Positions 1-64,000 of a DNA stretch of 64,000 bases are shown one piece after another. The stretch covers positions 8,575 to 72,574 of the forward strand of contig CAVWGE010000001.1 of NCBI GenBank assembly GCA_963754385.1, in the 5' to 3' direction. Positions within the stretch are counted from its first letter, which is position 1, and each line of letters opens with the position of its first letter. The translations under genes were made by a program, and so were the position numbers. The stretch is from an uncultured Chloroflexia bacterium. Its GTDB lineage: Bacteria > Chloroflexota > Dehalococcoidia > GIF9 > UBA5629. The notes beneath the pieces were generated by a model, which saw nothing but the letters and a program-made list of their open reading frames with translations, was not told the origin of the DNA and ran no database searches.

Positions 1-2266
<2,266 letters not shown>

Positions 2267-2329
2267 TCAGGCTGAGCACAAAACTATTCACTAGCCCGCA
2301 GAAATCGCAGGTTTTTGCGGGTTTAGCGT

Positions 2330-2404
<75 letters not shown>

Positions 2405-2459
2405 ATTTTTAAAGCTAAAAAGCCCCCAAATCTTTAACAGAGACCGGGAGCTTTTTCAT

Positions 2460-2481
2460 TTTTGCTAATAATTTGCTAATA
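2460..2481 (+). repeat. 22-bp arm-type repeat (ttttgctaataatttgctaata) inside the island, next to attL
   Basis: Identical 22-mer at 24607..24628. It is itself a tandem of tttgctaata and is a candidate integrase arm-binding site. Confidence 0.6.
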
Positions 2482-3654
2482 ATGATTTTCTACCGCTGCT
2501 TTTTCACGCATGGGTAACACCATTTTGTCAAAGCCCGCAGCAGCAGCTTCTTGAAGTCCGGGGACTACATGGCTATAGGTATCAAGCGTTATCTGTATGC
2601 TGGCATGGCCTAATCGCTCCTGGACTATCTTTGGGTGTACGCCCTGCTTAAGCATCAGGGAAGCGTGGGTATGCCGGGCATCATGCAAGCGGAGTCCCTT
2701 TAAGCCAGCCCGCCTCGCCAGCTTGACCCAGGCGTGAGTAACAGTATCCGGTAGAAGTGGCTTACCTACAAGGTCACTGAATATCAGGTCATCGTCTTTT
2801 AACGGTATCCCCAGGCTTGCCCGTGTAGCTGCTTGCTTTTCCTTATGCTCTTGCAATAGCCGGGCTGCTGAAGGGGACAGGGATACCAAACGGCGTCCTT
2901 TAGCCGTTTTGGGTGATCTGAAGACAATCTCACCAGTTCGCAGGTGGTGAAGGGTGCGAGTAACGTGTGCCTGGCATAATAGCAAATCCACGTCACACCA
3001 CCTTAAGGCCAGTAATTCGCTTCGCCTCATTCCCGTGAAAAGCGCTTGATAAAACAAGACGTAGTAAGGCGTCCTTTTAGCAACTTCAAGAAACGTGCTA
3101 ATATCAAATTCACTTAAAGTATGCCACTGGGGGCGCTGATAACGGGGTGGGCTGACCGCATCTGCAACATTGCGGTTTAATAACCCCATTTTAACGGCGT
3201 GCTCAAGGGCGTCATGTAACGTCACGTGGTGGTGTCTTACCGTCCGGGGGCTTAACGCTCCCTTACCGTCACAGCGGCCGCCTGATAGCTTTTCAGAGTA
3301 ATAACGCTGTAACTGCTCTGGCTTTAGCTGCGTTAGTGGCATATTACCCAGGGATGGGATAAGGTGACGCCGTATGATATGCTCATAGCCTTCAGCTGTC
3401 CTAGGGGCAAGGTTAGGCCAAGCGTAGTCTTTAAGCCACTGTTCAAGATATTCCGCTAAGGTTGTCTTGCTCGGCTTCATGAAAGTGCCATTATCGAGCT
3501 GGTGTAATAATTCGGCAAGCCGCTTTTCAGCGTCTTTCTTGGTGCCTTTGATGCTGACCCATTGGTATTTATATTTGCTAGTAGTAGCATCCTTCCCCAA
3601 GCTTATCGCAATACTATAGCTATTCTTACTTCTCTTTACTATGTGACCTCGCAT
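2476..3654 (-). CDS. int: Tyrosine-type site-specific integrase (phage integrase family)
   Basis: 392 aa. The C-terminal catalytic region carries the R..HxxR..Y pattern (..ARHTHAS..; LGHASIQITLDTYSHV). It sits immediately 3' of the tRNA in opposite orientation, the classic island layout. Confidence 0.85.
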   Translation of the reverse strand: MRGHIVKRSKNSYSIAISLGKDATTSKYKYQWVSIKGTKKDAEKRLAELLHQLDNGTFMKPSKTTLAEYLEQWLKDYAWPNLAPRTAEGYEHIIRRHLIPSLGNMPLTQLKPEQLQRYYSEKLSGGRCDGKGALSPRTVRHHHVTLHDALEHAVKMGLLNRNVADAVSPPRYQRPQWHTLSEFDISTFLEVAKRTPYYVLFYQALFTGMRRSELLALRWCDVDLLLCQAHVTRTLHHLRTGEIVFRSPKTAKGRRLVSLSPSAARLLQEHKEKQAATRASLGIPLKDDDLIFSDLVGKPLLPDTVTHAWVKLARRAGLKGLRLHDARHTHASLMLKQGVHPKIVQERLGHASIQITLDTYSHVVPGLQEAAAAGFDKMVLPMREKAAVENHY

Positions 3655-4579
3655 TTTTTGTCTCCTCCTGTTTTATTTCTGTTATTCCTATTTTTCTGAA
3701 AAGAGCTTCCGATGGCAATAGTCCTGCTCCAGTTTCCAGTTTGTCTTGATTCTCACGTATAAAATCCCTCAGGCGCTTAACCAGGATATCGCTTTGAACT
3801 TCAGTTAGTTTATGCCGTACCACCTCTTCAGCCAAGGCGTTCCAACAGACGACGTAGTAAAGCCGAGCAATACCATTACAATCAACGAGACTATCTACTC
3901 CTTTTCCGTAGAACTGTATGCGATTATGTCTTTCAGTATATTGCGCCAAGCCAGTTTTAACATCATTTGAAATTAATCCAGGCGGCACTTGCGCTAACCA
4001 CTTTATGAATTCTAAAGACACATTGCTATCAAGAATGCTTATAAAAAATCCGGTATCTAACTCAGAACTATCAAAGTTAAGACCACTTAACTCACATACC
4101 TGCTCACGCAGGGCGAAAGCCCGCGCCCACGACAGAAGTTGACCGTCGTCATTTTTGCCGTCCCTAAAAAAGGGTAGACCGGACAGCCGCACAATCCATC
4201 TCGCCTGACGTATGGTAAGACGCTGCCCTTGCCCCTGCAATCCAAAATCTAGCGCCATAACGAGGGGCACGAGGTCAGGCGGTATTTCATTTTCCATCAA
4301 AGAACCCAGGGACCAAGGATTGTCTAAATGGGAAGGACTATGCTTCACCTTCTTCAGATATTTTTGAACTGTACTTAGCCCGGGCAGGAGTACTTCGTCA
4401 ACTTCATTGTAAATTTCTTTGTCTGTCCATTCAGGATGATTCTTTTTGGTTTGGTTGGCGAGGTATGACCTAAGTTCGCCACGAATCTGCCCCGCCGTCC
4501 AGCTGGGGTGCTCATTTTTAATGCGGACTACCTCATCCAGAACATTTTTAGTAAGTTTTTCAGGTCTGCCTCTTCGCAT
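3626..4579 (-). CDS. Hypothetical island protein (HTH-like N-terminus)
   Basis: 317-aa ORF directly upstream of int on the same strand. No recognisable catalytic motifs. Confidence 0.4.
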   Translation of the reverse strand: MRRGRPEKLTKNVLDEVVRIKNEHPSWTAGQIRGELRSYLANQTKKNHPEWTDKEIYNEVDEVLLPGLSTVQKYLKKVKHSPSHLDNPWSLGSLMENEIPPDLVPLVMALDFGLQGQGQRLTIRQARWIVRLSGLPFFRDGKNDDGQLLSWARAFALREQVCELSGLNFDSSELDTGFFISILDSNVSLEFIKWLAQVPPGLISNDVKTGLAQYTERHNRIQFYGKGVDSLVDCNGIARLYYVVCWNALAEEVVRHKLTEVQSDILVKRLRDFIRENQDKLETGAGLLPSEALFRKIGITEIKQEETKNARSHSKEK

Positions 4580-4756
4580 CTTGTTTTTCCGTTTTTAAAT
4601 CCGCTGGATTATTTTAGATTCAAATACGTGATCTATAGCCGAATTAATTGACAGATATATTATTATCTGTTATACCTCAAATATATTGAGTGTGCAATCT
4701 TATTATTTTAAGTGTAAAGCAGAATAATAGAAATGTCAAGGCGATGGAGATAAAAA

Positions 4757-4981
4757 ATGAGCAGTGAAGAAAAAATTGAAAAGATTGTTTTGACGGTTGA
4801 AGAAGCCGGACGATTACTGGGTCTCAGTCGCCCCACGGCCTATCAAGCAGTGGCGACCGGCCAAATCCCCAGCATCCGCGTTGGCCGTCGCATCTTGGTG
4901 CCAGTTGCTGCCCTCTCCAAACTATTGGAAAGCGCAGGTCCGTCTCTGCAACAGTTATTAATACACGGTATAAAATGTTAA
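4757..4981 (+). CDS. xis: Excisionase-family helix-turn-helix DNA-binding protein
   Basis: 74 aa. 'LTVEEAGRLLGLSRPTAYQAVATGQIPSIRVGRRILV' is the HTH_17 excisionase signature. AT-rich promoter region upstream. Confidence 0.7.
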   Translation: MSSEEKIEKIVLTVEEAGRLLGLSRPTAYQAVATGQIPSIRVGRRILVPVAALSKLLESAGPSLQQLLIHGIKC

Positions 4982-5078
4982 GTTGGTCTTTCTCCAGTGA
5001 TTGGACTATCCACTTGAAACCTTTCAAACGATACTAAGGTAATGCCTCTCTGACACAATTTTTGGGCGAGCTGTTGTA

Positions 5079-5699
5079 TTAAGCAGAGTATCTGCTTTTT
5101 CTGATGATCAGTACCCAGACTTGCATATCAAAAGATAAGCTGAGAAATATAGACTTTTGGGGTGCTGTAGATCTGTTTACCTGCTCTTCTGCCTCACAAA
5201 GGGTATCCTTAAGCTTATTTGATAACGGTGTGAGGTTATCCTTTGCCCGTGCCGAGGTGCCCTGTCGGGTTGCATAATAACCCCTATCCTCATCAGACGT
5301 GCGGATTTTCTTGCACTCCATAGCTGCTATTTCTTGGCCCGAGCCGTCTTTCACTAGCAGGTCAGGAGTTCCCAACGTTAGGAAAGGCGTATATTGTGGG
5401 TACCCCTCCTTTAACCATCCTCACCCAAGCAGCTCTACCAGAGTCTCCAAGAGTTGGTCATCATATTCTCGTTTATAGTTTTGTGTATGCAAAGGAATTA
5501 TTTTATCGAACCTCTGCTTGAGCTTCAATCGTTCCGCCTCTGGCATTTTGCCAACAATATTGTCTGATTTCTCAAGGAGCTGTTTAGTCTCATTATTCAG
5601 GCTTTGTTTAGCGTTGAATATCCAAGCGCTACCGCGACAGCCCAACTTTGTAGTCTTTTCTTCAAAACCGCTCGTTACTCGGCTCAGGTTACCGCACAT
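5079..5699 (-). pseudogene. Two adjacent short ORFs (5421..5699 and 5079..5375). Possibly a disrupted PD-(D/E)xK nuclease gene.
   Basis: The C-terminal piece has D...E-x-K spacing (KDGSGQEIAAMECKK). The two pieces sit in different frames 45 nt apart, next to a truncated methyltransferase. Confidence 0.25.
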
Positions 5700-6085
5700 T
5701 TCACTGATATTTTACCATTCTTGAGAGCGATAAAACACGCTGAAACAAGAGAAAAAAAGGAGGTTTAGAAATATACTTTCAATTCCAATTCGCAGCCCAA
5801 ATTGGAAGGATATCGAACTCCTATTTTAGAAGAAACACCTTATCCCTGCTCTGCAGCAACTACTTTTTGCCTATCCGTGGATTACAACATGAGTTTATCA
5901 TCCACGTGGTACTCCGTGGTATAGTAAAAATCCAACTCTATCTTACTCTAACTTTCAATCCAGTCATTGCATGTCCCTTCTGTTACGTTTAAAATAAGGA
6001 GGCCTGTACTGGAAATTCTTAAAGATAACCGCGTAGGGCTGTTTCCTCCTTTGTGGGGGTCAAACAGCCCGCTTCCATAATATCA

Positions 6086-6799
6086 TTAATCGTACTCTTG
6101 GTCGAGTTCGGCAACAGTACCTGCTGACCCTATACATTTAATGAAGTCGCTAGACGTCGTTACCCATCCAAAGAGCATTGAAACGTTCCAAATGGTTGCT
6201 TCTTGGGTAGAGTCAGGCCCAGCATTTCCACATCCATCACTTATTAGTATAGGGAAGTATTCGTTAAAATATGCATCCCTGAGCGTTGACTCGACACAGA
6301 CATTTGTAGCAATTCCAAGAAATACTAAGTATTTGATGTTGTACGTACGCAGGATGGTATTAAGTTCAGTGTTTGCGAATCCACTGTATCTATTTTTGTC
6401 AACCACTATGTCTCCTGGTTCAGGCTTAAGTTCATCTACTATCTCCCAGTCCCAACTACCAATAGTTATGAACTTACCCTTCCACTCTGGCTTATTACGC
6501 ATTGCCACCAATCCTAGCTCTTTCCAATAGTTTGGCGATTCTGGCCCCCCGGCATTAGCAAGGTTGGGTCTGTAGGACATCCTAAGGTAAACGATTTTTA
6601 TACCTGCATTTCGGGCTGCCTCAATGACTTTCTTATTAATCTTAATGACACGACCCACCTTCACCTCATCAAACCCCAAAAGAATATCAAACATCCCTTC
6701 TTTACTACAAAAGGCATTTTGCATGTCAACGACGATTACGGCAGTCCTCTTAGCGTCTATCCTAACTGATTCTGGCTCTGCTGGAACAACCAATTTCAT
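6086..6799 (-). CDS. Isochorismatase-family cysteine hydrolase
   Basis: 237 aa with the D-K-C triad context (VIVVDMQNAF ... GIATNVCVEST). Confidence 0.7.
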   Translation of the reverse strand: MKLVVPAEPESVRIDAKRTAVIVVDMQNAFCSKEGMFDILLGFDEVKVGRVIKINKKVIEAARNAGIKIVYLRMSYRPNLANAGGPESPNYWKELGLVAMRNKPEWKGKFITIGSWDWEIVDELKPEPGDIVVDKNRYSGFANTELNTILRTYNIKYLVFLGIATNVCVESTLRDAYFNEYFPILISDGCGNAGPDSTQEATIWNVSMLFGWVTTSSDFIKCIGSAGTVAELDQEYD

Positions 6800-6824
6800 G
6801 ACTACTCACCCCCTTTGAAAGTAA

Positions 6825-7478
6825 CTAGCTGTTGTAATTAATTAGTTTCCCAAAAATTTTAACGGAATCCTGCAAGATGGAGAACGGGCTTGCGATGCCT
6901 TGCCCGTTTCTGGTTACCCTTGCATCTATCTTGGCAGCGACCAGTATATAGCGACAACGCTTCTGGGGTACACCGTACATAGAAGCATCAATCAGACCGG
7001 TATATACCCTGTACCCCAAGTTCTCGAGCGCCGTGGTGATCTCGTCTGCAACCGTCACTTTGCTCCCACCCATATCGCCATGTATTTGTTCTCTACCGTC
7101 GAAGGGCACTGCAATCCCGCGAACGTTTTCCAGTAACACGAGCACAGGTGAGAGCAACTCGACGAGACGGATGTAGTGGCTAAAAAGCTGGTTTCTCTCG
7201 TCACTACTGTCTCTCCTTCCCACAAATGAGAATCCTTGGCAAGGTGGCCTTCCAACGATCATCGTGACATTCCCTTTGAGACTCTCGATTTCACACCTGT
7301 AATCTTCGTCGAACGCCGTGACATCGCCATTTTTGGTGACTATGAATTCAGCCTCGCATTTAGTGAAAACATACCTTTTATCTATTTCGTTTGCCACTGT
7401 TACTGCTCTTTTTCTCTGATTTACTTGTGAACCCTTGTTCCTGTTCGATCCAACAAACATTAGTAATCGTGGAAGCAA
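6825..7478 (-). pseudogene. Truncated DNA (cytosine-5)-methyltransferase fragment
   Basis: Contains motif IV (GRPPCQGFS), motif VI (ENV) and motif VIII (QKRCRY). It lacks motif I (FxGxGG, AdoMet binding), the target-recognition domain and motifs IX and X. The N-terminal 70 aa are unrelated. Confidence 0.6.
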
Positions 7479-7502
7479 ATACCAACACCTGTAACATAAG
7501 TG

Positions 7503-9185
7503 TCAAATGTTTCCTTCGGCTTTTAGTATTGCCGAGATCTTTTCTCTTAGGCTTTTCTTTTCAAACTTGCCAACCTTAGTCACGGGTAACTCATTTATAA
7601 ACTCCAATCGCTCAGGTAGTTTGAACTTCGCAACCCTTCGCTCCTCCAGAAGGAAGCGGTTTAGCTCATCAAGTGTAAAGGTTTCGCCAAGCTGTGGTAC
7701 TATAAATGCACAGATACGTTCTCCCATCTCCTTATCTGGCATGCCTACCACAGCCACCATCTTAACTTTAGGGAACTTCTGTATGTGGCTCTCTACTTCT
7801 TCAGCATTGATCTTTTCCACTCCACGGCTAATGCAATCCTTAAGGCGTCCCGCTACGATGTAATTACCACTCTCGTCTTTCCGAACTAGATCACCGGTAC
7901 GATAGTATCCTTCCGCAGTAAAGACCTCCTTATTGCGCTCCGGGGCTTTGTAATAACCACGGATAGTATAAGGGCCTCTGCACAATAATTCCCCAACCTC
8001 CCCAACCGGTACCTCTTTTTCGGTGTTGGGGTCTACAATTTTGACATCATCAGCTTCAGATATAGGTCGACCCTGCGTTTGTATCTTTATTTCTAATGGA
8101 TCGGATAGTCTGGTCCAATTCATCAACCCCTCCGCCATACCGTAGGTCTGATTGGTATCGCAGTGAAAGATCTCCCTGAATTTCATTTGTATTTCGGGGT
8201 CGACAGCGTTCCCTCCCCACAGAAGTTGCTTAAAGGAACCTAGGTCATACTTCAGGCGTGCTTCCTGCGGCACACCCAGTAATCGGTGCATTACAATTGG
8301 GACTGTAACCATAGTATCGGCCGCATTATCCGCAATTGCCTGAAGTAGGGCTTCAGGTGCGAACGAAGGAGTTATTACTGCAGCACCACCTCTAGAGTGT
8401 ACGGCCAGCAGACCACCAACCAGAGGTAAGTTATGCATTAGTGGCATAGCTATGAGGAGTCGGGTATTTTCGTTAAGGTCTGTGGCAATAGCGGAACATT
8501 TGGAATTATAGTAGTAGTCATTATGAGTACGAGGGATGATTTTTGGTACATCGGTCGTTCCCCCAGATAATTGGAAAAATGCAGGTTGCATAGGGTCTGG
8601 ACGATAACGCACTAACCCTGTCCTGGCAGCATTCAGGTCTATATCGCTTGCTAAAATATCATTAATGGACATCATATTGGGGAACTCAGGCTTTCCCATT
8701 GTCAAGATGAATTCCAAACTTGGTGTGGCCTTTCTAACTTCATCAGCAAATGCCTCGTAATCGAAGTCTTTGACTTGGCCAGCGGGAATGATATGAATCC
8801 GTGCTCCGGTCTCCTTTGCAAGGAAGCTTATCTCCGCCCACCGATGTGTAGGTAGAGAACAAATTGGAATAGCGCCGATCTTCATGCAGGCATAGACCAT
8901 GTATACCAGCTCAGGCGTATTAAAAAGTTGCATAATTACACGATCATAAGTTTTGACACCCGAACGAGCCATGTAATAAGCTAACCGTGTGGCATACTCA
9001 TCCATTTGGCGGTAGGTGCTCTCTTTCCCTTGATAGACCAAAGCAGGACGATCTCCATACAATTCAACCCATCGACCAAGGATTTCCCCGAAAGTAAAAT
9101 CTTCCCAGTAGCCCTCACTTTTATACCTCTTCACATATTCATCTGGCCATAGCACAAATCCCTCTAATAATCTGTCTTTCACCAT
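7503..9185 (-). CDS. Aryl-acid adenylating enzyme / aryl-CoA ligase (EntE/DhbE-like AMP-dependent synthetase)
   Basis: 560 aa. Has the AMP-binding core (LSGGTTDVPKIIPRTH; YRTGDLVR; GRLKD.I.RGVEKI). The N-terminus resembles 2,3-dihydroxybenzoate-AMP ligases. Confidence 0.75.
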   Translation of the reverse strand: MVKDRLLEGFVLWPDEYVKRYKSEGYWEDFTFGEILGRWVELYGDRPALVYQGKESTYRQMDEYATRLAYYMARSGVKTYDRVIMQLFNTPELVYMVYACMKIGAIPICSLPTHRWAEISFLAKETGARIHIIPAGQVKDFDYEAFADEVRKATPSLEFILTMGKPEFPNMMSINDILASDIDLNAARTGLVRYRPDPMQPAFFQLSGGTTDVPKIIPRTHNDYYYNSKCSAIATDLNENTRLLIAMPLMHNLPLVGGLLAVHSRGGAAVITPSFAPEALLQAIADNAADTMVTVPIVMHRLLGVPQEARLKYDLGSFKQLLWGGNAVDPEIQMKFREIFHCDTNQTYGMAEGLMNWTRLSDPLEIKIQTQGRPISEADDVKIVDPNTEKEVPVGEVGELLCRGPYTIRGYYKAPERNKEVFTAEGYYRTGDLVRKDESGNYIVAGRLKDCISRGVEKINAEEVESHIQKFPKVKMVAVVGMPDKEMGERICAFIVPQLGETFTLDELNRFLLEERRVAKFKLPERLEFINELPVTKVGKFEKKSLREKISAILKAEGNI

Positions 9186-9266
9186 CTTTCACTCCCTTGC
9201 ACTAAGTAAGGCATTTGATTATGCCCGACGAGTTTACCAATTTTTTGATTTGGTATATTCACAAAT

Positions 9267-10565
9267 TTAAATGACATTTGCCGCTTTAAGAATGGCTAGC
9301 TTCTCTTTGGTGAACCCCAACTCATTCTTATAAATTTCAAGATTGTGCTCCCCAATGAGAGGTGCTCGCTTGAATAGCTCCCATGGTGTCTGCGAAAAGC
9401 GGTAGGGTGGGCCAGGATATTTAAGGCTATCCTTAAGCTCGGGATGTTCAACATCTACGAAATAGTTACGTGCTTTTAAGCCTATATCTTCCACCACATC
9501 TTTGGCATCATTAACGGGCATAAGCCTAACTCTTCGCGTCTGTGCTCCGACGAACAGTTCTTCTTTGGTGTGTGTCATCAGAAACGCTTCCCATATCTCT
9601 TCAATGTGGCGCACCTCCGCAACATAGCTCTGGAGGCTCCTTTTCGTTTTATTCAGGTCTACATCTTTCGTTGATTTGGTCTTCCCATATGGAAACCCAC
9701 CCATCATGAGGGTTATAACGTGGTCGTATTTGCCGCTTTTCAAATCGCCTGCCATCCCCTCGCTATCCATCCACTCAATCATAGTCTCTGCCCCAGCGCC
9801 ACCCAGAGCACTGCACACGATTCGCCCATCCTTACAACGGAAGATGTCCCTCAGTCCCCGGTAGACCTCAAACCCGGTCCTTTTACGGTTAGACTTTACC
9901 AGCCAGTAGGTAAACGGGGCCATTTCGGAAAGCCTCAAACAGGTGCCTTGTATGGGTACATCAACCCACTGACCTTTACCAGTCTTGTCCCGATGCTGCA
10001 GGGCTATAAGGGCTCCTATAGCCGCACTCGCCGAGGCCATGTGATAGGCTTGAGAAGCTCCCAAAGTGGTAGGCGGGTCATCGGGGAAACCCATGGTATA
10101 TAACAACCCACATGTAGCTAGGCCGATTAAGTCCGATGACTCATATTCGCGGTAAGGCCCCGTCTGCCCGAAACCGGTTATTGATACCAGAATCAAAAGG
10201 GGATTAATCTTCTTTAGTGCAGGATAACCTAAACCCATTCTTGCCAGATAGCCCGGTTTAAAAGTCTCCACCATTATGTCTGCAGTTGTGACCAGTTCTT
10301 TTAATATTTCCCGTCCATCTTTAGCCTCAATGTTTAGTGTGATGCTCCTCTTGTTGGTATTGTACTGAAAGAAATAGAGGGATTTCTCCGGATGAGGAAC
10401 ATCTTTATAAAATGGACCGATGTTCCGGGTCGGGTCACCTCCTGGTGGCTCGATCTTAATCACATCTGTCCCCAGGTCAGCCAGCACTTTCGTGCAGTAG
10501 ACACCACTAGGACCAGCTAAATCAAGTACTCTTAAATCCCCTAACGCTCTATTCGACTTATTCAT
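9267..10565 (-). CDS. Family III CoA-transferase (CaiB/BaiF family), subunit 1
   Basis: 432 aa. N-terminal 'LRVLDLAGPSGVYCTKVLADLGTDVIKIEPPGGD' is the family-III signature. Confidence 0.75.
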   Translation of the reverse strand: MNKSNRALGDLRVLDLAGPSGVYCTKVLADLGTDVIKIEPPGGDPTRNIGPFYKDVPHPEKSLYFFQYNTNKRSITLNIEAKDGREILKELVTTADIMVETFKPGYLARMGLGYPALKKINPLLILVSITGFGQTGPYREYESSDLIGLATCGLLYTMGFPDDPPTTLGASQAYHMASASAAIGALIALQHRDKTGKGQWVDVPIQGTCLRLSEMAPFTYWLVKSNRKRTGFEVYRGLRDIFRCKDGRIVCSALGGAGAETMIEWMDSEGMAGDLKSGKYDHVITLMMGGFPYGKTKSTKDVDLNKTKRSLQSYVAEVRHIEEIWEAFLMTHTKEELFVGAQTRRVRLMPVNDAKDVVEDIGLKARNYFVDVEHPELKDSLKYPGPPYRFSQTPWELFKRAPLIGEHNLEIYKNELGFTKEKLAILKAANVI

Positions 10566-10605
10566 CGCACACTCTACTATTGCGACTCAAAAACTGTCAA
10601 GAATC

Positions 10606-11838
10606 TCAGTCAAAAGCTCCGGCCACGTAACATTCGTTTATCTCATCCTCGGACATACTGAGAATTTCTTTAAAAACATATTCGTTATCTTGCCCTATTG
10701 AGGAAGGGCCGGGCTTACGGACGGCTCCGGGAGTTTTGGAAAGCCCTATGGTGATATTTTCACAAAATGCCTTCCCCTCTGGATGGTCAAGCTCCTTATA
10801 GTATTGCCGTGCTTTAACCTGTTCATCATGATATAGTATGTCTTCACCAGTTTCAACCACGCCAGTAGCTACACCCCTAGCTTGCAATGACTTCATTATT
10901 TCTTCAGGCGTTTTACTAATTGTCCATTCTTGGATAAGGCTATCCAGTTCATCCTCATTCTCTTTGCGTCGCACTAAAGTTGCAAATCTTGCTTCTGTAG
11001 TCCAGGATGGATTACCTATGACCTGAGCAAATGATGCCCACTGCTCCTCATTAAAAACGGCAATAGCACACCAACGGTCATCCCCTTTGCAGCGATAAAC
11101 CCCGTGAGGGGCAGCATATGGTAGGCGATTGCCCTGTGGCTTACGTATACGCTTATTGACGGTGTAGTCCAAAATCGTGGTTTCCATGCAGCATAAGCAA
11201 CTTTCAAACTGCGATAGCTCTATATACTGCCCTTTGCCAGTCATGTTCCTATAATGGAGAGCAGCCAGGACTGCAATAGTAGCGTGGGTTGGATTAGGTC
11301 CCATATCAGGCAAAGCAATATTTATTCCGGGTGGGCGATTTGGAAACCCAGATATGCTATTCAGCCCTACGGCGGATTGGATACCAGTCCCATAACCAGA
11401 GAATTTACTACGGGGTCCGGTTTTCCCGAATACAGGCATGGTAATTGCGATGATGTCAGGTTTTACTTTTACCAGTTCTTCGTAGCCTAACCCAATCTCG
11501 TCCATGTAGCCAGCGGAAAAGTTGTCACAGACTATATCACTTACTGAGACTAACTTCTTAGCAATCTCAATTCCTTTGGGATTTCTCAAGTTAAGGCTAA
11601 TACTGAGCTTACCGCAGTTAAAGTTGGTGAACAGAGCACCTCGACGTACCTTGCCTTCAAAGGTCTTCGGGTCGCCCGGGGCGTTTCTGGCCCAGTCTAT
11701 TCTCTTTGTGCTCTCTATTTTAACTACTTCTGCCCCATAGTCAGCAAAGTATCGACCCACCCAGGGGCCCGCCTGCACCCAGCTGAAATCAGCAAATCTT
11801 ATTCCCTCAAGGGGCATTCTCTTTTGCTTGGGAACCAT
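10606..11838 (-). CDS. Family III CoA-transferase, subunit 2
   Basis: 410 aa. 'GIRFADFSWVQAGPWVGRYFADYGAEVVKIES'. A paired arrangement as in two-subunit BbsEF- or PhtSab-type transferases. Confidence 0.75.
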   Translation of the reverse strand: MVPKQKRMPLEGIRFADFSWVQAGPWVGRYFADYGAEVVKIESTKRIDWARNAPGDPKTFEGKVRRGALFTNFNCGKLSISLNLRNPKGIEIAKKLVSVSDIVCDNFSAGYMDEIGLGYEELVKVKPDIIAITMPVFGKTGPRSKFSGYGTGIQSAVGLNSISGFPNRPPGINIALPDMGPNPTHATIAVLAALHYRNMTGKGQYIELSQFESCLCCMETTILDYTVNKRIRKPQGNRLPYAAPHGVYRCKGDDRWCAIAVFNEEQWASFAQVIGNPSWTTEARFATLVRRKENEDELDSLIQEWTISKTPEEIMKSLQARGVATGVVETGEDILYHDEQVKARQYYKELDHPEGKAFCENITIGLSKTPGAVRKPGPSSIGQDNEYVFKEILSMSEDEINECYVAGAFD

Positions 11839-11922
11839 CTTAGGGATACCTCAGTATTTGACCCTTACCAGTTCTTCTAATCAAAACGCCGACGCGTTCT
11901 AAAAGACCTGATAAAATATTAA

Positions 11923-12831
11923 TCATATAGGATTTGCCTTACGCCTTTCATAGCCGTATTTCTCAAAGGGTTTATCTCTAAAATCGAGGGCAGCTTTCAT
12001 ACCTTGTTCTTTCATAATGGTGTAGAATTCCTTCTCGCACTCGTTCGCAACTAGATGGACCAGAGTATTTACTTCTTCATTGTGCCAAATTTGTTCCCGT
12101 GCTCCCTTCAAGTTCATGCCAAACTTCAGGGACATTTTAACTATTTTTAAAATCTCCAAAGGCATCAGGGACATTATTTCTGCATACCGGATAGCTTCTG
12201 CCTCAACCCGATCATCCGGGACAACCTTGTTTATGGCCCCCAGCCGGTATAGTTCCTGAGCACTGATATTCCACCCACAGCAAAGAGTTTCGAAGGCTTT
12301 CCGGTAGCCAGTCCACATTTGGAGCATACCCCCGAAACCACCCGAAACGCGAGTAATTTCGAAGCCCATAAATGAGCTTTCACCCATGACGACAATATCA
12401 TGGAACATGACAAACATAGCACCTGCAGCAAGGGCCGCACCACGCACACCAGCTACGATAGGTTTGGATATTTCCCAAACGGGGTAGGCAAAAATGCGAG
12501 GGTCATTGACTCGTCTCCACTTTGGTTCTCCCCATTCCGCTTTTTCACCTGGTTTCCATTCCTGCTTTCTTGATAAGACGGCGACGTCATGGCCAGCAGA
12601 AAAATGTTCACCAGTAGCTAAACTCACGGCGACCTTGGCTTCATTATTTCTCTCGAACTTGTCAATAGCATCCAGAAATTCAGTCTGAAATTCTTTCCCC
12701 ATGGTGTTCCTTTTGTCAGGTTCGTTGTGAATGATTTTGGTTACCACACCCGGTTCATATATCAAAGTCTTATACTTATCGGCCATATCATTAACTCCAC
12801 TCATAAAAATTACGGAATAGCCCCCAGGCAA
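11923..12831 (-). CDS. Enoyl-CoA hydratase/isomerase (crotonase) family protein
   Basis: 302 aa. Crotonase-fold motifs (..NEPDKRNTMG.. FSAGHDV). Confidence 0.65.
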   Translation of the reverse strand: MPGGYSVIFMSGVNDMADKYKTLIYEPGVVTKIIHNEPDKRNTMGKEFQTEFLDAIDKFERNNEAKVAVSLATGEHFSAGHDVAVLSRKQEWKPGEKAEWGEPKWRRVNDPRIFAYPVWEISKPIVAGVRGAALAAGAMFVMFHDIVVMGESSFMGFEITRVSGGFGGMLQMWTGYRKAFETLCCGWNISAQELYRLGAINKVVPDDRVEAEAIRYAEIMSLMPLEILKIVKMSLKFGMNLKGAREQIWHNEEVNTLVHLVANECEKEFYTIMKEQGMKAALDFRDKPFEKYGYERRKANPI

Positions 12832-12873
12832 TTGGGTTATTCACTCATTCACCTGCAATATCCCGGCACTTAA

Positions 12874-14193
12874 TCATTCCCTTCCTTTATTAAAGAAGCT
12901 GGCCCATGGGTCGATGCTCTGGTATCTCTCACCCGGTTTCCAACGTTTCAGAGTTTCTGGCAGCCTGCCCTTCATCGGTTTTGGCCAGTACTGTGGCGTA
13001 TACTGCTCTTTACCGTAATTAGGATTCACCGTGCACCTCATAGAGACAGTGCCACCCCAGATACCCATGGCTACACAATAGTTGTCTCTTTTACACATTG
13101 CAATTTCGTTCACTTTGCCTTCTGCTACCTTATTGGGCCAATCCGGGTCAGCGATTGCCTGTCTGCCTAAAGCTACCATATCGGTTTCACCATCCTTAAT
13201 AACTTTCTCAGCCACTGCGGGTGTCTGAAAACCGGCTGAAATAACTGGGATTTTGATTACAGCCTTTAATTTCTTGCCTTGGGCTTCCAGCAGTTCATAA
13301 TTATCGGGAGTATCAGGGAAGAAGTGCTTAAAATCATCGTAGCCAGAGCCATTGGAAAGGCTGATAGCATCTGCCCCAGCCTCTTCAAACAACTTGGCCG
13401 CATTGCGTACATCTTCGGGTTTAATCCCGTCCGGTTGGTACTCCCGGCCGCTCATGCGTACCACAATCGGTACACTGTTTTTGAATTCCTTTCTCAACAT
13501 GGTTAACAATTCTGTAATATATCGGGCGCGGTTTTCCACTGACCCACCATACTGATCGGTACGTTTATTAATGCGAGGAGACAAGAATTGATGTAGGCCA
13601 TAACCATGAGGCCCATGGATTTCAATCCCATCAAAACCAGCTAGTATGGCTAATTCGGCAGCCCTGACAAAACTTTTCTGGTCGGCATGAATTTCATCTA
13701 CAGTCATTGCCCTGGGAATAGCGAGTAGGTGATTGGTCCAGTCATTACGCCAGTATTTCGCCCAGGCACGAGTTGACTTAGCTTTTAGCAGACCCTCATA
13801 CAGTTCCTCTCTTTTAAATGGCGTGGCTGAAGAACTTTTGGCATTGGTTCTGCCGGTCTGTCGGCCAAAACCGGGACTCAGTTGGGCGAAGATTTTGGTA
13901 TTGGTACCCATGGAGTGTATCGATTCTGTAAAATCACTCCAGTATCCCATGTTAAAACTCCCAGGATACAGATAAGGCACAAAAGGATACTCATCTCTTG
14001 CCCCTTTATTAGTAATTATCGAGCCCGTGGTAAGAAGCCCGAAGCCCCCAAGAGCTCTGGCATTGAAATAACAAATATACTGCAGGGTTACGTGACTATC
14101 CCGATCACCTTGCTGGTTCATTGGAGCCATAGCAATCCGGTTTTTGATTGTCACTGGTCCGATTTTAATTTGTTCAAAAAGCTTATCGTACAC
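12874..14193 (-). CDS. Old-yellow-enzyme family NADH:flavin oxidoreductase (enoate / enoyl-CoA reductase-like)
   Basis: 439 aa TIM barrel. N-terminus 'IGPVTIKNRIAMAPM' and an internal HGAHGYL-like motif ('IEIHGPHGYGLHQFLSP'). Confidence 0.65.
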   Translation of the reverse strand: MYDKLFEQIKIGPVTIKNRIAMAPMNQQGDRDSHVTLQYICYFNARALGGFGLLTTGSIITNKGARDEYPFVPYLYPGSFNMGYWSDFTESIHSMGTNTKIFAQLSPGFGRQTGRTNAKSSSATPFKREELYEGLLKAKSTRAWAKYWRNDWTNHLLAIPRAMTVDEIHADQKSFVRAAELAILAGFDGIEIHGPHGYGLHQFLSPRINKRTDQYGGSVENRARYITELLTMLRKEFKNSVPIVVRMSGREYQPDGIKPEDVRNAAKLFEEAGADAISLSNGSGYDDFKHFFPDTPDNYELLEAQGKKLKAVIKIPVISAGFQTPAVAEKVIKDGETDMVALGRQAIADPDWPNKVAEGKVNEIAMCKRDNYCVAMGIWGGTVSMRCTVNPNYGKEQYTPQYWPKPMKGRLPETLKRWKPGERYQSIDPWASFFNKGRE

Positions 14194-14244
14194 TTTAAAT
14201 TTCCTCCTTCTGTTTCGCTCGATTTTTGCTGCTCATTTTGCAAT

Positions 14245-15249
14245 TCAGATTTTAGGTGGTGAAACCTTTAGTATCTTAGCCAGATTGAGTCCAGCCCAAT
14301 TTGCTCTATCATCTTCGCTCAGAGGTGGGTATCCATAGTCTTTTTGCACTTGCTCTGAAATATTAAACTTTTGCAGGAGATCGACTTCATCTTTGCTTGG
14401 TCCTAAATCTGTACCCCAGACTATTTTGTTAATTCCAGCAAACCTGATTGCTTCGCCCAACAATATCTGGGCTTTCCGACTATTACCATAACCAAAATAC
14501 GGTAGCAGGCTAGTCCCTATATACAAGTTGGGATATTTCAATGCACAAATGTTCAGTTCGTCCGTATATGGATAACCCATATGATATGCCAGTATGGTAA
14601 GTTCAGGAAATTCTTCACACACATCTTCGAGAACAGAAGGCCGACAATATTCTGAGCGCCCTGGCACACACCATGAAGCCCCTGTATGTATGAAGAGGGG
14701 CACACCCAGTTCTTGCAGCTTCTCATAAAAAGGCCACAATTCCTTATTATTAATTGGTGTGTCATCAGCAGGATAGAACTTGACCGCCTTAAAATTCATA
14801 TTTTTTACCAGGTAATCAATTTCCCATATGGCGTTCTTTATTCCCCTGTATATCAATGGACCGACATTACAAACACCCACAAGCCTACCAGGATACTTCT
14901 CCAGCTCTTTAGCCAGCCAACCATTGGTTGACTCCATGCGGGCATAATTTGACATCGGCAGGAATGATTCAGGTAACACACACGCCATGGTTATACCAGC
15001 TTCATCCATTTTCTCAATTAGAGCGCTTGCAGATTCACCGGGTAATTTACCGACTCGCCTCTTTCTGCTTGCTCGAGTTTCCTCGGGAGACCTAACCTCC
15101 TTTATCCCGTACACCGTGTAGGGCTCAAGCTGATAAACGAGATTTCTTACAGCCTTTTGGTTCATCATGTAATAGGGATAGTAACTGATATCACTGGGTT
15201 GAGGTAGCATATGGCATTCACAATCAAAAATGAACATTTTGTGTTCCAA
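14245..15249 (-). CDS. Amidohydrolase-2 family metal-dependent hydrolase/decarboxylase
   Basis: 334 aa. Amidohydro_2-type TIM-barrel motifs (FIHTG; ..KFYPADD..), the family of non-oxidative hydroxybenzoate decarboxylases. Confidence 0.55.
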   Translation of the reverse strand: MEHKMFIFDCECHMLPQPSDISYYPYYMMNQKAVRNLVYQLEPYTVYGIKEVRSPEETRASRKRRVGKLPGESASALIEKMDEAGITMACVLPESFLPMSNYARMESTNGWLAKELEKYPGRLVGVCNVGPLIYRGIKNAIWEIDYLVKNMNFKAVKFYPADDTPINNKELWPFYEKLQELGVPLFIHTGASWCVPGRSEYCRPSVLEDVCEEFPELTILAYHMGYPYTDELNICALKYPNLYIGTSLLPYFGYGNSRKAQILLGEAIRFAGINKIVWGTDLGPSKDEVDLLQKFNISEQVQKDYGYPPLSEDDRANWAGLNLAKILKVSPPKI

Positions 15250-15707
15250 TCCGCGGATTTATATTTGGTCGTGTCCGACCTATTTAATTAAATTATAACA
15301 TTTTTAAAAATGTTGTCAATAGGTAACGCTAATTTTCTGACTTTCCTCAGCCTTTTGCCATCATTAATACTCAAAAACAACCTACAACTCCGTTACCGCC
15401 TACTATGCTTTGGGTAGGTTTGGGTAAATGACATTATGAGAAAGCTATAATATATTTTCCTATAAATACTGAAGTATGGAGGGATTTGTTTGAATAGACT
15501 GGACTAACATGATGAGTGGACTTTTCTGTTCAAATCGATGGGTTTAATACTTGTAAGAGATAGCGCTTAGTGCCTATCTTCAAGCGCATAAATCCGATGT
15601 AGTTACTTCCAAATTAACCTGGGGAAGCAATTACCGAGCCAGAATCCTGACCCTTACATACAATCATAATTGATACCGTCTCGTGCAAACGAGATTAAGA
15701 TAAGACG

Positions 15708-16235
15708 TCATCCAAGATATCTAGGACTAGTCTCTGTCATGATTGGGAAAATATCGAAATATGGACTCCCCTCCTTTCCCTCATATTCCTTAAGCGCTTT
15801 TTCACGCAGCTTGCTGAGGCAATTCCACAGTTGCATTTTCTCTTCCTCTGACAGAATGGACATTATTTGATAGACTGTTGTTGCGTTTTCGGTAATCAAA
15901 GCATATGCATGCCGGCCTTTTTCAGTCACTGTAATCCTGACCCGGCTCTTCTTATCTGTGTCCCTTGTTCTTATCACCAAGCCTTTCTTTTCCATTCGGG
16001 AAAGAAGTTCCGATACCGAGTGTGGTTTCCGAAACAACCACCGTGAGATCTCACAGATGATAGCGCTTTTACCGTTGAGAAATTCTATAGCCTGAATGAT
16101 GAAAAGAACTGCTGCCTCAATGTTTGAAAGGTCGTATTCAGCTAATTCCCTGTTTCTTATTGCCCAAATGGTATCTCTAGTCTGAACCATCAGTAGCCAA
16201 AGTCTGTACTCTTGAGTTAGAAATGAGCCCAACAT
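15708..16235 (-). CDS. MarR-family transcriptional regulator
   Basis: 175 aa winged HTH. Divergent from the ABC importer operon. Confidence 0.65.
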   Translation of the reverse strand: MLGSFLTQEYRLWLLMVQTRDTIWAIRNRELAEYDLSNIEAAVLFIIQAIEFLNGKSAIICEISRWLFRKPHSVSELLSRMEKKGLVIRTRDTDKKSRVRITVTEKGRHAYALITENATTVYQIMSILSEEEKMQLWNCLSKLREKALKEYEGKEGSPYFDIFPIMTETSPRYLG

Positions 16236-16329
16236 AATGAATTCCCTTCTCTTTTAGCATACAAAAAGGTCTTACCCGAAATAATTTAGCAAATTCCAAG
16301 AGATTTTTCAAGGGTATGTAATAAGCTAT

Positions 16330-16362
16330 TGACAAAGTAATAGCTAACATTTTATAATATAA
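16330..16362 (+). promoter_or_regulatory. Sigma70-like promoter (TTGACA-18-TATAAT) upstream of the ABC importer operon
   Basis: 'ttgacaaagtaatagctaacattttataat' read directly. It lies in the divergent marR / ABC intergenic region. Confidence 0.45.
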
Positions 16363-16605
16363 CGAATCGGATACGATTTATATTAATGTCTAGTTAATTT
16401 AAATAAAAATGTGAGGATGATAAGGTGAGCGAACTGTTTCCAACCAAAACAATAGCTATAGAGGTGCTAGGTTGTACTGACGCAACTCGGGATGAGATCT
16501 TATCAAAATTTGTGGTAGAACTAAAATACTCCAAAAGAAAAGGGGGGGGCAAAATGAAATAGTCAGACTAGCTTTAATAAATAGTAAACATACTAAGGAG
16601 GTAAA

Positions 16606-17931
16606 ATGAAAAAGCTGTTTCTAATACTATTAGCAATTGCAACGGTGATTGGTTTGACTTCCGGTGCTTGTAAGTCAGAACCGGCAGTCAAAAAGGAGAT
16701 TCTTGTGGGCTACACTGCGTCGTTAACAGGCGCCTTTGCTGGTTTCGGCGTAGGCCACACATTTGGAGCGCAAGCGGCGATCGATGACATTAATGCACAA
16801 GGAGGAGTATATGTAAAGGAGTACGGACGTAAATTGCCCATCAAATTGATCGTCCGCGATACCGAGAGTGACCCATTAAAGGTAGCGACTCTTGCCGAAC
16901 AGCTGGCTACCCTCGACAATATAGATTTTTTTATAACAGGTAATGAACCACCGGCAATGCACGTCGGCGTAGCCAATGCAGCTGCGCGATATAAAATCCC
17001 ACATATCGGTCGCGTCGCTGTAATGGAACCATGGCTTGAAATGCGGGCAGGTGCTACGCCACCTTGGGAATACACTTGGGCTACTGGTTTTTCAATAGCT
17101 GCCGGGGCCCAGGAAGGGGATTTCCGGTATCAGGTGCCAGGATATACCATACTGTCTATCTGGTTACCGGCGATACAGGGAGTAGCCGATAAAACTAACA
17201 AAACAGTGGGTATATTCGGCTCAGATGATCCTGACGGCAGAGGTTGGTACATGCTGTCCCCCACAGTGTTAGAGGCGAGTGGTTTTACTGTTAGCGGGAT
17301 AGATAAAAAAATAGGGCTGTACACTATTGGAACTACGGATTTCTCATCAATAGTTAATAAGTGGAAAGAAGATCATGTAGAAATACTTTGGGGTAATTGC
17401 ATTGGACCTGACTTGGGAATAATATTGAGACAGGCTCAAGCGCTGGGGTTTCAGCCTAAGATGGTTCTCTGTGGCCGAGCACCCTGCAATTATGTAGATG
17501 TAACTGCTTGGGGTGGTGACCTACCATTAGGCATCTGTGTGGAAAGCAATTGGAGCCCTGAATATCATAGTCCTGGTATTGGTGATACCACACCACAATC
17601 CTTGGCAGCAAGGTGGTCCGATGAGACGGGGCAACCAATTAACTTCAATGTAGGGCTGGGATACTATCCAATCCAGGTCTTGGTTGACGCTATCGAGAGG
17701 GCAGGAACACTTGATGCCAATGCAATCAATAATGCCATAGCGAAAACTGACCTCATGACACTGAACTGGCGTGTGAAGTTTGACAAAAATCAATTCAGTA
17801 TAGACCCGCTAAACCTTGGACAATGGCAAAAGATTGATGCACCAGAGCAATGGGAAATGAAGATAGTCGCTTCCCCGCATGAATTCATAAGGCCCAACGC
17901 TGATCTAATATTTCCTATTCCGTACAAGTAA
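16606..17931 (+). CDS. ABC transporter substrate-binding lipoprotein (LivK / Peripla_BP_6 type)
   Basis: 441 aa. Signal peptide plus lipobox (LTSGAC). Branched-chain/aromatic-acid binding-protein fold features. Confidence 0.7.
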   Translation: MKKLFLILLAIATVIGLTSGACKSEPAVKKEILVGYTASLTGAFAGFGVGHTFGAQAAIDDINAQGGVYVKEYGRKLPIKLIVRDTESDPLKVATLAEQLATLDNIDFFITGNEPPAMHVGVANAAARYKIPHIGRVAVMEPWLEMRAGATPPWEYTWATGFSIAAGAQEGDFRYQVPGYTILSIWLPAIQGVADKTNKTVGIFGSDDPDGRGWYMLSPTVLEASGFTVSGIDKKIGLYTIGTTDFSSIVNKWKEDHVEILWGNCIGPDLGIILRQAQALGFQPKMVLCGRAPCNYVDVTAWGGDLPLGICVESNWSPEYHSPGIGDTTPQSLAARWSDETGQPINFNVGLGYYPIQVLVDAIERAGTLDANAINNAIAKTDLMTLNWRVKFDKNQFSIDPLNLGQWQKIDAPEQWEMKIVASPHEFIRPNADLIFPIPYK

Positions 17932-18045
17932 TAAGGTGGATTAAGTAGCTGTCAGGGGAGCTTAAGACGATACATCTTAAGCTCCCCTGACGCTAGATAG
18001 GCTGAAGGATTTTCTACACGAGTTTAATATTGACTGGAAAAAGTT

Positions 18046-18762
18046 ATGGACCAGACGGTTCTTTCCATCGTTGGAATAACTAAGAGTTTTGGCGGGCTAC
18101 TTGTTCTCAGAGATTTAAGTTTTGATATACAGAACGGCGAAGCCGTGGGTGTTATGGGCCCAAATGGTGCAGGTAAGACAACACTATTAAACATCATAGC
18201 TGGTGAATACAAACCTAACTCTGGAGCAATAAAATTTAATGGAAATGACATCACAGCTCTATCCCCCCAACAAATTTGCCACCTTGGAATTGCCCGAACT
18301 TATCAAATTCCTCAACCCTTTATGAACTTAACCGCTAAACAAAACCTAATGGTGGCAGCTATATATGGGAAAGGCCTAAAAAAAGATGCTGCTGAGAAAG
18401 AAGCTAACGAAATACTTGATATCGTAGGTCTTTCGGAAAAGAAGGATGTGCTGACTAAAGATTTGAGAACGATAACTCTCAAGCTGCTTGAGTTGGCCCG
18501 GGTCCTAGCCACTGGCCCGACGGTGCTGCTGCTCGATGAGGTCGCGGCGGGCTTAACTGAAGCGGAGATACCTCAACTATTAGACATTCTGAAAAGGGTG
18601 CGAACCATGGGCATAACCATTTTGTTAATCGAACATGTTTTACGCGTAATGGCGCAGGTAGTCGATAGGATTGTAGCGCTGGATCAAGGCATTAAAATCG
18701 CTGAGGGCACACTAAAGGAGCTAATGGAAAACAAAAAGGTTATTGAAGCCTATCTTGGTTAG
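18046..18762 (+). CDS. ABC transporter ATP-binding protein (LivG-like)
   Basis: Walker A (GPNGAGKTT), signature (LATGPTVLLLDEVAAGL) and Walker B. Confidence 0.8.
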   Translation: MDQTVLSIVGITKSFGGLLVLRDLSFDIQNGEAVGVMGPNGAGKTTLLNIIAGEYKPNSGAIKFNGNDITALSPQQICHLGIARTYQIPQPFMNLTAKQNLMVAAIYGKGLKKDAAEKEANEILDIVGLSEKKDVLTKDLRTITLKLLELARVLATGPTVLLLDEVAAGLTEAEIPQLLDILKRVRTMGITILLIEHVLRVMAQVVDRIVALDQGIKIAEGTLKELMENKKVIEAYLG

Positions 18763-18796
18763 CAATATTCAAACGCTTGTTTTCAAAGTATATGTA

Positions 18797-19534
18797 ATGG
18801 ATAAACATAGCTATCAGATATCTCAAGATATATTGCTAAAAGTTATCAATATAGACGTGTTTTACGGTAATCTTCAAATCTTGTGGGATATATCATTAGA
18901 AATTAAAACTGGTGAAATCGTAGCTCTTATTGGCTCCAATGCTTCAGGTAAGTCTACCCTGATAAATACAATATCAGGTTTTCTACATCCCGCCCGGGGT
19001 ACTATTGAATTTGAGGGCCAGGATATCTCAACTATGAATCCCTTTCAAACAGTTGACCTCGGTATCTCCCAGGTTCCGGAAGGAAGAATGATCTTTCCCG
19101 AGATGACTGTATTAGATAATCTTATATTAGGTTCATACTGTAGTAGGGCGAGATCCAATAAGAAACAAAACCTCAAAATGGTTTACGAACATTTCCCTTT
19201 ACTAGAAAAGAGGAAAGACCAACTGGCGAGCACACTAAGCGGTGGCGAGCAACAGATGCTAGCGATTGGGCGGGGCTTAATGTCAAACCCAAAGCTTATA
19301 CTTCTTGATGAAATATCACTCGGCCTTGCCCCCTTAGTTATTAATGAACTATATAGGGTTTTGCGGGAAATTATAAGTAGTGGTGTTACTATTCTCTTTG
19401 TCGAACAGAACGTAAAGCGAAGCCTCAAAGAAGCTGATAGAGCATATATTATGAAAACAGGGCGTATTGTTTTACGCAAGAGCGCGGCGGAATTCCAAGA
19501 GGAGGAGATTAAAAAGGCTTACTTCGGGACATAA
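18797..19534 (+). CDS. ABC transporter ATP-binding protein (LivF-like)
   Basis: Walker A (GSNASGKST), LSGGEQQ signature and LLDEIS Walker B. The start is chosen at the internal ATG MDKHSY. Confidence 0.8.
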   Translation: MDKHSYQISQDILLKVINIDVFYGNLQILWDISLEIKTGEIVALIGSNASGKSTLINTISGFLHPARGTIEFEGQDISTMNPFQTVDLGISQVPEGRMIFPEMTVLDNLILGSYCSRARSNKKQNLKMVYEHFPLLEKRKDQLASTLSGGEQQMLAIGRGLMSNPKLILLDEISLGLAPLVINELYRVLREIISSGVTILFVEQNVKRSLKEADRAYIMKTGRIVLRKSAAEFQEEEIKKAYFGT

Positions 19535-19539
19535 AATGA

Positions 19540-20433
19540 TTGGATTGGCACATGTCAGATATGGTCTTGGAAATTATAGTTAAAGCATCTAGTCCTATAA
19601 TTATGGGAGTTCTACTAGGCGGATTATACGCATTAATTGCCTTGGGTCTTTCGCTAGTTTTCGGAGTCATGAAACTGATAAATGTAGCTCACGGAGACTT
19701 AATGATACTCGGCAGCTACTTTGCCTACGCGGTAATGACTGCTTGGGGGATAGACCCAATTCTAAGCTTATTTCTGGGTATACCCCTATGGTTTATGATC
19801 GGTTTTACCATACAAAAATATCTGATGAGCCGAGCCTCTAAGATATCAATGGAAGCCCCGCTCATTATTGCCTTTGGGATTTCTATGATAATTCAAAATC
19901 TTGCCCAGATTATCTGGTCTCCGATGTCAAGGGGTTTAACAACGTTTTATACAGTTGGAGGTCTCAATATTGGTATCGTTTCTATACCGAAAGTATATCT
20001 GCTCGATTTTATTGCCGCTTTAGTAGTGATGCTTCTCCTCCGTGAATTCCTCAGGAGAACCTATTTGGGCAAGGCTATCTCGGCTACCTCTCAGAATAAG
20101 CAGGCAGCTCAACTGATGGGGATAAATACTGGGCGCGTGTATGCCTTCGCCTTCGGCATTGCCATGACAACTGCGGCAGTAGCCGGTGTGTTCCTAGGGT
20201 TGACCTTTCCCTTTACCCCCACATCGGGAATTTCCTTTCTCATCATTGCCTTTGGCGTGGTAATAATAGGAGGTTTAGGCAGTATGCTGGGAACATTTAT
20301 CGGGGGCATGTTCTTAGGATTAGCCCAGTCCCTTGGTGGTTATTTCCTTGGTGCTTCCACTCAGATGTTTTTCCCTTATCTCATAGTACTTGTAGTTCTA
20401 GCGGTAAAGCCTCAAGGAATATTTAGACGTTAA
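19540..20433 (+). CDS. ABC transporter permease (LivH-like)
   Basis: 297-aa polytopic membrane protein immediately after the ATPases. Confidence 0.7.
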   Translation: MDWHMSDMVLEIIVKASSPIIMGVLLGGLYALIALGLSLVFGVMKLINVAHGDLMILGSYFAYAVMTAWGIDPILSLFLGIPLWFMIGFTIQKYLMSRASKISMEAPLIIAFGISMIIQNLAQIIWSPMSRGLTTFYTVGGLNIGIVSIPKVYLLDFIAALVVMLLLREFLRRTYLGKAISATSQNKQAAQLMGINTGRVYAFAFGIAMTTAAVAGVFLGLTFPFTPTSGISFLIIAFGVVIIGGLGSMLGTFIGGMFLGLAQSLGGYFLGASTQMFFPYLIVLVVLAVKPQGIFRR

Positions 20434-20439
20434 CGAACC

Positions 20440-21414
20440 ATGAATAAAATTATTCATCAATTAAGAAAAGGCCTGATACTGCTAGTAGTGCTCGTAGTAG
20501 CGCTGGCGATAATTCCGCTAACAGGGGTCCCTAAGTATTGGATCCTTTACCTTTTTTTGTTTTTCATATACCTAGCTATGGCCAATATATGGAATTTGCT
20601 TGCTGGTTATTCTGGTCTGTTATCTCTATGCCAGCCTGCGTTTATTGGCCTGGCAGGATACACCCTCGCAATAGTCACATGGTTCGGTTTACCTTTTTAT
20701 CTCGGAATAATAGGTGGAGCTATAGTAGCTGCAGTATTTGCCATGCTCATATCTATTCCTCTCTTTAGACTGAGAGGCATATATTTTGCTATCGGCACAC
20801 TAGTTGTACCCGAATTACTGAAGATTGTATTTTTTCTCTGGAGGCCCATCGGCGGGGCACTGCTTGGCGGAGGCGTGGGCTACATGATAAAAGGTAGATC
20901 TGAGCTTTCCATGACAGAGACTTACTGGCTTGCTCTTGCTATCGGGATTATATCAATTTTCCTTGTACGAATAATTTTACAGTCGGAGTTGGGACTGGGT
21001 CTTACTGCGATCAGCGATAACGATAGAACTGCTGCTAGTTCCGGGGTAGGTGTTTTTAAATTGAAGCTCTTCGTCTTCGTTATTGGCAGCCTCGTAACAG
21101 GAATAGCTGGAGCTATCTTCTACATTTACCAAGGATTTATAGAGCCAGTCAGTGCATTCAATATAAGGTGGACAATGACATTAATGCTCGCTACCGTCAT
21201 AGGCGGCATTGGCAGTGAAGTAGGACCGATTTTAGGAACAATCATCATTGTCTTTTTGCACTTCCTTCTAGCTAAGTACGCTGGAATCAGCTTACTCATA
21301 CAGGGCGCAATACTGATTGGCATAATGTTATTGGTACCTCAAGGTATTATCGGCTTCATACGAAAGACTCTAGTTTATCATCCCCTGCAGAAATTAATTG
21401 GGAGGTATAAATGA
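20440..21414 (+). CDS. ABC transporter permease (LivM-like)
   Basis: 324-aa polytopic membrane protein. Completes the five-gene Liv-type importer. Confidence 0.7.
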   Translation: MNKIIHQLRKGLILLVVLVVALAIIPLTGVPKYWILYLFLFFIYLAMANIWNLLAGYSGLLSLCQPAFIGLAGYTLAIVTWFGLPFYLGIIGGAIVAAVFAMLISIPLFRLRGIYFAIGTLVVPELLKIVFFLWRPIGGALLGGGVGYMIKGRSELSMTETYWLALAIGIISIFLVRIILQSELGLGLTAISDNDRTAASSGVGVFKLKLFVFVIGSLVTGIAGAIFYIYQGFIEPVSAFNIRWTMTLMLATVIGGIGSEVGPILGTIIIVFLHFLLAKYAGISLLIQGAILIGIMLLVPQGIIGFIRKTLVYHPLQKLIGRYK

Positions 21415-21506
21415 AATTAGAAAATTAATAATGTAGTATTATTGACAAAAATTGGATGATAGTATAATTTTAATCTCGGATACCATTATTATGATGGAGG
21501 TGAATT

Positions 21507-24221
21507 ATGAGACTTGCTAAGCTTTACATTAATGGAGTTAAAAAAGAGATCTTGTGTACTGAAGATGGGCGGCTACTGAATGTTATCCGTAATGACCTTG
21601 GGCTTATGGGAACAAAAAGGGGATGCAATCAAGGTTATTGCGGTGCTTGCTCTATTATCATGGATGGAAAGGTTGTGCGCTCATGTTCAATTTCTATGAG
21701 AAAGGTACCTGATGATACTAAAATCATCACTATTGAGGGCATAGGAACTTTGGACAATCCACACCCTATTCAAAAGGCCTTCGCTTACGCGGGTGCTATC
21801 CAATGCGGTTTCTGTACCCCTGGAATGATTGCCGTGGCAAAGGCGCTTCTTGACGAAAATCCAAACCCGACTGAAGAAGAGATTCGGTATGCTTTTAAAC
21901 ACAATCTATGTCGCTGTACAGGTTATAACTCAATCATTAGGGCAGTTCAGCTTGCTGGCAAGCTAATCAAGGGCGAAGTAAAAGAAGACGATCTCAAGGT
22001 TGATACATCCAAAGGGACTTTTGGTAAGCGTGTTCCACGGCCGAATTCTCTTGCGAAAGCCACAGGTGCTATTCAATTCGGAAACGACATCAAATTGCCA
22101 CCAGATATCCTCCACTTAGAAGTTGTGCGTAGCCCATACCACCATGCGATTATCAAATCCATCAACACTTTTGAAGCTGAGCAAATGCCGGGCATAGTAG
22201 GCGTACTCACTGCTAAGGACATTCCTGGGACGAACAGACTCACGTTCCACGGCAGTATTCACTATAAGAATTACGTGCCCAATGAACGCGCTCTTTGTGA
22301 TAAGAAGGTTGGTGAATGGGGCAGCCCTATCGCTATCGTGGTGGCGGAGACTATTGAACAAGCAGTTGCAGCGTTGGACAAGGTCAAAATTGAATACGAG
22401 GTTCTTCCCCGTTATAAAACGCCAAAGGAGTCTTTAGCTCATGTAGCTATTCCAATCATCTCTGAATACGATAGTAACCTCACCTTTACGGGTTATTTGA
22501 AAAAAGGTGTAGTTGATAAGGAAGACGCAGAGAAATCGATGCATGATTCAGATATTGTAGTGAGTCAAAGTTTTGTTACCGCCCGCGAGCCTAATCTAGT
22601 AATCGAACCTGATAGTGTAATAGCTTTTATCGACGAAGATGACCATATTACAATTATGTCAAAAACGCAATCTATTCAAGATCATATAAATGAGCTCGCA
22701 CCGATTCTTGGCACTAAACCTGACAAGTTACGCTGGATAGAGAACGCATGTGGGGGAAGTTTCGGCGTCAAACACGCTGTTACTCATTCTGAAGTTTTTG
22801 CGGCACTTGCTGCCATGAAGTTTCATCGTCCATGCAAGATTGAATATTCCCTGTCAGAGGATATTTTAACTACTCCCAAACGAGCTAGAGTCTGGGTTAA
22901 TGCGAAAATAGGAGCTGCTAGAGACGGTAAAATAAAATGCTTAATTTACGACATCAATGTTGATTGTGGAAGCGTGGATAGCCTCGGCTCGATAACCGTC
23001 TATAAATGTCACGAATATATTGGTGGGCCCCATAATATACCCAAGGCTTATGGTGAAGCTAGACTCGTCCTGACCAATAACGCTCGATCTACTACTTGCG
23101 GCAGAGCATTGGGGGCAACGCAGACACAGTTAGTATCTGAAATCCTTTTAGACATGTTAGCTGAGAAGCTAGGGATGGATCCGCTAGAATTTAGATATCA
23201 GAATGCATGGAGAGAAGGGGACATTGGTAACTGGGGAGCCAAGCTTGATTGCTATCCATACCCAACAATGCTAGAGAAACTACGCCCCTTATATCAAGCA
23301 GCTAAAGAAAAAGCTCTGAGAGAATCAAACACTGAGAAGAAACGAGGTGTTGGAATCGGTGCAGGGCTTTTCGGGTGCGGATTTGATGACATCCCAGACA
23401 GTTCCACTGCTTGGGTTGAGCTAAATCCTGACAATGGGGTAACTGTCTATGCTACATGGGCTGATACGGGCCAGGGTGGTGACATAGGCATTCTAACAAT
23501 AGCATCTAAAGCTATGGGTGGTCTTCCACCCGAAAAAATCCGCGTGGTTTCAAGAGATAGTAGCCTAACACCAAACAGTGGTTCCTCATGTGCTAGCCGT
23601 CAGACATCTATTACAGGAAATGCCATCCGTTTAGCTTGTGAGTCACTGCTAAAAGCCATGAAAGACAATAATTGTAATAGCTACGATGATATGATTGCCA
23701 AGAGGGTTCCTCTCAAATACGAAGGGACACATGTTTGTAGAAAAGTTGTTACTAGTGATGAAAATAGCCAAGGAATGCCTGTTGAGAATTGGCAATACAA
23801 CTTGCAGATGGCAGAAGTAGAGGTCGAAATTGGTACAGGCAGAGTTAATGTGCTAAAGATGACGTCATTTGTCGATGCTGGCATCATCCATAATCCGATA
23901 GCTGTTGAAGGCCAATGTGAAGGTGGATCAAATATGGGGGTAGGTTTCGCCCTCTGGGAAAATTTTGAATCTGGTGAAACAGATACTTTGATCAAAGGGG
24001 GGATACCTAACTTCATTAATTCACCGCCAATAGAATGCCATTTTCAGGAGACTTTTAGACCAAATGGCACTTTTGGTGGAACCGGCGTTGGGGAGGGTGT
24101 CATGATAGGAGCTGCACCCGCCGTCATAAATGCAATTTACGATGCTTGTGGCGTTAGGATATGTGAATTCCCTATAAACAAAGAGGTAATTCTAGCAAGC
24201 ATTAAGAAAAGCAAAATATAA
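21507..24221 (+). CDS. Molybdenum aldehyde oxidoreductase, single-chain xanthine-oxidase family (MOP-like: two [2Fe-2S] plus a molybdopterin domain, no FAD domain)
   Basis: 904 aa. N-terminal plant-type and helical 2Fe-2S motifs (CNQGYCGACS; CGFCTPG; CRCTGY) followed by the Mo-cofactor domains. The size and architecture match the Desulfovibrio MOP-type aldehyde oxidoreductase. Confidence 0.8.
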   Translation: MRLAKLYINGVKKEILCTEDGRLLNVIRNDLGLMGTKRGCNQGYCGACSIIMDGKVVRSCSISMRKVPDDTKIITIEGIGTLDNPHPIQKAFAYAGAIQCGFCTPGMIAVAKALLDENPNPTEEEIRYAFKHNLCRCTGYNSIIRAVQLAGKLIKGEVKEDDLKVDTSKGTFGKRVPRPNSLAKATGAIQFGNDIKLPPDILHLEVVRSPYHHAIIKSINTFEAEQMPGIVGVLTAKDIPGTNRLTFHGSIHYKNYVPNERALCDKKVGEWGSPIAIVVAETIEQAVAALDKVKIEYEVLPRYKTPKESLAHVAIPIISEYDSNLTFTGYLKKGVVDKEDAEKSMHDSDIVVSQSFVTAREPNLVIEPDSVIAFIDEDDHITIMSKTQSIQDHINELAPILGTKPDKLRWIENACGGSFGVKHAVTHSEVFAALAAMKFHRPCKIEYSLSEDILTTPKRARVWVNAKIGAARDGKIKCLIYDINVDCGSVDSLGSITVYKCHEYIGGPHNIPKAYGEARLVLTNNARSTTCGRALGATQTQLVSEILLDMLAEKLGMDPLEFRYQNAWREGDIGNWGAKLDCYPYPTMLEKLRPLYQAAKEKALRESNTEKKRGVGIGAGLFGCGFDDIPDSSTAWVELNPDNGVTVYATWADTGQGGDIGILTIASKAMGGLPPEKIRVVSRDSSLTPNSGSSCASRQTSITGNAIRLACESLLKAMKDNNCNSYDDMIAKRVPLKYEGTHVCRKVVTSDENSQGMPVENWQYNLQMAEVEVEIGTGRVNVLKMTSFVDAGIIHNPIAVEGQCEGGSNMGVGFALWENFESGETDTLIKGGIPNFINSPPIECHFQETFRPNGTFGGTGVGEGVMIGAAPAVINAIYDACGVRICEFPINKEVILASIKKSKI

Positions 24222-24606
24222 CACTAAGTATTTTGAAGGGTACCGACTATTGGCACCTGAGGTCATGTCAACTTCTCTACCGAAATTACAAGTAGAGGAT
24301 GGTATCTGTTATTATGGATGCCATTATTTACTTCATATGTAAATCGTCAGGGGGTACTGACGCCGAACCGATTAGGATAGACTATTATAATCTAGTCAGT
24401 GCAGTGATCCCTGTACTTTAGCTTGGATTGTTGCCTCGTTAAACGTTTGCCTGTTTTGTTACTTCATTGCGCATTAAAGCCAAATTGTTAATTGAACAAT
24501 ACTGGCTTTGATTCAGAGGCTTCTAACGGTTAGATGAGCCCAATTAGGCTAATTGAGTTACTACCCACAGGAATGTCACAATTTCACGCTCAAACCACAG
24601 CTAACA

Positions 24607-24628
24607 TTTTGCTAATAATTTGCTAATA
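24607..24628 (+). repeat. Second copy of the 22-bp arm-type repeat, ~120 bp inside attR
   Basis: Identical to 2460..2481. Confidence 0.6.
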
Positions 24629-24746
24629 GACTGAATAAAACGGGTTGTTACCAAAAGATATTCTACGTATAAAATGGTTTTTAGGGAATTAACACAAAGG
24701 TTTCAAATTGAACGTAAAATGACGGTTTGGTATGATAGACGCCAGA

Positions 24747-24791
24747 CTCATAACCCGAAGGTCGTTGGTTCAAATCCAACCCCCGCTACCA
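24747..24791 (+). repeat. attR core: 45-bp direct repeat of the tRNA-fMet 3' half
   Basis: Exact copy of 2360..2404. It is not preceded by a tRNA 5' half. Confidence 0.85.
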
Positions 24792-24856
24792 GCCAAAGCG
24801 GCCGTCTCGGGAAAGTAGGCTCGAAGTCCTGGGGCGGCTTTTCTTTTTGCCCGAGG

Positions 24857-24890
24857 GAGGTCGTTGCTTCAAATCTAACCCCCACTACCA
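24857..24890 (+). repeat. Degenerate second copy of the tRNA 3' end (gaggtcgttgcttcaaatctaacccccactacca), a fossil att site
   Basis: About 85% identical to the tRNA T-arm and acceptor 3' strand, 65 bp downstream of attR. Confidence 0.55.
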
Positions 24891-25023
24891 AATATCAACT
24901 ATCATACAAGTAACCTTCAACTAAACTATTCCCTATATTGTCGCTGCATCCTCTATCCAGGCGATTCGCCAGAGTAGCTTCGATAGCATACCCATCTCCC
25001 AAATCTACTTATGAGACTAGATA

Positions 25024-26046
25024 CTAGCTTAATCTTTGAGTAAGCTCATCTACAGTCAGGAATTTCCTGGTGGTCTCTACTTGATGAACCAGTTCAACCA
25101 TCAGAGAATTAGCCGGTGTTGGAACGCCCATCTTCTTTCCTAAGTTCACGATTTCCCCATTCAAATAATCAACTTCCGTGCTTTTCCCTCTCTTGATGCT
25201 CTGTAATGTGGAACCTAGAATTGGTTGTTTACCTAAAGACTTGGCTTTATCCTTTACCATAGACGAGGAGATTGACAACGGCACTCTAGCCATTGTTTTC
25301 AGTGGTTCTAGTGGGAAGCCAGGTACGTCCACTGTTTTGATTCCAGCGCTTTCGATGACCTTTAGACTTTCTTTCGTCAGTTTGATGACCAGCTTTCGAA
25401 TCTGTGGGGACTGATAACTTTCTTGATACGATAAGCCTGTCACTCCTGGTATAGCAGTTTGCAGATTCCAGAGAAGCTTGGTCCAGTGCGCCGCACGAAT
25501 GTCCTCACTTATATCCGTAGCTATTGCTTTATTAAGCAATGCCGAGAGACTTTGTAATCGGTTGCCTTTGTTGCCAAAGGGTTCTCCTATCAGAAGGGCT
25601 GTTTTGCTGAATGGGATAGAGTATGATGCTTTACCTGGTTCAAGGAATTGACCATTAAATATAACAACGCCGCTGATGATATTTTCTTTTCCCAAAAGCC
25701 CGGCTACCTGGTCATCGCTCTGAACCCCGTTTTGCATGGTGACTACCTGAGTGCCAGATAGAAATACCTGCACTTTCCTGACTGAAGATACGACGTCCTG
25801 TGCCTTTACAGTTAGCAAGGCTAAATCCGGTTTGAAATCAAGATTTTCCGCAGCTTTAACCTGAATTACTATTTCCCCAGATTCTCCATCAAGGATTAAC
25901 CCGTTCTGGTTTATTGTATCAACATGAGTTTTCCGACCTATCAGAGTGACATCTTCTCCAGCCTTAGATAAAAGTCCACCAATTACACTTCCAATAGCCC
26001 CTGCACCAATAACAGCTATTTTCATAATAGTGTCTCCCTTCCCCAA
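25024..26046 (-). CDS. panE: 2-dehydropantoate 2-reductase (ketopantoate reductase, ApbA/PanE family)
   Basis: 340 aa. N-terminal Rossmann 'MKIAVIGAGAIGSVIGGLL' and the KPR C-terminal domain. Confidence 0.7.
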   Translation of the reverse strand: MGKGDTIMKIAVIGAGAIGSVIGGLLSKAGEDVTLIGRKTHVDTINQNGLILDGESGEIVIQVKAAENLDFKPDLALLTVKAQDVVSSVRKVQVFLSGTQVVTMQNGVQSDDQVAGLLGKENIISGVVIFNGQFLEPGKASYSIPFSKTALLIGEPFGNKGNRLQSLSALLNKAIATDISEDIRAAHWTKLLWNLQTAIPGVTGLSYQESYQSPQIRKLVIKLTKESLKVIESAGIKTVDVPGFPLEPLKTMARVPLSISSSMVKDKAKSLGKQPILGSTLQSIKRGKSTEVDYLNGEIVNLGKKMGVPTPANSLMVELVHQVETTRKFLTVDELTQRLS

Positions 26047-26156
26047 CTTGCTAAAAAATTGAGGACTTCCTGCATATTGGGGCTTAAGTTTAGGCCGCTA
26101 CCAGAAAGTTGTCAATCGCCTAAAAGTAGGTGAATCCCCCTTCCGTGAGTACGCCG

Positions 26157-26198
26157 CAGGCCTCGCGGGGGCCCCGGCGGCCGCGGCGGCGGGCCGTG
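26157..26198 (+). repeat. GC-rich core module of a multicopy mosaic repeat (copy a)
   Basis: 'gcctcgcgggggcyccggcggccgcggcggcgggccgtg'. The same core occurs at 28366..28420 and 32269..32322, with a diverged copy at 49636..49690. Confidence 0.6.
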
Positions 26199-26265
26199 AA
26201 GTGGTCGCCTGAAGGCGAGAGTCTCACACGAAAAACCTCCCCCTTTCGGGTTGCAATTCCCAACT

Positions 26266-26487
26266 CTATTTCTTGTTTTCCAATAAGGTTCGTATCGTCA
26301 TTACCTCATGACAGGTTATAATGAGTACAACCACAAGGGCCAACAGGAACCACATGATAGGCGTGAAACCACCAAACGTTGCGTTTAAAGCTGCGGTAAC
26401 AATGCCGACAATCAGCAAGACAACCGCCAGATAACGAGGAATATAGTGCCCTATTGGTCGCTTCCTTGATGCCAATTGATTCTTCAT
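26266..26487 (-). CDS. Small two-TM membrane protein (hypothetical)
   Basis: 73 aa with two hydrophobic helices. It has a good RBS and is driven by the duplicated promoter/leader module. Confidence 0.4.
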   Translation of the reverse strand: MKNQLASRKRPIGHYIPRYLAVVLLIVGIVTAALNATFGGFTPIMWFLLALVVVLIITCHEVMTIRTLLENKK

Positions 26488-26493
26488 GGTTAT

Positions 26494-26574
26494 ACCTCCT
26501 CACATTGTTTATGACTGTACCATATTATAACGCGTTGCTGCTGCGATGCAATGAGGCTCGGAACTCCGACCTGT
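26494..26574 (-). promoter_or_regulatory. Duplicated promoter/leader module, copy 1 (TTGCAT-N16-TATAAT, leader, GGAGG)
   Basis: An ~82-bp near-identical copy lies at 50689..50770. Both sit directly upstream of different small minus-strand ORFs. Confidence 0.55.
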
Positions 26575-26804
26575 CCAGGAACTGCACCACCGTGCGAATC
26601 AGGGCTGCCGCGGGTGCGGCCTCCCGTGTGGTTTACCCCCCAAGCTACCAAGAAAGATGCAGTCCCTCGGTCTCAGGGCCGCGTTTTTTCTTTACTTTAG
26701 GTAGCAGGCATTCCTTAATTGTTGTAGCCATAATGAGACAAAAGTTGCATACAATGACTTCGGTTTGGGCTAGAATGATTATAAATCATAAAGGGAGGTA
26801 AATC

Positions 26805-27155
26805 ATGAATAAGAGTCTTAAGATAGGCATTATCGTCGGCGGTATTGTCCTTGCCATCCTGATAGTAGTGCCCCTGCTCTGGGGAAGTATTTTGGGATGG
26901 CAGGGAAGAGGCTGGGGTATGATGGGACCGGGAATGATGGGCGGATTTGGTTTCGGCTGGTTTATGCCCGTACTCATGATTCTCTTTTGGGGGCTTGTCA
27001 TCTGGGGTGTGGTTGCTCTGGTTCGAGGCCTAAGTGGGCCGAAGCACTATGACTCCTCTGAGGCGGATTCTGCCTTGGAGATACTCAAGAGGCGGTATGC
27101 CCGGGGCGAGGTAAACAAAAAGGAATATGAGGAGAAGAAAAGAGAACTGACCTAA
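26805..27155 (+). CDS. SHOCT-domain membrane protein
   Basis: 116 aa with two TM helices and a Gly/Met-rich loop. The C-terminal 'ALEILKRRYARGEVNKKEYEEKKREL' is the SHOCT motif. Confidence 0.6.
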   Translation: MNKSLKIGIIVGGIVLAILIVVPLLWGSILGWQGRGWGMMGPGMMGGFGFGWFMPVLMILFWGLVIWGVVALVRGLSGPKHYDSSEADSALEILKRRYARGEVNKKEYEEKKRELT

Positions 27156-27170
27156 ATGGTTTATGCCCTA

Positions 27171-27228
27171 CTCATATTTGCAGGTATAGCCTGAAGGTCG
27201 GTGGTTTCAAATCCAACCACCGCTACCA
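27171..27228 (+). repeat. Degenerate att/tRNA-3'-like fragment (ctcata..cctgaaggtcggtggtttcaaatccaaccaccgctacca)
   Basis: Resembles the 45-nt att core with a 13-nt insertion and a few substitutions. Confidence 0.5.
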
Positions 27229-27243
27229 AGAAAGACACGGGCC

Positions 27244-27290
27244 CTCGGTCTCAGTGCTGAGGGCTTTTTCTTTTGCGACCGAGCTATCCC
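27244..27290 (+). terminator. Rho-independent terminator module of the mosaic repeat (gccctcgg..ctgagggc + TTTTTCTTTT)
   Basis: GC stem plus T-run. Variants of the same module occur at 24800..24850, 26650..26690, 49536..49575 and 36790..36826. Confidence 0.55.
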
Positions 27291-27441
27291 TGCCGCTCCC
27301 GTGGCCCACCAGGACCAGCCCCCTTCTACCAACGAGCGCCGTAGGCCTGCCAACCATCTGCCAAAATCTCTGTCAACATCATTGATTTTTACCTACTTTG
27401 AGGGTACACTAAGGTTATGAATTATATTAAAGGAGGGCAAA

Positions 27442-28209
27442 ATGGATCGTGTCAAAGGTAAAGTAGCCATCATAACCGGTGGGGCTAGCGGAATGGGTAG
27501 GGCGGAAGCATCATTATTAGCCAAGGAGGGAGCCAAGGTTGTCGTTGCCGACATCGACGAGGTCAACGGGAAGAAGGTCGCTGAAGAAATAGGACGTGAG
27601 GGTGGGAAGGCCATTTTTGTAAAACACGATGTCACCAGCGAAAGCGATTGGAGCGGGCTAATTAAGAAGACTTTGTCTGAGTTTGGGAAGCTAGACGTTC
27701 TGGTGAATAATGCCGGCGTCCTCTTTGCCAAACCGATTGAAGACACCTCATTAGAAGAGTGGCGCTGGCTTATGAGTGTCAATTTGGACGGTGTTTTCCT
27801 GGGCACGAAATACGCCATAGGAGCCATGAAGAAGAGTGGCGGCGGCTCAATTATTAATATATCCTCCTTTGCCGGTACCGTCGGCACCATTGATGATACG
27901 GCGGCGTATTGTGCCAGCAAGGGTGGCGTAAGGCTATTTAGCAAGGCGGCTGCCCTTGAGTGCTCCAAAGCAGGCCATAACTATAACATCCGTGTCAACT
28001 CAGTTCATCCTGGCGTTATCGAAACACCACTGAACGAGCCCCTGCGCAAGGTGGAAGCTATAAAGCAAAGCATGATAGCCAGGCACCCGATTGGGCATCT
28101 GGGTCAACCGATAGACATTGCTTATGCCATCCTTTATCTGGCGTCCGACGAGTCTAAATTTGCCACTGGTTCTGAGATGGCAGTCGATGGGGGCTGGACA
28201 GCGCAATAA
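27442..28209 (+). CDS. Short-chain dehydrogenase/reductase (SDR family, FabG-like)
   Basis: 255 aa. TGGASGMG cofactor motif, NNAG, and the S-Y..K catalytic triad (YCASK). Confidence 0.8.
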   Translation: MDRVKGKVAIITGGASGMGRAEASLLAKEGAKVVVADIDEVNGKKVAEEIGREGGKAIFVKHDVTSESDWSGLIKKTLSEFGKLDVLVNNAGVLFAKPIEDTSLEEWRWLMSVNLDGVFLGTKYAIGAMKKSGGGSIINISSFAGTVGTIDDTAAYCASKGGVRLFSKAAALECSKAGHNYNIRVNSVHPGVIETPLNEPLRKVEAIKQSMIARHPIGHLGQPIDIAYAILYLASDESKFATGSEMAVDGGWTAQ

Positions 28210-28247
28210 GGTAAATCGGTAACACCCTGGATATAGCGCGGATTTTT

Positions 28248-28318
28248 TAGGTGTCACCTGCCCACAGGTGACCAGAGTAGGTGACTCAAGTAACAGTCAC
28301 CCGAAGGCGGGTGACACG
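28248..28318 (+). promoter_or_regulatory. Cluster of GGTGAC/GTCACC inverted repeats (candidate operator)
   Basis: 'aggtgtcacctg-ccca-caggtgacc', then 'ggtgac-N10-gtcacc', then 'gggtgacacgtagg'. The last element recurs at 50793..50812. Confidence 0.35.
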
Positions 28319-28320
28319 TA

Positions 28321-28500
28321 GGAAGCTCCCGTGGCCCACCAGAACCAGCCCCCTTCTCCCCACGGGTGCCGTAGGCCTCGCGGGGGCTCCGGCGGCCTCG
28401 GTGACGGGCCGTGGGGTTTCCTGAATACCGCCTGTTATTTCTTGCCGGCCGTCCTCTGGAACAGCCGGATGGTCCTGAGGGTGTCGTCCGCGAAGTAAGC
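28321..28500 (+). repeat. Mosaic repeat copy b (GC-rich core plus the YFADDTL coding-like tail on the minus strand)
   Basis: Its 5' 55 bp duplicate 27300..27352, so the SDR gene is bracketed by direct repeats. It shares ~75-90% identity with 32269..32395 and 33773..33880. Confidence 0.6.
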
Positions 28501-28513
28501 CTTATGGGACTGT

Positions 28514-29884
28514 CTAATGTGCGACGGGCAGTGTGAAAGAGAAGCGGCTACCCTTCCCTTCTTCACTCTGTACTTTAATCCTACCCCCGTGTGCTTCCAC
28601 CAGGCTCTTGGCAATAGCAAGCCCCAGGCCTGCACCGCCAGTTGCTCTGGCTCGAGACTTGTCCACCCTGTAGAAGCGCTCAAACACATTCGGCAGGTCC
28701 TTAGCTGGAATGCCCTCTCCGGTATCTTTTACGCTTATCTCCAGCCAATTATCAAGCTTCGTGGCAGCTATGGTTATGATACCCCCTTTTGTTGTGTGGG
28801 TTATGGCATTATCTATGAGGTTGAGCAAGACCTGGCTAATCCGAAGGGTGTCAACGTTCACCAGCGGCAGCTTTTTGGGTAAATCAACGGATAATGATAC
28901 CCCTTTTGCCGTTGCCTGAGTTTGCCTCACAGCTACTGTTTGTTTCAATAACTTGATGATATCTTCCATCTGGTAATCCAACTTTAGCTCGCTTGCCTCA
29001 GCCAGGCTCAACTCCTGGAGATCGTCAACCAATCGTGATAGCAGGTTTGCTTCCTCATCAAGGGAGCAGATGGTATCTGATTCTGGTTTTACCATGCCAT
29101 CAGCTATTGCCTCCAAATAACCCTTGAGATTAGATAATGGAGTCCTCAACTCGTGGGCAATGTCAGCTATCATATTGCGGCGGAGTTGTTCATTTCGCTC
29201 CAGGCTTTCTGCCATAGAATTAAAGGCTCGGGCTAGTTCTCCGACCTCACCCTTCTCCTTAGAGTGCACACGCTGAGACAAATCTCCCTGGCCCAACTTC
29301 CTGGCGGCGAGAGTAAGAGCCTTGACTGGCGCTGAAATTCGGCGCGACAGGAAATAGGTTATTAGGAAGGCAACGGCAGCCGCCAGTAGCGCACCCCAGA
29401 GAAGAAAACGACTTATTGCCTGGGAGAGACTCAGCGGTGAAGGGAAAACCGCCGATGATTCGGGGCTGATATATAGAACCCCCACACTGTCTCCTTCCCA
29501 CGGTGGTGGGAAGCGCATACCCGGTGTATCAGGAAGGTATTGCTGCCCCAATAACTCTCCTTGGGAATCTGCGACTACTACCCCGCTAGAGTCTGTCAGT
29601 ATAATTCGTCGCTCATAGAGGCTCCCCCACTGCTTCACATAGGGTTGAATTCCCTCCCAGTCTCCATGCTCGTTGTAATAGCGGTTCAGCTCGAGTGCCA
29701 CTCTTCCAAAGCGTGCTTGCTCGCTTCGTTCGCCAAACCGGCCGATTTCAACCACGGCAGTATGACTGACAAATAAATATATTGCACCAACTGCAACCAC
29801 TATGATGAGGGCGAAGGCCATTAGGAGGCGAAATCGCAAACTATATATCACTTTGAACCCCTGAGAACTTGTAGCCAGATCCAT
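28514..29884 (-). CDS. Sensor histidine kinase (TM, HAMP, HisKA, HATPase_c)
   Basis: 456 aa. H-box '[12 protein letters not shown]', N/G1/G2 boxes and two TM segments. Confidence 0.8.
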
Positions 29885-30536
29885 ATGCTGTCTTTATATA
29901 CTTGGGGTGTCTGGAGTCTGTCTCCAGTTTCCGGCGCAGATTTAGGATATGGACATCAATGGTGCGGTCAAAGCCCTTATAATCATAGCCCAAGGCTTTT
30001 TCAACAAGCTCTGTCCGGCTGAAAACCCTACCCGGTTCCTTGACGAGAACTCCTAGCAGCTTAAATTCAACAGGCGTAAGATTTAGATGTCTACCGGCAA
30101 TGGACGCCTCCTGCTTAAGGAAATTCAGGACAAGTTCGCCACGCTTAATCTCTGCAGGGCCACGCTCTCCCGGCAGTCGTCTGAGCACAGCCCGGACTCT
30201 GGCTGCCAGCTCTCTCGGGCTGAATGGCTTAGACACATAATCGTCCGCTCCTAGACCTAAACCAGTCAGCTTGTCCTCGTCCGTAGTTCTAGCAGTGAGC
30301 ATAACTATTGGTACGTCAGATTCATCTCTAAGGGTACGGCAGACTTCAAAACCATCCATGCCCGGTAACATTAGGTCCAGGACAATAAGATCAGGGTGAC
30401 TCTCACGAGCCAAACGCAGTGCCTCGGTGCCATCGTAAGCGGTCAGAACCCTGTAGCCATCCCGGTTCAGATATAGCTTGACCAGCTCCACTGTCTTTAC
30501 ATCATCATCAACTACCAGGACCTTTTTACCGGCCAT
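29841..30536 (-). CDS. OmpR-family response regulator
   Basis: 231 aa. Receiver (DD..D..K) plus a winged-helix trans_reg_C domain. Confidence 0.85.
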
Positions 30537-30717
30537 GCTTGCTCTCTTGAGTATACAACCTTCTCTATAATGTTATAACACGAATGTTAAGGAATTGTTA
30601 AGTCCCAGTCCATTTTAAGTGCTCATTACCTACTTTATAATAATTAGAGAGGGAGAGAAACGCTCTCCCTCTCTCTTGATGTGGTCAGACAAGTCCCCGT
30701 AATCGAACTTTGGTCAG

Positions 30718-31131
30718 CTATTCTGATGGGGGTGGGGCACACGGTCCACCCATACCAGCGAACCCGCCATGACCGCGGAAGCCAAATCCAGATGGCATAT
30801 CAGGCCTTGATTGCCACCAGTTTAGGTACTTGTCAGCCTGGTCCTGGGTTATCTTGCCCTGCTTTACCAAGCCTTGAAGGTTGGCTTGCTCCGACTCTTT
30901 CTGCAGCTCGCTTCGGGCCTGAGTGAAGGCATCTGTGAGCGCTTGTTGGTCAATGGCGACACCTGTCTTTTGCTGGTAGATTGTACAGACTTTTGCCAAT
31001 AGGTCCGTACCTAGAGCCTTGGGCTGAGTGTTGTCCCCATTGCTGGCAGCAAGTGCTACCCCGCTGATGCTTCCGGCTAGCAGCACAGCCGCTGATACCG
31101 CAATGATAATGAATTTCTTGCTTCGCCACAT
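30718..31131 (-). CDS. Secreted protein with a signal peptide (YckD/DUF2680-like)
   Basis: 137 aa. Signal peptide, then a Q/A-rich helical region with 'QDQADKYLNWWQSRP'. Confidence 0.4.
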   Translation of the reverse strand: MWRSKKFIIIAVSAAVLLAGSISGVALAASNGDNTQPKALGTDLLAKVCTIYQQKTGVAIDQQALTDAFTQARSELQKESEQANLQGLVKQGKITQDQADKYLNWWQSRPDMPSGFGFRGHGGFAGMGGPCAPPPSE

Positions 31132-31220
31132 TTCTGTCTCACCTCCTTTCTTTTAAGGTTAATATAAGCATAGCATCTGGATATTAAAATCTTATTAAGA
31201 TTTCGTTCGGTAACGAGTAC

Positions 31221-31550
31221 TTATTCTGCGTTGCATTTAATGCATTTGTCGAAGAGGTCTGCCAGTAGTTTGGAAATCTCGGTACGTATTGGTGTTACAG
31301 TACCACCATTGCCATATACATATTGCTGCTGGTTTTGATTCGGATTTCTAGTCAGTGGTGCTTGATTGTAAGGTGGCTGACTATACTGTGGCCATTGCTG
31401 GTCAGGATACTGATAATTGTACGACAGAAGTGGTGGCTGAGGCGATATTTGTTGTATTACACAGATTAAGTTAATACCGCAATTGCCACAAAACCTAGCA
31501 CCATACGCAATTTGTGCCCCGCAACTAGGGCAGAAATGCATTTGCCACAT
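31221..31550 (-). CDS. Zinc-ribbon protein with a Q/P/Y-rich low-complexity region
   Basis: 109 aa. N-terminal CPSCG..CGNCG zinc ribbon followed by a Q/P/Y/N-rich segment. Confidence 0.4.
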   Translation of the reverse strand: MWQMHFCPSCGAQIAYGARFCGNCGINLICVIQQISPQPPLLSYNYQYPDQQWPQYSQPPYNQAPLTRNPNQNQQQYVYGNGGTVTPIRTEISKLLADLFDKCIKCNAE

Positions 31551-31677
31551 CAGTGTTAACCCCTTCTCACAGTAATTAGTCCACGACTTTGTTCAAATGG
31601 GACTTGAAAATTTTCAAATGCTCTGCCTCTTTAGAGTGATTAGTCTATTCGCTCTTGTTGGCAGGTGATACGGTTTC

Positions 31678-32028
31678 CTACTTTAATTGTCTTCCCAAAT
31701 TCATCATTTGGTTCCAGTCCAAGCTACCCAGTTCGTCAATGTATTCCTGTGTTTGCTGATCAGAAAGGGCATAGGTGATAAGGTCACCATTATTGTGTTG
31801 GGCTGAAAGAATACCTTTTGCAACCAAGTTTGCGAGTGCATCTCTTAAGCTAAGCGCTGAAGTATCCAGGGCTCTAGCGATGGTGTACAAGCTTAATTTT
31901 ACCTTAGGATGTCTTCCCCAGAAGCAGAGTAACTTGAATTGCATACTGGTGCAATTGATATCCTTCAGAAATGGCAGCAGGTCGTAATGAGCTGTTCTCC
32001 TTATCCCACAATCGATCATCATGCCCAT
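31678..32028 (-). CDS. Hypothetical winged-helix protein
   Basis: 116-aa ORF. Weak MarR-like HTH (LYTIARALDTSALSLRDALANLVAKG). Confidence 0.3.
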   Translation of the reverse strand: MGMMIDCGIRRTAHYDLLPFLKDINCTSMQFKLLCFWGRHPKVKLSLYTIARALDTSALSLRDALANLVAKGILSAQHNNGDLITYALSDQQTQEYIDELGSLDWNQMMNLGRQLK

Positions 32029-32268
32029 TTTCTCCTATTTCACTACTTTTTATCTTGATTGCATTCGCCAAGATATTTTTATGATATCAATAGAATATTA
32101 ATTTCTGATTAAGATTTTGAACTGAGAATTGTGCTCTATTTGTTAAACGAGTGATATGACGGTAGGTTTACAGATGTGTGTATACATAAATAATCGGAAG
32201 GGCAATTCCTATTGGCGCTCCCATAGCTCACCAGAGCTGGCCCCGAAACCGCCGCGCGAGTACTGTGT

Positions 32269-32395
32269 AAGCCTCGCGGGGGCTCCGGCGGCCGCCGCGG
32301 CGGGCCGTGGGGTTTCCCGAATGTCGCCGATTACTTACTGCCGCCCGACCCCTGTAGCAGTTGGACGGTCAGGGTGTCGTCCGCGAAGTAGGTCC
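32269..32395 (+). repeat. Mosaic repeat copy c (GC-rich core plus YFADDTL tail)
   Basis: See 28321..28500. The minus-strand ORF 32331..32558 ends '...RTYFADDTLTVQLLQGSGGSK'. Confidence 0.6.
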
Positions 32396-32635
32396 TGCTG
32401 TTGCGGCAGGTGCCGGCGATGGCCCTCAGTATGTCGCGGAAGTTCCACAGCTCGACGCCGTCCTCCTTGGCCTTCTTCAGGGCGTCCTCTTCCCACCCCC
32501 ACGTATCATAGGCATCAATTACATCATTTTGATGCCTGTGACTCAACCGCACAACCACTCTTGTTGTGTGGTCCCGCTATAAAATAGAACCTTGCCTTCG
32601 TTCAGTTTTCGATAAGCAGTGGCTTTCCTAGGTAA

Positions 32636-33028
32636 CTAGCTACCTTTTTTTGCCGCCTTGTAGGGATACAGGCCCAGGAAAAGCGCGGCGAAGACGGCAT
32701 TAAAGATAAGTGGCATTCCCTCCTGGCTGAAGGTAACGATACCCCGCATGATTGAGTACGCGCCCATGACTACAATCAGAATAGCCACCGTTATGGCAAA
32801 CTGTACCCACATAATGTGCTTCAGCGGGTTCCGTGCCGCGACTATGACAAAGGCACCAGCCGTAATATAGCAGATGCCAAGCAGCCCAAAAACGTATGCC
32901 ACCCAAGCAGGTGCTCCTGTCTCACCACCCATTTCACATAATTGGGTAGGGAAAAAGATGTACGCCAGACCTAACAAAATCGCTATCGCCGACCAAATGA
33001 TCATCACTACCTTTAGAGCTTTTATCAT
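32636..33028 (-). CDS. Small membrane protein (four TM)
   Basis: 130 aa, strongly hydrophobic. Confidence 0.4.
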   Translation of the reverse strand: MIKALKVVMIIWSAIAILLGLAYIFFPTQLCEMGGETGAPAWVAYVFGLLGICYITAGAFVIVAARNPLKHIMWVQFAITVAILIVVMGAYSIMRGIVTFSQEGMPLIFNAVFAALFLGLYPYKAAKKGS

Positions 33029-33081
33029 TTTTTTATCTCCTGTAATAAGATTTACTGTAAAAACTAACAGCTAGTTGCTGA

Positions 33082-33450
33082 TTAATAATACTGTGGTTGC
33101 TTGAATGCCTTGGTAGCCAGAGTCTCAATCAGGAACCCCCAAATGACTGGCAAGGCGAAAGCTATCCACGGTTGAAGAGGTCCTCCAACGTTGCCAATTG
33201 CCAGGAATATGCCGAAGAGAGCTCCCCACAACGCACCATGAGCCGCCCAATTCATTTTGAGCGAACTTGCCCCGATTGCAAACCCCAGGACAGTGTGGTG
33301 TAACAGAAAGGAGACACCGAGGGGCCAAAAGGGAATTTGTGAGCCATACCTGGACAATAACATGCATATAACGCCAAAGACGGCACCCAGTACTGTGGTT
33401 GTAACCAAGCGAGACGTTTTTGTCACTTTGCTACCCGATTTCATTCTCAA
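33082..33450 (-). CDS. Small membrane protein
   Basis: 122 aa, hydrophobic helices. Confidence 0.4.
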   Translation of the reverse strand: MRMKSGSKVTKTSRLVTTTVLGAVFGVICMLLSRYGSQIPFWPLGVSFLLHHTVLGFAIGASSLKMNWAAHGALWGALFGIFLAIGNVGGPLQPWIAFALPVIWGFLIETLATKAFKQPQYY

Positions 33451-33772
33451 CTCCTTCCATACGTTGGACTTAAGCTTACTCCTTAGTGACGCATGACTTT
33501 CCTTTAAATAGTTATGGGTTAGTATACAGGTATATTCTTCAAATAGGCGCTACCTTCTAACACTTCACGTTCAGGTGAACCAAATAAAAAGGGCACTGCA
33601 ACTGCAACCAAACGGCAATTCCAGTGCCCTCATTTCACATGCGCCTCCGTCAATCCGTCTTATTTGTAGACTAGACTGGAGTACAAAGGCGTCGCAAGTA
33701 TATGGCCTTCTCATTCCAATGTCAATACGTAGAATTACCTACTGTAATAATTAGTCCACCCTCCGGGATATG

Positions 33773-33880
33773 TGGCCTCCCGGACGTCGCCGATTACTTC
33801 CTGTCGCCTGACCTCTGTAGCAGCTGATGGTCCTGAGGGTGTCGTCCGCGAAGTAGGCTTTGCTGCCGCGGCGGGCTGGT
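33773..33880 (+). repeat. Mosaic repeat copy d (tail module only)
   Basis: 'gtcgccgattacttcctgtcgcctgacctctgtagcagctgatggtcctgagggtgtcgtccgcgaagtagg' matches copies b and c. Confidence 0.55.
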
Positions 33881-34084
33881 GAACGGCAGGCTGCAAAAGC
33901 TTACAAGGGCCCAGAAAGCTTACAACGAACTGGAGGGAAAGCTTGCGAAAAGCTTACGACGCCGCCCCTCGAGTTCAAAAAGCCCAGAAGCTGACCTGCT
34001 TTAACTATGAGGCGTTGTGAGAATAGCAACTCACCTAGGCAAGTTATATAATATATGGTCAAAATTGAAGTAGCAAAGGAATGA

Positions 34085-35728
<1,644 letters not shown>

Positions 35729-35868
35729 CCAATACGCAGCTGCATTTTGGAGCGTTCCCTCCTCTTCCCACAGGTAAGTTTGTAGATTCCGGAAAACTAT
35801 GGAAACCTTCTTGCAATTTAGAACATTGCTTGGTAAACTAAACAAAATGTTGTTTGGAGGGTTAGACC

Positions 35869-36717
35869 ATGGAGATTAGATTCAACACACACGGGCAGAG
35901 TTCACTAGCCACGAAAGTCTTTTTCAGCGACGAAAGTGGTTTTGAAGTTGCCTCCGTAATCGTGACAGGGAAGACCGATGCCGTTCTTATTGATGCACAG
36001 TGGACATTGTCGAATGCCTATCGAGTTGTGGCAGAAATACTGGAAACAGGTAAATACCTGAAAACGATTTATATTACTCATGCGCATCCTGACCATTACT
36101 TTGGACTTGGCACCATTGCCGAGGCTTTCCCTAAAGCCCGGGTTATAGCAATCCCTTCGGAAGCCCGTATAATCAACAACCAGTTTTTTGGTAAAATCGA
36201 ACATTGGGAAAATGTGATAGGAACCATCAACGTACCCAGAAAAACAGCTAATATCGAGCCTCTTACTGAGAACTACTTCGAACTGGAAGGACACCGTATC
36301 GAGATTATTTCAGAAGTGGTGGGGGACATGAAATACAACACGGTGGTCTGGATCCCTTCGATAAAAACCCTGTATGCAAGCGACGTTCTTTTTAACCAGG
36401 CACACCCCTTTACCTGCGAGCTTACAGCGGAAGAACGCAAGCAGTGGATAAAGGACATTGACCGTATAGAGAAAATGGGTGCCGAGGTAATCATTCCCGG
36501 CCATCAAAAACCCGGAATGCCTTTCGACACCAGTTCGCTCAATTTCACCAGGGATTATTGTGTGGCTACCGATGAGGAGCTGGCAAGAACGAACGATGTT
36601 GCTGGTTTTTATTACGCCATGGTAAAACGCTTCCCTGATGCCAACCTCTTTATCAGCAACGAAATGAACGCAAATGTGTTCAAAGGAGACATGGATTGGA
36701 ATTGGCGGGAAGAATGA
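35869..36717 (+). CDS. MBL-fold metallo-hydrolase
   Basis: 282 aa. 'THAHPDHYFG' HxHxDH motif. Confidence 0.7.
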   Translation: MEIRFNTHGQSSLATKVFFSDESGFEVASVIVTGKTDAVLIDAQWTLSNAYRVVAEILETGKYLKTIYITHAHPDHYFGLGTIAEAFPKARVIAIPSEARIINNQFFGKIEHWENVIGTINVPRKTANIEPLTENYFELEGHRIEIISEVVGDMKYNTVVWIPSIKTLYASDVLFNQAHPFTCELTAEERKQWIKDIDRIEKMGAEVIIPGHQKPGMPFDTSSLNFTRDYCVATDEELARTNDVAGFYYAMVKRFPDANLFISNEMNANVFKGDMDWNWREE

Positions 36718-36789
36718 GACATGGTTGTTGACCAGGCTGATAACACACCTCTGAAAATAGCTCGATAAATAATATCGAGAACGGCACAA

Positions 36790-36826
36790 AAAGCCCCCGG
36801 TTTCTATGCCGGGGCTTTTCCTTTTG
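36790..36826 (+). terminator. Rho-independent terminator (gcccccgg-tttctatg-ccggggc + TTTTCCTTTT)
   Basis: Perfect 8-bp GC stem plus T-run after the MBL gene. Confidence 0.7.
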
Positions 36827-36864
36827 CGAGCAGATTCCGGTAGCCCTGTGGGTTCGAATGTTGC

Positions 36865-37479
36865 CTATTCCTCTGGCCCGGGTTCGAAAGAGGGTGAGGG
36901 AAAAGAAAGTGCTTCGGTTAAAAGATAACTTGCTTGTAGTGCCTCTGTAGGACAAAGTGGAAAGCATTCCTTGCAGTTCCAGCACTCCTTAGAGGCTATC
37001 TCCGGGATGAAACTTATCTCTCGTCTTGCTCCTCTGTCAACAAATCCAATAGCGTTCTTTTTCTTGACTTCAGCACAGTATCTGACACATAGACCACAAA
37101 GAATGCAAAATGAGGACTCTTTTTCAAAACGGCCTTTGTCTGCTCCATACTCTTGAGCCAAATCCTGCAATTCTACGGCATCCGGAGCATGAGCTAGCAT
37201 CAGCTCCAGAAGCACTTTGCGAGTTTTATCTATCTTCTCAGACCTGGTTCTTACTACCAAATTTTGTTCTACAGGGTAAAGGCAGGCAGCAACGAGATTT
37301 GTCCTACCGCGAGCTTCTATTTCTACTGTGCAAATTCGGCAAGCCCCATAAGGTTCTAATTTCTCGTGGTGACAAAGTGTAGGGATATTTATTCCTACAC
37401 TTTGTGCTGCCTCCAAAATGGTCATCCCTTCCCTGGCTTCAACTTCCCTTCCATCAATCTGTAAAATGATTTCACTCAT
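36865..37479 (-). CDS. [2Fe-2S]/[4Fe-4S] ferredoxin-like protein (NuoG / HndD N-terminal domain type)
   Basis: 204 aa. Plant-type 2Fe-2S fold (CHHEKLEPYGACRIC) followed by CxxCxxC..CP cluster motifs. Confidence 0.7.
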   Translation of the reverse strand: MSEIILQIDGREVEAREGMTILEAAQSVGINIPTLCHHEKLEPYGACRICTVEIEARGRTNLVAACLYPVEQNLVVRTRSEKIDKTRKVLLELMLAHAPDAVELQDLAQEYGADKGRFEKESSFCILCGLCVRYCAEVKKKNAIGFVDRGARREISFIPEIASKECWNCKECFPLCPTEALQASYLLTEALSFPSPSFEPGPEE

Positions 37480-37481
37480 CT

Positions 37482-39404
37482 TTATTTACTCTCTCTGGCT
37501 ATAATTCTTGCTTCTTCAGGGATAGGAGGCGGAACAGGCTCGCCAGAAATCTTCTTCGCCGCACCAAAGCGAGGGGGGCAAACTTCAAAGCAAGTTCCGC
37601 ACTTTGTGCATTTCTCCTGGTCAATTACATGGATCTGGTTCTTACCACCTACAATCGCCTCTGCAGGGCATTGCCTGAGACAAATCATGCAAGCCTGACA
37701 CTTCTCGGGGTCGATATAGTATGAGATTAGCGCCTTACACGCGTAAGCCGGACAACGCTTCTCCTTGATGTGTGCCTCATACTCATCTCTGAAGTAGCGT
37801 ATCGTGCTTAGAACCGGGTTGGGGGCAGACTTACCTAAAGCACAAAGTGAGGCATCTTTTGTTACCACGGATAGCTCCTCCAAAAGCTCGATGTCGCCCT
37901 CTCTCCCCTTTCCTTCACTAATATTAGTCAGAATCTTAAGCATCTGCCTGATGCCTTCACGGCAGGGGACGCATTTGCCACACGATTCATCAGCGAGGAA
38001 GTTAAGAAAGTACCTGGCGACATCAATCATACAGGTATCTTCATCCATTACAATCATGCCACCTGAACCCATCATTGAGCCAGCCTTGGCGAGCTCATCA
38101 AAATCGACTTTCATGTCTAACTGTTCCTCAGGGATACATCCTCCGGATGGACCCCCGGTCTGCACTGCTTTGAATCTCTTGCCTCCAGGGATACCACCGC
38201 CTACCTTATAGATAATATCTTTCAGGGTTATGCCCATGGGTACTTCCACAAGGCCGGTATTGTTTATCTTACCTACCAAGGAGAAAATCTTCGTGCCCTT
38301 GCTGCCTTCAGTTCCAAATTGAGTAAACCAGTCAGCGCCTTTATTGATAATAAGCGGCACATTAGCCCAAGTCTCAACATTATTCAAGCAGCTGGGTCTA
38401 TCCCAAATGCCCTTAACGGCGGTGTGGATATACTTCGGTCTGGGCTCTCCTACCTTGCCTTCTATTGCCGTCATCAGAGCGCTCGATTCACCAGAGACGA
38501 AAGCGCCGGCTCCTCGGTGCACTTTAATAGTGAAATCAAAACCTGAGCCAAGGATATTTTCTCCAAGGAGACCATGCTCCTCGGCCTGCTTGATAGCAAT
38601 ACCCACGTTCTCTACTGCCAGGGGATATTCCTGCCGAACGTAAATATAACCCTCATGGGAGCCGATGGCATAGGCTCCCATGGTCAACCCCTCAAGAACT
38701 GAATGAGGGTTCCCCTCGAGAAGGGCTCTATCCATAAATGCCCCTGGGTCACCCTCGTCGGCGTTGACTATCACATACTTTATTTCGTCAGGGGCATTGC
38801 GACATTCCTCCCATTTCTTGCCGGCAGGAAAGCCACCGCCTCCCCTCCCTCTCAGGTTGGATTTTTTGACTTCCTCCAATACTTGCTCGGAGGTCATCTG
38901 GGAAAGAACTTTGGCTAAAGCAGAATAACCACCTAGCGCCAGATAATCATCGATACTTTTAGGATCAATCTTAATGTTATTGCCGATAAGGAGCCGCATC
39001 TGGTTCTTGTAAAAAGGTATTTCATACTCATGTACTGCTTTTTCGCCAGTATTTGGGTCAGTATAAAGCAGGCGGTCAATCACTTTTTTCCCAACTACAG
39101 TCTGAGAGACAATTTCTGGGGCGTCCTCCGGTGTTACCCCTATATAACAGATTTCTTCGGGATAGATAACGACTAGAGGTCCTTTTTCACAAAAGCCGGG
39201 GCAACCGGTTCCTCTAACGTCAACCTTGGTCTTTAAAGCTTGTTTTTCGATTTCTTCTTCAAAGGCACTGATAACCCTGTCACTGCCGAGAGCGAGACAG
39301 CCGGTTCCAGCACATATCGTAATACAGGGTTTGTTTTGGTCTCTTTTGGACAATATTTCTTGCCTGAGTTCTTCCAATTCAGTAGGCGAATTTATCTTTG
39401 GCAT
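37482..39404 (-). CDS. NuoF/HndC-like NAD(P)H-binding flavoprotein with an N-terminal thioredoxin-like 2Fe-2S domain and C-terminal 2x[4Fe-4S]
   Basis: 640 aa. FMN/NADH-binding 51-kDa-subunit motifs (GRGGGGFPAGKKWE; ..NADEGDPGAF..), the SLBB 4Fe-4S site, and C-terminal CxxCxxCxxxCP x2. Confidence 0.8.
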   Translation of the reverse strand: MPKINSPTELEELRQEILSKRDQNKPCITICAGTGCLALGSDRVISAFEEEIEKQALKTKVDVRGTGCPGFCEKGPLVVIYPEEICYIGVTPEDAPEIVSQTVVGKKVIDRLLYTDPNTGEKAVHEYEIPFYKNQMRLLIGNNIKIDPKSIDDYLALGGYSALAKVLSQMTSEQVLEEVKKSNLRGRGGGGFPAGKKWEECRNAPDEIKYVIVNADEGDPGAFMDRALLEGNPHSVLEGLTMGAYAIGSHEGYIYVRQEYPLAVENVGIAIKQAEEHGLLGENILGSGFDFTIKVHRGAGAFVSGESSALMTAIEGKVGEPRPKYIHTAVKGIWDRPSCLNNVETWANVPLIINKGADWFTQFGTEGSKGTKIFSLVGKINNTGLVEVPMGITLKDIIYKVGGGIPGGKRFKAVQTGGPSGGCIPEEQLDMKVDFDELAKAGSMMGSGGMIVMDEDTCMIDVARYFLNFLADESCGKCVPCREGIRQMLKILTNISEGKGREGDIELLEELSVVTKDASLCALGKSAPNPVLSTIRYFRDEYEAHIKEKRCPAYACKALISYYIDPEKCQACMICLRQCPAEAIVGGKNQIHVIDQEKCTKCGTCFEVCPPRFGAAKKISGEPVPPPIPEEARIIARESK

Positions 39405-39413
39405 AATTTTCCC

Positions 39414-39899
39414 TTAATCATAGTTTTTCAACACGTCTTCTATCTTGGTTGGTACTAGCTTTCCGTGATACTTTTTATCGATTACCATCACCGGTCCTAA
39501 AGCACAGCAGCCGAGGCAGTTGACAGTTTCCAGGCTAAACTTCAAATCCAAGTCCGTTTCGCCAGGTCTAATTCCAGTCAGGTCTTGAACCGTGTCGAGG
39601 ACGCGCGGCGCACCGCGAACATGACAGGCAGTACCCATACATATGTGAATTTCATGACGTCCTCTAGGAACTAAGTTAAAAGCTTTATAAAAGGTAGCTA
39701 TATGCTGTATCCGGCTTAAAGGCACTTTTAATTTCTTGCTGACTTTCTTTAATGCTTCCTTAGGAAGCCAGTGATTTTCGCTCTGAATCTCCAGTAATAC
39801 TTGAATTAGTGAACTGGCATCGCCCTGATATTTATTTATAATCTTATCGATTTTATCGTTACCAATAGCCGCTGTCTTAACTTTCCCTTTTTCTTTCAT
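39414..39899 (-). CDS. NuoE/HndA-like thioredoxin-fold [2Fe-2S] protein
   Basis: 161 aa. 'CMGTACHVRG' and 'CLGCCALGP' 24-kDa-subunit cysteine motifs. Confidence 0.8.
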   Translation of the reverse strand: MKEKGKVKTAAIGNDKIDKIINKYQGDASSLIQVLLEIQSENHWLPKEALKKVSKKLKVPLSRIQHIATFYKAFNLVPRGRHEIHICMGTACHVRGAPRVLDTVQDLTGIRPGETDLDLKFSLETVNCLGCCALGPVMVIDKKYHGKLVPTKIEDVLKNYD

Positions 39900-39924
39900 C
39901 TAATCTTGTTCCTTCTCTCTCATC

Positions 39925-40581
39925 TCAGGCGGGAACAAAGCCCTTCTGGATTTTATCGAACCTGACTAATCCTTCCCTTGCTGAACTATTAAGGTATCTT
40001 GATACTTCAGACGGACTTAAGCCTAAAATCTCAGAGATTTCTCCAGTTGAAAGGGGTCTTTCTCGCAGGAGTGACAAAATTTGGCTTATTGTCAATTTAT
40101 CTACAATTAATTCGCGGAATAATCTATTCACCTCGTCACTGGCGAAAAATTCGTTATATTCATCTTCCGTATCAAAACGTACTCTCAGCCTCTCCCTTTC
40201 CACCAGCTTAATGTAGGGGACTAAGTTTCTAACCGCTTCAAGTTTTAACTTTAATCCTTTTTTATCTATTCCTTCGCCTATGCCAAGTGGTCCTAACTCC
40301 TTAATCTTCTTGATAAAATCATTGACAACTTCGGCGAAACGGATTCCTTCACCGGAAGACATAAATTCGATCCTTAACCTTTCCGGGTTTATCCCTATGT
40401 GCTCCATTAATTTTTTACATAATAGCACCATGTTTAATGCATGGTAGTTTCCATCGGTAATATAATTACATTCATTTAAATGGCAACCACCAATAAACAC
40501 CCCGTCTGCTCCATTTGAGAAGGCTCTGAGTACAAATTCCAGGTCGACTCTGCCGGTGCACATGACGCGAATAAGCCTCAT
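39925..40581 (-). CDS. MvhD-like (methyl-viologen-reducing hydrogenase delta subunit) protein fused to a C-terminal winged-helix domain
   Basis: 218 aa. MvhD FlpD-type motifs (CTGRVD...GADGVFIGGCHLNECNY) plus a C-terminal HTH (LSTGEISEILGLSPSEVSRYL). Confidence 0.7.
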   Translation of the reverse strand: MRLIRVMCTGRVDLEFVLRAFSNGADGVFIGGCHLNECNYITDGNYHALNMVLLCKKLMEHIGINPERLRIEFMSSGEGIRFAEVVNDFIKKIKELGPLGIGEGIDKKGLKLKLEAVRNLVPYIKLVERERLRVRFDTEDEYNEFFASDEVNRLFRELIVDKLTISQILSLLRERPLSTGEISEILGLSPSEVSRYLNSSAREGLVRFDKIQKGFVPA

Positions 40582-40732
40582 TTCAGTTGTATATTGCAGT
40601 CTGGAAACTCCAGCCAGGTCAGCAGCGCCGTATACTCACCAATGGCATACAAAGCCCAATATTCTTGGTTTAAACTCGACTCCTGTACTCATTCGTATCT
40701 CCCTTTTAAATCGGTAATTCCTGCTTTTTTCA

Positions 40733-43700
40733 TTAGTGGACTTCTACGAGGGCTGGAACCTTCTCAATGGCCGGAACCGCCGCGTCAATTTGGCTTAAGA
40801 TCTCTTCATTGGTATAGTGCTTCAGTGAAATAGCCGCTGTTGGACACTTTGCGTTACACAGACCATCTCCTTTACAGAGAACAGGATTAACCGTGGCTTT
40901 TCTGCCTTGTGGTGTATCGTGAAATTCTATAGCACCATACGCGCAAGCTGAGATACATGCCCCACACGAAATACACTTACTCTCATTCACCTCGCAAACA
41001 GAACCTGAGGCTGTGAATGTATCACGTGAGAGAAGCGTTAAGACCCGGCCGGCAGCTCCATAAGCCTGGCTAACCGCCTCAGATATATGTTTTGGATAGT
41101 GAGCCGTTCCACACAGGTAAACGCCGTCAGCACCGAAGTCAACAGGTCTTAATTTGACATGGGCTTCTTTGAAAAAATCATCCGGTCCTAAAGAGACCCT
41201 GAATAATTGAGATAGTTCTTTGTTTCCTGCGGAGGGAATAGCAGCGGCAGCTAAAGCGAGCGAATCAGCATCTATAGCAACTTTTTTGCCTAAGATAGGG
41301 TCGGTCACGGTAACCCTCAGAATAGGCTGACCTCCCTCTTCAACGGCTTCCACCTGGGGTTTATCATCCGGCTCATAGCGGATGAACTTCACTTCCCGGT
41401 TCGCCGCTTCCCGGTAATAATCCTCACTAAACCCATACGTTCTCATGTCCCGAAAGAGAATGTAAATATCCATTTGGGGGTTTATCTCTTTTAGTTTCAA
41501 GGCGTTCTTTATAGCCTGGCTACAACATATCCGGGCGCAGTAATTTCTATCTTCCTGTCTGCAACCCACACATTGAATCATCACCAGACTCCGGGAGTTA
41601 ATCAGCCTTTCTTCTCTTTTGGCGATTTTCTCCTCCAATTCCAGTTGGGTCATTACCTTGTCATCTTCCCCATAAAGGTATTCGGTGGGTTTATATTCTT
41701 CAGCACCAGAAGCGATGATGGTTGCTCCATGCTTTATTTCGGTGACCCTTCCTTCGGATTTCACCTTGGTTATGAAATTCCCCACGTAACCGGAAGCCTC
41801 TGTGATGGTAGCATCAGTATATACATGTATTAAGGGGTGCTGATAAACTTTGCGTATAAGGTCACGCAAATATGCTTGAACATCCAGCCCTTCCAGAGTG
41901 TAATGAATTCTTCGAGCCATTCCCCCCAGTTCTGTATCCTTTTCCACCAGGTAAACCTCGTGTTCCTGGTTGGCTATGGAGAGAGCACAAGTCATGCCGG
42001 CTATACCCCCACCAACCACTAATGCCCTTTTATCGACCGGCAAATCGAATTCCTGTAAGGGCTCCAAACGGCAAGCTCGGGCTACCGACATCCGGATTAT
42101 ATCCTTTGCCTTTTGTGTGGCATCTTCCTTTTCTCGAGAGTGAACCCAGGAGCAATGTTCTCTAATATTAGCCATGTCGTAGTAATATTGATTAATTCCC
42201 GCCTCCCGAAGGGTATCCCGGAATAAAGGCTCAAGGGTCTTGGGGCTGCAGGCAGCGACAACCACTCGATTGAGACCTTTTTCCTTTGTCATGTCTGTTA
42301 TTTCTTTGGCAGAATTAGTAGCACATGAAAATAGCTGTTCCTGAGCGTAGACAACATTGGGTAAGGTTAAGGCATATTCAACTGTGGAAGGAACATCTAC
42401 CACTCTTCCGATATTAGCCCCACAATGACACACAAAGACCCCTATCCTTGGTTCCTCTTTGGAGACATCTCTTTCCGGAGGGTATATCCTTTCTTTGGTC
42501 AGCTTTCCTCGCCGGTAGTCAAGGAGTTCACCACATTGGGAGCTAGCTCCGCTGGCGCTAAAAACCGACTCGGGAATATCCATAGGACCCCGGAAGGCTC
42601 CGCTTATAAAAATTCCCGGGCGCGAGGTCTCTATCGGATTAACGGGATTGGTTTTACAGAATCCGTAAGAATTGAGCTCGATGCCGAACTTATCAGCCAG
42701 ACCCTTCACATCAGCAGGAGGATTCAATCCAACGGATAATACAACAAGGTCGAATTCCTCCTCCTTTACTCCATCCTCAGTAGTAGAATATCTTATGCTT
42801 ACATTCTTGGTTTCCGGGTTCTCTTTTCCTAAGGATACGTAGCTTCTTATAAATCGGACTCCGGGAAGTTTCTCTGCTCTTTGGTAGAATCGCTCGAAAT
42901 CCTTGCCGAATGACCGGATATCGTTATGGAATATAGTACATTGGGCATCAGCGTAATGGTCTTTTGTCAAAATAACCTGTTTCTGGGTATACGTGCAGCA
43001 TACGGCTGAACAATAGCTGTTACCGCCCGGGATAACTTGTCTGGAGCCGACGCACTGAATCCAGGCTATTTTATGTGGATGCTTCTTGTCGGAAGCACGC
43101 AGTATCTCACCTTCGTATGGCCCGGTGGCGCATAATAGCCGTTCATAGTCCATACTGGTTACCACGTTCTGCATCTTTCCGTAGCCATATTCATCCCTCA
43201 GCTTAGGATCAAATGGCTCAAGACCAGGAGACAGAACTACGGCACCTACTTTTAGTTCTAACTTCTCCGGCTTCTGATTGAAATCTATGGCATCATTCTT
43301 ACAGACTCCTACGCAAATGTTACATTTTTTGTCTTTAAGGTAGAGGCAGCTTTCATCTATATAAGTGATAAGGGGAATTGCTTGAGCGAAGTATATATGG
43401 ATGGCTTTACTCTTCGATATTTCTTGATTAAACTGATCAGGGTATTGGACCGGGCAGTATTCTACACAGGTAGTACAACCCGTGCATTTGTCCTCTATAA
43501 TGTATCTGGGCTTTCTAATCAGCGTTACCTTGAAGCTTCCTGCCTCCCCTGCTACACTGTCAACTTCAGTATAAGGCAGTACCTCTATATTGGGATGCCG
43601 GCCGACCTCGACCAGTTTAGGTGAGAGTATTCACATGGAGCAGTCATTGGTGGGAAAGGTCTTGTCAAGCTGAGCCATATGGCCGCCAATGGCAGGTGAT

Positions 43701-43849
43701 TTCTCAACCAGGTAAACCTTATAACCCGCCGTGGCAAGATCAAGGGCTGCTTGAATACCGCTGATTCCTCCACCAACAACCATGACATCTCCAAAATTGC
43801 CGTCTGCAAGACTTTTAATGAGCTGTCCTTCAACTGTTTCCTTTTCCAT
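40733..43849 (-). CDS. hdrA: HdrA-like heterodisulfide-reductase subunit A flavoprotein, tandem and very large, with an in-frame UGA (selenocysteine) at 43631..43633
   Basis: Six-frame ORFs 43631..43849 and 40733..43174 are in the same frame, separated by a single TGA. The peptide reads ...[28 protein letters not shown]..., the conserved HdrA CSM(C/U)IL motif. The N-terminus has the FAD GGGISG motif. Ferredoxin inserts ([12 protein letters not shown]) and a second GxGxxG (VVGGGIAGM) lie downstream. Confidence 0.7.
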
Positions 43850-43882
43850 TTTTCTCCGTCCTTATCTGATTTCTTTGCTTCT

Positions 43883-45085
43883 CTAAATCGCTTCCTGGAT
43901 GATCTCTGTGATGTCTTTAATCTCCAGGGATTCACTATCCTTCAGGGTTAACCTGCTATCCTCAAAATTGACGATGCAATATGGGCAGGAAGTAACCAGC
44001 ATCTCAGCCCCGACCCCAACAGCTTGCTCTAATCTGAGGTCGGAGAATCTTTCACCCTTTGGAGTGTCCATCCAAATCCCGCCTCCTCCACCGCCGCAAC
44101 AGAGACTATCTTCCCGCGAATCAGCCATCTCAATCAGTTCTAGACCGGGTACCTTCTTCAGGACCTCTCGGGGTTCGTCGTATATGCCATTATGCCGACC
44201 CAGGTAACATGGGTCATGATAAGTAATTTTCTTACCGTACTCCTTGGTGAGCTCAAGCCTTCCCTCATTAATAAGCTGGAATAAATATTGGGAGATATGA
44301 ACCACCTCAAACTTTGCCTTAAATTCGGTATACTCGTTTGTGAACGTGTGGTAGCAATGAGGCGAAGAAACAAGGATTTTTTTCACTCCATTATCGATAA
44401 AAGTTTTGATGTTTTCCCTGGCTAAGCGTTTGAATAATTTCTCATCGCCCGTCCTGCGGATGCTTTCTCCACAGCAGTTCTCCTTGGAACCCAGTATGCC
44501 AAAATCTACACCTGCCCTGTTAAGGATATTAGCTGTGGCAGTAGCCACCTTTTTTAATCTTGAGTCATAGCTGGGGTAGCAGCCGGGAAAATACAAAATT
44601 TCCATCCCCTCGGTGAACGTTTTTACAGACAGACCGTTTGCCCAATCCCCCCTCTTTTCTCGTGATTCACGCAAGGGGTTGCCTTCGGCAGCCAGGCTTA
44701 CATTTACGGTGTGGATTGGAGCAGGAGAAATCCCTGCTTCCGAGGCAATCCTGCGAAATGATACACTAACATCTATCGTTCCTACTCCCCTGGGGCACCG
44801 CTGCGGGCACCTTCCGCAGGTAGTACAGCGCCACATATCTTCGCCTTCTATCTCAGGCAAACCGAACGTAGCCTGCCTGACTATGTTGCGCATACTAAAT
44901 TTTCTAACCCTGTTCCACGGACAAACAGTATCACATAATCCGCATTGATAGCATAATTTGAAGGCTTCTCCGCCAGCCTCTTTTATGGCATCTATTGCCT
45001 CTTTGAAGGGTGCTACAGTCTCCACTATCTTTTTAATCCTCTTCTTTCGCCTTAATGTTTTAGCCCTTCTTTGACATTCGGGCAA
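43883..45085 (-). CDS. HdrD / GlpC-like iron-sulfur protein (2x[4Fe-4S] plus two CCG domains)
   Basis: 400 aa. CxxCxxCxxxCP x2 near the N-terminus. CCG-type cysteine clusters (..CCGES..; ..CCGGGGG..). Confidence 0.7.
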   Translation of the reverse strand: MPECQRRAKTLRRKKRIKKIVETVAPFKEAIDAIKEAGGEAFKLCYQCGLCDTVCPWNRVRKFSMRNIVRQATFGLPEIEGEDMWRCTTCGRCPQRCPRGVGTIDVSVSFRRIASEAGISPAPIHTVNVSLAAEGNPLRESREKRGDWANGLSVKTFTEGMEILYFPGCYPSYDSRLKKVATATANILNRAGVDFGILGSKENCCGESIRRTGDEKLFKRLARENIKTFIDNGVKKILVSSPHCYHTFTNEYTEFKAKFEVVHISQYLFQLINEGRLELTKEYGKKITYHDPCYLGRHNGIYDEPREVLKKVPGLELIEMADSREDSLCCGGGGGGIWMDTPKGERFSDLRLEQAVGVGAEMLVTSCPYCIVNFEDSRLTLKDSESLEIKDITEIIQEAI

Positions 45086-45587
45086 CGGTATCTATTATCT
45101 TCTCCAAGCCATATTTATTTACCATTGTTTCCAATCCTATCTCCATCTCCTCCAGCTTCTCCTCTTCTTTCTCTTCCTCTTCCCTTTCTTCGTAAGTCAG
45201 GGCATCAGATAAGCACCACTGAACACACATCGGCTCTGATAGTGGCGGATCGCTTTCACACATGTCGCATTTTAGAGGGAGACTGGAATCGGGCTCTTTG
45301 AAAAGCGTCCTGGATGGGCAGGAAGCCCTGCAGAAGTCACACTCGTCATATTCCTTTCCATCAAGCACATATTTGTCTCTGCCAGTGCATTCGGCTTTAG
45401 TATACTCACCTGCCTGTACAGGAAGATATAAGTCTTTTAGTGGCTCATGAATCAGCCGAATGCGAGACCTCTCCGGATTGTTGCTGCTATATTTTGGCGA
45501 AGCGTGAAAGGCGGAGCAGACTACCTCACATGCCCGGCAACCATTGCATTTATCAACATCGATCTTGATCACCTTGACTTTTTTCAT
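45060..45587 (-). CDS. Poly-[4Fe-4S] ferredoxin (AorA-like electron-transfer subunit)
   Basis: 175 aa with several CxxCxxCxxxCP / C-rich motifs. Translationally coupled to the AOR gene. Confidence 0.65.
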   Translation of the reverse strand: MKKVKVIKIDVDKCNGCRACEVVCSAFHASPKYSSNNPERSRIRLIHEPLKDLYLPVQAGEYTKAECTGRDKYVLDGKEYDECDFCRASCPSRTLFKEPDSSLPLKCDMCESDPPLSEPMCVQWCLSDALTYEEREEEEKEEEKLEEMEIGLETMVNKYGLEKIIDTVARMSKKG

Positions 45588-47587
45588 TTTTTAGCATCCT
45601 TCTTCGTTCTAGGTTTTTGCTGACCTTTTCCGTTTTCGAAGATCCCTCTCTGTTCAAAGTCTTCGGCAATGTAATCCAAACCTAATTCGTGTAGTGCCTC
45701 TTTAGTAGGAATACCGTCGTTATTCCACCCCCTGAATTTGTAATACGCATCTAAAAGCTGAGTCTCGAGCTCGGGAAATCTTTTCCTCCAATGGTCTTCC
45801 GGTGGCTTCTCATCAGCTCTTCTCAAGCCTCTTCTTACATTAATGGCTCTAATCAGATTTCGGTTCCTTCTATATACTTGCTTGAGACCGGCTTCATCCA
45901 TATCGATACCGGTGGCCGCAGAGATAAAAGTCGGCAAATTGTGTATATGATAAGGAGGCTTCAAGGGGAATGACGACAAACCGGCGCATATCCCGGTGGC
46001 GTCATCAAGGTAGTGCATCATCTCTTGCCAGTCAACAATGTCAACGGACATGTCAACAGTTGGGTAATATGGATTTGATTTTTCTCCGCGTAGTTCCCAG
46101 TCCAGAAGATATTGCTTAAACTTTTCATCAGGAACCTGGATCCAATCCTTTACAAAGTCTTCTCTCTCCTCCATGGTAGGGAAAGGCGACTGTGGGAACT
46201 GGCCTTCAATTTGGGTAATGTTTATCTTCTCGCCGGTAGAATACATAAGGAAATAAACTGGATTCAGCATTCCCAGCTTGAGAGGCAACTGCTCATGTTT
46301 CTTAATATTATTATGAGCAAATTCTTCCGCACCCTTGCCAATCTTTTGGGCTGCCCAATGAGTGCCATTGGCTAAAACATCTCCTATCCCTTCTCGCCGC
46401 ACAATTCTATCGAGTAACCAGTAAAATCTACCCTCGTTATCCGACGGGCATCCGGCAAAGTCCGCGCCAGTCAAAATACCGGCTTCATAAAGCTCGACGG
46501 CGAAGGCCATAACTTGCGGCGTTGAGAATCCGTCCACTCCATATTCCGTGGCACGTTGCGCGATTCTAAAACCAAAATCCAGGTCTGAAAAGGCCGCCAT
46601 GGTATAAGTAAGTTTCGAGAAGCATTTCATCATGTAGGTCGAAATTCCGGGGACGGAAACTATAGCCCCGCATTTCATGGGACAGTTATAGCAGCTTATT
46701 AGCCGCGTCCGCACATTTAGCTGAGTTTCCTTCCACTTTTCCTCGACTTCCTGGGTCCAAAACTCCTTGTTCCGGACGCGAGAATTTCCCCAAGAGAAAT
46801 TCTCAGTGTGCCACTTCTCATCAACAAGTTTCATCTCTTGCGGTGACCCAAGCCCCGCCAAAATGGGCATTACCCCCGGAACTGGCTTTTCTTCTCGGGC
46901 ACGTATATATTTCAACACTTCGTTGCAAAGCTCAATAAATTCATCCGGTCGGGCAAGATTAATGTCCTTTGTTCCGTGAACAGCTATCGCTTTTATTCCT
47001 TTGTCTCCCATAACGGCGCCTAATCCAAGGCGGCTGGCACTGGACCTACCTTGCTCGATGGAAGCCATATAGACCCTGTTTTCACCGGCCAGGCCGATAG
47101 CTGCCACCTGGGCGTTCGGCTCCTTCAACTCCTGTCGAATAAGCTCCGCAGTTTCATTAGCGCCTTTACCACGGAGATGACTGGCATCACGTATTTCTAC
47201 TTTGTCATTGTGTATCCACAAATAAATCAGATTGGGGGACTTGCCACGAAAGATTACTTTGTCATATCCGGCATACTTCAATTCCGGTGCCCAAAATCCC
47301 CCCATCATTGAATATCCCATTAACAAAGTCTGAGGAGAATAGGAAGTAACCATGGTACGATTAGCACCAGTAGCAGGTGTGCCACATAAAAGACCGGTGC
47401 TGAATATCAGTAGATTATCAGGAGAAAAGGGTTCGGTTTCAGGGGGAACCCTATCCCATAATATCTTGGCGTTAGTACCCAGACCCCCGAGATGAAGTTC
47501 GGTTAATTTTGGGTCAGTTGTTACTCTTTCAATGTTTCCCCGCGATAGATCAATTTCTAAGTTAAACCCTGTCTCTGCGTATCTCAT
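45584..47587 (-). CDS. aor: Tungsten-type aldehyde:ferredoxin oxidoreductase (AOR family)
   Basis: 667 aa. AFOR N-terminal and tungstopterin-binding domains, with strong similarity in 'GGLGTNAKILWD...GLLCGTPATGANRTMVTSYSPQT...GGFWAPELKYAGYDKVIFRGKS'. Confidence 0.8.
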   Translation of the reverse strand: MRYAETGFNLEIDLSRGNIERVTTDPKLTELHLGGLGTNAKILWDRVPPETEPFSPDNLLIFSTGLLCGTPATGANRTMVTSYSPQTLLMGYSMMGGFWAPELKYAGYDKVIFRGKSPNLIYLWIHNDKVEIRDASHLRGKGANETAELIRQELKEPNAQVAAIGLAGENRVYMASIEQGRSSASRLGLGAVMGDKGIKAIAVHGTKDINLARPDEFIELCNEVLKYIRAREEKPVPGVMPILAGLGSPQEMKLVDEKWHTENFSWGNSRVRNKEFWTQEVEEKWKETQLNVRTRLISCYNCPMKCGAIVSVPGISTYMMKCFSKLTYTMAAFSDLDFGFRIAQRATEYGVDGFSTPQVMAFAVELYEAGILTGADFAGCPSDNEGRFYWLLDRIVRREGIGDVLANGTHWAAQKIGKGAEEFAHNNIKKHEQLPLKLGMLNPVYFLMYSTGEKINITQIEGQFPQSPFPTMEEREDFVKDWIQVPDEKFKQYLLDWELRGEKSNPYYPTVDMSVDIVDWQEMMHYLDDATGICAGLSSFPLKPPYHIHNLPTFISAATGIDMDEAGLKQVYRRNRNLIRAINVRRGLRRADEKPPEDHWRKRFPELETQLLDAYYKFRGWNNDGIPTKEALHELGLDYIAEDFEQRGIFENGKGQQKPRTKKDAKK

Positions 47588-47630
47588 TTTTTACTCCCTT
47601 AGGTTACTAGGCTCTAAATAACCCTTCTGT

Positions 47631-48482
47631 TTAAGCCCTCCTTGCGCCTCGGTAGTTCTTGCATACTGAGTCGAAGTATTCATTGGCTTTCTCGGTAAGC
47701 GAATCGTGGTATTCATCAAATAGAGCAGCTGCCTGGGGACGCAACCAATTCTCGGGCAAAAGCTCTTGGGGCAAATCGGGATCAAAGAAGGGGAATTTCC
47801 GGTATTCATGAATTAGCTTGAATCTTTCCACAAAACACTCGCTGGGTTCAATAGTTTCTCCGGCCTGTAATCGTTTCAGGTGCCCTTCTAGCTTCGGGCG
47901 ATACTCAGTCAGGAAATCAGCATACTTCTGGTGTATCTTGCCCAGTTCCCAGCAGCGGGAGACGATCTTCCTTGGGTCAGTATTGCCCTGATGTTGGGCG
48001 CTGAAGACATGAACATATTCCTCGATATTGAGTTTCTGCAACAGGTTCTTCACCTCTCTGGTTCGGTCATAGGGTGAAATCCAGGTAGCCTCGCCTAGAG
48101 CCCCGTAGCCCATCCAGCCCAGCTCAAGGCGCAACCTGTCCCTTGTCTCCCGCATGCGTTCCGGTATGGAGTAGGTAACAATATTCCAGTTGCCATCCCA
48201 GTGGGATGCCTTGCGCTGGAAAATGCGCTGTGCTCCCTCGGTCAGTAAGCTATGCCCCTCACTGGTCAGCGAGTAGTAGCTTTTACGGCTAGTACGCTTT
48301 GCCTTCAGGAGACCAGAACGGCACATCCTTGAAACCGCTGATCTGATAGCCTGTTCCGACAGGCCAAAATTGCTGAGCACTCTGACCAGACTACCAATCC
48401 CGATCTCACCACCCCTATGCAGCACGTAATCACCATAGAGGGTCAGCATGGCTGCTCTAGGACGAAACACAGTATGTCTCAT
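47631..48482 (-). CDS. paaX: PaaX-family transcriptional regulator
   Basis: 283 aa. N-terminal winged helix plus the PaaX C-terminal domain (..LTLYGDYV..GIGSLVRVLSNFGLSEQAIRSAVSRM..). Confidence 0.7.
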   Translation of the reverse strand: MRHTVFRPRAAMLTLYGDYVLHRGGEIGIGSLVRVLSNFGLSEQAIRSAVSRMCRSGLLKAKRTSRKSYYSLTSEGHSLLTEGAQRIFQRKASHWDGNWNIVTYSIPERMRETRDRLRLELGWMGYGALGEATWISPYDRTREVKNLLQKLNIEEYVHVFSAQHQGNTDPRKIVSRCWELGKIHQKYADFLTEYRPKLEGHLKRLQAGETIEPSECFVERFKLIHEYRKFPFFDPDLPQELLPENWLRPQAAALFDEYHDSLTEKANEYFDSVCKNYRGARRA

Positions 48483-48772
48483 GTTCGGTATGGCGTTAAT
48501 TTCACGCTATATTAATATTATCATTTACCTACTGCCTTGTCAAGCTTCCAAAAAGCCCTGTTAATAGTAGCATCCTCAGTCTGCTCCCATCTACCCGCTG
48601 TGCTCTCGAGATTGTTTAGTGATTCTTTAAAAAATTATTTGAACCGGAGCTAGCCAGCCAGCCTTAAAGGTGTTATATTTAGAGAAAGCTGGAGGTCCCA
48701 TAAAGTTGGACAATGGGTAGGTTATGCTAGAGACAGCACTTTGACCAACCTCATATAAATTACGGAGGTAAA

Positions 48773-49525
48773 ATGTCAAAAGATAGAAGCGTGGAGTGGG
48801 TTGAATATACAAAGGTAAATGCAGAAGTCACTGAGGCTAAGGAAAGAGTAGTAACAGAACTTGGTTTATCAATTATCATAAACGGAAGGCATTTTGCCAC
48901 AGCGATGATAACGCCTATGATGGAGAAGGAGTTTATCATCGGGCATCTATTTGGGCAGGGAATTATAGAAAATATTGTCGACATAGAATCAATAATAGTA
49001 AAAGATAATATAGCTGAGGTAACTTTGCCCAAGAAAGAAGATAAGGCAAAATGGTCTCCGGAAATACATTCTGATTTTAAGGTTAGTAGAGAAGATATAT
49101 TCGACGGTGTCAACGCGATCCTAAAATCTAAAATATATGCCGAAACCGGAGCCATACATTCAGCTGGACTGTTTAAACGAGGGGCAGAACCAATTTGCAT
49201 AGCAGAAGACGTTGGAAGGCACAATGCACTAGACAAAGTGATAGGCTATGCATTGATTAATAAGATTGATTTTAGAAATACATTTGCGGCCTCAACCGGA
49301 AGGATGGTCTCTGACATGGTGTCAAAGATTTGCCGAGCGAATATTCCAATTGTGGCGACAAAGACTGCGGTAACAAAGTTGGGAGTCGAAATTGGTGAAA
49401 GGTGCGGATTGACGATTATAGGATTTGTAAGGGATATAGGGATGAAGATTCCCACAGATACGGATGTAAGAATTACAACTGAGAGAGAAATGAAAATTTA
49501 CACAAATCCCAAAAGAATACTTTGA
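48773..49525 (+). CDS. fdhD: FdhD-family sulfurtransferase (Mo/W-cofactor maturation)
   Basis: 250 aa. 'GRHNALDKVIGYA' FdhD signature. Confidence 0.7.
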   Translation: MSKDRSVEWVEYTKVNAEVTEAKERVVTELGLSIIINGRHFATAMITPMMEKEFIIGHLFGQGIIENIVDIESIIVKDNIAEVTLPKKEDKAKWSPEIHSDFKVSREDIFDGVNAILKSKIYAETGAIHSAGLFKRGAEPICIAEDVGRHNALDKVIGYALINKIDFRNTFAASTGRMVSDMVSKICRANIPIVATKTAVTKLGVEIGERCGLTIIGFVRDIGMKIPTDTDVRITTEREMKIYTNPKRIL

Positions 49526-49526
49526 A

Positions 49527-49700
49527 TTAGAGAGCCCTCGGGCTCAGTGCTGGGGCTTTCTCTTTTGCGACTAGGCTATTCCCCTCGCTCACGTGGCTCA
49601 CTAGAACCAACCTCTTTCTCCTCATGAGTGCCACAGAGGCCTCGCGGGGATTCCGGTGGCCTTCGTGGTTGATCCTGGGGCTTCCTTAACCCTTGCCGCT
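49527..49700 (+). repeat. Mosaic repeat copy g (terminator module plus diverged GC-rich core)
   Basis: 'agagccctcgggctcagtgctggggctttctcttttgcgac...gaggcctcgcggggattccggtggcc'. Confidence 0.5.
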
Positions 49701-49759
49701 GCCTTTTATCCGCCCCGAAGTGATAGTACTGTACTGACGGCTTTTATAACAGCCCGATA

Positions 49760-50230
49760 CTAGTAAGAAGTGCTGCCTGCGAAGCTCTGATGGTTGATGA
49801 CAAACCAAATCCCGTTCACCCCCTGGCCTACCGTGTCTCCCGCTGCCAGGTCTTTAATGTAATAGTAGAGCGGCCAGCCCTTGTAGGTTGTCTGCATTTT
49901 TCCATCACCCCTGGTGATGGTGCCGAAGTCGGACCCATTCAGATTGGAGGGAACGACAACGTTGGCCGCATAGAAGATGGGCCAGATGGCAATAACTGCG
50001 TCTGAAGCATTGCTTTTCCCGACGGTATCCTTGGTGAAATAGTACAGGGTCATACCTTTGGCATCGACGAGATAATCGCCAATACCGGTCTTGGACATGG
50101 TCATAATCGTATATGAGTTAGTGGGCGCAGGGGTCGAGATTGGCGCGGACGTGCATGCAGTCACCGCCAGCAGCAGGATGACCAACATGCCAACCAAGTG
50201 AGTGCTACGATGTGACAATATTCTCTTCAT
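49760..50230 (-). CDS. Lipoprotein of the secreted-repeat YxxxD family (PF03640-like)
   Basis: 156 aa. Lipobox (AVTAC). Tandem motifs '[10 protein letters not shown]' and '[10 protein letters not shown]'. Confidence 0.55.
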
Positions 50231-50400
50231 TTCTCAAATACCTCCTTCCGTAATTGTCACTCATCACCCATCAAATAGTTATAAAATCGGCCATCAAGAA
50301 GTTACAAATTTATGACATTTTGGCAGCCGTTGTGGTGGGTTCGGTGTTTTCTAGTTAATTAAAGGGTTTTACAATTGCCGGAGCAGGGCATATACAGTAC

Positions 50401-50691
50401 CTATAAATCGGTTTTTCCCTGGCGTTCCAGTTCTAAAAGGATGCGGATTCCGTAGTAGAAACACTCTTTTAAATATATTTCCTCCCAATCACGAAGAGTA
50501 ACGATATCACCCCAACTGCCACCGCGAAGTGCTTCTGCAACCTTTTCATGCCTTTTCTGCCGCGATATAGCAGTACGCTCACTAAACGCCCTTGTTATGT
50601 TGGCACCTTGCGCTTTTACCAGAAAATACCCCTCCAGCGGGCTGGCACCTGCCGCCTCGAATAGTTCTGCCTTCCTTGCCATGAGATACAC
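50401..50691 (-). CDS. Hypothetical 96-aa protein driven by promoter/leader copy 2
   Basis: ORF with a GGAGG RBS. No confident family assignment. Confidence 0.35.
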   Translation of the reverse strand: MYLMARKAELFEAAGASPLEGYFLVKAQGANITRAFSERTAISRQKRHEKVAEALRGGSWGDIVTLRDWEEIYLKECFYYGIRILLELERQGKTDL

Positions 50692-50770
50692 CTCCTCACA
50701 TTGTTTATGACCTTACCATATTATAACGCGTTGCTGCTGCGATACAATAAGGCGTAGAACTCCGACCTGC
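50689..50770 (-). promoter_or_regulatory. Duplicated promoter/leader module, copy 2
   Basis: About 82 bp with ~6 mismatches relative to 26494..26574. It contains -35, -10 and an RBS. Confidence 0.55.
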
Positions 50771-51050
50771 TCTCAGACGACTCGAGTAACGTTCGCCCGA
50801 AGGCAGGTGACACGTAGGGGAGCGATTTGGATATTAGAAAGCCTCTAGTTGTTGAATGTCAATACTTGAGCAAAAGTTTCGGCCGGAAAGCCGTCATTTG
50901 CAAAGGGGAGAGTTTTGGTGTATAGTAGGAGTAGTGGTTTCAGTTTAGGTTATCACGTACTTAGTTAAATTACCTTGGATTTGTGCAATTTATCCAAGCT
51001 CCGGATGACCACAACTCTAGCCAACTATTTATAAGAGAGGAGGTCGTCCA

Positions 51051-51263
51051 ATGAGTTTCACAGACAAATCAATTCTCTGTCCCGATTGCGGGACTACCTT
51101 CACCTTCACTGCTGGGGAACAAGAATTCTACACGTCTAAAGGCTTTACCAACGACCCTAAGCGTTGTCTTCAGTGCCGACAGGCTAAGAAACAACAGCGC
51201 AGCGGTTCAAATGGTGGCTGGAATAGCTACAGCAGCGTGTCCGAACTTAGTAGGGAATACTAG
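51051..51263 (+). CDS. Small zinc-ribbon protein (CPDCG...CLQC)
   Basis: 70 aa. Two CxxC pairs and a good RBS (gaggagg). Confidence 0.5.
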   Translation: MSFTDKSILCPDCGTTFTFTAGEQEFYTSKGFTNDPKRCLQCRQAKKQQRSGSNGGWNSYSSVSELSREY

Positions 51264-51346
51264 TTTGGTCTTAAGTACATACATAGGCCGGGATGTACCT
51301 GGCCTATGTATGTTCCTATACAATTTTGAAGAAAGGGGGCACAAAT

Positions 51347-51658
51347 ATGAATATCTATGTGGGCAACTTGTCGTCTGATGTAACTGAAGATGAACTGCGG
51401 GAGGAGTTCAAGGCTTTTGGAGAAGTGACATCCGCAAGCATCATAAAGGACAAGTATAGCGGGCAATCCAGGGGATTTGGCTTTGTTGAAATGCCATCGA
51501 AATCTGAAGCCGAAGCTGCAATTGCCGGTCTCAAAGGGAAAACATTGAAGGATAGGACGCTCGATGTTAATGAGGCTCGTCCTCGTTCCGACAGCAGAGG
51601 CGGGGGATTTAGGGGAAGAGGAGGAGGAGGAGGAGGAGGAGGACAAAGAAGATACTAA
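51347..51658 (+). CDS. rbpA: RRM-domain RNA-binding protein with a glycine-rich C-terminus
   Basis: 'MNIYVGNLS' (RNP2) and 'RGFGFVEM' (RNP1). C-terminal RGG/G-rich tail encoded by a (GGA)8 repeat. The start is moved to the ATG at 51347, which has an RBS. Confidence 0.85.
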   Translation: MNIYVGNLSSDVTEDELREEFKAFGEVTSASIIKDKYSGQSRGFGFVEMPSKSEAEAAIAGLKGKTLKDRTLDVNEARPRSDSRGGGFRGRGGGGGGGGQRRY

Positions 51659-51802
51659 ATCGCCTGGTCCTCATCTACATACTTAAGACATATAGCGGTG
51701 ACGCTTAGCATACAGGTGACCGAACAAGCAGTGCATGGTGCATTGTCAATGGTAGCGGCGCGATAATCGTGCCAAGATGAGGCGCTTTTATTCTTTTTTA
51801 AG

Positions 51803-53332
51803 ATGAAAAACAAAGTTGACCTGGACTCTGAAGATATACTCGGCATGAGGCCTGAGGTTGAGTCACTTGCATTTGCCCGGAGCACTTGGAGCACTTTTCG
51901 CGACGAGGGGGCAGAAGAAGATATTACCAAAATTGCCTCGCCCTGGGAAGCTGAGGAATGTACCGACCTTGAGGAGGAGTTGGGAGATAAGACAGAAAGA
52001 GAAGCTAAGTCCCTGCCTGGGCTTGATTTAGAGCCTGAGGAGCCGCCAGTTGATGCCCCGATTCTCATGTACCTCCGCGAGATAGGTAAAGTCTCACTTC
52101 TCACCGCAAACGATGAGAGGGTATTAGCCAGTAAATTAGAAGATACCAAGTATCTAGAGAAGATTGAAGGTCTTGGCTTTCAGCACCATGGTAGATATTC
52201 CCGAGCGGTTAGCACGACAATCTATCTGCTTCGTCACTTAATTGCAGCTTGGCCCATAGTTGATATTCTTGTCAAGCGCTTTGAGATTGCTGCGACAGAT
52301 AGCCTCGTCCAGACAATTTGCGCTCCCAGTCTGCGGGCGGCTATCGATGGTGTAATCGACCAGGAACTGGTGAAAGCTATTGCCGAAGCCAGTGGCAAAA
52401 GCATCTCAGAAGTTGAGCGGAGCTTGGTAGACCTTTCGATAGATAGCCGGCTTTTGCCTTTGGAATTACTGGAGAGCGTGGTAAACGGGACCTCTTGGAG
52501 TGAAATGGAATCTTTAGTAGCCGAGCCCGTTAATCTTGAATTTCTTTCTGAGCTTCGTGCTAAGAACCAGCAGCTTAAAAACCATTTTACCACGGTTAAA
52601 AGAGCAGCAAGTGAGTCGGAGAAGCGCCTTATTGAAGCAAATTTGCGCCTGGTTGTGAGTGTCGCCAAGAAATATACCGGACACGGAATACCATTTCTGG
52701 ACCTTATTCAGGAAGGCAACATTGGCTTATTCCGGGCTGTGGACAAATTCCAATATAGGAAAGGTTATAAATTCAGTACTTACGCTCATTGGTGGATTAG
52801 ACAAAGTATTACCAGGGCTATAGCTGACCAATCCCGCACCATCCGTATCCCGGTGCACATGGTTGAAATTATCAATAAGCTATTTAAGACCATTCGTAGT
52901 CTGGCTCAAGAGTATGGTCGTGAACCAAGTTACGATGAAATTGGCAGAGCGATGGATATCCCTTCAGAGAAAGTAAGGGAAGTTTTGAAATTATCTAGAA
53001 TGCCGCTGTCTTTAGAGGCTCCTGTTGGCGAAGAGGGAGACAGCGACCTCGGTGATTTTGTTGAAGACCGATCTACCATGCCGCCAGCCGAGGCTGCCTC
53101 ACGAGAGTTGCTTAAAGCGCAACTAATCAAGGTACTTGCTGAACTCAGCGACCGGGAGAGAAGGGTTCTACTACTCAGGTTCGGGTTAGAGGATGATCGC
53201 CCCCGAACTTTAGAGGAGGTGGGGAAGGAGTTTAATGTGACCCGGGAGCGAATCCGCCAGATTGAGGCTAAGGCATTACGCAAGCTGCGTCATCCCAGCC
53301 GCAGCCGGAAACTCAAAGACTACCTGGAGTAA
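51803..53332 (+). CDS. rpoD: RNA polymerase primary sigma factor (sigma-70 family)
   Basis: 509 aa. Regions 1.2, 2 ([14 protein letters not shown]), 3 and 4 ([29 protein letters not shown]). Confidence 0.9.
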
Positions 53333-53344
53333 GCTCGCACCTTA

Positions 53345-53977
53345 TTATTCGCAATCCAGCTTAAAGCCGCCGTTACAGGAAAGCTTTGAGCAAGCATCTG
53401 CCACTGTGGGGTCGTAGAGGATGCCTCTATTCTGCATGATTTCATCTAATGCCTTTGCCTCTCCCAGAGATGGCCGGTAAGGTCGGTGGGAGGCCATAGA
53501 TTCAATAACGTCAGCCACACACAGAATCCTGGCTTCTAAAATTATAGCCTCGCCGGAAATGCCTTTAGGATAACCGGAGCCATTTAACCTCTCATGGTGC
53601 TGCAGTACAGTTTCAGCCACCGGCCAGGGGAAATCCAGATTTCGCAGTATATCATAAGCTACCTGAGGATGAGTTTTAACGATGCTGAACTCGTCGGCAC
53701 TTAACTTGCCTGGTTTACTGAGAATGTCGCCGGGCACAGCTATTTTACCGATGTCATGGACTTCACCTGTTATGCGGATACCGCAAATCTGCTCGTCGGA
53801 AAGGTTCATCTCCCTGGCGATAGCACAGGCAAGCTGAGCTACTCGGCGCTGGTGACCAGCAGTATAAGGGTCCCTCTTTTCATGTAAGGCAGCGATAGCC
53901 TCGACTGTTCTGTTAATTACCTTCAGTAGACCTTCGAGTTTTTGTTCACTCAAGATTTTTCGCCTCCTTGAGGACAC
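53345..53977 (-). CDS. HD-GYP domain phosphohydrolase
   Basis: 210 aa. 'HHERLNGSGYP' and 'HDIGK' motifs. Confidence 0.75.
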   Translation of the reverse strand: MSSRRRKILSEQKLEGLLKVINRTVEAIAALHEKRDPYTAGHQRRVAQLACAIAREMNLSDEQICGIRITGEVHDIGKIAVPGDILSKPGKLSADEFSIVKTHPQVAYDILRNLDFPWPVAETVLQHHERLNGSGYPKGISGEAIILEARILCVADVIESMASHRPYRPSLGEAKALDEIMQNRGILYDPTVADACSKLSCNGGFKLDCE

Positions 53978-54137
53978 GTTCTAAAGCACGTTGAAAGCGG
54001 CATTAGACTCATATCGTTATATATGAGGGACACAGGCTTTTCGTTGGCAGGCTGGGAACATGGTGGGAACATGTGGAGAGTGCATTTCTAGATAATAAAC
54101 GTCGGAGATGGGCAAAAGGTTTATTATAAGAGCATGT

Positions 54138-54467
54138 TTAGCTATGCAGAATTTTGATAAGCTCCTCAGCCACAACGGAGGGAAGGTGGGCTTCCGGTAC
54201 ATGCCTGCCGTTTATGGACTCGCCGGCTGTTAAGAGGCTTTTACCGGCTCTAGCCCTGACCTCAGCCTTGTTGCCACAGGCACGCGGGCAGCCACACAGA
54301 ATAACCACCACGTCGATGCCATCTTCAGGCAGAGGTACAAGCTGGAAGTCACCACGTTCCTCAGCTACTTTGGTCAAGTGACGAGCTATCCTGGTCAATT
54401 CCACATAGGGATTGCAGGAGCCGCAATATTTCAGCGCTACTTTAACCTGGCGACTATTTTTCGACAC
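54138..54467 (-). CDS. CGGC-domain-like small cysteine-rich protein
   Basis: 109 aa. CGSC..ILCGCPRAC pattern. Directly downstream of the AbfD/HpaB-family gene. Confidence 0.35.
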   Translation of the reverse strand: MSKNSRQVKVALKYCGSCNPYVELTRIARHLTKVAEERGDFQLVPLPEDGIDVVVILCGCPRACGNKAEVRARAGKSLLTAGESINGRHVPEAHLPSVVAEELIKILHS

Positions 54468-54472
54468 TTCTG

Positions 54473-55933
54473 TTAGCAGACAAAGAGAGGCTGTTCACCG
54501 ATTTTGGCCAGCTTCTCTGCCAGCCGCTTTTTGTGCTCGAGATTGGCCCGCCGCTCAATCATAATTCTCTGCGCCTGTGGTGAGCCGGCACCATGCATGG
54601 ACTCGACCAGTGCAGTACCGCAAGTCGTTGCCTCAAGAAGGCGAATCAGCCGCATCCTGGTCTCGGTAGGTACATCGGCAACGCCCTTCATGTATTTATC
54701 CACATATTTACCGACCCTTGGGTCTTTCCAATCCATCTCCGAGGGCGCGGTGGCTAATATGCCGCCGGCGATGTCCTGGGCTAGCCTGGCGATTTCATAG
54801 ACATGGCGGGTAACGTTTAGTTTGGTAACATTAGCCAGCAGTGGGTCAGCCATGTATGAGCCGGCAGGTAAAGCATAACCCTGGCAGGAACAGGCTATGG
54901 AGCAGCAGTAAAGGGTCTCTGTCAGGTGAACCATCTCCACCAGCTTGTCCCTGATGTGTGAAGCCCGGTCAGTTCCCTGGGCTTGTGCCAGCGCGTAACT
55001 GGCGCCAATGAGAGTATCAGCCAGGCCGGTCTTGCAGCCACCGTAATTCTGGCGGTGAGCGGTGGCAAACCTCTCCACCAATTCGTAAGCAAACTCGTAT
55101 TCCCCGCACATGAAGACGTGCTCCCAGGGAACGAAGGTCTTGTCGAAGATAATCAGTGCCTCGCCACCAACTATGCCGTAGTCCACATTGCCCTGGTCAA
55201 GAAAGCAGTCGCACTTTCGCGCATCGTTGGTCTGCCTTCCGAAGATGTGTATTACCCCGGGTGCATCAACAGGCACGTAGAAGCAGACTGCATAGTCGGC
55301 GTCCTCCGCTTTCATGGCAGCCGTAGGCATCACCAGGTGCCCATGTGAATTAACGGCTCCGGTAATGTGGGCTTTGGCGCCGCTGACCACGATGCCGTCC
55401 TTCTTCTTTTCCACCACGTGCACATAGAGGTCGGGGTCTTTCTGCTTGCTTGGTGACAGACGGCGGTCACCTTTTACGTCGGTCATAGCCCCTGAAATCA
55501 TAAGGTCTTTTGATTGCACTTCCTTAAGAAAGTTGACCAACCGCTTGTGATAGTCAGTGCCCATTTTCTGGTCTATTTCATAGGTAATAGAATAGACCGA
55601 ATTGAGTCCATCGTGACCAACGCATCGCTGAAAGCAGCTTCCTGTCTGCTGACCAAGGGCGCGCATCATCTTGACCTTTTTCACCAGGTCATCGTGGCTG
55701 TGATGTATGTGCGTGTAGCGGTTGATTTTTTCACCTGTAAGATGTGAAGTAGTCGATAATAACTCCTCGAATTCCGGTGCCAACGCCATATCATAAGTGA
55801 GCGCTGCGGCATTAACATGAGGCACGAAGGCAGGATGGTCAACCACGCTCTCAATCTTCTCACCCAGATAGTAGATTTCGGGCTTTAGCCTCCTTAAGCT
55901 TTCCCGATATTGCTTTCCCGTCATCATACTCAT
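54473..55933 (-). CDS. 4-hydroxybutyryl-CoA dehydratase / 4-hydroxyphenylacetate 3-hydroxylase family protein (HpaB/AbfD fold)
   Basis: 486 aa. Family-typical length and N-terminus (GKQYRESLRRLKPEIYYLGEKIE...). Confidence 0.6.
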   Translation of the reverse strand: MSMMTGKQYRESLRRLKPEIYYLGEKIESVVDHPAFVPHVNAAALTYDMALAPEFEELLSTTSHLTGEKINRYTHIHHSHDDLVKKVKMMRALGQQTGSCFQRCVGHDGLNSVYSITYEIDQKMGTDYHKRLVNFLKEVQSKDLMISGAMTDVKGDRRLSPSKQKDPDLYVHVVEKKKDGIVVSGAKAHITGAVNSHGHLVMPTAAMKAEDADYAVCFYVPVDAPGVIHIFGRQTNDARKCDCFLDQGNVDYGIVGGEALIIFDKTFVPWEHVFMCGEYEFAYELVERFATAHRQNYGGCKTGLADTLIGASYALAQAQGTDRASHIRDKLVEMVHLTETLYCCSIACSCQGYALPAGSYMADPLLANVTKLNVTRHVYEIARLAQDIAGGILATAPSEMDWKDPRVGKYVDKYMKGVADVPTETRMRLIRLLEATTCGTALVESMHGAGSPQAQRIMIERRANLEHKKRLAEKLAKIGEQPLFVC

Positions 55934-56052
55934 GCGTCACCTCCAGAAGTTCTATTTAGCCACGTTCCTTACTAAATCAATATGTGTAATATCATACTAT
56001 AGGTGTATGTCCCTACGCCAGAAAGCATTAATGAATCGCCCAGACGAGATTT

Positions 56053-58428
56053 GTGGAGAAAGAGCGATATTATTTACCCCTTGTAAAATCAGGCTCAATA
56101 CCGATACAATGTGACATTAAGATATTGAGGGAAAGAGCCGTGGAAATATATCGTGATGCCTCACAGACAATAGATGCTAGAGTCAAAGACCTAATTTCCA
56201 AGATGACGCTTGATGAGAAGGTAGCACAGCTCGGTGGTGTCTGGAGTTATGAAGTATTAGAAGCCGGGAGATTCTCTCTAAAGATGGCAGAAGCGCTAAT
56301 CGGAAATGGCATCGGCCAGATATGCAGACCCGGAGTAGCTACTGGTTTCCCTCCTAAAGACATGGCGGAGCTATTAAATGGTATTCAGAAGTTTCTGGTG
56401 GAAAATACCAGACTGGGCATACCGGCACTGGTCCACGAGGAGTGTCTGAATGGCTTTATGGCCAAAAATGCCACCATCTTCCCTCAGATCATAGGTATGG
56501 CCAGCACCTGGGAACCGGAACTGGTGGATAAGATGACCCGGGTAACAAGGGCACAGATGATGGCTGTAGGCGTGCGCCAGGGGCTTTCACCTGTTTTAGA
56601 CGTGGTCAGAGACCCAAGATGGGGAAGAGTCGAAGAGACCTATGGTGAGGACACTTACCTCGTCGCCACCATGGGAACGGCATTTGTAAAAGGGCTGCAA
56701 GGCGAAGACATAAAACAAGGCATTGTAGCTACGTTAAAACACTTCGTCGGTTATGGCAAACCGGAGGGCGGGCTTAACTGGGCGCCTGCTGATATACCGC
56801 CCAGGATGCTCAGGGAAGTCTATCTATATCCATTTAAGAAAGCCATCAAAGAGGGTGGGGCATTGTCCGTGATGAACGCCTACCACGAGATAGATGGCAT
56901 TCCGTGCGGTGCTTCTACGGAACTGCTTACGGATATACTGCGTAATGAATGGGGATTCGGGGGGATTGTTGTTGCCGACTACTATGCTGTTGACAATTTG
57001 TGGAGTTATCACCGGATAGCTCCTGATAAGGCAAATGCGGCTAGGCTGGCTCTTACAGCCGGTATTGATATTGAGCTTCCCAATCATGACTGCTATGCCC
57101 AACCTTTAAAAGGGCAAATTGAAAAAGGTCTGGTGTCGAAGAAATTGATTGAGCGGGCTGTTTCTAGGGTACTGAGACTTAAGTTCATGCTGGGTCTATT
57201 TGAAAATCCTTACGTTAAGGCAGAAGAGGCAGCAAAGGTTTTTGACCTGCCGGAGCACCGTAAACTCGCCCTCGAGACTGCCCGGAAATCAATAGTCCTG
57301 TTGAAGAACAAGGATAATATTCTGCCACTAAATAGGAATATTAAGACCATCGCCATTATAGGTCCGAATGCTGATGTTCAAAGGAATCTACTGGGTGACT
57401 ATACTTATCCCGCCCATATTGAGGTAGTAATAATGGCGGCAGAGGCAGCAGGTGCTCAATTGCCGGCTCCAGATGAGCGTGCAGACCACGTTACTGTTCC
57501 TGTAGTCACCGTACTGGAGGGGATTAAGGCCAAGGTTGATAAGGGCACCAGTATACTGTATGCGGCTGGCTGTGAGTATAATACCACTTCCAAAGATGGT
57601 TTCTCTGAAGCAGTTAAAGCTGCACAGACAGCTGACGCAGCCATCCTGGTAGTGGGAGGAAAATCCGGTCTGACACCGGATTGTACTTGTGGGGAAATGA
57701 GAGACAGCGCTGAACTCCGCCTTCCGGGTGTTCAGGATGACCTCGTTAGAGCTATTTATGAAACGGGGACTCCCGTGGTACTCATTCTCGTGGACGGTAG
57801 ACCGCTCGCTCTGGGGTGGATTATAGAAAAGATACCGGCTATTATCGAAGCCTGGCTCCCCGGGGAGGAAGGTGGCAACGCCGTTGCCGATGTTCTTTTT
57901 GGTGACTACAACCCTGGAGGCAAACTCCCCATATCATTCCCGGCAAAGGTAGGCCAGATACCGGTGTATTATGGACATAAGCCGTCAGGTAGCAAGTCCC
58001 AGTTCTGGGGGGATTACGTTGATGCCAGCACCAGTCCGGCTTTTGAATTCGGCTACGGTCTCAGCTATACCACCTTCAACTTCAGCAACCTGCGGATAGA
58101 GCCAAATCGGGTTCGGCTAACCGGCAAAACCTCTATAATTGTCGACGTCGAGAATACCGGAAACAGAGCCGGCGAAGAAGTAGTCCAGCTCTATATCAAC
58201 GACGTGGTTGCCAGCATTACCAGACCGGTGAAAGAATTGAAAGGTTTCAAACGAATTGCGCTGGAGCCTGCTGAAACCAGGACAGTGAAATTCGAATTGT
58301 CAGCAGAAGCTCTCGGCTTCTATGACAAGGATATGGAGTTCACCGTCGAGCCCGGTGTTTTCAAAGTAATGGTGGGACGCTCTTCCAAAGATATCATCCT
58401 TGAGGGCGAGTTCGAAGTAATAGCCTGA
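56053..58428 (+). CDS. Glycoside hydrolase family 3 beta-glucosidase (BglX-like, with Fn3-like C-terminal domain)
   Basis: GH3 N- and C-domain motifs (KHFVGYG; ..GFGGIVVADY..). The start codon is uncertain. Confidence 0.8.
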   Translation: MEKERYYLPLVKSGSIPIQCDIKILRERAVEIYRDASQTIDARVKDLISKMTLDEKVAQLGGVWSYEVLEAGRFSLKMAEALIGNGIGQICRPGVATGFPPKDMAELLNGIQKFLVENTRLGIPALVHEECLNGFMAKNATIFPQIIGMASTWEPELVDKMTRVTRAQMMAVGVRQGLSPVLDVVRDPRWGRVEETYGEDTYLVATMGTAFVKGLQGEDIKQGIVATLKHFVGYGKPEGGLNWAPADIPPRMLREVYLYPFKKAIKEGGALSVMNAYHEIDGIPCGASTELLTDILRNEWGFGGIVVADYYAVDNLWSYHRIAPDKANAARLALTAGIDIELPNHDCYAQPLKGQIEKGLVSKKLIERAVSRVLRLKFMLGLFENPYVKAEEAAKVFDLPEHRKLALETARKSIVLLKNKDNILPLNRNIKTIAIIGPNADVQRNLLGDYTYPAHIEVVIMAAEAAGAQLPAPDERADHVTVPVVTVLEGIKAKVDKGTSILYAAGCEYNTTSKDGFSEAVKAAQTADAAILVVGGKSGLTPDCTCGEMRDSAELRLPGVQDDLVRAIYETGTPVVLILVDGRPLALGWIIEKIPAIIEAWLPGEEGGNAVADVLFGDYNPGGKLPISFPAKVGQIPVYYGHKPSGSKSQFWGDYVDASTSPAFEFGYGLSYTTFNFSNLRIEPNRVRLTGKTSIIVDVENTGNRAGEEVVQLYINDVVASITRPVKELKGFKRIALEPAETRTVKFELSAEALGFYDKDMEFTVEPGVFKVMVGRSSKDIILEGEFEVIA

Positions 58429-58593
58429 GGGGACTTTCCTTGAAGTTAAGGGGCTATAGTCTTCGCTTCGCTCATAATGACGTTAGGACCATTGCTACAC
58501 TCTCAAACAGAACTTGATTTGCAAAGCTGGTTGTCGTAGACTACTTTAAATATGCACAATCCTTTCAAGATTGGAGGCTAAGTAATAACAGGC

Positions 58594-59562
58594 ATGCGAG
58601 CTAGAATTAAAAACTCAGATGAACTTTCGGTAGCTACGAAAGACAGGAAATTCAGTCTATTTGACGCTATCGGCAATACTCCACTGGTAGAACTAAGGAA
58701 TCTAAATGGGAATCCGAGGGTAAAAATTCTGGGTAAACTCGAGGGCAACAATCCGGGAGGTTCGGTCAAAGACCGGCCTGCCTATTATATGATAATCAAG
58801 GCTGAGGAATCAGGCAAGCTCACCAAAGACAAGACGATTGTTGAGCCGACCTCGGGAAACATGGGAATTGCACTGGCTATGATAGGAGCTGCCAAGGGAT
58901 ACCGTGTCAAACTATATATGCCGGAATGCGTTAGCACAGAGAGACAGCGTACTCTGGCGGCACTGGGTGCCGAAGTAATCCTCACTCCTGCGGGAGAAGG
59001 CACTGACGGCGCTATCATGGCGGCACGACAGCTCGCCAGCGAAGACCCCGGAAATTGCTGCTATATGCCCAATCAATTCGACAATGAGAGCAATGTTTTG
59101 GCTCATTACGAGACAACCGGTCCTGAGGTCTTTTCTCAGACTAAAGGGGAAGTCGATGTATTTGTTGCCGGCATGGGGACTACAGGAACATTGATGGGAG
59201 TTGGAAAATACCTAAAAGAGAAAAAGCCGGGCGTGAGGATAGTCGGTGTAGAGCCTACAGTGGGGCACACGATACAGGGACTTAAGAATATGAGTGAATC
59301 CATAGTTCCCAAAATCTACCGTCCGGATATGTTTGATGAAAAGGTTATCATTGAGGACGAAGAAGCATTCGGAATGACCAGACTACTCGCAACCAAAGAG
59401 GGGCTCTTCGTCGGCATGTCAAGCGGAGCCGCAGTAGCCGGGGCTTTGCGAATAGCAAAAAACCTGAACTCGGGCATTATTGTGGTGATATTGCCTGACC
59501 GGGGAGACCGCTACCTGAGCACAACGCTGTTCCGGTCGTTCTGCGCCAAATGCCCCCCCTAA
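58594..59562 (+). CDS. cysK: Cysteine synthase (O-acetylserine sulfhydrylase, PLP fold type II)
   Basis: 'GNTPLVEL', PLP-lysine context 'KLEGNNPGGSVKDRPA', and the GTTGT loop. Confidence 0.85.
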   Translation: MRARIKNSDELSVATKDRKFSLFDAIGNTPLVELRNLNGNPRVKILGKLEGNNPGGSVKDRPAYYMIIKAEESGKLTKDKTIVEPTSGNMGIALAMIGAAKGYRVKLYMPECVSTERQRTLAALGAEVILTPAGEGTDGAIMAARQLASEDPGNCCYMPNQFDNESNVLAHYETTGPEVFSQTKGEVDVFVAGMGTTGTLMGVGKYLKEKKPGVRIVGVEPTVGHTIQGLKNMSESIVPKIYRPDMFDEKVIIEDEEAFGMTRLLATKEGLFVGMSSGAAVAGALRIAKNLNSGIIVVILPDRGDRYLSTTLFRSFCAKCPP

Positions 59563-59614
59563 ACCACTGTCAACCGACGAGTGTAGCAGCGAGCCTGTAT
59601 TAGTGCAGCGACGT

Positions 59615-60811
59615 TTACTTAAGCTGCTCTCGTGAATAGTCGAGGATTCGTCGTGCTACTACAAGCATGTTAATCTGGCCGGTGCCTTCGAAGATATCAT
59701 TTATCTTGGCATCACGCATCCACTTCTCCAGTAGATATTTCCTGGAGTAGCCCAGCGGCCCCATAAGCTCAACCGCCTTCTGGGTTATTTTGGTGACGGC
59801 AAGTCCGGCTTTCGCTTTGGCCATTGACGCTTCAAGGTTATTAGGCAAAAACTGTCCCATCATCCATAATGAACGCAACGTCAGCAGTTTAGCCGCCTTG
59901 TAATTGGCTTCCATATCCATAACATCCCGCTCCAGAGTGCTGAGCTTCTGCCGCGGCAAGCCATAGCGAATTTCTATGCCTTCCTTCTCCAGTGTTTCCT
60001 TGATGAAATCCAGCGCAGCCCGTCCCACACCCAAAGCCATGGCAGCAACAATGGGTCGCGTGGCATCGAAGGTAGCCATCGCCTTCTTAAAGCCGGCGGT
60101 TCCGGTCTTATCTATTTTCCTAACTTCAGGGCTGCCCAGTATGTTTTCAAAGGGAATGCGGCAATTATCGAAAACTATGGTAGCCGTATCACTAGCCCTG
60201 ATTCCCAGCTTTTTCTCTAGCTTCTCCACTTTTGCTCCCGGAGTTCCAGCCGGCACCACAAATGACTTCATACCTGCACGTCCTGCTGATTTGTCCACGG
60301 TGGCCCAGACTACCACCAGACTTCCCGGTCCTTCCATAGCTCTTTTCCCCCAGGTTATGAATATCTTCTCGCCGTTGAGCACCCATTCGTCGCCATCGCG
60401 TACTGCGGTGGTGGTTATAGCGGAAGTGTCCGAGCCGCAACCGGTTTCTGTCATCGCCATAGCACCCCATTTCGGCCCACCCTCGTTGTAGGTGCCCAGA
60501 AAACGTTGTATCTGCTCTTGTGTCCCGGTGGCGAAAATAGCCGCACCTCCCAACCCCGGAGTCGGAACACACAGATAAAAGCCGGCATCGCCCCAGCAGG
60601 CTTCCTCCACCCTTAATGCTGCAGTCAGGTCTAAACCCGCGAATAAACTGCCTTCTGCTCTTTTCTCCCACAGCTTGTCAATGACTTCCTGCGGGCTCTC
60701 ATGCTCATGTTCGTCATAGTAGCGACTTATAGGGCGAAATAGCGCTTGGGCAACTTTGTGTGCTGTTTCAACTGCTTCTTTTTGTTCCGGTGTAAGTTCA
60801 AAATCTATCAT
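59615..60811 (-). CDS. Acyl-CoA dehydrogenase
   Basis: 398-aa ACAD fold, second gene of a tandem pair. Confidence 0.75.
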   Translation of the reverse strand: MIDFELTPEQKEAVETAHKVAQALFRPISRYYDEHEHESPQEVIDKLWEKRAEGSLFAGLDLTAALRVEEACWGDAGFYLCVPTPGLGGAAIFATGTQEQIQRFLGTYNEGGPKWGAMAMTETGCGSDTSAITTTAVRDGDEWVLNGEKIFITWGKRAMEGPGSLVVVWATVDKSAGRAGMKSFVVPAGTPGAKVEKLEKKLGIRASDTATIVFDNCRIPFENILGSPEVRKIDKTGTAGFKKAMATFDATRPIVAAMALGVGRAALDFIKETLEKEGIEIRYGLPRQKLSTLERDVMDMEANYKAAKLLTLRSLWMMGQFLPNNLEASMAKAKAGLAVTKITQKAVELMGPLGYSRKYLLEKWMRDAKINDIFEGTGQINMLVVARRILDYSREQLK

Positions 60812-60825
60812 TACCTTGCCTCCTT

Positions 60826-61920
60826 CTATACGATAGCCATGCCATCAAAAGTGGCAAAGCCTCGACCGTTCCTGAGCCACAGCTCGACCGGGTGGTCTCG
60901 AACATAACCGTGTCCACCCAGTATCTGCACGGCGCGGTCGGTCACCATTAAAACCATGTCGTCAGCATACATTTTTACTACTGAAGCCTCTTTGCATGTC
61001 TCTTCATTTCGGTCCAATTTCCAGGCAGCCTCCCAGACCATCAACCTGGTGGCATCGATTTCAATTGCCATCTCTGCCAGCATGAAGGCGATAGTCTGTC
61101 GAGCCGCAATTGGCTCGCCGAAGGCAACACGTTCCTTGGCATAGTCCCTTGAATACTCAAAGGCAGCTCTGGCTACTCCCACAGCCATCGCCGAGAGTGC
61201 TACCTGTGAGCAATTCATAATACGCACAAAATCACATCCCTTTTCGCCACCCAGCCGATTCTCCTTAGGTACACGGCAGTTCTTCAGGCTGAGCTCGTAG
61301 GTGGCTAGAGCTTTTATTCCCATGTTCTTCTCTCGTTCGCCCATCTCCAGCCCCTTTGTGCCTTTTTCGATGATGAAGCCCTGGGTGCTGCCTTTTTCAG
61401 CCGCATAGACCAGCAAGAGGTCGGCATTCGCAGCCAGAGGCACGTAGCATTTCTCACCGTTAAGCACGTAGCTATCGCCGTCAGGTCGAGCAGTGGTTGA
61501 AAGAGAGTAGGGGTCGAAACCGAAGCGTGGCTCGATGAGGGCGGCGGTAGCGGTTCTGTACCTCTCGTCGCTGAAAGCCGGCAGGTATTTCTTCTTCTGC
61601 TCCTCAGTGCCCATCTCGAGAATAGGACAAACCACCAGAGCGGGACAGAGGATGTGCATAGCCATCGACAGGTCGCCCCAAGCCAGTTCCTCAGCGATGA
61701 GCCCACCGGTGATTGCTGAGTGCTCGCCGCCAAGTCCTCCGTACTTCTCAGGTATGCTGGTGGAGACAAGTCCCAGCTTCCAGGCGGTATTGATTACGGA
61801 GGCAGGAATCTCACCGCTTTCGTCGCACTCCCTGTATACTTTCCTCATCTCGTCGTTGGCAAACTGGTTCACCATCTTCACGATCATTTGCTGTTCTTCA
61901 CTCGGACTAAACGAGAGCAT
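60826..61920 (-). CDS. Acyl-CoA dehydrogenase
   Basis: 364-aa ACAD fold (..GGHGYVRDHPVELWLRN..). Confidence 0.75.
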   Translation of the reverse strand: MLSFSPSEEQQMIVKMVNQFANDEMRKVYRECDESGEIPASVINTAWKLGLVSTSIPEKYGGLGGEHSAITGGLIAEELAWGDLSMAMHILCPALVVCPILEMGTEEQKKKYLPAFSDERYRTATAALIEPRFGFDPYSLSTTARPDGDSYVLNGEKCYVPLAANADLLLVYAAEKGSTQGFIIEKGTKGLEMGEREKNMGIKALATYELSLKNCRVPKENRLGGEKGCDFVRIMNCSQVALSAMAVGVARAAFEYSRDYAKERVAFGEPIAARQTIAFMLAEMAIEIDATRLMVWEAAWKLDRNEETCKEASVVKMYADDMVLMVTDRAVQILGGHGYVRDHPVELWLRNGRGFATFDGMAIV

Positions 61921-62110
61921 ATCTCAACTCCTTTCAGAATATACGTAGTTTCAACACATCCCCAAACGAGAAATGTAACACCACAAGAACCTTCCGTCAA
62001 GGATAAAAATACCTGCGAGGAATTGCCGGTAGGTTGATTTAATTATATCAGTAATTTCAGATAAGACAATACTTTGCTTAACTCGTCTGCTTCTGTTATC
62101 ATCTCAAAAC

Positions 62111-63517
62111 ATGCAAATTAAGCTGACTTTTCTGGGCGCGGCTCAGAGCGTTACCGGCTCGTGCTACCTCGTTGAGGCTGGCAGCGCCAGGTTTTTGGTG
62201 GACTGCGGGCTTTACCAGGAGAGAGAGTTCAGAGGAAGGAACTGGGAACCCCTTCCCATTCCACCTGAAACTCTGGATTGTGTCCTTCTGACCCATGCCC
62301 ACCTCGACCATAGCGGACTTCTGCCCAAGCTGGTCCGCGAAGGCTTTCACGGCTCAATTTACTGTGTGGCTGCCACCGCTGAAATCGCAGAAATCATGCT
62401 CCTCGATTCAGCAGACATCCAGCAAGAAGATGCAGAGTTTAAGAAAAAGAGACACCAAAAAACAAGGAGGAAAGGCCCTTATCCGGAGGTTCCACTGTAC
62501 ACGATAGACGACGCCAAGGCTTCCTTCCCACTTTTCTCGCCTGTCGAATACGAAAAAACCGTCAGTATAGGTAAAGGTATCGAAGCCACCTTTTATGATG
62601 CAGGTCATGTGCTGGGCTCGTCCATGATAATGGTCAGGATACGGCAAAACGGAGAGGACAGGACAATTCTTTTCTCCGGGGATATCGGCCGTCGGGGTAA
62701 GCCTATACTCCGTGACCCAACCTTTTTTGAAGAAGCAGACTATGTTCTTGTTGAATCTACTTATGGTGATAGATTGCTTGAGCCTTTAGAAGATGCAGCC
62801 GACAAGCTGGCCGATGTCATAAATATGACTGTGAAATCCGGCGGGAACATAGTTATTCCCAGTTTTGCTCTGGAGAGGTCTCAGGAGATATTGTACTATC
62901 TCAATGAGTTCCTTATCGAAGACCGCATCCCCCACCTGATGGTTTTTATTGACAGCCCTATGGCGGTGAGTATTACGGGCGTGTTTGAGCATTATCCTGA
63001 GCTTTTCGATGAAGAGATGGTAAAGCTTATGCGCCAGAAAAAGTCACCCTTTGATTTCCGTGGCTTAAGTCTGGTAAGAACGGCTGAGGAGTCGAAGGCG
63101 ATAAATCAAATAAAGGGGACTGTTATTATAATCGCCGGCTCCGGGATGTGTACCGGAGGCAGGATAAAGCACCATCTGGTAACCAATATCTCGAGAAAGG
63201 AGAGCACAATACTCTTCGTCGGCTATCAGGCGGCAGGAACTTTGGGAAGGGAAATAGTTGACGGTGCTAAAAAGGTCAGGATACTGGGGCAACATTATCC
63301 GGTTAGAGCCGGAGTGGTACAGATAAACGGCTTCTCGGCACATGCTGACAGGGATGGGCTTCTCAAATGGCTATCAAGCCTCCGCAGGTCACCCAGACGC
63401 CTCTTTGTAACTCATGGCGAGTCAGATGTATCACAGCATTTTGCCGGCTTGGTCAGAGACAAAACAGGATGGGAGGTGACTGTCCCGGAATATCAGGAGG
63501 AGTTTCTACTCGATTAG
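62111..63517 (+). CDS. Beta-CASP family MBL-fold ribonuclease
   Basis: 468 aa. 'THAHLDHSG' plus beta-CASP motifs A-C. Confidence 0.75.
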   Translation: MQIKLTFLGAAQSVTGSCYLVEAGSARFLVDCGLYQEREFRGRNWEPLPIPPETLDCVLLTHAHLDHSGLLPKLVREGFHGSIYCVAATAEIAEIMLLDSADIQQEDAEFKKKRHQKTRRKGPYPEVPLYTIDDAKASFPLFSPVEYEKTVSIGKGIEATFYDAGHVLGSSMIMVRIRQNGEDRTILFSGDIGRRGKPILRDPTFFEEADYVLVESTYGDRLLEPLEDAADKLADVINMTVKSGGNIVIPSFALERSQEILYYLNEFLIEDRIPHLMVFIDSPMAVSITGVFEHYPELFDEEMVKLMRQKKSPFDFRGLSLVRTAEESKAINQIKGTVIIIAGSGMCTGGRIKHHLVTNISRKESTILFVGYQAAGTLGREIVDGAKKVRILGQHYPVRAGVVQINGFSAHADRDGLLKWLSSLRRSPRRLFVTHGESDVSQHFAGLVRDKTGWEVTVPEYQEEFLLD

Positions 63518-64000
63518 AGGTTTACCCAGATTCGTAGTAGCTACAGCTCTTCTGCCAACGATTTTTTGCTTTATATACCATTGCTGAACTGTGTCAACCA
63601 CTTCATCAGGCGTATCGCAGACTCTGAGCAAGTCGAAATCCTCCTCAGAGACAAATCCCCTGGCTAAGGTTTGGTTGTGCAGCCAATCCAGAAACCCCTT
63701 CCAGTATTTACCATCGAACAGCACCACCGGGAATGGTTTTATCTTGTGGGTTTGCATCAATGTCAGCACCTCGGTTAACTCGTCGAGCGTGCCTAACCCG
63801 CCGGGCATCATGACAAAGGCGGTGGCATACTTCACCAGCATGACCTTGCGAACAAAAAAGTGATGAAATGTTATTGCCTTGGTGGTATAAGCATTGCAAA
63901 GCTGCTCCTCCGGCAGCTCGATATTCAGCCCGATTGAGGCAACACCGGCTTCGAGGGCGCCTTTGTTGGCTGCTTCCATAACACCAGGCCCACCGCCGCT
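63506..64000 (-). CDS. LOG-family (cytokinin riboside 5'-monophosphate phosphoribohydrolase-like) protein. The N-terminus lies beyond the window end.
   Basis: 'MPGGLGTLDELTEVLT' LOG signature. The ORF runs off the 3' edge of the window. Confidence 0.65.
   Translation of the reverse strand, partial: SGGGPGVMEAANKGALEAGVASIGLNIELPEEQLCNAYTTKAITFHHFFVRKVMLVKYATAFVMMPGGLGTLDELTEVLTLMQTHKIKPFPVVLFDGKYWKGFLDWLHNQTLARGFVSEEDFDLLRVCDTPDEVVDTVQQWYIKQKIVGRRAVATTNLGKPLIE

Follow-up and report, generated by a model that had tools for sequence, protein, structure and literature searches.

The window analysed here, 64,000 nucleotides of a contig from an uncultured Chloroflexia bacterium, carries an integrative island of 22.4 kb whose insertion site is the tRNA-Met (CAT) gene (2330-2404, plus strand; ARAGORN and Rfam). 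An exact repeat search found the 3' 45 nucleotides of the tRNA gene (2360-2404, attL) repeated directly and perfectly at 24747-24791 (attR, plus strand), and an inner 22-bp repeat is present at both island ends. A degenerate third repeat copy lies at 24859-24890. The island encodes a tyrosine integrase (2476-3654, minus strand; PF00589 and PF14659), whose Xer-like NCBIfam matches stay below cut-off, and an excisionase-family DNA-binding protein (4757-4981, plus strand), which scores 47.6 bits with TIGR01764 (cut-off 28.8). Repeats, integrase and excisionase bear out the mobile element proposed in a preliminary description of this DNA, and the genes listed there were all found at the positions given for them.

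The catabolic genes form one tight block on the same strand, with intergenic gaps of 40-90 bp, in agreement with the earlier claim of a contiguous, CoA-dependent gene set. The core was defined by comparing the island with about 25 related loci. The functional unit is an operon of six genes (15237-7503, minus strand) for an Amidohydro_2 protein, a truncated Fe-S/FMN protein of the OYE family, an atypical crotonase, two BbsEF-like CoA-transferase subunits and a DhbE-like ligase. At least 12 distinct contigs carry all six genes in an unchanged order, with amino-acid identities of 57-74%; they belong to Desulfomonilaceae, Dehalococcoidia/Dehalococcoidales, other Chloroflexota, Deferrisomatales and 'Deltaproteobacteria' MAGs. 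Such recurrence across several phyla puts the arrangement far beyond chance. Adjacency of the Amidohydro_2 and OYE genes holds down to about 45% identity. Around the core, transporters and regulators differ from locus to locus. We found no published description of the six-gene operon, and the gene set fits no textbook route, as had been noted before. What the analysis establishes directly are the identities of the genes, their synteny, the borders of the island and the active-site features. Since no enzyme reached the cut-off of any curated equivalog in profile scoring, every catalytic role discussed below is inferred from family membership.

The remaining genes of the supposed module are accessories of this island. 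The MarR/wHTH regulator (15708-16235, minus strand; PF13463, PF01047) is specific to it, with one weak homologue elsewhere (L015, 32%); other loci have MerR-TetR or Crp regulators instead. A promoter-like site with candidate operators (15267-15319, minus strand) precedes the catabolic operon. It matches TTGACA-16-TATAAT in 12 of 12 positions (15319-15292), with the palindrome AACATTTTTAAAAATGTT between the hexamers and the palindrome GGTCGGACACGACC at 15267-15280. The corresponding site of the ABC-MOP operon (16326-16378, plus strand) also has 12 of 12 matches (16329-16358) and a related palindrome, AATCGGATACGATT, at 16365-16378. These are the only two perfect sigma-70 matches in 19 kb; they precede the two operons, and a related palindrome follows each of them. 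Within the window the shared motif is present just twice, as a pattern derived post hoc from those two sites. Judging from these sites, the MarR protein is probably a repressor that co-regulates both operons through the related palindromes at the two consensus promoters.

The second operon starts with a five-gene HAAT/Liv-type ABC importer (16606-21414, plus strand; Pfam), comprising a lipoprotein substrate-binding protein (16606-17931), two ATPases (18046-18762, 18743-19534) and two permeases (19540-20433, 20440-21414). Every part scored below the Liv/Urt equivalog cut-offs, and no informative structural relative of the substrate-binding proteins was found. Other loci have TRAP or MFS transporters in its place, and the alternation of three transporter types (TRAP DctPQM, MFS, Liv-type ABC) suggests that the substrate is a carboxylate. 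The gene for a MOP-like single-chain Mo-pterin/2x[2Fe-2S] aldehyde oxidoreductase (21507-24221, plus strand; Pfam domains) follows 92 bp after the preceding permease gene and is probably co-transcribed with the ABC genes. Its 904-aa product falls short of the NF045668 cut-off (920.8 bits; 1100 required). No MOP gene was found beside the core in any other locus compared, so the aromatic aldehyde once suggested as substrate hangs on one island-specific gene. Thus, of the original picture, a CoA-dependent module on a mobile element stands, while the aldehyde and the completeness of the module are not supported; only the six core genes are conserved together.

Core gene 6 (7503-9185, minus strand) encodes an aryl-acid adenylating enzyme/CoA ligase of the AMP-binding family, placed in the DhbE clade, with a changed pocket, by PDB and pocket comparison. 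Its closest solved relatives are DhbE (E 5e-128, 41% identity) and salicylate-AMP ligase (8e-127). H234 and N235 (DhbE numbering), which contact the ortho substituent in DhbE, are invariant; the remaining pocket is changed (Y236 to L, S240 to G, A308 to N, V329 to T, V337 to M) and conserved within its own clade. The kinship with DhbE and salicylate-AMP ligases, together with invariant H234/N235, points to an aromatic, ortho-substituted acid. The pocket fits neither the DHB nor the salicylate type, and because it departs from both codes at five positions, the substrate may not be a hydroxybenzoate at all. On the available sequences, a hydroxyaromatic substrate is plausible.

That the nearest solved ligase relatives are siderophore enzymes could suggest unrelated neighbours or a biosynthetic system, with an EntE/DhbE ligase and a true amino-acid Liv transporter. 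The ABC parts do resemble LivFGHM, and an isochorismatase-family gene (6086-6799, minus strand; PF00857) lies 700 bp from the ligase gene. However, its 237-aa product, a RutB-like cysteine hydrolase (273.8 bits against TIGR03614 RutB, below the cut-off of 378), has no carrier domain, and a truncated C5 cytosine DNA methyltransferase fragment (6825-7478, minus strand; PF00145, profile positions 23-167 of 324 only) separates the two genes. The hydrolase was not found in the related loci and is island cargo that is not kept with the core. Moreover, the island contains no NRPS, ArCP, EntA or EntC, the ligase scored 470 bits against a DHB-AMP ligase cut-off of 723, and the substrate-binding protein 63 bits against a LivJ-type cut-off of 477. 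The ligase is hence not the siderophore EntE that the preliminary description had named as the case against its own reading. Synteny of six genes across phyla largely refutes the biosynthetic alternative, to which we assign a nearly negligible probability.

Core genes 5 and 4 encode family-III CoA-transferase subunits A (9267-10565) and B (10606-11838; both minus strand, PF02515). In the PDB, the best match of subunit A was 9fn0_A (1.5e-61) and that of subunit B was 9fn0_B (2.3e-76), the two distinct subunits of benzylsuccinate CoA-transferase; this reciprocal correspondence supports the BbsEF/PhtSab-like pairing proposed earlier. The JGI name for the subunit B cluster is BbsF. Subunit A has an alanine in the column of CaiB D169, with which the invariant motif ALPDMGPNPTH of subunit B aligns; of the two, only subunit B has the nucleophilic aspartate.

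Like BbsEF, the heteromeric family-III transferases PhtSab and SmtAB act on substituted succinates or 1,2-dicarboxylates. This would suit a non-aromatic substrate, either an alicyclic or a substituted-succinate-type acid (cyclohexene- or cyclohexanone-carboxylate, a naphthenic or terpenoid acid, an alkyl- or arylidene-succinate), in which case the OYE protein would be an ordinary reductase of an enoyl-CoA or enone. Among the lower-scoring matches of the ligase are cyclohexanecarboxylate-CoA ligase (233 bits) and medium-chain ligases, and the OYE protein keeps the classical ene-reductase triad. Yet no model of a fatty or alicyclic ligase comes within about 200 bits of the ligase's scores for aryl-acid adenylating enzymes, and several loci have the phenolic-type neighbours described below (O-demethylase, phloroglucinol-pathway families). 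We consider a non-aromatic substrate quite unlikely.

Core gene 2 (12874-14193, minus strand; PF00724) encodes a truncated OYE protein with FMN barrel and Fe-S motif, which matches DCR, NCR and TMADH in the PDB as far as their Fe-S region. HxxHGY, the His/His/Tyr triad, is conserved, and the cysteines of a C-x2-D-x2-C-x13-C motif line up with those of the FadH cluster. By its sequence, the protein corresponds to the N-terminal FMN and Fe-S part of DCR/NCR/BaiCD enzymes and has no FAD/NAD(P)H domains. The earlier assignment to OYE holds, but the protein is not a plain ene-reductase. It also differs from proven dearomatising type III aryl-CoA reductases, which have an FAD domain, and the neighbouring genes encode no electron donor. 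The triad and the DCR-type Fe-S motif, in a chain ending before the FAD/NADH domain, argue for a reductive step.

The crotonase-fold protein of core gene 3 (11923-12786, minus strand; PF00378) probably starts with the Met at 12786; the ORF extends to 12831, and the Logan gene call has 287 aa. The protein has the predicted fold but not the canonical hydratase glutamates, since no orthologue has the first one and the second varies. Its AGHD motif is as in ScpB. Core gene 1 (14245-15237, minus strand) encodes a metal-dependent TIM-barrel enzyme of the Amidohydro_2 family, in a small distinct clade. The ORF spans 14245-15249, and the ATG at 15237 is the probable start, because database protein P0001 has 330 aa. 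The family assignment stands, but the decarboxylases suggested as relatives are no closer than lactonases, hydratases or C-C hydrolases. Precedents are BamU and ThnN, Amidohydro_2 proteins induced in anaerobic benzoate and naphthalene pathways (PMC1924859, PMC12016498), and ThnN is a candidate ring hydrolase (PMC12016498).

A reductive CoA cycle of the Cai/Bai type would have the ligase prime, the transferase recycle CoA, the crotonase dehydrate and the OYE protein reduce. Either an ortho or other hydroxyl would be removed reductively, giving benzoyl-CoA for the host's BamB-I, or the substrate would serve as electron acceptor and the reduced acid be excreted. AMP ligase, family-III transferase, crotonase and reductase are the family set of E. 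coli caiABCD (annotated record), and the ligase, transferase and Fe-S OYE families are common to the bai operon. BaiCD is the second-best NCBIfam match of the OYE protein, SnoaL-like proteins, which have the fold of BaiE, occur in two loci (L002, L007), and the host has a full Bam cluster near the island, with the class II benzoyl-CoA reductase BamB-I 12 kb away. In contrast to E. coli CaiD, however, the island crotonase lacks both (de)hydratase glutamates, and such a cycle gives the Amidohydro_2 protein no role. The core is also repeatedly joined to genes for beta-keto-acid/beta-diketone cleavage and beta-oxidation, which indicates full breakdown rather than excretion. We regard such a cycle as unlikely.

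Genes in or next to the operon in related loci encode BKACE (L007, L011, L023), a cyclase-family hydrolase (L007, L023), FAA-hydrolase (L006, L029, L035), hydantoinase A/B (L010, L034, L036) and family-I CoA-transferase (L005, L011); thiolases and acyl-CoA dehydrogenases were also recruited in or near it in different lineages. These neighbours suggest beta-dicarbonyl products. In the phloroglucinol pathway, TAL and DPGC represent the BKACE and cyclase families (PMC10470551). O-demethylase-type trios (URO-D-like, corrinoid, pterin-binding) adjoin AH2 or core genes in L005, L009 and L011 and, together with the phloroglucinol-pathway families and the host BamB-I reductase, point to a phenolic context. 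Each such association was seen in 2-4 lineages only and fits N-heterocycle or alicyclic chemistry as well.

Catabolism of N-heteroaromatic 2-carboxylates (picolinate, quinaldate, kynurenate or quinolinate type), with the ring nitrogen in place of the ortho hydroxyl and hydrolases opening the C-N bond after reduction by the OYE protein, would draw on several of these genes. The DhbE clade also includes enzymes that act on hydroxypicolinic, quinaldic and quinoxaline acids as activators, and the pocket enlarged by Y236 to L and S240 to G would suit a bicyclic ring. Amide- or lactam-hydrolysing members are known in several of the accessory families (hydantoinase/oxoprolinase A/B, the island's RutB-like amidohydrolase, and the cyclase family with its relatives kynurenine formamidase and isatin hydrolase). 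Mo-hydroxylase genes are present as MOP in the island and as XDH-type 2Fe-2S and FAD subunits in L006, but are not kept with the core. Amidases are absent from the PF04909 (Amidohydro_2) members whose function is known, which comprise decarboxylases, hydratases, lactonases and C-C hydrolases, and the O-demethylase and FAA-hydrolase neighbours suit phenolics better. An N-heteroaromatic substrate appears quite unlikely to us.

We tentatively favour, as a serious possibility though somewhat short of probable, a CoA-dependent route that reductively opens the ring of an ortho-substituted aromatic acid. The substrate would probably be a mono- or bicyclic carboxylate that resembles salicylate or resorcylate or has a ring heteroatom at the ortho position; the Liv-type ABC system would import it in this island, and TRAP or MFS carriers would do so in other loci. 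The ligase would prime the pathway by forming the CoA thioester with ATP, and the transferase, a heteromer of one catalytic and one non-catalytic subunit, would then move CoA from a dicarboxylyl-CoA (succinyl-CoA or the pathway's product) to fresh substrate. The FMN/Fe-S module may reduce the activated ring or an enone with electrons from an external donor. Crotonase and Amidohydro_2 protein may subsequently act on a cyclic beta-oxoacyl-CoA by C-C hydrolysis, hydration or decarboxylation, yielding open-chain beta-dicarbonyl products for general beta-oxidation. The operon, so far met solely in uncultured anaerobes, would supply the upper steps of a reductive catabolic pathway that is anaerobic and CoA-dependent.

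Open reading frame listing and Pfam/NCBIfam scans of the window confirmed the presence and position of every gene named in the preliminary description, which had proposed a complete mobile module for CoA-dependent catabolism of a (hydroxy)aromatic acid at 7503-24221. Six genes on the minus strand, separated by intergenic gaps of 40-90 bp, encode an Amidohydro_2 protein (14245-15249, with the start probably at the ATG at 15237), an OYE-type protein (12874-14193), a crotonase-fold protein (11923-12831), the family-III CoA-transferase subunits B (10606-11838) and A (9267-10565), and an AMP-binding ligase (7503-9185). A MarR-type regulator is encoded on the same strand (15708-16235). Divergent from the catabolic genes, the plus strand carries a Liv/HAAT-type ABC importer (16606-21414) with a lipoprotein substrate-binding protein (SBP), two ATPases and two permeases, followed downstream by a MOP-like molybdoenzyme of 904 residues (21507-24221). 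The latter is a single chain with two [2Fe-2S] domains and Mo-pterin domains, six Pfam domains in the correct order, and it scores below the curated equivalog cut-off (NF045668, 920.8 versus 1100).

The proposed carriage by a mobile element was borne out. The window starts with 23S rRNA and tRNA-Met genes, and the last 45 nt of the tRNA-Met gene (2360-2404) are repeated exactly at 24747-24791. The tRNA end also carries genes for a tyrosine integrase (2476-3654) and for an excisionase (4757-4981), so that the tRNA target, flanking direct repeats, integrase and excisionase of a tRNA-integrated island are all present. The repeats and integration genes delimit an island of about 2405-24791, which encloses all genes discussed here and leaves a PanE-like gene (25024-26046) outside. 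The window profile gave no island signature in GC content, which is about 46% in the island cargo, the same as in most of the window. The 22-bp sequence TTTTGCTAATAATTTGCTAATA is found unchanged just within both borders (2460-2481 and 24607-24628) and may represent arm-type binding sites of the integrase. The tRNA-Met 3' end is present a third time in degenerate form (three mismatches, 24859-24890), 68 bp past attR, and this copy is probably the scar of an older integration at the same site. Other cargo on the minus strand (6086-7478) consists of a RutB-like cysteine hydrolase and a C5 DNA methyltransferase fragment that matches just the N-terminal half of its profile; neither is linked to the operon elsewhere.

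Just two perfect sigma-70 consensus matches occur in 19 kb, one on the minus strand before the Amidohydro_2 gene (15319-15292) and one on the plus strand before the SBP gene (16329-16358). Both start with CTATTGACAA, and a related palindrome, GGTCGGACACGACC or AATCGGATACGATT, comes after each of them. This arrangement suggests that MarR may co-regulate the catabolic and the ABC-MOP operons via these candidate palindromes. The motif occurs twice in the window, and since the pattern was derived post hoc from those same two sites, it serves as a lead rather than a test. A terminator scan returned fewer sites than shuffled sequence, none of them usable.

In order to identify relatives of the catabolic genes, the Amidohydro_2 protein was searched against public proteins, and genomic contexts were obtained from exact look-ups, species-representative genomes and metagenomes. 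All window proteins were then compared by tblastn with the fetched contexts (related loci, designated here by L numbers). The order Amidohydro_2, OYE, crotonase, transferase B, transferase A, ligase was kept in at least 12 distinct contigs, with the six core proteins 57-74% identical to their window counterparts. The hosts were Desulfomonilaceae, Dehalococcoidia/Dehalococcoidales, other Chloroflexota, Deferrisomatales and "Deltaproteobacteria" MAGs. The core was rearranged or truncated in L008, L012, L014 and L050, and adjacency of Amidohydro_2 and OYE persisted down to about 45% identity. All 16 matches in the species-representative genome collection were MAGs, which would explain the lack of biochemical study of the operon.

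In the same comparison, the window MarR, ABC importer, MOP, RutB-like hydrolase and PanE were not found to travel with the core. Regulators at other loci were mostly MerR-TetR fusions (7 loci), and transporters were of the TRAP (L002, L005, L008, L015) or MFS type (L006, L007, L021, L035, L039, L046), with a distant Liv-type ABC system at one locus (L039). The sole MOP match lay in L006, 9 kb from the core, and was to the small 2Fe-2S subunit of an XDH-type enzyme with three subunits. Because the accessories vary between loci, the module is better described as a six-gene operon with lineage-specific import and regulation, and it is not complete in the sense first suggested, its MarR, ABC importer and MOP being replaced or absent elsewhere. 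The suggestion of an aromatic aldehyde as substrate likewise loses its footing, as the MOP is not a companion of the core. In two lineages the operon adjoins primase-helicase (AEP-TOTE/DEAD) and RepB-like genes or a DDE transposase (L024 1-8010; L010 3477-4550), so it may be mobile there too. L039 (7505-8470) and L009 (4848-5882) each encode a further, distant Amidohydro_2 paralogue (37-39% identity) upstream of the core by a few kb; its companions in L039 are an ECH-like gene and a Liv-type ABC system.

The ligase is 41% identical in sequence to DhbE and shares the fold and the residues H234, N235 and K519 (DhbE numbering) with DhbE and the related EntE and salicylate-AMP ligases. One alternative reading takes the genes as siderophore genes or as unrelated to one another. 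Unlike the siderophore ligases, the window enzyme is altered at five pocket positions (Y236, S240, A308, V329 and V337 of DhbE are replaced by L, G, N, T and M), and its pocket (N, L, G, N, T, M) does not match the code for 2,3-dihydroxybenzoate (DHB) or salicylate (N235, Y/F236, S/C240, A308, V329, V337). T329 and N308 are conserved across the orthologue clade. The ligase also scores far below the DHB-AMP equivalog cut-offs (TIGR02275, 470 versus 723.55; NF008192, 439.8 versus 783), and its gene lies inside a CoA-metabolizing operon. Open reading frame, Pfam and NCBIfam scans found neither an aryl carrier protein nor an NRPS partner in the island, and the "isochorismatase" is RutB-like. Together with synteny across phyla, the last two observations contradict a siderophore or chance assembly, which we regard as highly improbable.

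The paired transferase architecture previously likened to BbsEF and PhtSaSb was confirmed. BbsEF and PhtSaSb are succinyl-CoA-dependent heteromeric family-III CoA-transferases, whose acceptors are substituted succinates or 1,2-dicarboxylates. The two adjacent CoA_transf_3 subunits of the operon are distinct, and each is nearest to a different subunit of benzylsuccinate CoA-transferase in reciprocal best matches (subunit A, 1.5e-61 to 9fn0_A and 1.1e-36 to 9fn0_B; subunit B, 2.3e-76 to 9fn0_B and 1.1e-15 to 9fn0_A). Alignment with E. coli CaiB placed the catalytic aspartate (D169 of CaiB and Frc) in subunit B, where it is invariant within the motif ALPDMGPNPTH; subunit A has an alanine in this column. 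The Bbs and phthalate routes resemble the operon in having two such subunits with the Asp nucleophile in one of them, and also in the adjoining crotonase-fold gene (compare bbsH). However, the operon lacks homologues of BbsG, BbsCD and BbsAB as well as a UbiD/UbiX decarboxylase, its crotonase lacks the hydratase glutamates, and a DhbE-like ligase, an Fe-S OYE and Amidohydro_2 are added. A non-aromatic substrate, alicyclic or of the succinate type, to which these transferase relatives might point, seems unlikely to us.

The missing glutamates became apparent when the crotonase was aligned with E. coli PaaF, PaaG, ScpB, CaiD and MenB. In all orthologues, the first hydratase glutamate (of the rat E144/E164 pair; GAGCE and LPE in PaaF) is replaced by M, T, Q or H; the second is kept in some and missing in L002 and L005. 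The two catalytic glutamates of a canonical enoyl-CoA hydratase were therefore not found together in any crotonase orthologue. An AGHD motif resembles that of methylmalonyl-CoA decarboxylase (ScpB).

The OYE protein has a recognizable FMN barrel (PF00724, 1.3e-57; 2-naphthoyl-CoA reductase-type NCR structure 6qkg, 2.4e-32) and keeps the triad HxxHGY. In the window and most orthologues it also contains the motif C-x2-D-x2-C-x13-C (residues ~366-388), which lines up with the cysteines that bind the [4Fe-4S] cluster in E. coli FadH and occurs as full C-x2-C-x2-C-x13-C in L023 and L024. With aspartate at the second cysteine position, the putative cluster would be either a [3Fe-4S] or an Asp-ligated [4Fe-4S] one. 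Residue 439 is the last of the protein (the alignment ends at FadH residue 367 of 672), and C-terminal FAD and NAD(P)H-binding domains are absent. Assignment to the plain NAD(P)H ene-reductases (YqjM class) was dropped because the orthologue alignment shows the conserved Fe-S-type motif.

The anaerobic naphthalene/phenanthrene pathway employs an aryl-CoA ligase, the type III OYE aryl-CoA reductases NCR, DHNCR and Apr, Thn crotonases and the amidohydrolase ThnN. With it, the operon has several families in common, namely aryl-CoA formation, an OYE with FMN and Fe-S motif, a crotonase-fold protein and Amidohydro_2 (PMC12016498), and in the phenanthrene degrader TRIP_1 CoA-transferase genes are located near reductase genes (PMC6849830). 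However, the 714 residues of NCR include FAD and NAD(P)H domains, whereas the operon OYE has 439 and ends after the Fe-S motif, mostly with Asp in place of the second cluster Cys. Moreover, the operon ligase belongs to the DhbE clade and theirs is phenylacetate-CoA-ligase-like (PMC6849830), and the operon has no class I BCR-like reductase. The caiTABCDE and bai cycles share the logic of a priming ligase, a CoA-recycling family-III transferase, a crotonase or dehydratase and a reductase, and BaiCD is among the best NCBIfam matches of the operon OYE, as would fit a reductive dehydroxylation cycle feeding benzoyl-CoA. The operon differs from both in its heteromeric transferase, its non-canonical crotonase and its Amidohydro_2, for which neither system offers an equivalent. 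Its reductase, an Fe-S OYE module, contrasts with the acyl-CoA dehydrogenase of Cai and lacks the FAD domain of the Bai enzyme. We consider such a cycle unlikely. The gene set differs from all the systems compared, in agreement with the earlier view that it matches no textbook route.

Amidohydro_2 had been assigned to the family of non-oxidative hydroxybenzoate decarboxylases, and an identity as decarboxylase could not be sustained. Five residues (E7, H9, H184, H219 and D277) do not vary among 24 sequences; as E-x-H, H, H and D they match the expected metal/catalytic positions of PF04909 and by analogy would have these roles. The confidently predicted model (pLDDT 88.6) is structurally closest to uncharacterized proteins (3irs, 3cjp). 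Decarboxylases, lactonases, LigY and LigJ follow at about equal distance, all at ≤22% identity, so the structural matches contain no decarboxylase-specific similarity above other PF04909 functions. The protein thus shares TIM-barrel and invariant metal/catalytic residues with LigW, gamma-resorcylate and 2,3-DHB decarboxylases, ACMSD, LigI, LigJ and LigY, but at ≤22% identity it forms a separate clade, which is small (32 clusters at 50% identity and E ≤ 1e-30 among 1.84 billion representatives). Family members with no assigned function also occur in clusters for anaerobic benzoate (BamU, Gmet_2147; PMC1924859) and naphthalene degradation (ThnN, N47_E41360; PMC12016498).

Genes recruited repeatedly beside or into the operon have predicted functions in beta-dicarbonyl and phenolic chemistry. 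They include BKACE (L007, L011, L023) and cyclase-family hydrolases (L007, L023), the families of TAL and DPGC of the phloroglucinol pathway (PMC10470551). The Trp16 signature of TAL (triacetate acetoacetate-lyase) was sought in these BKACE proteins and not confirmed; its presumed N-terminal site reads S-N-F-H-G in L007 and L023 and G-S-S-T-T in L011. FAA-hydrolase (L006, L029, L035), family-I CoA-transferase (L005, L011), O-demethylase-type trios (L005, L009, L011), thiolases and acyl-CoA dehydrogenases were also found, and hydantoinase A/B lies between transferase A and ligase in L010, L034 and L036. A route for an N-heteroaromatic acid is a further reading of the operon, and we judge it quite improbable. 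In three lineages, an acetylene-hydratase-like W/Mo-bisPGD enzyme with a small Fe-S subunit is encoded beside Amidohydro_2/transferase genes (L002 6835-9530; L014 303-5734; L015 14538-16859). The L002 enzyme was considered as a pyrogallol-phloroglucinol transhydroxylase and rejected, its nearest structure being acetylene hydratase (2e7z, 9e-114) with transhydroxylase unmatched. PDB relatives of the window SBP and of the L002 TRAP DctP protein were weak and gave no substrate clue.

The most economical reading, which we favor tentatively, is that the operon serves the reductive, CoA-dependent catabolism of an ortho-substituted aromatic carboxylate, a substrate class suggested by the ligase clade, carboxylate transporters and neighbor genes. 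The ligase would prime the pathway and the transferase recycle CoA, the Fe-S/FMN OYE would reduce the activated ring or an enone, and the atypical crotonase and Amidohydro_2 would open or decarboxylate the reduced product to beta-dicarbonyl compounds. The core idea of the preliminary description thus stands; completeness, decarboxylase and aldehyde do not.

A more specific reading, which we think unlikely, is a hitherto unrecognized dearomatization of a monocyclic ortho-hydroxybenzoyl-CoA (salicyl-, gentisyl- or resorcylyl-CoA) by the minimal OYE. With ferredoxin or another external donor, the FMN/Fe-S enzyme would transfer two electrons to the ring; tautomerization would then give a cyclic beta-oxoacyl-CoA, to be opened hydrolytically by crotonase and Amidohydro_2. 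If true, this would bypass both benzoyl-CoA reductase classes and supply the missing genes for anaerobic salicylate, gentisate and hydroquinone routes, which were described physiologically in the 1990s and for which the literature searched held no gene-level description.

In the host genome, a complete class II benzoyl-CoA reductase-like set, BamB-I, lies on the minus strand 12 kb from the island (36865-48482), preceded by a PaaX-like regulator: BamB (AFOR, 45584-47587), BamC (45060-45587), BamD (CCG, 43883-45085), BamE (40733-43174), BamF (FlpD+HTH, 39925-40581), BamG (39414-39899), BamH (37482-39404) and BamI (36865-37479). A homologue 95% identical to this BamB carries the label Chloroflexota. 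The minus strand also encodes an HpaB-family protein (54473-55933) and, downstream of the Bam cluster, an acyl-CoA dehydrogenase (59615-60811). The HpaB family also includes 4-hydroxybutyryl-CoA dehydratases. Both genes are consistent with an acyl-CoA metabolism of anaerobic type in the host.

That hydroxylated and other ortho-substituted aromatic acids are degraded anaerobically is established at the physiological level, and for several of these substrates we know of no identified genes. The full-text literature searched (for the gene combination, for salicyl-, gentisyl- and dihydroxybenzoyl-CoA in anaerobes, and for the BbsEF structure) did not describe the operon. Its building blocks are of known kinds; new, as variants, are the way they are combined, the Fe-S OYE in its truncated form and the small, distinct clade of Amidohydro_2. 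We know of no earlier report of the latter two together with a DhbE-clade ligase and an asymmetric BbsEF-like transferase. The operon is compact and horizontally transferring, and it offers concrete candidates for in-vitro work and a marker set to survey anoxic sediments, peat and aquifers. Such a pathway can enter, via a tRNA-targeted island, a Chloroflexota-like host already equipped with a class II benzoyl-CoA reductase.

Follow-up and report, generated by a model that had tools for sequence, protein, structure and literature searches.

The locus examined here raises the question of what has left a scatter of decayed tRNA 3′ ends and GC-rich repeats downstream of a tRNA-Met gene in an uncultured Chloroflexia bacterium. 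We analyzed a stretch of 64,000 nucleotides (the window; Table 1) and consider that the zone 3′ of tRNA-Met is probably an accretion zone of integrative elements.

Table 1. Features of the window and the evidence for each
Feature	Position	Strand	Evidence and remarks
tRNA-Met(CAT), intact	2330..2404	+	Directly 3′ of 23S rRNA; ARAGORN, Rfam tRNA 67.4 bits, self-blastn
Current 22-kb island	2405..24746	.	Exact 45-bp direct repeat at both ends
Tyrosine recombinase gene, adjoining tRNA-Met	2476-3654	minus	Integrase homology E = 2e-22
attR (24747-24791) and hairpin with U-run (24792-24852)	24747..24852	+	
Decayed tRNA 3′ end	24858..24891	+	Matches 2372-2405, 91% over 34 nt (self-blastn); no terminator behind
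Copy c1: possible stub CCGCTACCAGAAAG 26096-26109, partial module A, core 26160-26198	26096..26205	+	nhmmer E = 8.6e-16 over 26114-26205
tRNA-end stub (gctaccaag) and terminator copy	26637..26693	+	Self-blastn, terminator scan, fold
Decayed tRNA 3′ end	27186-27229	+	Matches 2363-2405, 89% (self-blastn)
Relic unit: tRNA end 27186-27229, terminator 27230-27273, module A 27275-27348, contiguous	27186..27348	+	nhmmer E = 6.7e-9
Modules G and H: GGTGAC/GTCACC-rich hairpins 3′ of SDR cargo gene	28245..28324	+	
Copy c2: module A and core 28321-28434, then last 25 codons of X (28438-28512, minus)	28321..28512	+	nhmmer E = 1.3e-29; tblastn with X homologues
Copy c3: module A and core 32204-32331, then last 58 codons of X (32334-32504, minus)	32204..32519	+	nhmmer E = 2.4e-26; tblastn E = 2e-23; DNA homology reaches about 32519
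Orphan tail t5: last few core bases, then last ~23 codons of X with frameshift (33797-33864, minus)	33764..33875	+	
Copy c4: terminator, module A, core, decayed tail start; directly 3′ of fdhD	49534..49730	+	nhmmer E = 2.1e-27

The last 45 nt of tRNA-Met are now occupied by a tyrosine-integrase island: the attL identity segment, i.e., the final 45 nt of the gene (2360-2404), is identical at 45/45 positions to 24747-24791 (self-blastn), and the hairpin 3′ of attR has a fold energy of -24.2 kcal/mol and is followed by UUUUCUUUUU. No fewer than three older tRNA 3′ ends lie displaced beyond this island, most with a terminator hairpin behind them. The first-pass annotation had reported decayed ends near 24857 and 27171, which self-blastn and pattern counts recover at 24858-24891 and 27186-27229, and a ‘ctaccaag’ stub at about 26640, which lies at 26644-26651 and runs directly into a terminator copy (26644-26693 matches 27222-27273 at 81%). 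A 25-nt tRNA-end pattern finds four matches at ≤3 mismatches versus 0.00 expected, and a possible further stub in c1, absent from that annotation, was spotted by eye. A hairpin with a U-run, earlier said to follow each tRNA fragment, is found 3′ of tRNA-Met, attR, the stub at 26644 and the relic at 27186; the relic at 24858-24891 has none behind it, its fold energy being 0 kcal/mol. The homology of the contiguous unit that begins with the 27186 relic stops exactly where a core would begin, right after …GTAGGCCT.

The GC-rich core, defined by the pattern GCCTCGCGGGGNNNCCGGYGGCC, has four matches (26160, 28375, 32271 and 49639), all on the plus strand, versus 0.01 expected by chance, which bears out the four copies proposed earlier, with coordinates right within a few bases. 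Self-blastn and pattern counts likewise give a modular map of self-similarity, with repeats far above chance. Upstream of every core is a segment of ~75 nt, module A, which also occurs once alone at 27283-27348. Copy c4 (49.6 kb) has no tRNA fragment, lies outside the tRNA relic array and is conserved in a relative (L060; L-numbers denote loci in other genomes). Module G is seen again 3′ of a different cargo gene in L061, and module H at 50779-50818 and in L062.

The ‘~90-bp tail’ said to follow the cores comes from a decayed gene on the minus strand, X, of which it is the 3′ end. The tail pattern GGGTGTCGTCCGCGAAGTA occurs three times versus 0 expected, at 28479, 32372 and, as an orphan, at 33837, which had previously been missed, and tblastn with X homologues finds only three C-terminal fragments of X in the window (58, 25 and 23 aa). 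Among the cores, only c2 and c3 have the tail on their 3′ side; c4 has only the decayed start of one, and c1 has no X tail, its flank differing from those of the other copies after CCTGAA. The intact X proteins form a conserved family of ~176 aa with 212 homologues (down to E = 5e-45), and an exhaustive search yielded 454 cluster representatives, mostly from Chloroflexota. X shows no Pfam domain and no sequence match in Pfam, PHROG or PDB; its AF2 model (pLDDT 89) has as best Foldseek matches PD-(D/E)XK nucleases (AF1548, MspJI, EndoMS, Card1 and phage restriction endonucleases), and we predict that it adopts a PD-(D/E)XK-like nuclease fold. In common with such enzymes (AF1548/MspJI/NucS-EndoMS/Mrr type), the model displays an α-helix, three β-strands, an α-helix and a β-strand, with invariant acidic residues E31, D33 and E51 in the first strands. 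X differs from them in its helical C-terminal half and in an E-x-K lysine that is off the canonical position (H-I-E-S/C-G), and the TM-scores reach only 0.40-0.47.

Comparisons with other genomes establish that the core and module A are conserved non-coding DNA just 3′ of X in the sublineage nearest this genome: they directly follow intact X in L065/L066, and do so after a 165-nt gap in L067. Hence, rather than the anonymous ‘attR-proximal scars’ suggested earlier, the core and tail are the downstream flank and the 3′ end, respectively, of a nuclease-fold gene. Most intact X genes surveyed have no downstream core (L063, L064, L068, L086-L088 and every distant homologue); distant X homologues occur in non-mobile-looking or R-M-like contexts. 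Conversely, the A-core block is found without X in c1 and, by nhmmer, twice in L063 (1852-1941 and 8567-8663). Among the closest relatives of X, a small excisionase-like HTH_17 gene is divergent from X in L063-L068 and L086, and PrimPol, AAA_25 (helicase), PolA and ParB genes lie beside X in L067 and L068. L063, L065 and L067 have integrase genes at a distance of 3-5 kb from X, and none could be assigned to X in the loci surveyed. The order tRNA end, terminator, A, core, X(-), whole or in part, recurs in the window, two close relatives and two more distant genomes. L061 has a PanE-like gene, module G and A-core-X′ joined to the equivalent of window position 35761 onward; in L063 and L065, too, extra tails and cores are mixed with tRNA ends that have terminators; and in L067 the tRNA fragment runs opposite to A-core-X, with X in an internal, not a terminal, position. 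Searches with the A-core block matched three metagenome contigs only, with no genuine match in species-representative genomes (59 chance-level matches, none extending) and none in viral contigs. None of the loci recovered is an X-bearing element that is intact and has two defined ends; the boundary between element and target is hence provisional.

Given the contiguous order of tRNA end, terminator, A, core and minus-strand X, these pieces belong to the tRNA-proximal (attL) side of their unit, not to the attR side. We propose that this whole block would be the end nearest the tRNA in integrative elements that bear X, or in a locus occupied by them, and that newcomers at the tRNA would displace older units outward. 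Element interiors were potentially lost by deletion, such that unrelated cargo (SDR, PanE-like, SHOCT and a two-component system) would now lie between the remaining ends, and some relics may have come in already decayed, as passenger DNA of neighboring islands, i.e., by accretion. Thus, the original idea of serial integration and decay holds insofar as the site is a hotspot in which several att copies have decayed and earlier elements have left remnants, and the close relative L062 has no 22-kb island (it reads 23S, tRNA-Met, directly followed by a terminator and 3.3 kb of other cargo, and A-core-X′); it does not hold for the attR-side placement or for the 49.6-kb copy outside the array. The high GC content of the pieces is likely a legacy of the GC-rich X lineage (GC3 75-82% versus 47% GC in the host). 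Judging from base composition, c4 looks like an older relic ameliorated toward host GC, its transitions relative to c2 comprising 20 GC>AT against 4 AT>GC.

Alternatively, the A-core block might itself be an attachment or capture site, at or beside which X units and single-gene cargo recombine instead of in the tRNA; A-core would be duplicated with each event, and the tRNA relics would stem from a separate class of tRNA-targeting islands sharing the hotspot. We regard this as unlikely, although the clustering of breakpoints at the core edges is also compatible with the core being a recombination site: the A-only copy stops at …GGCCT (27348), t5 begins at the last bases of the core, and c1 and the 8567 copy of L063 diverge just 3′ of it. 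Moreover, an X-containing segment of L063 is bordered at the far side by a diverged A-core (1852-1941), A adjoins different neighbors at its left end (CTATCCC) in L061, L062, the 27.2-kb copy and c4, and the 11-mer GCCTCGCGGGG is invariant in 10/10 aligned copies. A 54-bp piece of A also stands on both sides of the SDR segment (27295-27348 and 28325-28378, 91%), but the two differ at 5/54 positions and may be separate relics. However, the junctions are few, no recombinase is tied to A-core, and a core-only mechanism fails to explain the contiguity of tRNA end, terminator and A in two window copies or the multiplication of the terminators as well. A function for the core itself can only be inferred: under accretion at the tRNA, selection in active elements most likely preserved the 11-mer as a protein-recognized or transcript-end site rather than a structured RNA.

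If a single ancestral region downstream of tRNA-Met had multiplied by local segmental duplication or unequal crossing-over, with no repeated foreign arrival, this would account for the single orientation of all copies and their cluster within 10 kb, plus one 22 kb off. Yet, the window copies are 76-82% identical mutually versus 86-91% to copies in other genomes (c2 is nearest to L062, at 88%, and c3 to L061, at 91%), a mutual divergence too large for recent local duplicates. Truncation points and intervening genes vary between the copies, their GC content is foreign to the host, and copy numbers and arrangements vary among relatives, all of which make this origin improbable.

Still less probable is that A-core encodes a structured non-coding RNA or serves the X transcript as a cis-regulatory RNA element, as its conservation despite being non-coding and its invariant G-rich block might suggest. 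A plus-strand hairpin of 10-12 bp (5′ CYYCC.YGRG … CUCGCGGGGG) can form in most copies, and its variable positions switch only between pair-compatible bases. Nevertheless, the idea of a structured RNA gained no support: A-core matches nothing in Rfam, even with the E limit relaxed to 5, RNAalifold gives covariation terms of about 0 for either strand, compensatory double changes number 0, paired cells amount to 83.5% versus 83.1% in shuffles, folding z-scores (-2.5 to +1.0) favor no consistent strand, and the unit is framed by neither a promoter nor a terminator. A self-spreading MITE/REP-like repeat is hardly credible: the unit is short, GC-rich, multicopy and non-coding, and some copies have neither X nor a tRNA end (c1, L063), but it lacks terminal inverted repeats and target duplications (an inverted-pair search gave no relevant pairs), keeps one orientation throughout at the same kind of locus and has the narrow distribution noted above.

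With a tail that derives from the broken 3′ end of a nuclease-like gene, the locus probably represents fairly ordinary but well-documented island growth at a tRNA. Its resemblance to integron cassette arrays, in the short single-gene cargo, recurring non-coding recombination-like modules and adjacent fixed site, is superficial: there is no IntI-type integrase beside the array and no visible attC architecture, and, unlike integron cassettes, the cargo is in both orientations with its own promoters. The current island is a textbook case of the Islander-type tDNA islands, with which it shares the tyrosine integrase and the tRNA 3′ end restored by the island, with a displaced fragment marking the far end; tandem arrays are known among those too, whereas the older units here have no integrases (Hudson et al. 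2015, PMC4383910). In the tycheposons of Prochlorococcus, a published precedent for this architecture, newcomers push older elements outward in tRNA-proximal growth, and the islands contain scattered partial tRNAs and fragmented element genes and build up flanking DNA that originates in other hosts (Hackl et al., bioRxiv 10.1101/2020.12.28.424599). The primase-polymerase and helicase replication genes beside X relatives liken them to tycheposons by gene kind; the host here is of an anaerobic-type Chloroflexota lineage, and no equivalent of the conserved GC-rich non-coding block beside the terminal gene has been described in tycheposons. The ssrA-GIs of Dehalococcoides are tandem islands 3′ of one small-RNA gene, with direct repeats of the 3′ end of that gene as their borders, a conserved reverse-strand gene module adjoining attL and some cargo-only units; ‘accretion’, deletion and amelioration have been invoked for their old relics (McMurdie et al. 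2011, PMC3146451). The tRNA-Met zone differs from these in its target (tRNA-Met versus ssrA), its recombinase (a tyrosine integrase versus the serine recombinase DsiB), its attL-side conserved gene (a small nuclease-fold protein paired with HTH_17), its far more decayed relics and its cargo, which includes no reductive dehalogenase, but shares with them the phylum-level host group and the same architecture.

The window begins within a 23S rRNA gene, of which the 3′ 2.26 kb are present, and continues into a tRNA-Met gene in which a 22-kb island is inserted. RpoD and further proteins group the organism with uncultured Chloroflexota, its named relatives being MAGs labelled 'Chloroflexi' and 'Dehalococcoidia bacterium'. 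The last 45 nt of this tRNA (2360-2404) recur as a direct repeat at the far island end (24747-24791; 45/45 identical in self-blastn), and a tyrosine recombinase gene within the island (2476-3654, minus strand) adjoins the tRNA and matches XerA/XerC/XerD-type models (E = 2e-22), with a score short of the equivalog cut-offs, which a phage-type integrase would be expected to miss. The island is missing from a syntenic relative (L062), where the 23S gene and tRNA-Met run straight into a terminator and unrelated cargo. Four traits of a tRNA island are present, namely an intact tRNA, a displaced 3′ repeat, an end-located tyrosine recombinase and an island-free relative. A distant MAG locus (L067) has the same island-integrase junction, made up of a tRNA end, a hairpin, TTTTTGCTAATAATTTGCTAATAATG and the integrase. 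Inside the two island ends (about 55 nt from the left at 2460-2481, about 120 nt from the right at 24607-24628) lies an exact 22-bp repeat, TTTTGCTAATAATTTGCTAATA, composed of two tandem TTTGCTAATAA units, which is also found in L067 (15040-15060) between a tRNA-Met fragment and the integrase; these are candidate arm-type binding sites of the integrase. Just inside attR, the right-hand 45-bp repeat, a weak full-length tRNA match (24724-24788; Rfam RF00005, 20.5 bits, E = 1.9) indicates that the island arm bears a degenerate tRNA 5′ half ahead of the exact repeat. At Rfam gathering thresholds, no 5S rRNA gene was detected anywhere in the 64-kb window, the 23S gene being followed by tRNA-Met.

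Distal to the intact gene, copies of the tRNA 3′ end are found on the plus strand at 24747, 24858, 26644 (a stub) and 27186, with one further possible copy at 26096; a 25-nt tRNA-end pattern yields four matches at up to three mismatches, against 0.00 expected. The first-pass annotation had described decayed tRNA ends here, interleaved with a GC-rich repeat core, and every repeat it listed is present and is not explained by chance. Self-blastn aligns the relics at 24858-24891 (91% identity) and 27186-27229 (89%) with the tRNA end, the stub 'gctaccaag' at 26644 runs into a terminator copy (26644-26693 matches 27222-27273 at 81%), and the core pattern GCCTCGCGGGGNNNCCGGYGGCC matches at 26160, 28375, 32271 and 49639, against 0.01 expected. 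Two of its generalizations hold in part. A hairpin with a U-run, said to follow each tRNA end, does so at the tRNA itself, attR, the 26644 stub and the 27186 relic but not at the 24858 relic, and the module is also found 3′ of fdhD. The shared tail said to follow the core does recur (its 19-nt centre has three matches against 0 expected, one being an orphan tail at 33.8 kb that the annotation had not listed), but it is absent after the first core copy (c1) and reduced to a decayed start after the fourth (c4). We describe these units, all on the plus strand, as combinations of the tRNA 3′ end (T), the terminator hairpin (Term), a module A of about 75 nt that starts with CTATCCC…GCTCCCGTGGCYCACCAGAACCAGCCCCC…, the core (GCCTCGCGGGGGCYCCGGCGGCC…GGGCCGTGGGG) and the tail. 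Between the copies lie unrelated cargo genes, on both strands, which encode a PanE-like reductase, a 73-aa membrane protein, a SHOCT protein, an SDR, a zinc-ribbon protein, a histidine kinase with its response regulator, a winged-helix protein and two membrane proteins; no integrase is found among the genes in 24.8-34 kb. The region displays the traits of a tandem island array, with several co-oriented partial tRNA copies, element-gene fragments and strain-variable content.

Features of the tRNA-Met locus and its repeat modules (window coordinates unless a relative's locus is named)
Feature	Position	Strand	Composition or remark
tRNA-Met(CAT), intact	2330-2404		target gene at one island end
22-kb island	2405-24746		inserted in tRNA-Met
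c1	26114-26205	+	partial A + core
T-Term-A copy	27186-27348	+	break exactly at core start
c2	28321-28512	+	A-core-tail
c3	32204-32519	+	A-core-tail
t5 (orphan tail)	33764-33875	+	core end + tail
c4	49534-49730	+	Term-A-core + decayed tail start
GGTGAC/GTCACC modules	28245-28324; 50779-50818; L061 2115-2155; L062 2821-2851

Several smaller modules are scattered among these units. An 83-nt module (26491-26573 and 50687-50769, 90% identical; also L060 1616-1697) precedes two unrelated genes, for a 73-aa membrane protein and a 96-aa protein, and displays on the minus strand a promoter-like TTGCAT-N16-TATAAT site, a leader and GAGGAGG ahead of an ATG; it appears to be a portable promoter/5′UTR unit. 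Non-coding GGTGAC/GTCACC inverted-repeat modules (e.g., GGTGTCACCTGcccaCAGGTGACC, GTCACCCGAAGGCGGGTGAC) follow different cargo genes and are not canonical terminators, as no U-run follows them on either strand. All four window occurrences of AAAGCTTRC (1.3 expected window-wide) fall within 62 nt (33896-33957), directly right of the orphan tail, in an iteron-like arrangement. Self-comparison further revealed near-perfect palindromes or hairpins at 17946-17995, 30646-30674, 37372-37405 and 38654-38682. A hairpin with a 12-bp stem (AGAGAGGGAGAG…CTCTCCCTCTCT), located 5′ of the response-regulator/kinase operon and just past the stop of a 137-aa gene (30718-31131, minus strand), is probably the terminator of the latter.

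On the minus strand, the tails encode …YFADDTLRTIQLLQ…stop, the C terminus of a decayed gene that we term X. In the window X survives only as three C-terminal fragments of 58, 25 and about 23 codons, the last of which is frameshifted (tblastn). A 59-aa window fragment had no homologue in a word-indexed protein search, and tblastn of the window fragment against plasmids and phages gave chance-level matches only. A longer 115-aa reading frame from L062, used as query, recovered 212 homologues, down to E = 5e-45, and an exhaustive profile search yielded 454 cluster representatives of the family. Full-length members are about 176 aa long, with no sequence match in Pfam, PHROG or PDB. An AlphaFold (AF2) model from 62 homologues (pLDDT 89.4, pTM 0.85) recovers 1y88, 4f0q, 5gke and 2vld in Foldseek at E = 2.5e-4 to 5e-3 and TM of about 0.4-0.45, and resembles PD-(D/E)XK nucleases such as AF1548, MspJI, EndoMS/NucS, Card1 and phage 'restriction endonucleases', with TM-scores of only 0.40-0.47. 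X is accordingly predicted to have the core alpha-beta-beta-beta-alpha-beta fold of the PD-(D/E)XK superfamily. Its invariant residues are E31, D33, H49 and E51; no lysine is found at the canonical position two residues past E51, and a lysine for the putative catalytic motif may come from elsewhere. An excess of C- over N-terminal fragments, the sign that systematic 3′-end relics would give, was sought among the family representatives; by eye the two kinds were about equally frequent, as contig-end truncation would produce.

In the closest relatives (L063-L068, L086), X is divergent from a 63-aa HTH_17 (excisionase/MerR-like) gene. ParB, Prim-Pol, AAA_25 helicase and PolA-UDG genes come after X in L067 and L068, zinc-ribbon protein genes in L065, and phage-type integrases lie within a few kb of it in L063, L065 and L067, these integration and replication genes being assigned at Pfam level only (Phage_integrase, Prim-Pol, AAA_25, DNA_pol_A). 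Distant homologues are found beside an N6/N4 methyltransferase, a DUF3987 primase-helicase or VapBC, and in other variable contexts. In one such locus (L078 4930-6525; also L079-L081), X lies directly downstream of a co-oriented N6/N4 DNA methyltransferase, a gene arrangement that looks restriction-modification-like and agrees with a function of the family as nucleases. Scans of viral contigs returned no core, no tail and a single X locus, the one X relative on an IMG/VR contig, indicating that X elements are not typical catalogued viruses. In L067, GAATTGGGGACCCTGTYCG recurs as a 19-bp direct repeat (2612-2630 and 17908-17926, one mismatch) that encloses 15.3 kb including the X-bearing element and a neighbouring integrase island, and a tRNA-like T-arm fragment lies at about 2495-2530 on the opposite strand; these are possible alternative att sites.

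We next consider the unit formed by module A and the core (A-core). A 42-nt family pattern fitting all four window cores led to three metagenome contigs of close relatives, whose flanks are 88-97% identical. In L065 and L066, the core and then module A follow within about 20 nt downstream of an intact X, and in L067 the A-core lies 165 nt downstream of X, retaining CCCCCGCGAGGC and TTCTGGTGAGCCACG while X itself is just 66% identical; the A-core therefore flanks X as conserved non-coding DNA in the sublineage closest to this genome. It was not found downstream of any distant homologue surveyed or of six other intact close homologues, among them the closest intact X genes, on three short contigs that lack the core (L086-L088); A-core without X is seen at c1 and at two sites in L063. 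Across ten aligned copies GCCTCGCGGGG is invariant. The extreme GC content remarked on in the first-pass annotation has a likely source in the X lineage: X of this sublineage has 55-60% GC overall and 75-82% at third codon positions (GC3) in loci of 47-50% GC, and such a GC-rich lineage accounts for patches of 64-79% GC in a 47% GC window.

A structured RNA had been suggested for the core, and fold and covariance analyses lend it no support. The A-core has no Rfam match, whether at the gathering threshold or with E relaxed to 5; single copies folded against shuffles give z-scores of -2.5 to +1.0, with no consistent extra stability, and the consensus structures from RNAalifold are weak on either strand, their covariation terms lying near 0. 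For a hairpin plus long-range helix proposed from c2, there are 0 compensatory double changes among the ten copies, a sample of limited power, and 83.5% of cells are paired versus 83.1% in column shuffles. Because its variable positions place Y opposite G and R opposite U, any transition stays 'paired' on the plus strand, and such pairing carries no information. With structure tests negative on both strands and no Rfam match, a structured RNA is not supported, within the limits of ten related copies. A coding role is rejected, since the copies differ by indels whose lengths are not multiples of three and conservation lacks codon periodicity, and Rfam gives no support to a decayed piece of 5S, tmRNA, SRP or tRNA. 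As to MITE/REP traits, no terminal inverted repeats were found, and all copies are co-oriented and in one locus type. A genome-contig scan with a 20-base core pattern gave 59 single matches in high-GC genomes, none extending past the pattern, and these are thus chance matches.

Comparison with relatives bears on how the array arose. In L061 and L062 the flanks are 88-97% identical to the window, whereas cargo and copy numbers differ. In L062 the order is 23S, tRNA-Met and Term, then a 3.3-kb stretch of unrelated cargo (genes for a membrane protein, a 274-aa protein, a DUF6602 protein and a 97-aa protein), then A-core with a truncated X; L061 has a PanE-like gene, a GGTGAC/GTCACC-rich hairpin module (G) and A-core with truncated X, which directly abuts sequence matching the window from 35761 on, such that the MFS transporter gene is absent. 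The more distant L063 and L065 are likewise mixed, with further tails, cores and tRNA ends that run into terminators alongside an intact X. Window copies are 76-82% identical among themselves, and the best outside matches are 88% for c2 (to the L062 copy) and 91% and 86% for c3 and t5 (to the L061 copy); being closer to copies in other genomes than to each other, they are not recent local duplicates. Relative to c2, c4 displays 20 GC>AT and only 4 AT>GC transitions and is also found in L060; it appears to be an old, ameliorating relic. At the edge of L062 (1-142), a truncated X is joined to an HD-domain gene fragment that shares 87% identity with a gene of the window (53345-53977; aligned part 53550-53691), a junction that would skip 25 kb, rpoD included; it reflects a rearrangement, a paralogous fragment or a chimeric metagenome contig.

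The proposal of serial integration and decay at tRNA-Met is supported by the att-bounded island, the older tRNA ends and the variable relatives; the notion of attR-proximal scars is not, as we infer the block to be the tRNA-proximal end. We propose that T-Term-A-core-X (X on the minus strand) would be the tRNA-proximal end of X-bearing integrative elements, which would supply a replacement tRNA end and terminator. Repeated integration at tRNA-Met would shove older units outward, with deletions stripping the element interiors, and some relics may have arrived already decayed, as passengers of neighbouring islands (accretion). Most likely, selection in active elements preserved the invariant core block as a site where a protein binds or a transcript ends. 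No intact X-bearing element with both ends was recovered, and in L067 X has an internal position and the tRNA fragment runs in the opposite orientation to A-core-X.

That the A-core is itself a recombination site strikes us as unlikely, though three observations speak for it: breakpoints gather at the core edges, an X segment of L063 is bordered on its far side by a diverged A-core, and module A meets different neighbours at its left end (CTATCCC) in several copies. More doubtful still is an extended form, in which the A-core with its invariant GCCTCGCGGGG would be a dedicated recombination or cleavage site with cargo capture alongside, an integron- or homing-like platform at the tRNA-Met hotspot; X, its HTH_17 partner or an integrase would then recognize it, and cargo modules of a single gene each would be taken up and swapped beside it in Dehalococcoidia-like Chloroflexota. 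An integron proper is rejected, with no IntI beside the array, cargo on both strands, modules not attC-like by inspection and only weak generic matches of the island integrase to integron-integrase models.

Under the accretion reading, these loci are a record of islands accreting next to a tRNA gene in an uncultured lineage of Chloroflexota, and their relics are readable module by module. We also define an unannotated family of about 176 aa with a predicted nuclease fold, paired with HTH_17 beside element replication genes in the nearest lineage and bearing a sharply conserved non-coding block in one sublineage. Family and block are practical markers with which such elements can be found and delimited in Chloroflexota MAGs, and if the block is a recombination or nuclease target, it would show how cargo exchanges at these hotspots. 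The phenomenon itself is already known, accretion of decayed passenger DNA having been proposed for the ssrA islands of Dehalococcoides (PMC3146451) and for the islands of marine tycheposons (bioRxiv 10.1101/2020.12.28.424599). The window architecture fits the Dehalococcoides ssrA-GI arrays, tycheposons and Islander-type islands in general, but differs from them in its tRNA-Met target, in the recombinase type of the resident island, and in having its own conserved pair of nuclease-fold and HTH_17 genes and its own conserved GC-rich flank.

Follow-up and report, generated by a model that had tools for sequence, protein, structure and literature searches.

The interval 36865..48482 of the window analyzed here, a 64-kb stretch of DNA from an uncultured Chloroflexota bacterium (Dehalococcoidia-like), very probably carries a class II benzoyl-CoA reductase operon, bamBCDEFGHI, headed by a PaaX-family gene. 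Class II enzymes are ATP-independent, contain tungsten and selenocysteine, and are the W/Se reductases used by anaerobes to break the aromatic ring. The complex itself is already known: the enzyme and its bifurcation/confurcation mechanism have been published, as has a cryo-EM structure. It was purified as Bam[(BC)2DEFGHI]2, and reviews place its description in 2005-2019. For Geobacter metallireducens GS-15 there are BamBC crystal structures (4Z3W-4Z40) and a cryo-EM preprint (bioRxiv 10.64898/2026.04.10.717634), and the enzyme was also purified from Desulfosarcina cetonica. Unlike these two organisms, the host here belongs to the Chloroflexota. The less ordinary part is the regulatory side, where a PaaX-family gene and a conserved promoter and palindrome stand ahead of bamB.

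Nine ORFs, all on the minus strand, fill the whole interval, the junctions ranging from -4 to +43 nt and including a 4-nt overlap of bamC and bamB. This bears out the tightly packed, co-directional array described in the first-pass annotation, whose domain calls (AOR, poly-ferredoxin, HdrD, selenocysteine-containing HdrA, MvhD, NuoE, NuoF, NuoG N-terminus and PaaX) also agree with our domain and profile matches. Because all nine genes lie on the minus strand, the PaaX-like gene is the first of the array and heads the operon, and does not end it as had been stated. The HdrD-, HdrA-, MvhD-, NuoE-, NuoF- and NuoG-like genes correspond, in the canonical order, to BamD through BamI. The eight subunits and their order, the catalytic and cofactor residues and two conserved selenocysteine codons were observed directly. 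The features are:

48773..49525, plus strand, fdhD-family sulfurtransferase/chaperone gene (PF02634 and TIGR00129, above cut-off)
48515..48543, minus strand, sigma-70-like promoter (best minus-strand match of the region)
48489..48511, minus strand, inverted repeat, candidate operator (arms invariant in relatives)
47631..48482, minus strand, paaX-family regulator gene (283 aa from ATG 48482; more likely 279 aa from GTG 48470)
45584..47587, minus strand, bamB (match to 4Z3W_A)
45060..45587, minus strand, bamC, electron-transfer subunit with three [4Fe-4S] clusters, 175 aa (match to 4Z3W_E)
43883..45025, minus strand, bamD, HdrD/HdrBC-like, 380 aa from GTG 45025, the most likely start (two PF02754 domains and Fer4 families)
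40733..43849, minus strand, bamE, fused, domain-permuted double HdrA flavoprotein, 1038 aa (three HdrA segments, permuted)
39925..40692, minus strand, bamF, MvhD-like [2Fe-2S] adaptor, 255 aa (PF02662 and PF01022)
39414..39899, minus strand, bamG, NuoE/HydC-like [2Fe-2S] subunit, 161 aa (NuoE/HoxE families)
37482..39404, minus strand, bamH, NuoF/HydB-like, predicted to bind FMN and NAD(H), 640 aa (HydB-type matches)
36865..37479, minus strand, bamI, similar to the N-terminus of NuoG/HydA, with [2Fe-2S] and [4Fe-4S] clusters, 204 aa (family matches)
36795..36814, minus strand, GC-rich hairpin followed by a T-run, likely operon terminator

The catalytic module is close to that of the characterized enzyme. 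BamB aligns without gaps with the crystallized Geobacter metallireducens subunit 4Z3W_A over residues 1-652 (73% identity, 1163 bits), and BamC matches 4Z3W_E at 63% identity (260 bits); an AFOR domain was matched in BamB and a poly-ferredoxin in BamC. The next best PDB matches of BamB, to true aldehyde oxidoreductases, reach at most 211 bits, and their best-matching stretch stops at query residue 418. The tungsten ligand Cys322 and residues E251, E257 and H260 are kept as in Geobacter, and all are invariant in 78 relatives. Thr329 aligns with the conserved Glu of aldehyde oxidoreductases. Since BamB has the Cys322 ligand and lacks this Glu, the substrate should be an aryl-CoA ring rather than an aldehyde or acid; of the hint that had been drawn from PaaX, aromatic acyl-CoA metabolism stands and the aldehyde/acid substrate does not. 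We infer that benzoyl-CoA is the exact substrate. Residue 255 is Val, whereas the Geobacter subunit has His255, which one review describes as an invariant residue of the Zn/proton-relay site; the position is variable, being His in 26 of the 78 relatives. In comparison with Geobacter MAGs, BamB shares 82-84% identity with their main BamB and 50-58% with the tandem paralogues, and it groups with the main orthologues (77-86% identity across phyla). In a near-identical strain, bamD-G at 96-99% identity stand beside a bamBC pair that is divergent (73% and 80% amino acid identity), which suggests an exchange of the catalytic module.

The other subunits also follow the Geobacter enzyme, which has eight subunits in the same order. 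BamD (65-97% identical to bamD of relatives) has two [4Fe-4S] motifs and, as in Geobacter, two CCG domains, with motifs at residues 184 and 309. BamE matches HdrA as three segments in permuted order, corresponding to the fused double-HdrA architecture of the Geobacter subunit. It contains an in-frame TGA (43633..43631, codon 73), so noted in the first pass, which places Sec73 in the motif C70-S-M-U73. Its counterpart in the Geobacter enzyme is Cys59-Cys62, a C-x-x-C/U pair beside the bifurcating FAD. Of 52 relatives, 43 retain the codon and 8 have Cys in its place; the BamE sequences of Geobacter MAGs have Cys, and more relatives carry Sec than Cys. The MvhD-like gene, too, carries an in-frame TGA, which had been overlooked (40638..40636, codon 19), placing Sec19 in the motif CHW-U. 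BamF starts at 40692, where the plain ORF call gives ATG 40581, and joins an MvhD/FlpD domain (PF02662) to a C-terminal winged helix (PF01022). Of 46 relatives, 41 retain this TGA, the remainder having Cys (TGC/TGT). Both Sec19 and the winged helix (wHTH) have been described for Geobacter BamF. In the input module, BamG (67-82% identical to bamG of relatives) matches NuoE/HoxE families with E = 1e-41 to 1e-39. BamH gives full-length matches of 757-801 bits to bifurcating HydB-type subunits (8a6t_B, 7t2r_B) and carries a 2Fe-2S domain at its N-terminus and a 2x[4Fe-4S] domain at its C-terminus. As in the HydB-like BamH of Geobacter, Asp219 is present, in NADEGD219PG; the role of this residue is taken from published work. 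BamI, with 12 Cys, matches the N-terminal families of NuoG, HoxU and FeFe-hydrogenase and is 71-81% identical to bamI of relatives.

The arrangement is far beyond chance, as the same order recurs in related genomes. The synteny check proposed in the first-pass annotation found bamBCDEF in this order in the majority of 80 loci, drawn from genomes of several phyla, with GHI next in about 14, and the same gene order was seen in most of 84 contigs recovered through PaaX homologues. In the Dehalococcoidia-like lineage a PaaX-family gene, a close homologue of the one here, lies 5' of bamB in 49 of 60 contigs. The fdhD gene, divergent upstream of the operon, is likewise divergently adjacent to paaX in 30 of 51 relatives; in other lineages FdhD genes lie between bamD and bamE, and FdhD was previously noted in a bam cluster. 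Its product is a probable cofactor-maturation partner. The PaaX-family head and the divergent fdhD distinguish this operon from Geobacter, as does the lack of bamA, bamQ and bamR near it.

The PaaX-like protein matches all three PaaX Pfam domains (PF07848, PF20803 and PF08223), sharing the three-domain architecture of PaaX from the paa catabolon of E. coli and Pseudomonas (E = 3.6e-36 against E. coli PaaX, 8a39). It also shares with that protein a genomic tie to an operon that metabolizes aryl-CoA. It scores 258.3 bits against TIGR02277, below the equivalog cut-off of 264.55, and no paa genes are nearby. Unlike the paa-catabolon gene, it is upstream of and co-directional with the bam genes; its translation probably begins at GTG 48470, a start conserved in relatives. 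The promoter consists of TTGACA, 17 nt and TAATAT with a TG extension, and an alignment of 45 upstream regions from relatives shows both hexamers conserved. Directly 3' of the -10 box is the inverted repeat TATAGCGT-GAAATTA-ACGCCATA. Its consensus is TATAGCGT-N7-ACGCnATA, neither arm varies between the window and 44 distinct relatives, and there is a single good copy across the 64 kb. The E. coli PaaX box, TGATTC-N27-GAATCA, is absent here; what relatives conserve is this other palindrome, with arms 7 nt apart. The repeat may be the operator of the PaaX-like repressor, or alternatively a hairpin of the 5'-UTR. E. coli PaaX autoregulates by promoter occlusion, which fits the position of the candidate operator. 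The protein may be an aryl-CoA-responsive autorepressor binding the palindrome, which would overlap the transcription start. Characterized PaaX proteins respond to phenylacetyl-CoA; the effector here would probably be benzoyl-CoA. No paper connecting PaaX with bam genes was found in the literature. There are no terminator-like sites between the nine genes, and the likely terminator hairpin (CCCCGGCATAGAAACCGGGG GCTTTTTGTG) lies 50 nt 3' of the bamI stop. The nine genes would be transcribed together, starting from the promoter (48543-48515) and ending with the hairpin (36814-36795).

The locus had been taken for a novel bifurcating aldehyde or carboxylic acid oxidoreductase, acting for example on phenylacetaldehyde/phenylacetate and coupled to NAD(P)H and ferredoxin. 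The catalytic subunit does belong to the AOR/WOR superfamily, the neighboring regulator is of a family whose characterized members sense phenylacetyl-CoA, and genuine bifurcating W-AORs with NuoEFG-like modules exist. The class IV enzymes WorLSABC (Acetomicrobium mobile WOR1, Eubacterium limosum WOR1; PDB 9mqx), which make the view that AOR complexes have only a simple FAD subunit outdated, likewise combine an AOR/WOR-family W subunit and a poly-ferredoxin with a NuoEFG/HydABC-like NAD(H)/ferredoxin module (759 bits between 9mqx_B and BamH). However, they are aldehyde-oxidizing, have five subunits, and lack selenocysteine and the HdrA, HdrD and MvhD module; their large subunit reaches 204 bits against BamB (best stretch, query 10-418) and has no Cys ligand to tungsten. 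The full-length identity of BamB to a benzoyl-CoA reductase subunit, with true AORs matching it five-fold more weakly, the Cys322 ligand that is missing in aldehyde-oxidizing clades, the Thr in place of their conserved Glu, and the one-for-one correspondence of the seven partners to BamC to BamI, with the published details of BamE, BamF and BamH, make such an enzyme highly improbable; this reading is refuted at the sequence level. The complex is the known Bam type and not a novel one, and the statement that Hdr modules are not coupled to AOR is contradicted by it. Even less credible is that the HdrA-like and MvhD-like genes are stop-broken pseudogenes of a decaying, non-functional cluster. Each has one in-frame TGA, SECIS-like hairpins 3' of both TGAs were not more stable than shuffled sequence, and Rfam gave no family match, SECIS included, at either TGA. 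But both codons occupy precisely the Cys/Sec position of their motifs, CSM-C/U and C-x-W-C/U, relatives spanning several phyla conserve them, and the frames remain open for 965 (BamE) and 236 codons (BamF) past them. In addition, Sec19 of BamF is visible in the Geobacter cryo-EM structure.

A Bam-type reductase with another physiological role, acting on a substituted or different aryl-CoA or mainly in reverse (dienoyl-CoA aromatization, as an electron sink or source), is unlikely, though less so than either of these. Class II enzymes are described as reversible, and reverse operation has been proposed for fermenting and syntrophic bacteria. The deviating residue 255 in the proton-relay region, the phenylacetyl-CoA-sensing regulator family and the divergent bamBC of the near-identical strain would fit such a role. 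Genes for dienoyl-CoA hydratase, Had and Oah (BamR/Q/A) and for ETF were not found within the 64-kb window, yet other aryl-acid genes were; since 64 kb says little about a genome, the missing pathway genes are a weak argument. Against it, BamB groups with the main orthologues and not with the paralogues, and every residue named catalytic is present.

For the benzoyl-CoA reductase the mechanism is that of the characterized Geobacter metallireducens enzyme, transferred by homology. Electrons would enter at BamGH, where NADH and reduced ferredoxin supply them through HydBC-type confurcation at FMN, and BamI and the BamF adaptor would relay them to BamE with its bifurcating FAD. BamD would be the high-potential output branch, whose acceptor in Geobacter is an electron-transferring flavoprotein, and the very low-potential electron would travel through BamC to the W-metallopterin of BamB, where benzoyl-CoA would be reduced to cyclohexa-1,5-diene-1-carbonyl-CoA. 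The proposal that an AOR-family tungsten subunit is joined both to an HdrA/MvhD bifurcation core and to an NADH module resembling NuoEF(G) was right, and bifurcation/confurcation with ferredoxin and NAD(H) is correct for the known Bam enzyme. MvhAGD-HdrABC of methanogens (5ODC, 8RVU) shares the HdrA bifurcation core, the MvhD adaptor, an HdrBC/HdrD-like CCG subunit and the Cys/Sec motif CSMC/U at the same place. In contrast, BamE consists of a permuted fusion of two HdrA units, and BamD binds no heterodisulfide, as seen in the Geobacter structure. The input in methanogens is a hydrogenase, instead of the HydBC-like NADH/ferredoxin module, and their low-potential electron goes to free ferredoxin, whereas in Bam it goes to the tungsten enzyme. 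The other aryl-acid genes of the window are those for a relative of (2,3-dihydroxybenzoyl)adenylate synthase that is an aryl-CoA ligase, two family III CoA-transferases, one enoyl-CoA hydratase and one OYE.

The minus strand carries nine genes from 48482 to 36865. ORF listing and translation bore out both the coordinates and the domain calls that the first-pass annotation had given for 36865-48482.

Genes of the paaX-bam locus
48482..47631, minus strand: PaaX-like gene (paaX), first in transcription order
47587..45584, minus strand: AOR-family gene (bamB)
45587..45060, minus strand: poly-ferredoxin gene (bamC)
45025..43883, minus strand: HdrD-like gene (bamD), with a GTG start inferred from the starts of its homologues
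43849..40733, minus strand: HdrA-like gene (bamE)
40692..39925, minus strand: MvhD-like gene (bamF)
39899..39414, minus strand: NuoE-like gene (bamG)
39404..37482, minus strand: NuoF-like gene (bamH)
37479..36865, minus strand: NuoG-N-terminal-like gene (bamI)

The PaaX gene had been placed at the end of the operon, but on the minus strand it comes first. In transcription order, the junctions are +43, -4, +34, +33, +40, +25, +9 and +2 nt, and a purine-rich ribosome-binding site lies ahead of most of the nine genes. No terminator-like site is present between paaX and bamB; downstream of bamI there is a GC-rich hairpin with a T-run. The bam genes are co-linear in the order B-C-D-E-F-G-H-I, and the same order is seen in relatives.

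This array had been read as a novel bifurcating aldehyde oxidoreductase cluster, but neither the novelty nor the aldehyde chemistry is supported. Its large subunit was compared with all PDB sequences. BamB matches chain A of the BamBC crystal structure from Geobacter metallireducens (4Z3W_A) over its full length with 1163 bits, and is 73% identical to it, without gaps, over residues 1-652. True aldehyde oxidoreductases (AORs) score at most 211 bits in the same search, the best-matching stretch of the top AOR hit being query residues 3-418. Geobacter MAGs have a main BamB with 82-84% identity to the window BamB, and paralogues with 50-58%. The 'DYE' Glu of WOR5 (6x6u), which we take to be the catalytic Glu of the P. 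furiosus AOR, aligns with Thr329 of the window BamB. This agrees with the description of BamB as having lost second-shell residues that are conserved in aldehyde-oxidising AORs (PMC12096430). Cys322, a protein ligand of tungsten that occurs in BamB and YdhV and is missing from the aldehyde-oxidising clades (PMC12096430), was found in the window BamB and is invariant in 78 homologues extracted from genome loci, which are 77-86% identical to it. Aldehyde-oxidising large subunits differ from the window protein twice over, having no protein ligand to tungsten and a conserved second-shell Glu, while the window BamB has Cys322 and a Thr at the Glu position.

The same review, from 2025, lists Glu251, His255, Glu257 and His260 as the invariant Zn and proton-relay site of BamB (PMC12096430). 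Glu251, Glu257 and His260 are kept in the window protein and are invariant in the 78 relatives. Position 255 is Val in the window, and in the relatives it is His in 26, Val in 23, Thr in 13, Ile in 8 and another residue in 8. As just 26 of 78 have His, "invariant" does not hold for this position and Val255 is normal for the family, which makes it doubtful, on this alignment, that His255 is a family-defining residue of BamB.

The other enzyme to be weighed is WorLSABC, the class IV bifurcating tungsten aldehyde oxidoreductase. It has five subunits and no Hdr module (PMC13328260), whereas the window adds HdrD-, HdrA- and MvhD-like genes between the LS-like and ABC-like genes. At every point on which the sequence gives a clear answer, the locus agrees with a class II benzoyl-CoA reductase and departs both from aldehyde oxidoreductases and from bifurcating WORs of the WorLSABC type. 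This enzyme was known before, having been purified and its structure solved, and the eight-subunit complex Bam[(BC)2DEFGHI]2 is described in a review (PMC12096430), in a WOR classification (PMC13328260) and in a cryo-EM preprint (10.64898/2026.04.10.717634). The tie of low-potential chemistry to NAD(H) and ferredoxin by bifurcation or confurcation, suggested in the first-pass annotation, largely restates what is known of this enzyme.

The class II benzoyl-CoA reductase allows strict anaerobes to break the aromatic ring without ATP; it works below the potential of ferredoxin and couples two flavin-based bifurcation modules. Every module is present and intact in the window, and the named residues are kept. 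BamC, the small subunit with three [4Fe-4S] clusters, matches 4Z3W_E with 260 bits and 63% identity, and its gene overlaps bamB by 4 nt. BamD belongs to the HdrD/TfrB/CCG family, with PF02754 twice and two ferredoxin motifs. BamE matches HdrA in three permuted segments: residues 459-619 align with the HdrA N-terminus, 23-390 with its TrxR-like core and 845-1025 with its C-terminus. This is in keeping with the "fused HdrA dimer with domain permutation" published for BamE (10.64898/2026.04.10.717634). In an alignment to the BamE of a Geobacter MAG, C70-x-x-U73 of the window protein aligns with the Cys59-Cys62 pair beside the bifurcating FAD, and Lys290, in the motif CCTYTQK, is near the expected position of Lys280. 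BamF matches the MvhD/VhuD family and carries PF02662 and a C-terminal ArsR-type winged helix (PF01022). The published BamF has Sec19 and a wHTH extension contacting BamI (10.64898/2026.04.10.717634), and the window protein resembles that of Geobacter in both the Sec19 position, here a TGA at codon 19, and the C-terminal winged helix. BamG matches NuoE/HoxE, and BamI the N-terminus of NuoG/HoxU/FeFe-hydrogenase. BamH is a full-length HydB homologue of the NuoF/HydB family (757 bits to 8a6t_B over residues 1-611). The published BamH has a 2Fe-2S domain at the N-terminus, a 2x[4Fe-4S] domain at the C-terminus and an FMN/NAD site that includes Asp219 (10.64898/2026.04.10.717634); Asp219 is present here in NADEGDPG.

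By homology, we transfer the electron path, substrate and acceptor from the Geobacter enzyme (10.64898/2026.04.10.717634). Electrons from NADH and reduced ferredoxin would enter BamGH, with HydBC-type confurcation at the FMN, and would be carried by BamI and BamF to the bifurcating FAD of BamE. The "uphill" electron would cross the ferredoxin domain inserted in BamE, and then BamC, before reaching the W-metallopterin of BamB, where benzoyl-CoA (E°' about -620 mV) would be reduced to the cyclic dienoyl-CoA. The "downhill" electron would leave through BamD to a high-potential acceptor, which in Geobacter is ETF.

Two of these genes have an in-frame TGA. The one in the HdrA-like gene, at codon 73, had been recognized in the first-pass annotation, and the second, at codon 19 of the MvhD-like gene, had been missed. 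In bamE the TGA is at window 43631-43633, within the motif C-S-M-U-I-L-S-P-K; the position is TGA in 43 of 52 relatives and Cys in 8 of the 52, from several phyla. The bamF TGA lies in the motif C-H-W-U and is kept in 41 of 46 relatives. Both frames stay intact past the TGA to their normal ends. SECIS-like hairpins 3' of both TGAs were no more stable than shuffled sequence (z = -0.68 and -0.46), and Rfam found no SECIS family at the TGAs. This evidence being weak, we read both TGAs as selenocysteine codons, and not as lesions, from their conservation and from the published Sec19 and structure. The Cys form of the BamE pair (DCSMCIE) is the minority state and is carried by the Geobacter MAG loci examined. 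With Sec at the second position of C-x-x-C in most relatives, the pair would form a selenenylsulfide and not a disulfide in most organisms.

A scan with BamB, using one genome per species, gave 596 relatives. The best 80 of these are 77-86% identical to the window protein and come from Thermodesulfobacteriota (Syntrophaceae, Desulfomonile, Desulfatiglans), Geobacter, Syntrophorhabdus, Chloroflexota, Acidobacteriota and Bacillota. In tblastn comparisons of all nine window proteins with these 80 loci, bamBCDEF was co-linear wherever the length of the contig allowed, and bamGHI followed directly in about 14 of the 80. By this synteny the bam cluster is a common, conserved module. An exact-sequence search of the assembly collection with BamB gave no hit, and the species representatives do not include this organism. 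The nearest named neighbors of the RpoD and PaaX proteins are MAGs labeled "Chloroflexi bacterium" or "Dehalococcoidia bacterium", and bamB genes have been reported previously from Dehalococcoidia MAGs (PMC10570749).

An FdhD-family sulfurtransferase gene (48773-49525, plus strand) is the divergent neighbor of paaX. Other lineages have fdhD between bamD and bamE in at least 11 bam clusters, four of which were checked against Pfam. The loci bearing fdhD include three of the BamB-anchored genome loci, L013 (13795-14475), L044 and L071, and also L086. This recurrent linkage suggests a role of FdhD in maturation of the tungsten cofactor of BamB. The linkage was rejected as a new observation, since FdhD in the bam cluster of ORM2a has already been noted (PMC13101534).

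Contigs almost identical to the window are present in the JGI series Ga0315280-Ga0315284. The JGI sediment contig L085 (Ga0315282_10001189) has 92-97% DNA identity to the window over 19 kb. A comparison of its positions 9461-14627 with window 45584-49524 revealed a 1.7 kb insertion between paaX and bamB; an IS element was ruled out, as the insertion encodes MobB and a radical-SAM protein. L085 also lacks, through a deletion, the segment equivalent to window 48651-49143, which is the 5' half of fdhD. At the protein level, BamB and BamC of L085 share just 73% and 80% identity with those of the window, against 96-99% for BamD to BamG. This suggests that close strains exchange the catalytic BamBC module and cofactor-maturation genes.

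Most close relatives (L081-L084, L092, L100, L119 and other PaaX-linked contigs) are without bamGHI after bamF. In them BamF is an FlpD-ferredoxin fusion of 230-242 aa that lacks the winged helix. [quoted passage not shown] Gene content thus indicates a second, GHI-less enzyme architecture in the PaaX-linked relatives.

The regulatory gene sets the locus apart. The PaaX-like protein has the PaaX, PaaX_M and PaaX_C Pfam domains, all above their cut-offs, and matches E. coli PaaX (8a39) with E = 3.6e-36; for the TIGR02277 equivalog it scores 258.3 bits, below the cut-off of 264.55. Homologues number 825 at E <= 1e-20, and the best 120 of the 825 are 78-95% identical. Four contigs that belong to three of these homologues show a divergent fdhD followed by paaX-bamB-C(-D)-E-F, except that in the fourth, L084, no separate bamD was called and the sequence compared includes nothing upstream of paaX. 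In a metagenome scan bamB followed paaX on the same strand in 49 of the 60 contigs with at least 1.5 kb beyond a close PaaX homologue, and fdhD was divergently upstream of paaX in 30 of 51 relatives. Only four of the 80 BamB-anchored genome loci (three Chloroflexota and one Acidobacteriota) have an adjacent paaX, and the paaX-bam linkage is therefore lineage-specific.

The 170 nt 5' of paaX were aligned between the window and 44 distinct relatives. A TTGACA is conserved, with GATAATAT conserved 17 nt further on as the -10 region, and together they form the top promoter-like site on the minus strand. Directly after GATAATAT, at window 48511..48489, an inverted repeat, TATAGCGT-N7-ACGCnATA, is invariant. 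It is the one good copy within 64 kb; the sole other match has 2 mismatches and is within chance expectation, so that the 64-kb window gave no second copy beyond chance level as a sign of a regulon. E. coli PaaX binds the operator TGATTC-N27-GAATCA, and no match to a box of this kind (TGATTC-N24-30-GAATCA) was found in the window; paaABCDE-type genes were not found in it either. The PaaX-like gene differs from E. coli PaaX in its bamB neighbor, its lack of accompanying paa genes and its palindrome. The ATG at 48482, the first codon of the paaX ORF, is unconserved, several relatives having AAG or AGG. The GTG at 48470, four codons downstream, is conserved with (A)GGAGA ahead of it and is probably the real start, giving a protein of 279 aa.

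These data lead us to consider paaX-bamBCDEFGHI as one operon that would be autoregulated: the PaaX-like repressor would occupy the palindrome, at the start of transcription, until released by an aryl-CoA, for which benzoyl-CoA is the most plausible candidate. Put more generally, a widespread sediment lineage of Dehalococcoidia-like Chloroflexota may have a dedicated PaaX-family repressor re-tuned from phenylacetyl-CoA to benzoyl-CoA, with the putative, hitherto undescribed operator TATAGCGT-N7-ACGCWATA and an autoregulated paaX-bamBCDEF(GHI) operon. We offer this tentatively, giving it a little under an even chance. If true, no bam regulator would have been assigned before except in the Geobacter systems, and no PaaX-family member would previously have been linked to anaerobic ring reduction. 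A full-text search found no paper naming PaaX with BamB, and the two co-mentions of PaaX and benzoyl-CoA reductase that it returned were reviews of the phenylacetate pathway. The regulatory part is the only element of the locus not found in the literature. We consider the regulatory variant modestly interesting and testable, the PaaX-type repressor and the conserved palindrome together providing the hypothesis. The complete BamB-I set in an uncultured Chloroflexota lineage supports anaerobic aromatic degradation by abundant sediment bacteria. The comparative data may also help structural work, namely the variability of His255, Sec as the usual second residue of the BamE pair and the relatives with a BamF-ferredoxin fusion and no GHI.

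Genes for the subsequent steps were searched for in the window. No BamR/Dch, BamQ/Had or BamA/Oah gene was found when the ORFs of 140 aa or longer in the 64 kb were examined, nor were a benzoate-CoA ligase equivalog or ETF detected in the window. An enoyl-CoA hydratase (11923-12831) and a ligase (7503-9185) match solely generic or other families. A second candidate island of aromatic or alicyclic acid genes occupies window 6086-24221. On the minus strand it has genes for an isochorismatase, an aryl-acid CoA ligase with a relationship to (2,3-dihydroxybenzoyl)adenylate synthase, two family III CoA-transferases, an enoyl-CoA hydratase, a flavoprotein of the old-yellow-enzyme type, an amidohydrolase_2 and a regulator of the MarR type; next come a five-gene importer of the branched-chain ABC type and then a molybdopterin aldehyde oxidoreductase of 904 aa (921 bits to NF045668, under the 1100-bit cut-off). 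A 217 aa ORF at 6825-7478 (minus strand) matches only positions 23-167 of the 324-position profile of C-5 cytosine DNA methylase and is probably a truncated remnant. Further genes on the minus strand, at 54473-55933 and 59615-61920, encode an HpaB-family protein and then two adjacent acyl-CoA dehydrogenases. The HpaB family includes 4-hydroxybutyryl-CoA dehydratase in anaerobes, and the best matches of the two dehydrogenases are acryloyl-CoA reductase and cyclohexane-1-carbonyl-CoA dehydrogenase, both under the cut-off. These genes may act in a lower pathway for ring-derived acyl-CoAs. Finally, window 1-3654 holds the 3' 2264 nt of a bacterial 23S rRNA gene, followed by tRNA-Met(CAT) at 2330-2404, no 5S rRNA being detected there, and a tyrosine-recombinase (phage integrase) gene at 2476-3654 on the opposite strand. 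Over the 20 kb that follow, G+C content is down from 0.54 to 0.43-0.46, and an integrated element adjoining tRNA-Met is possible.
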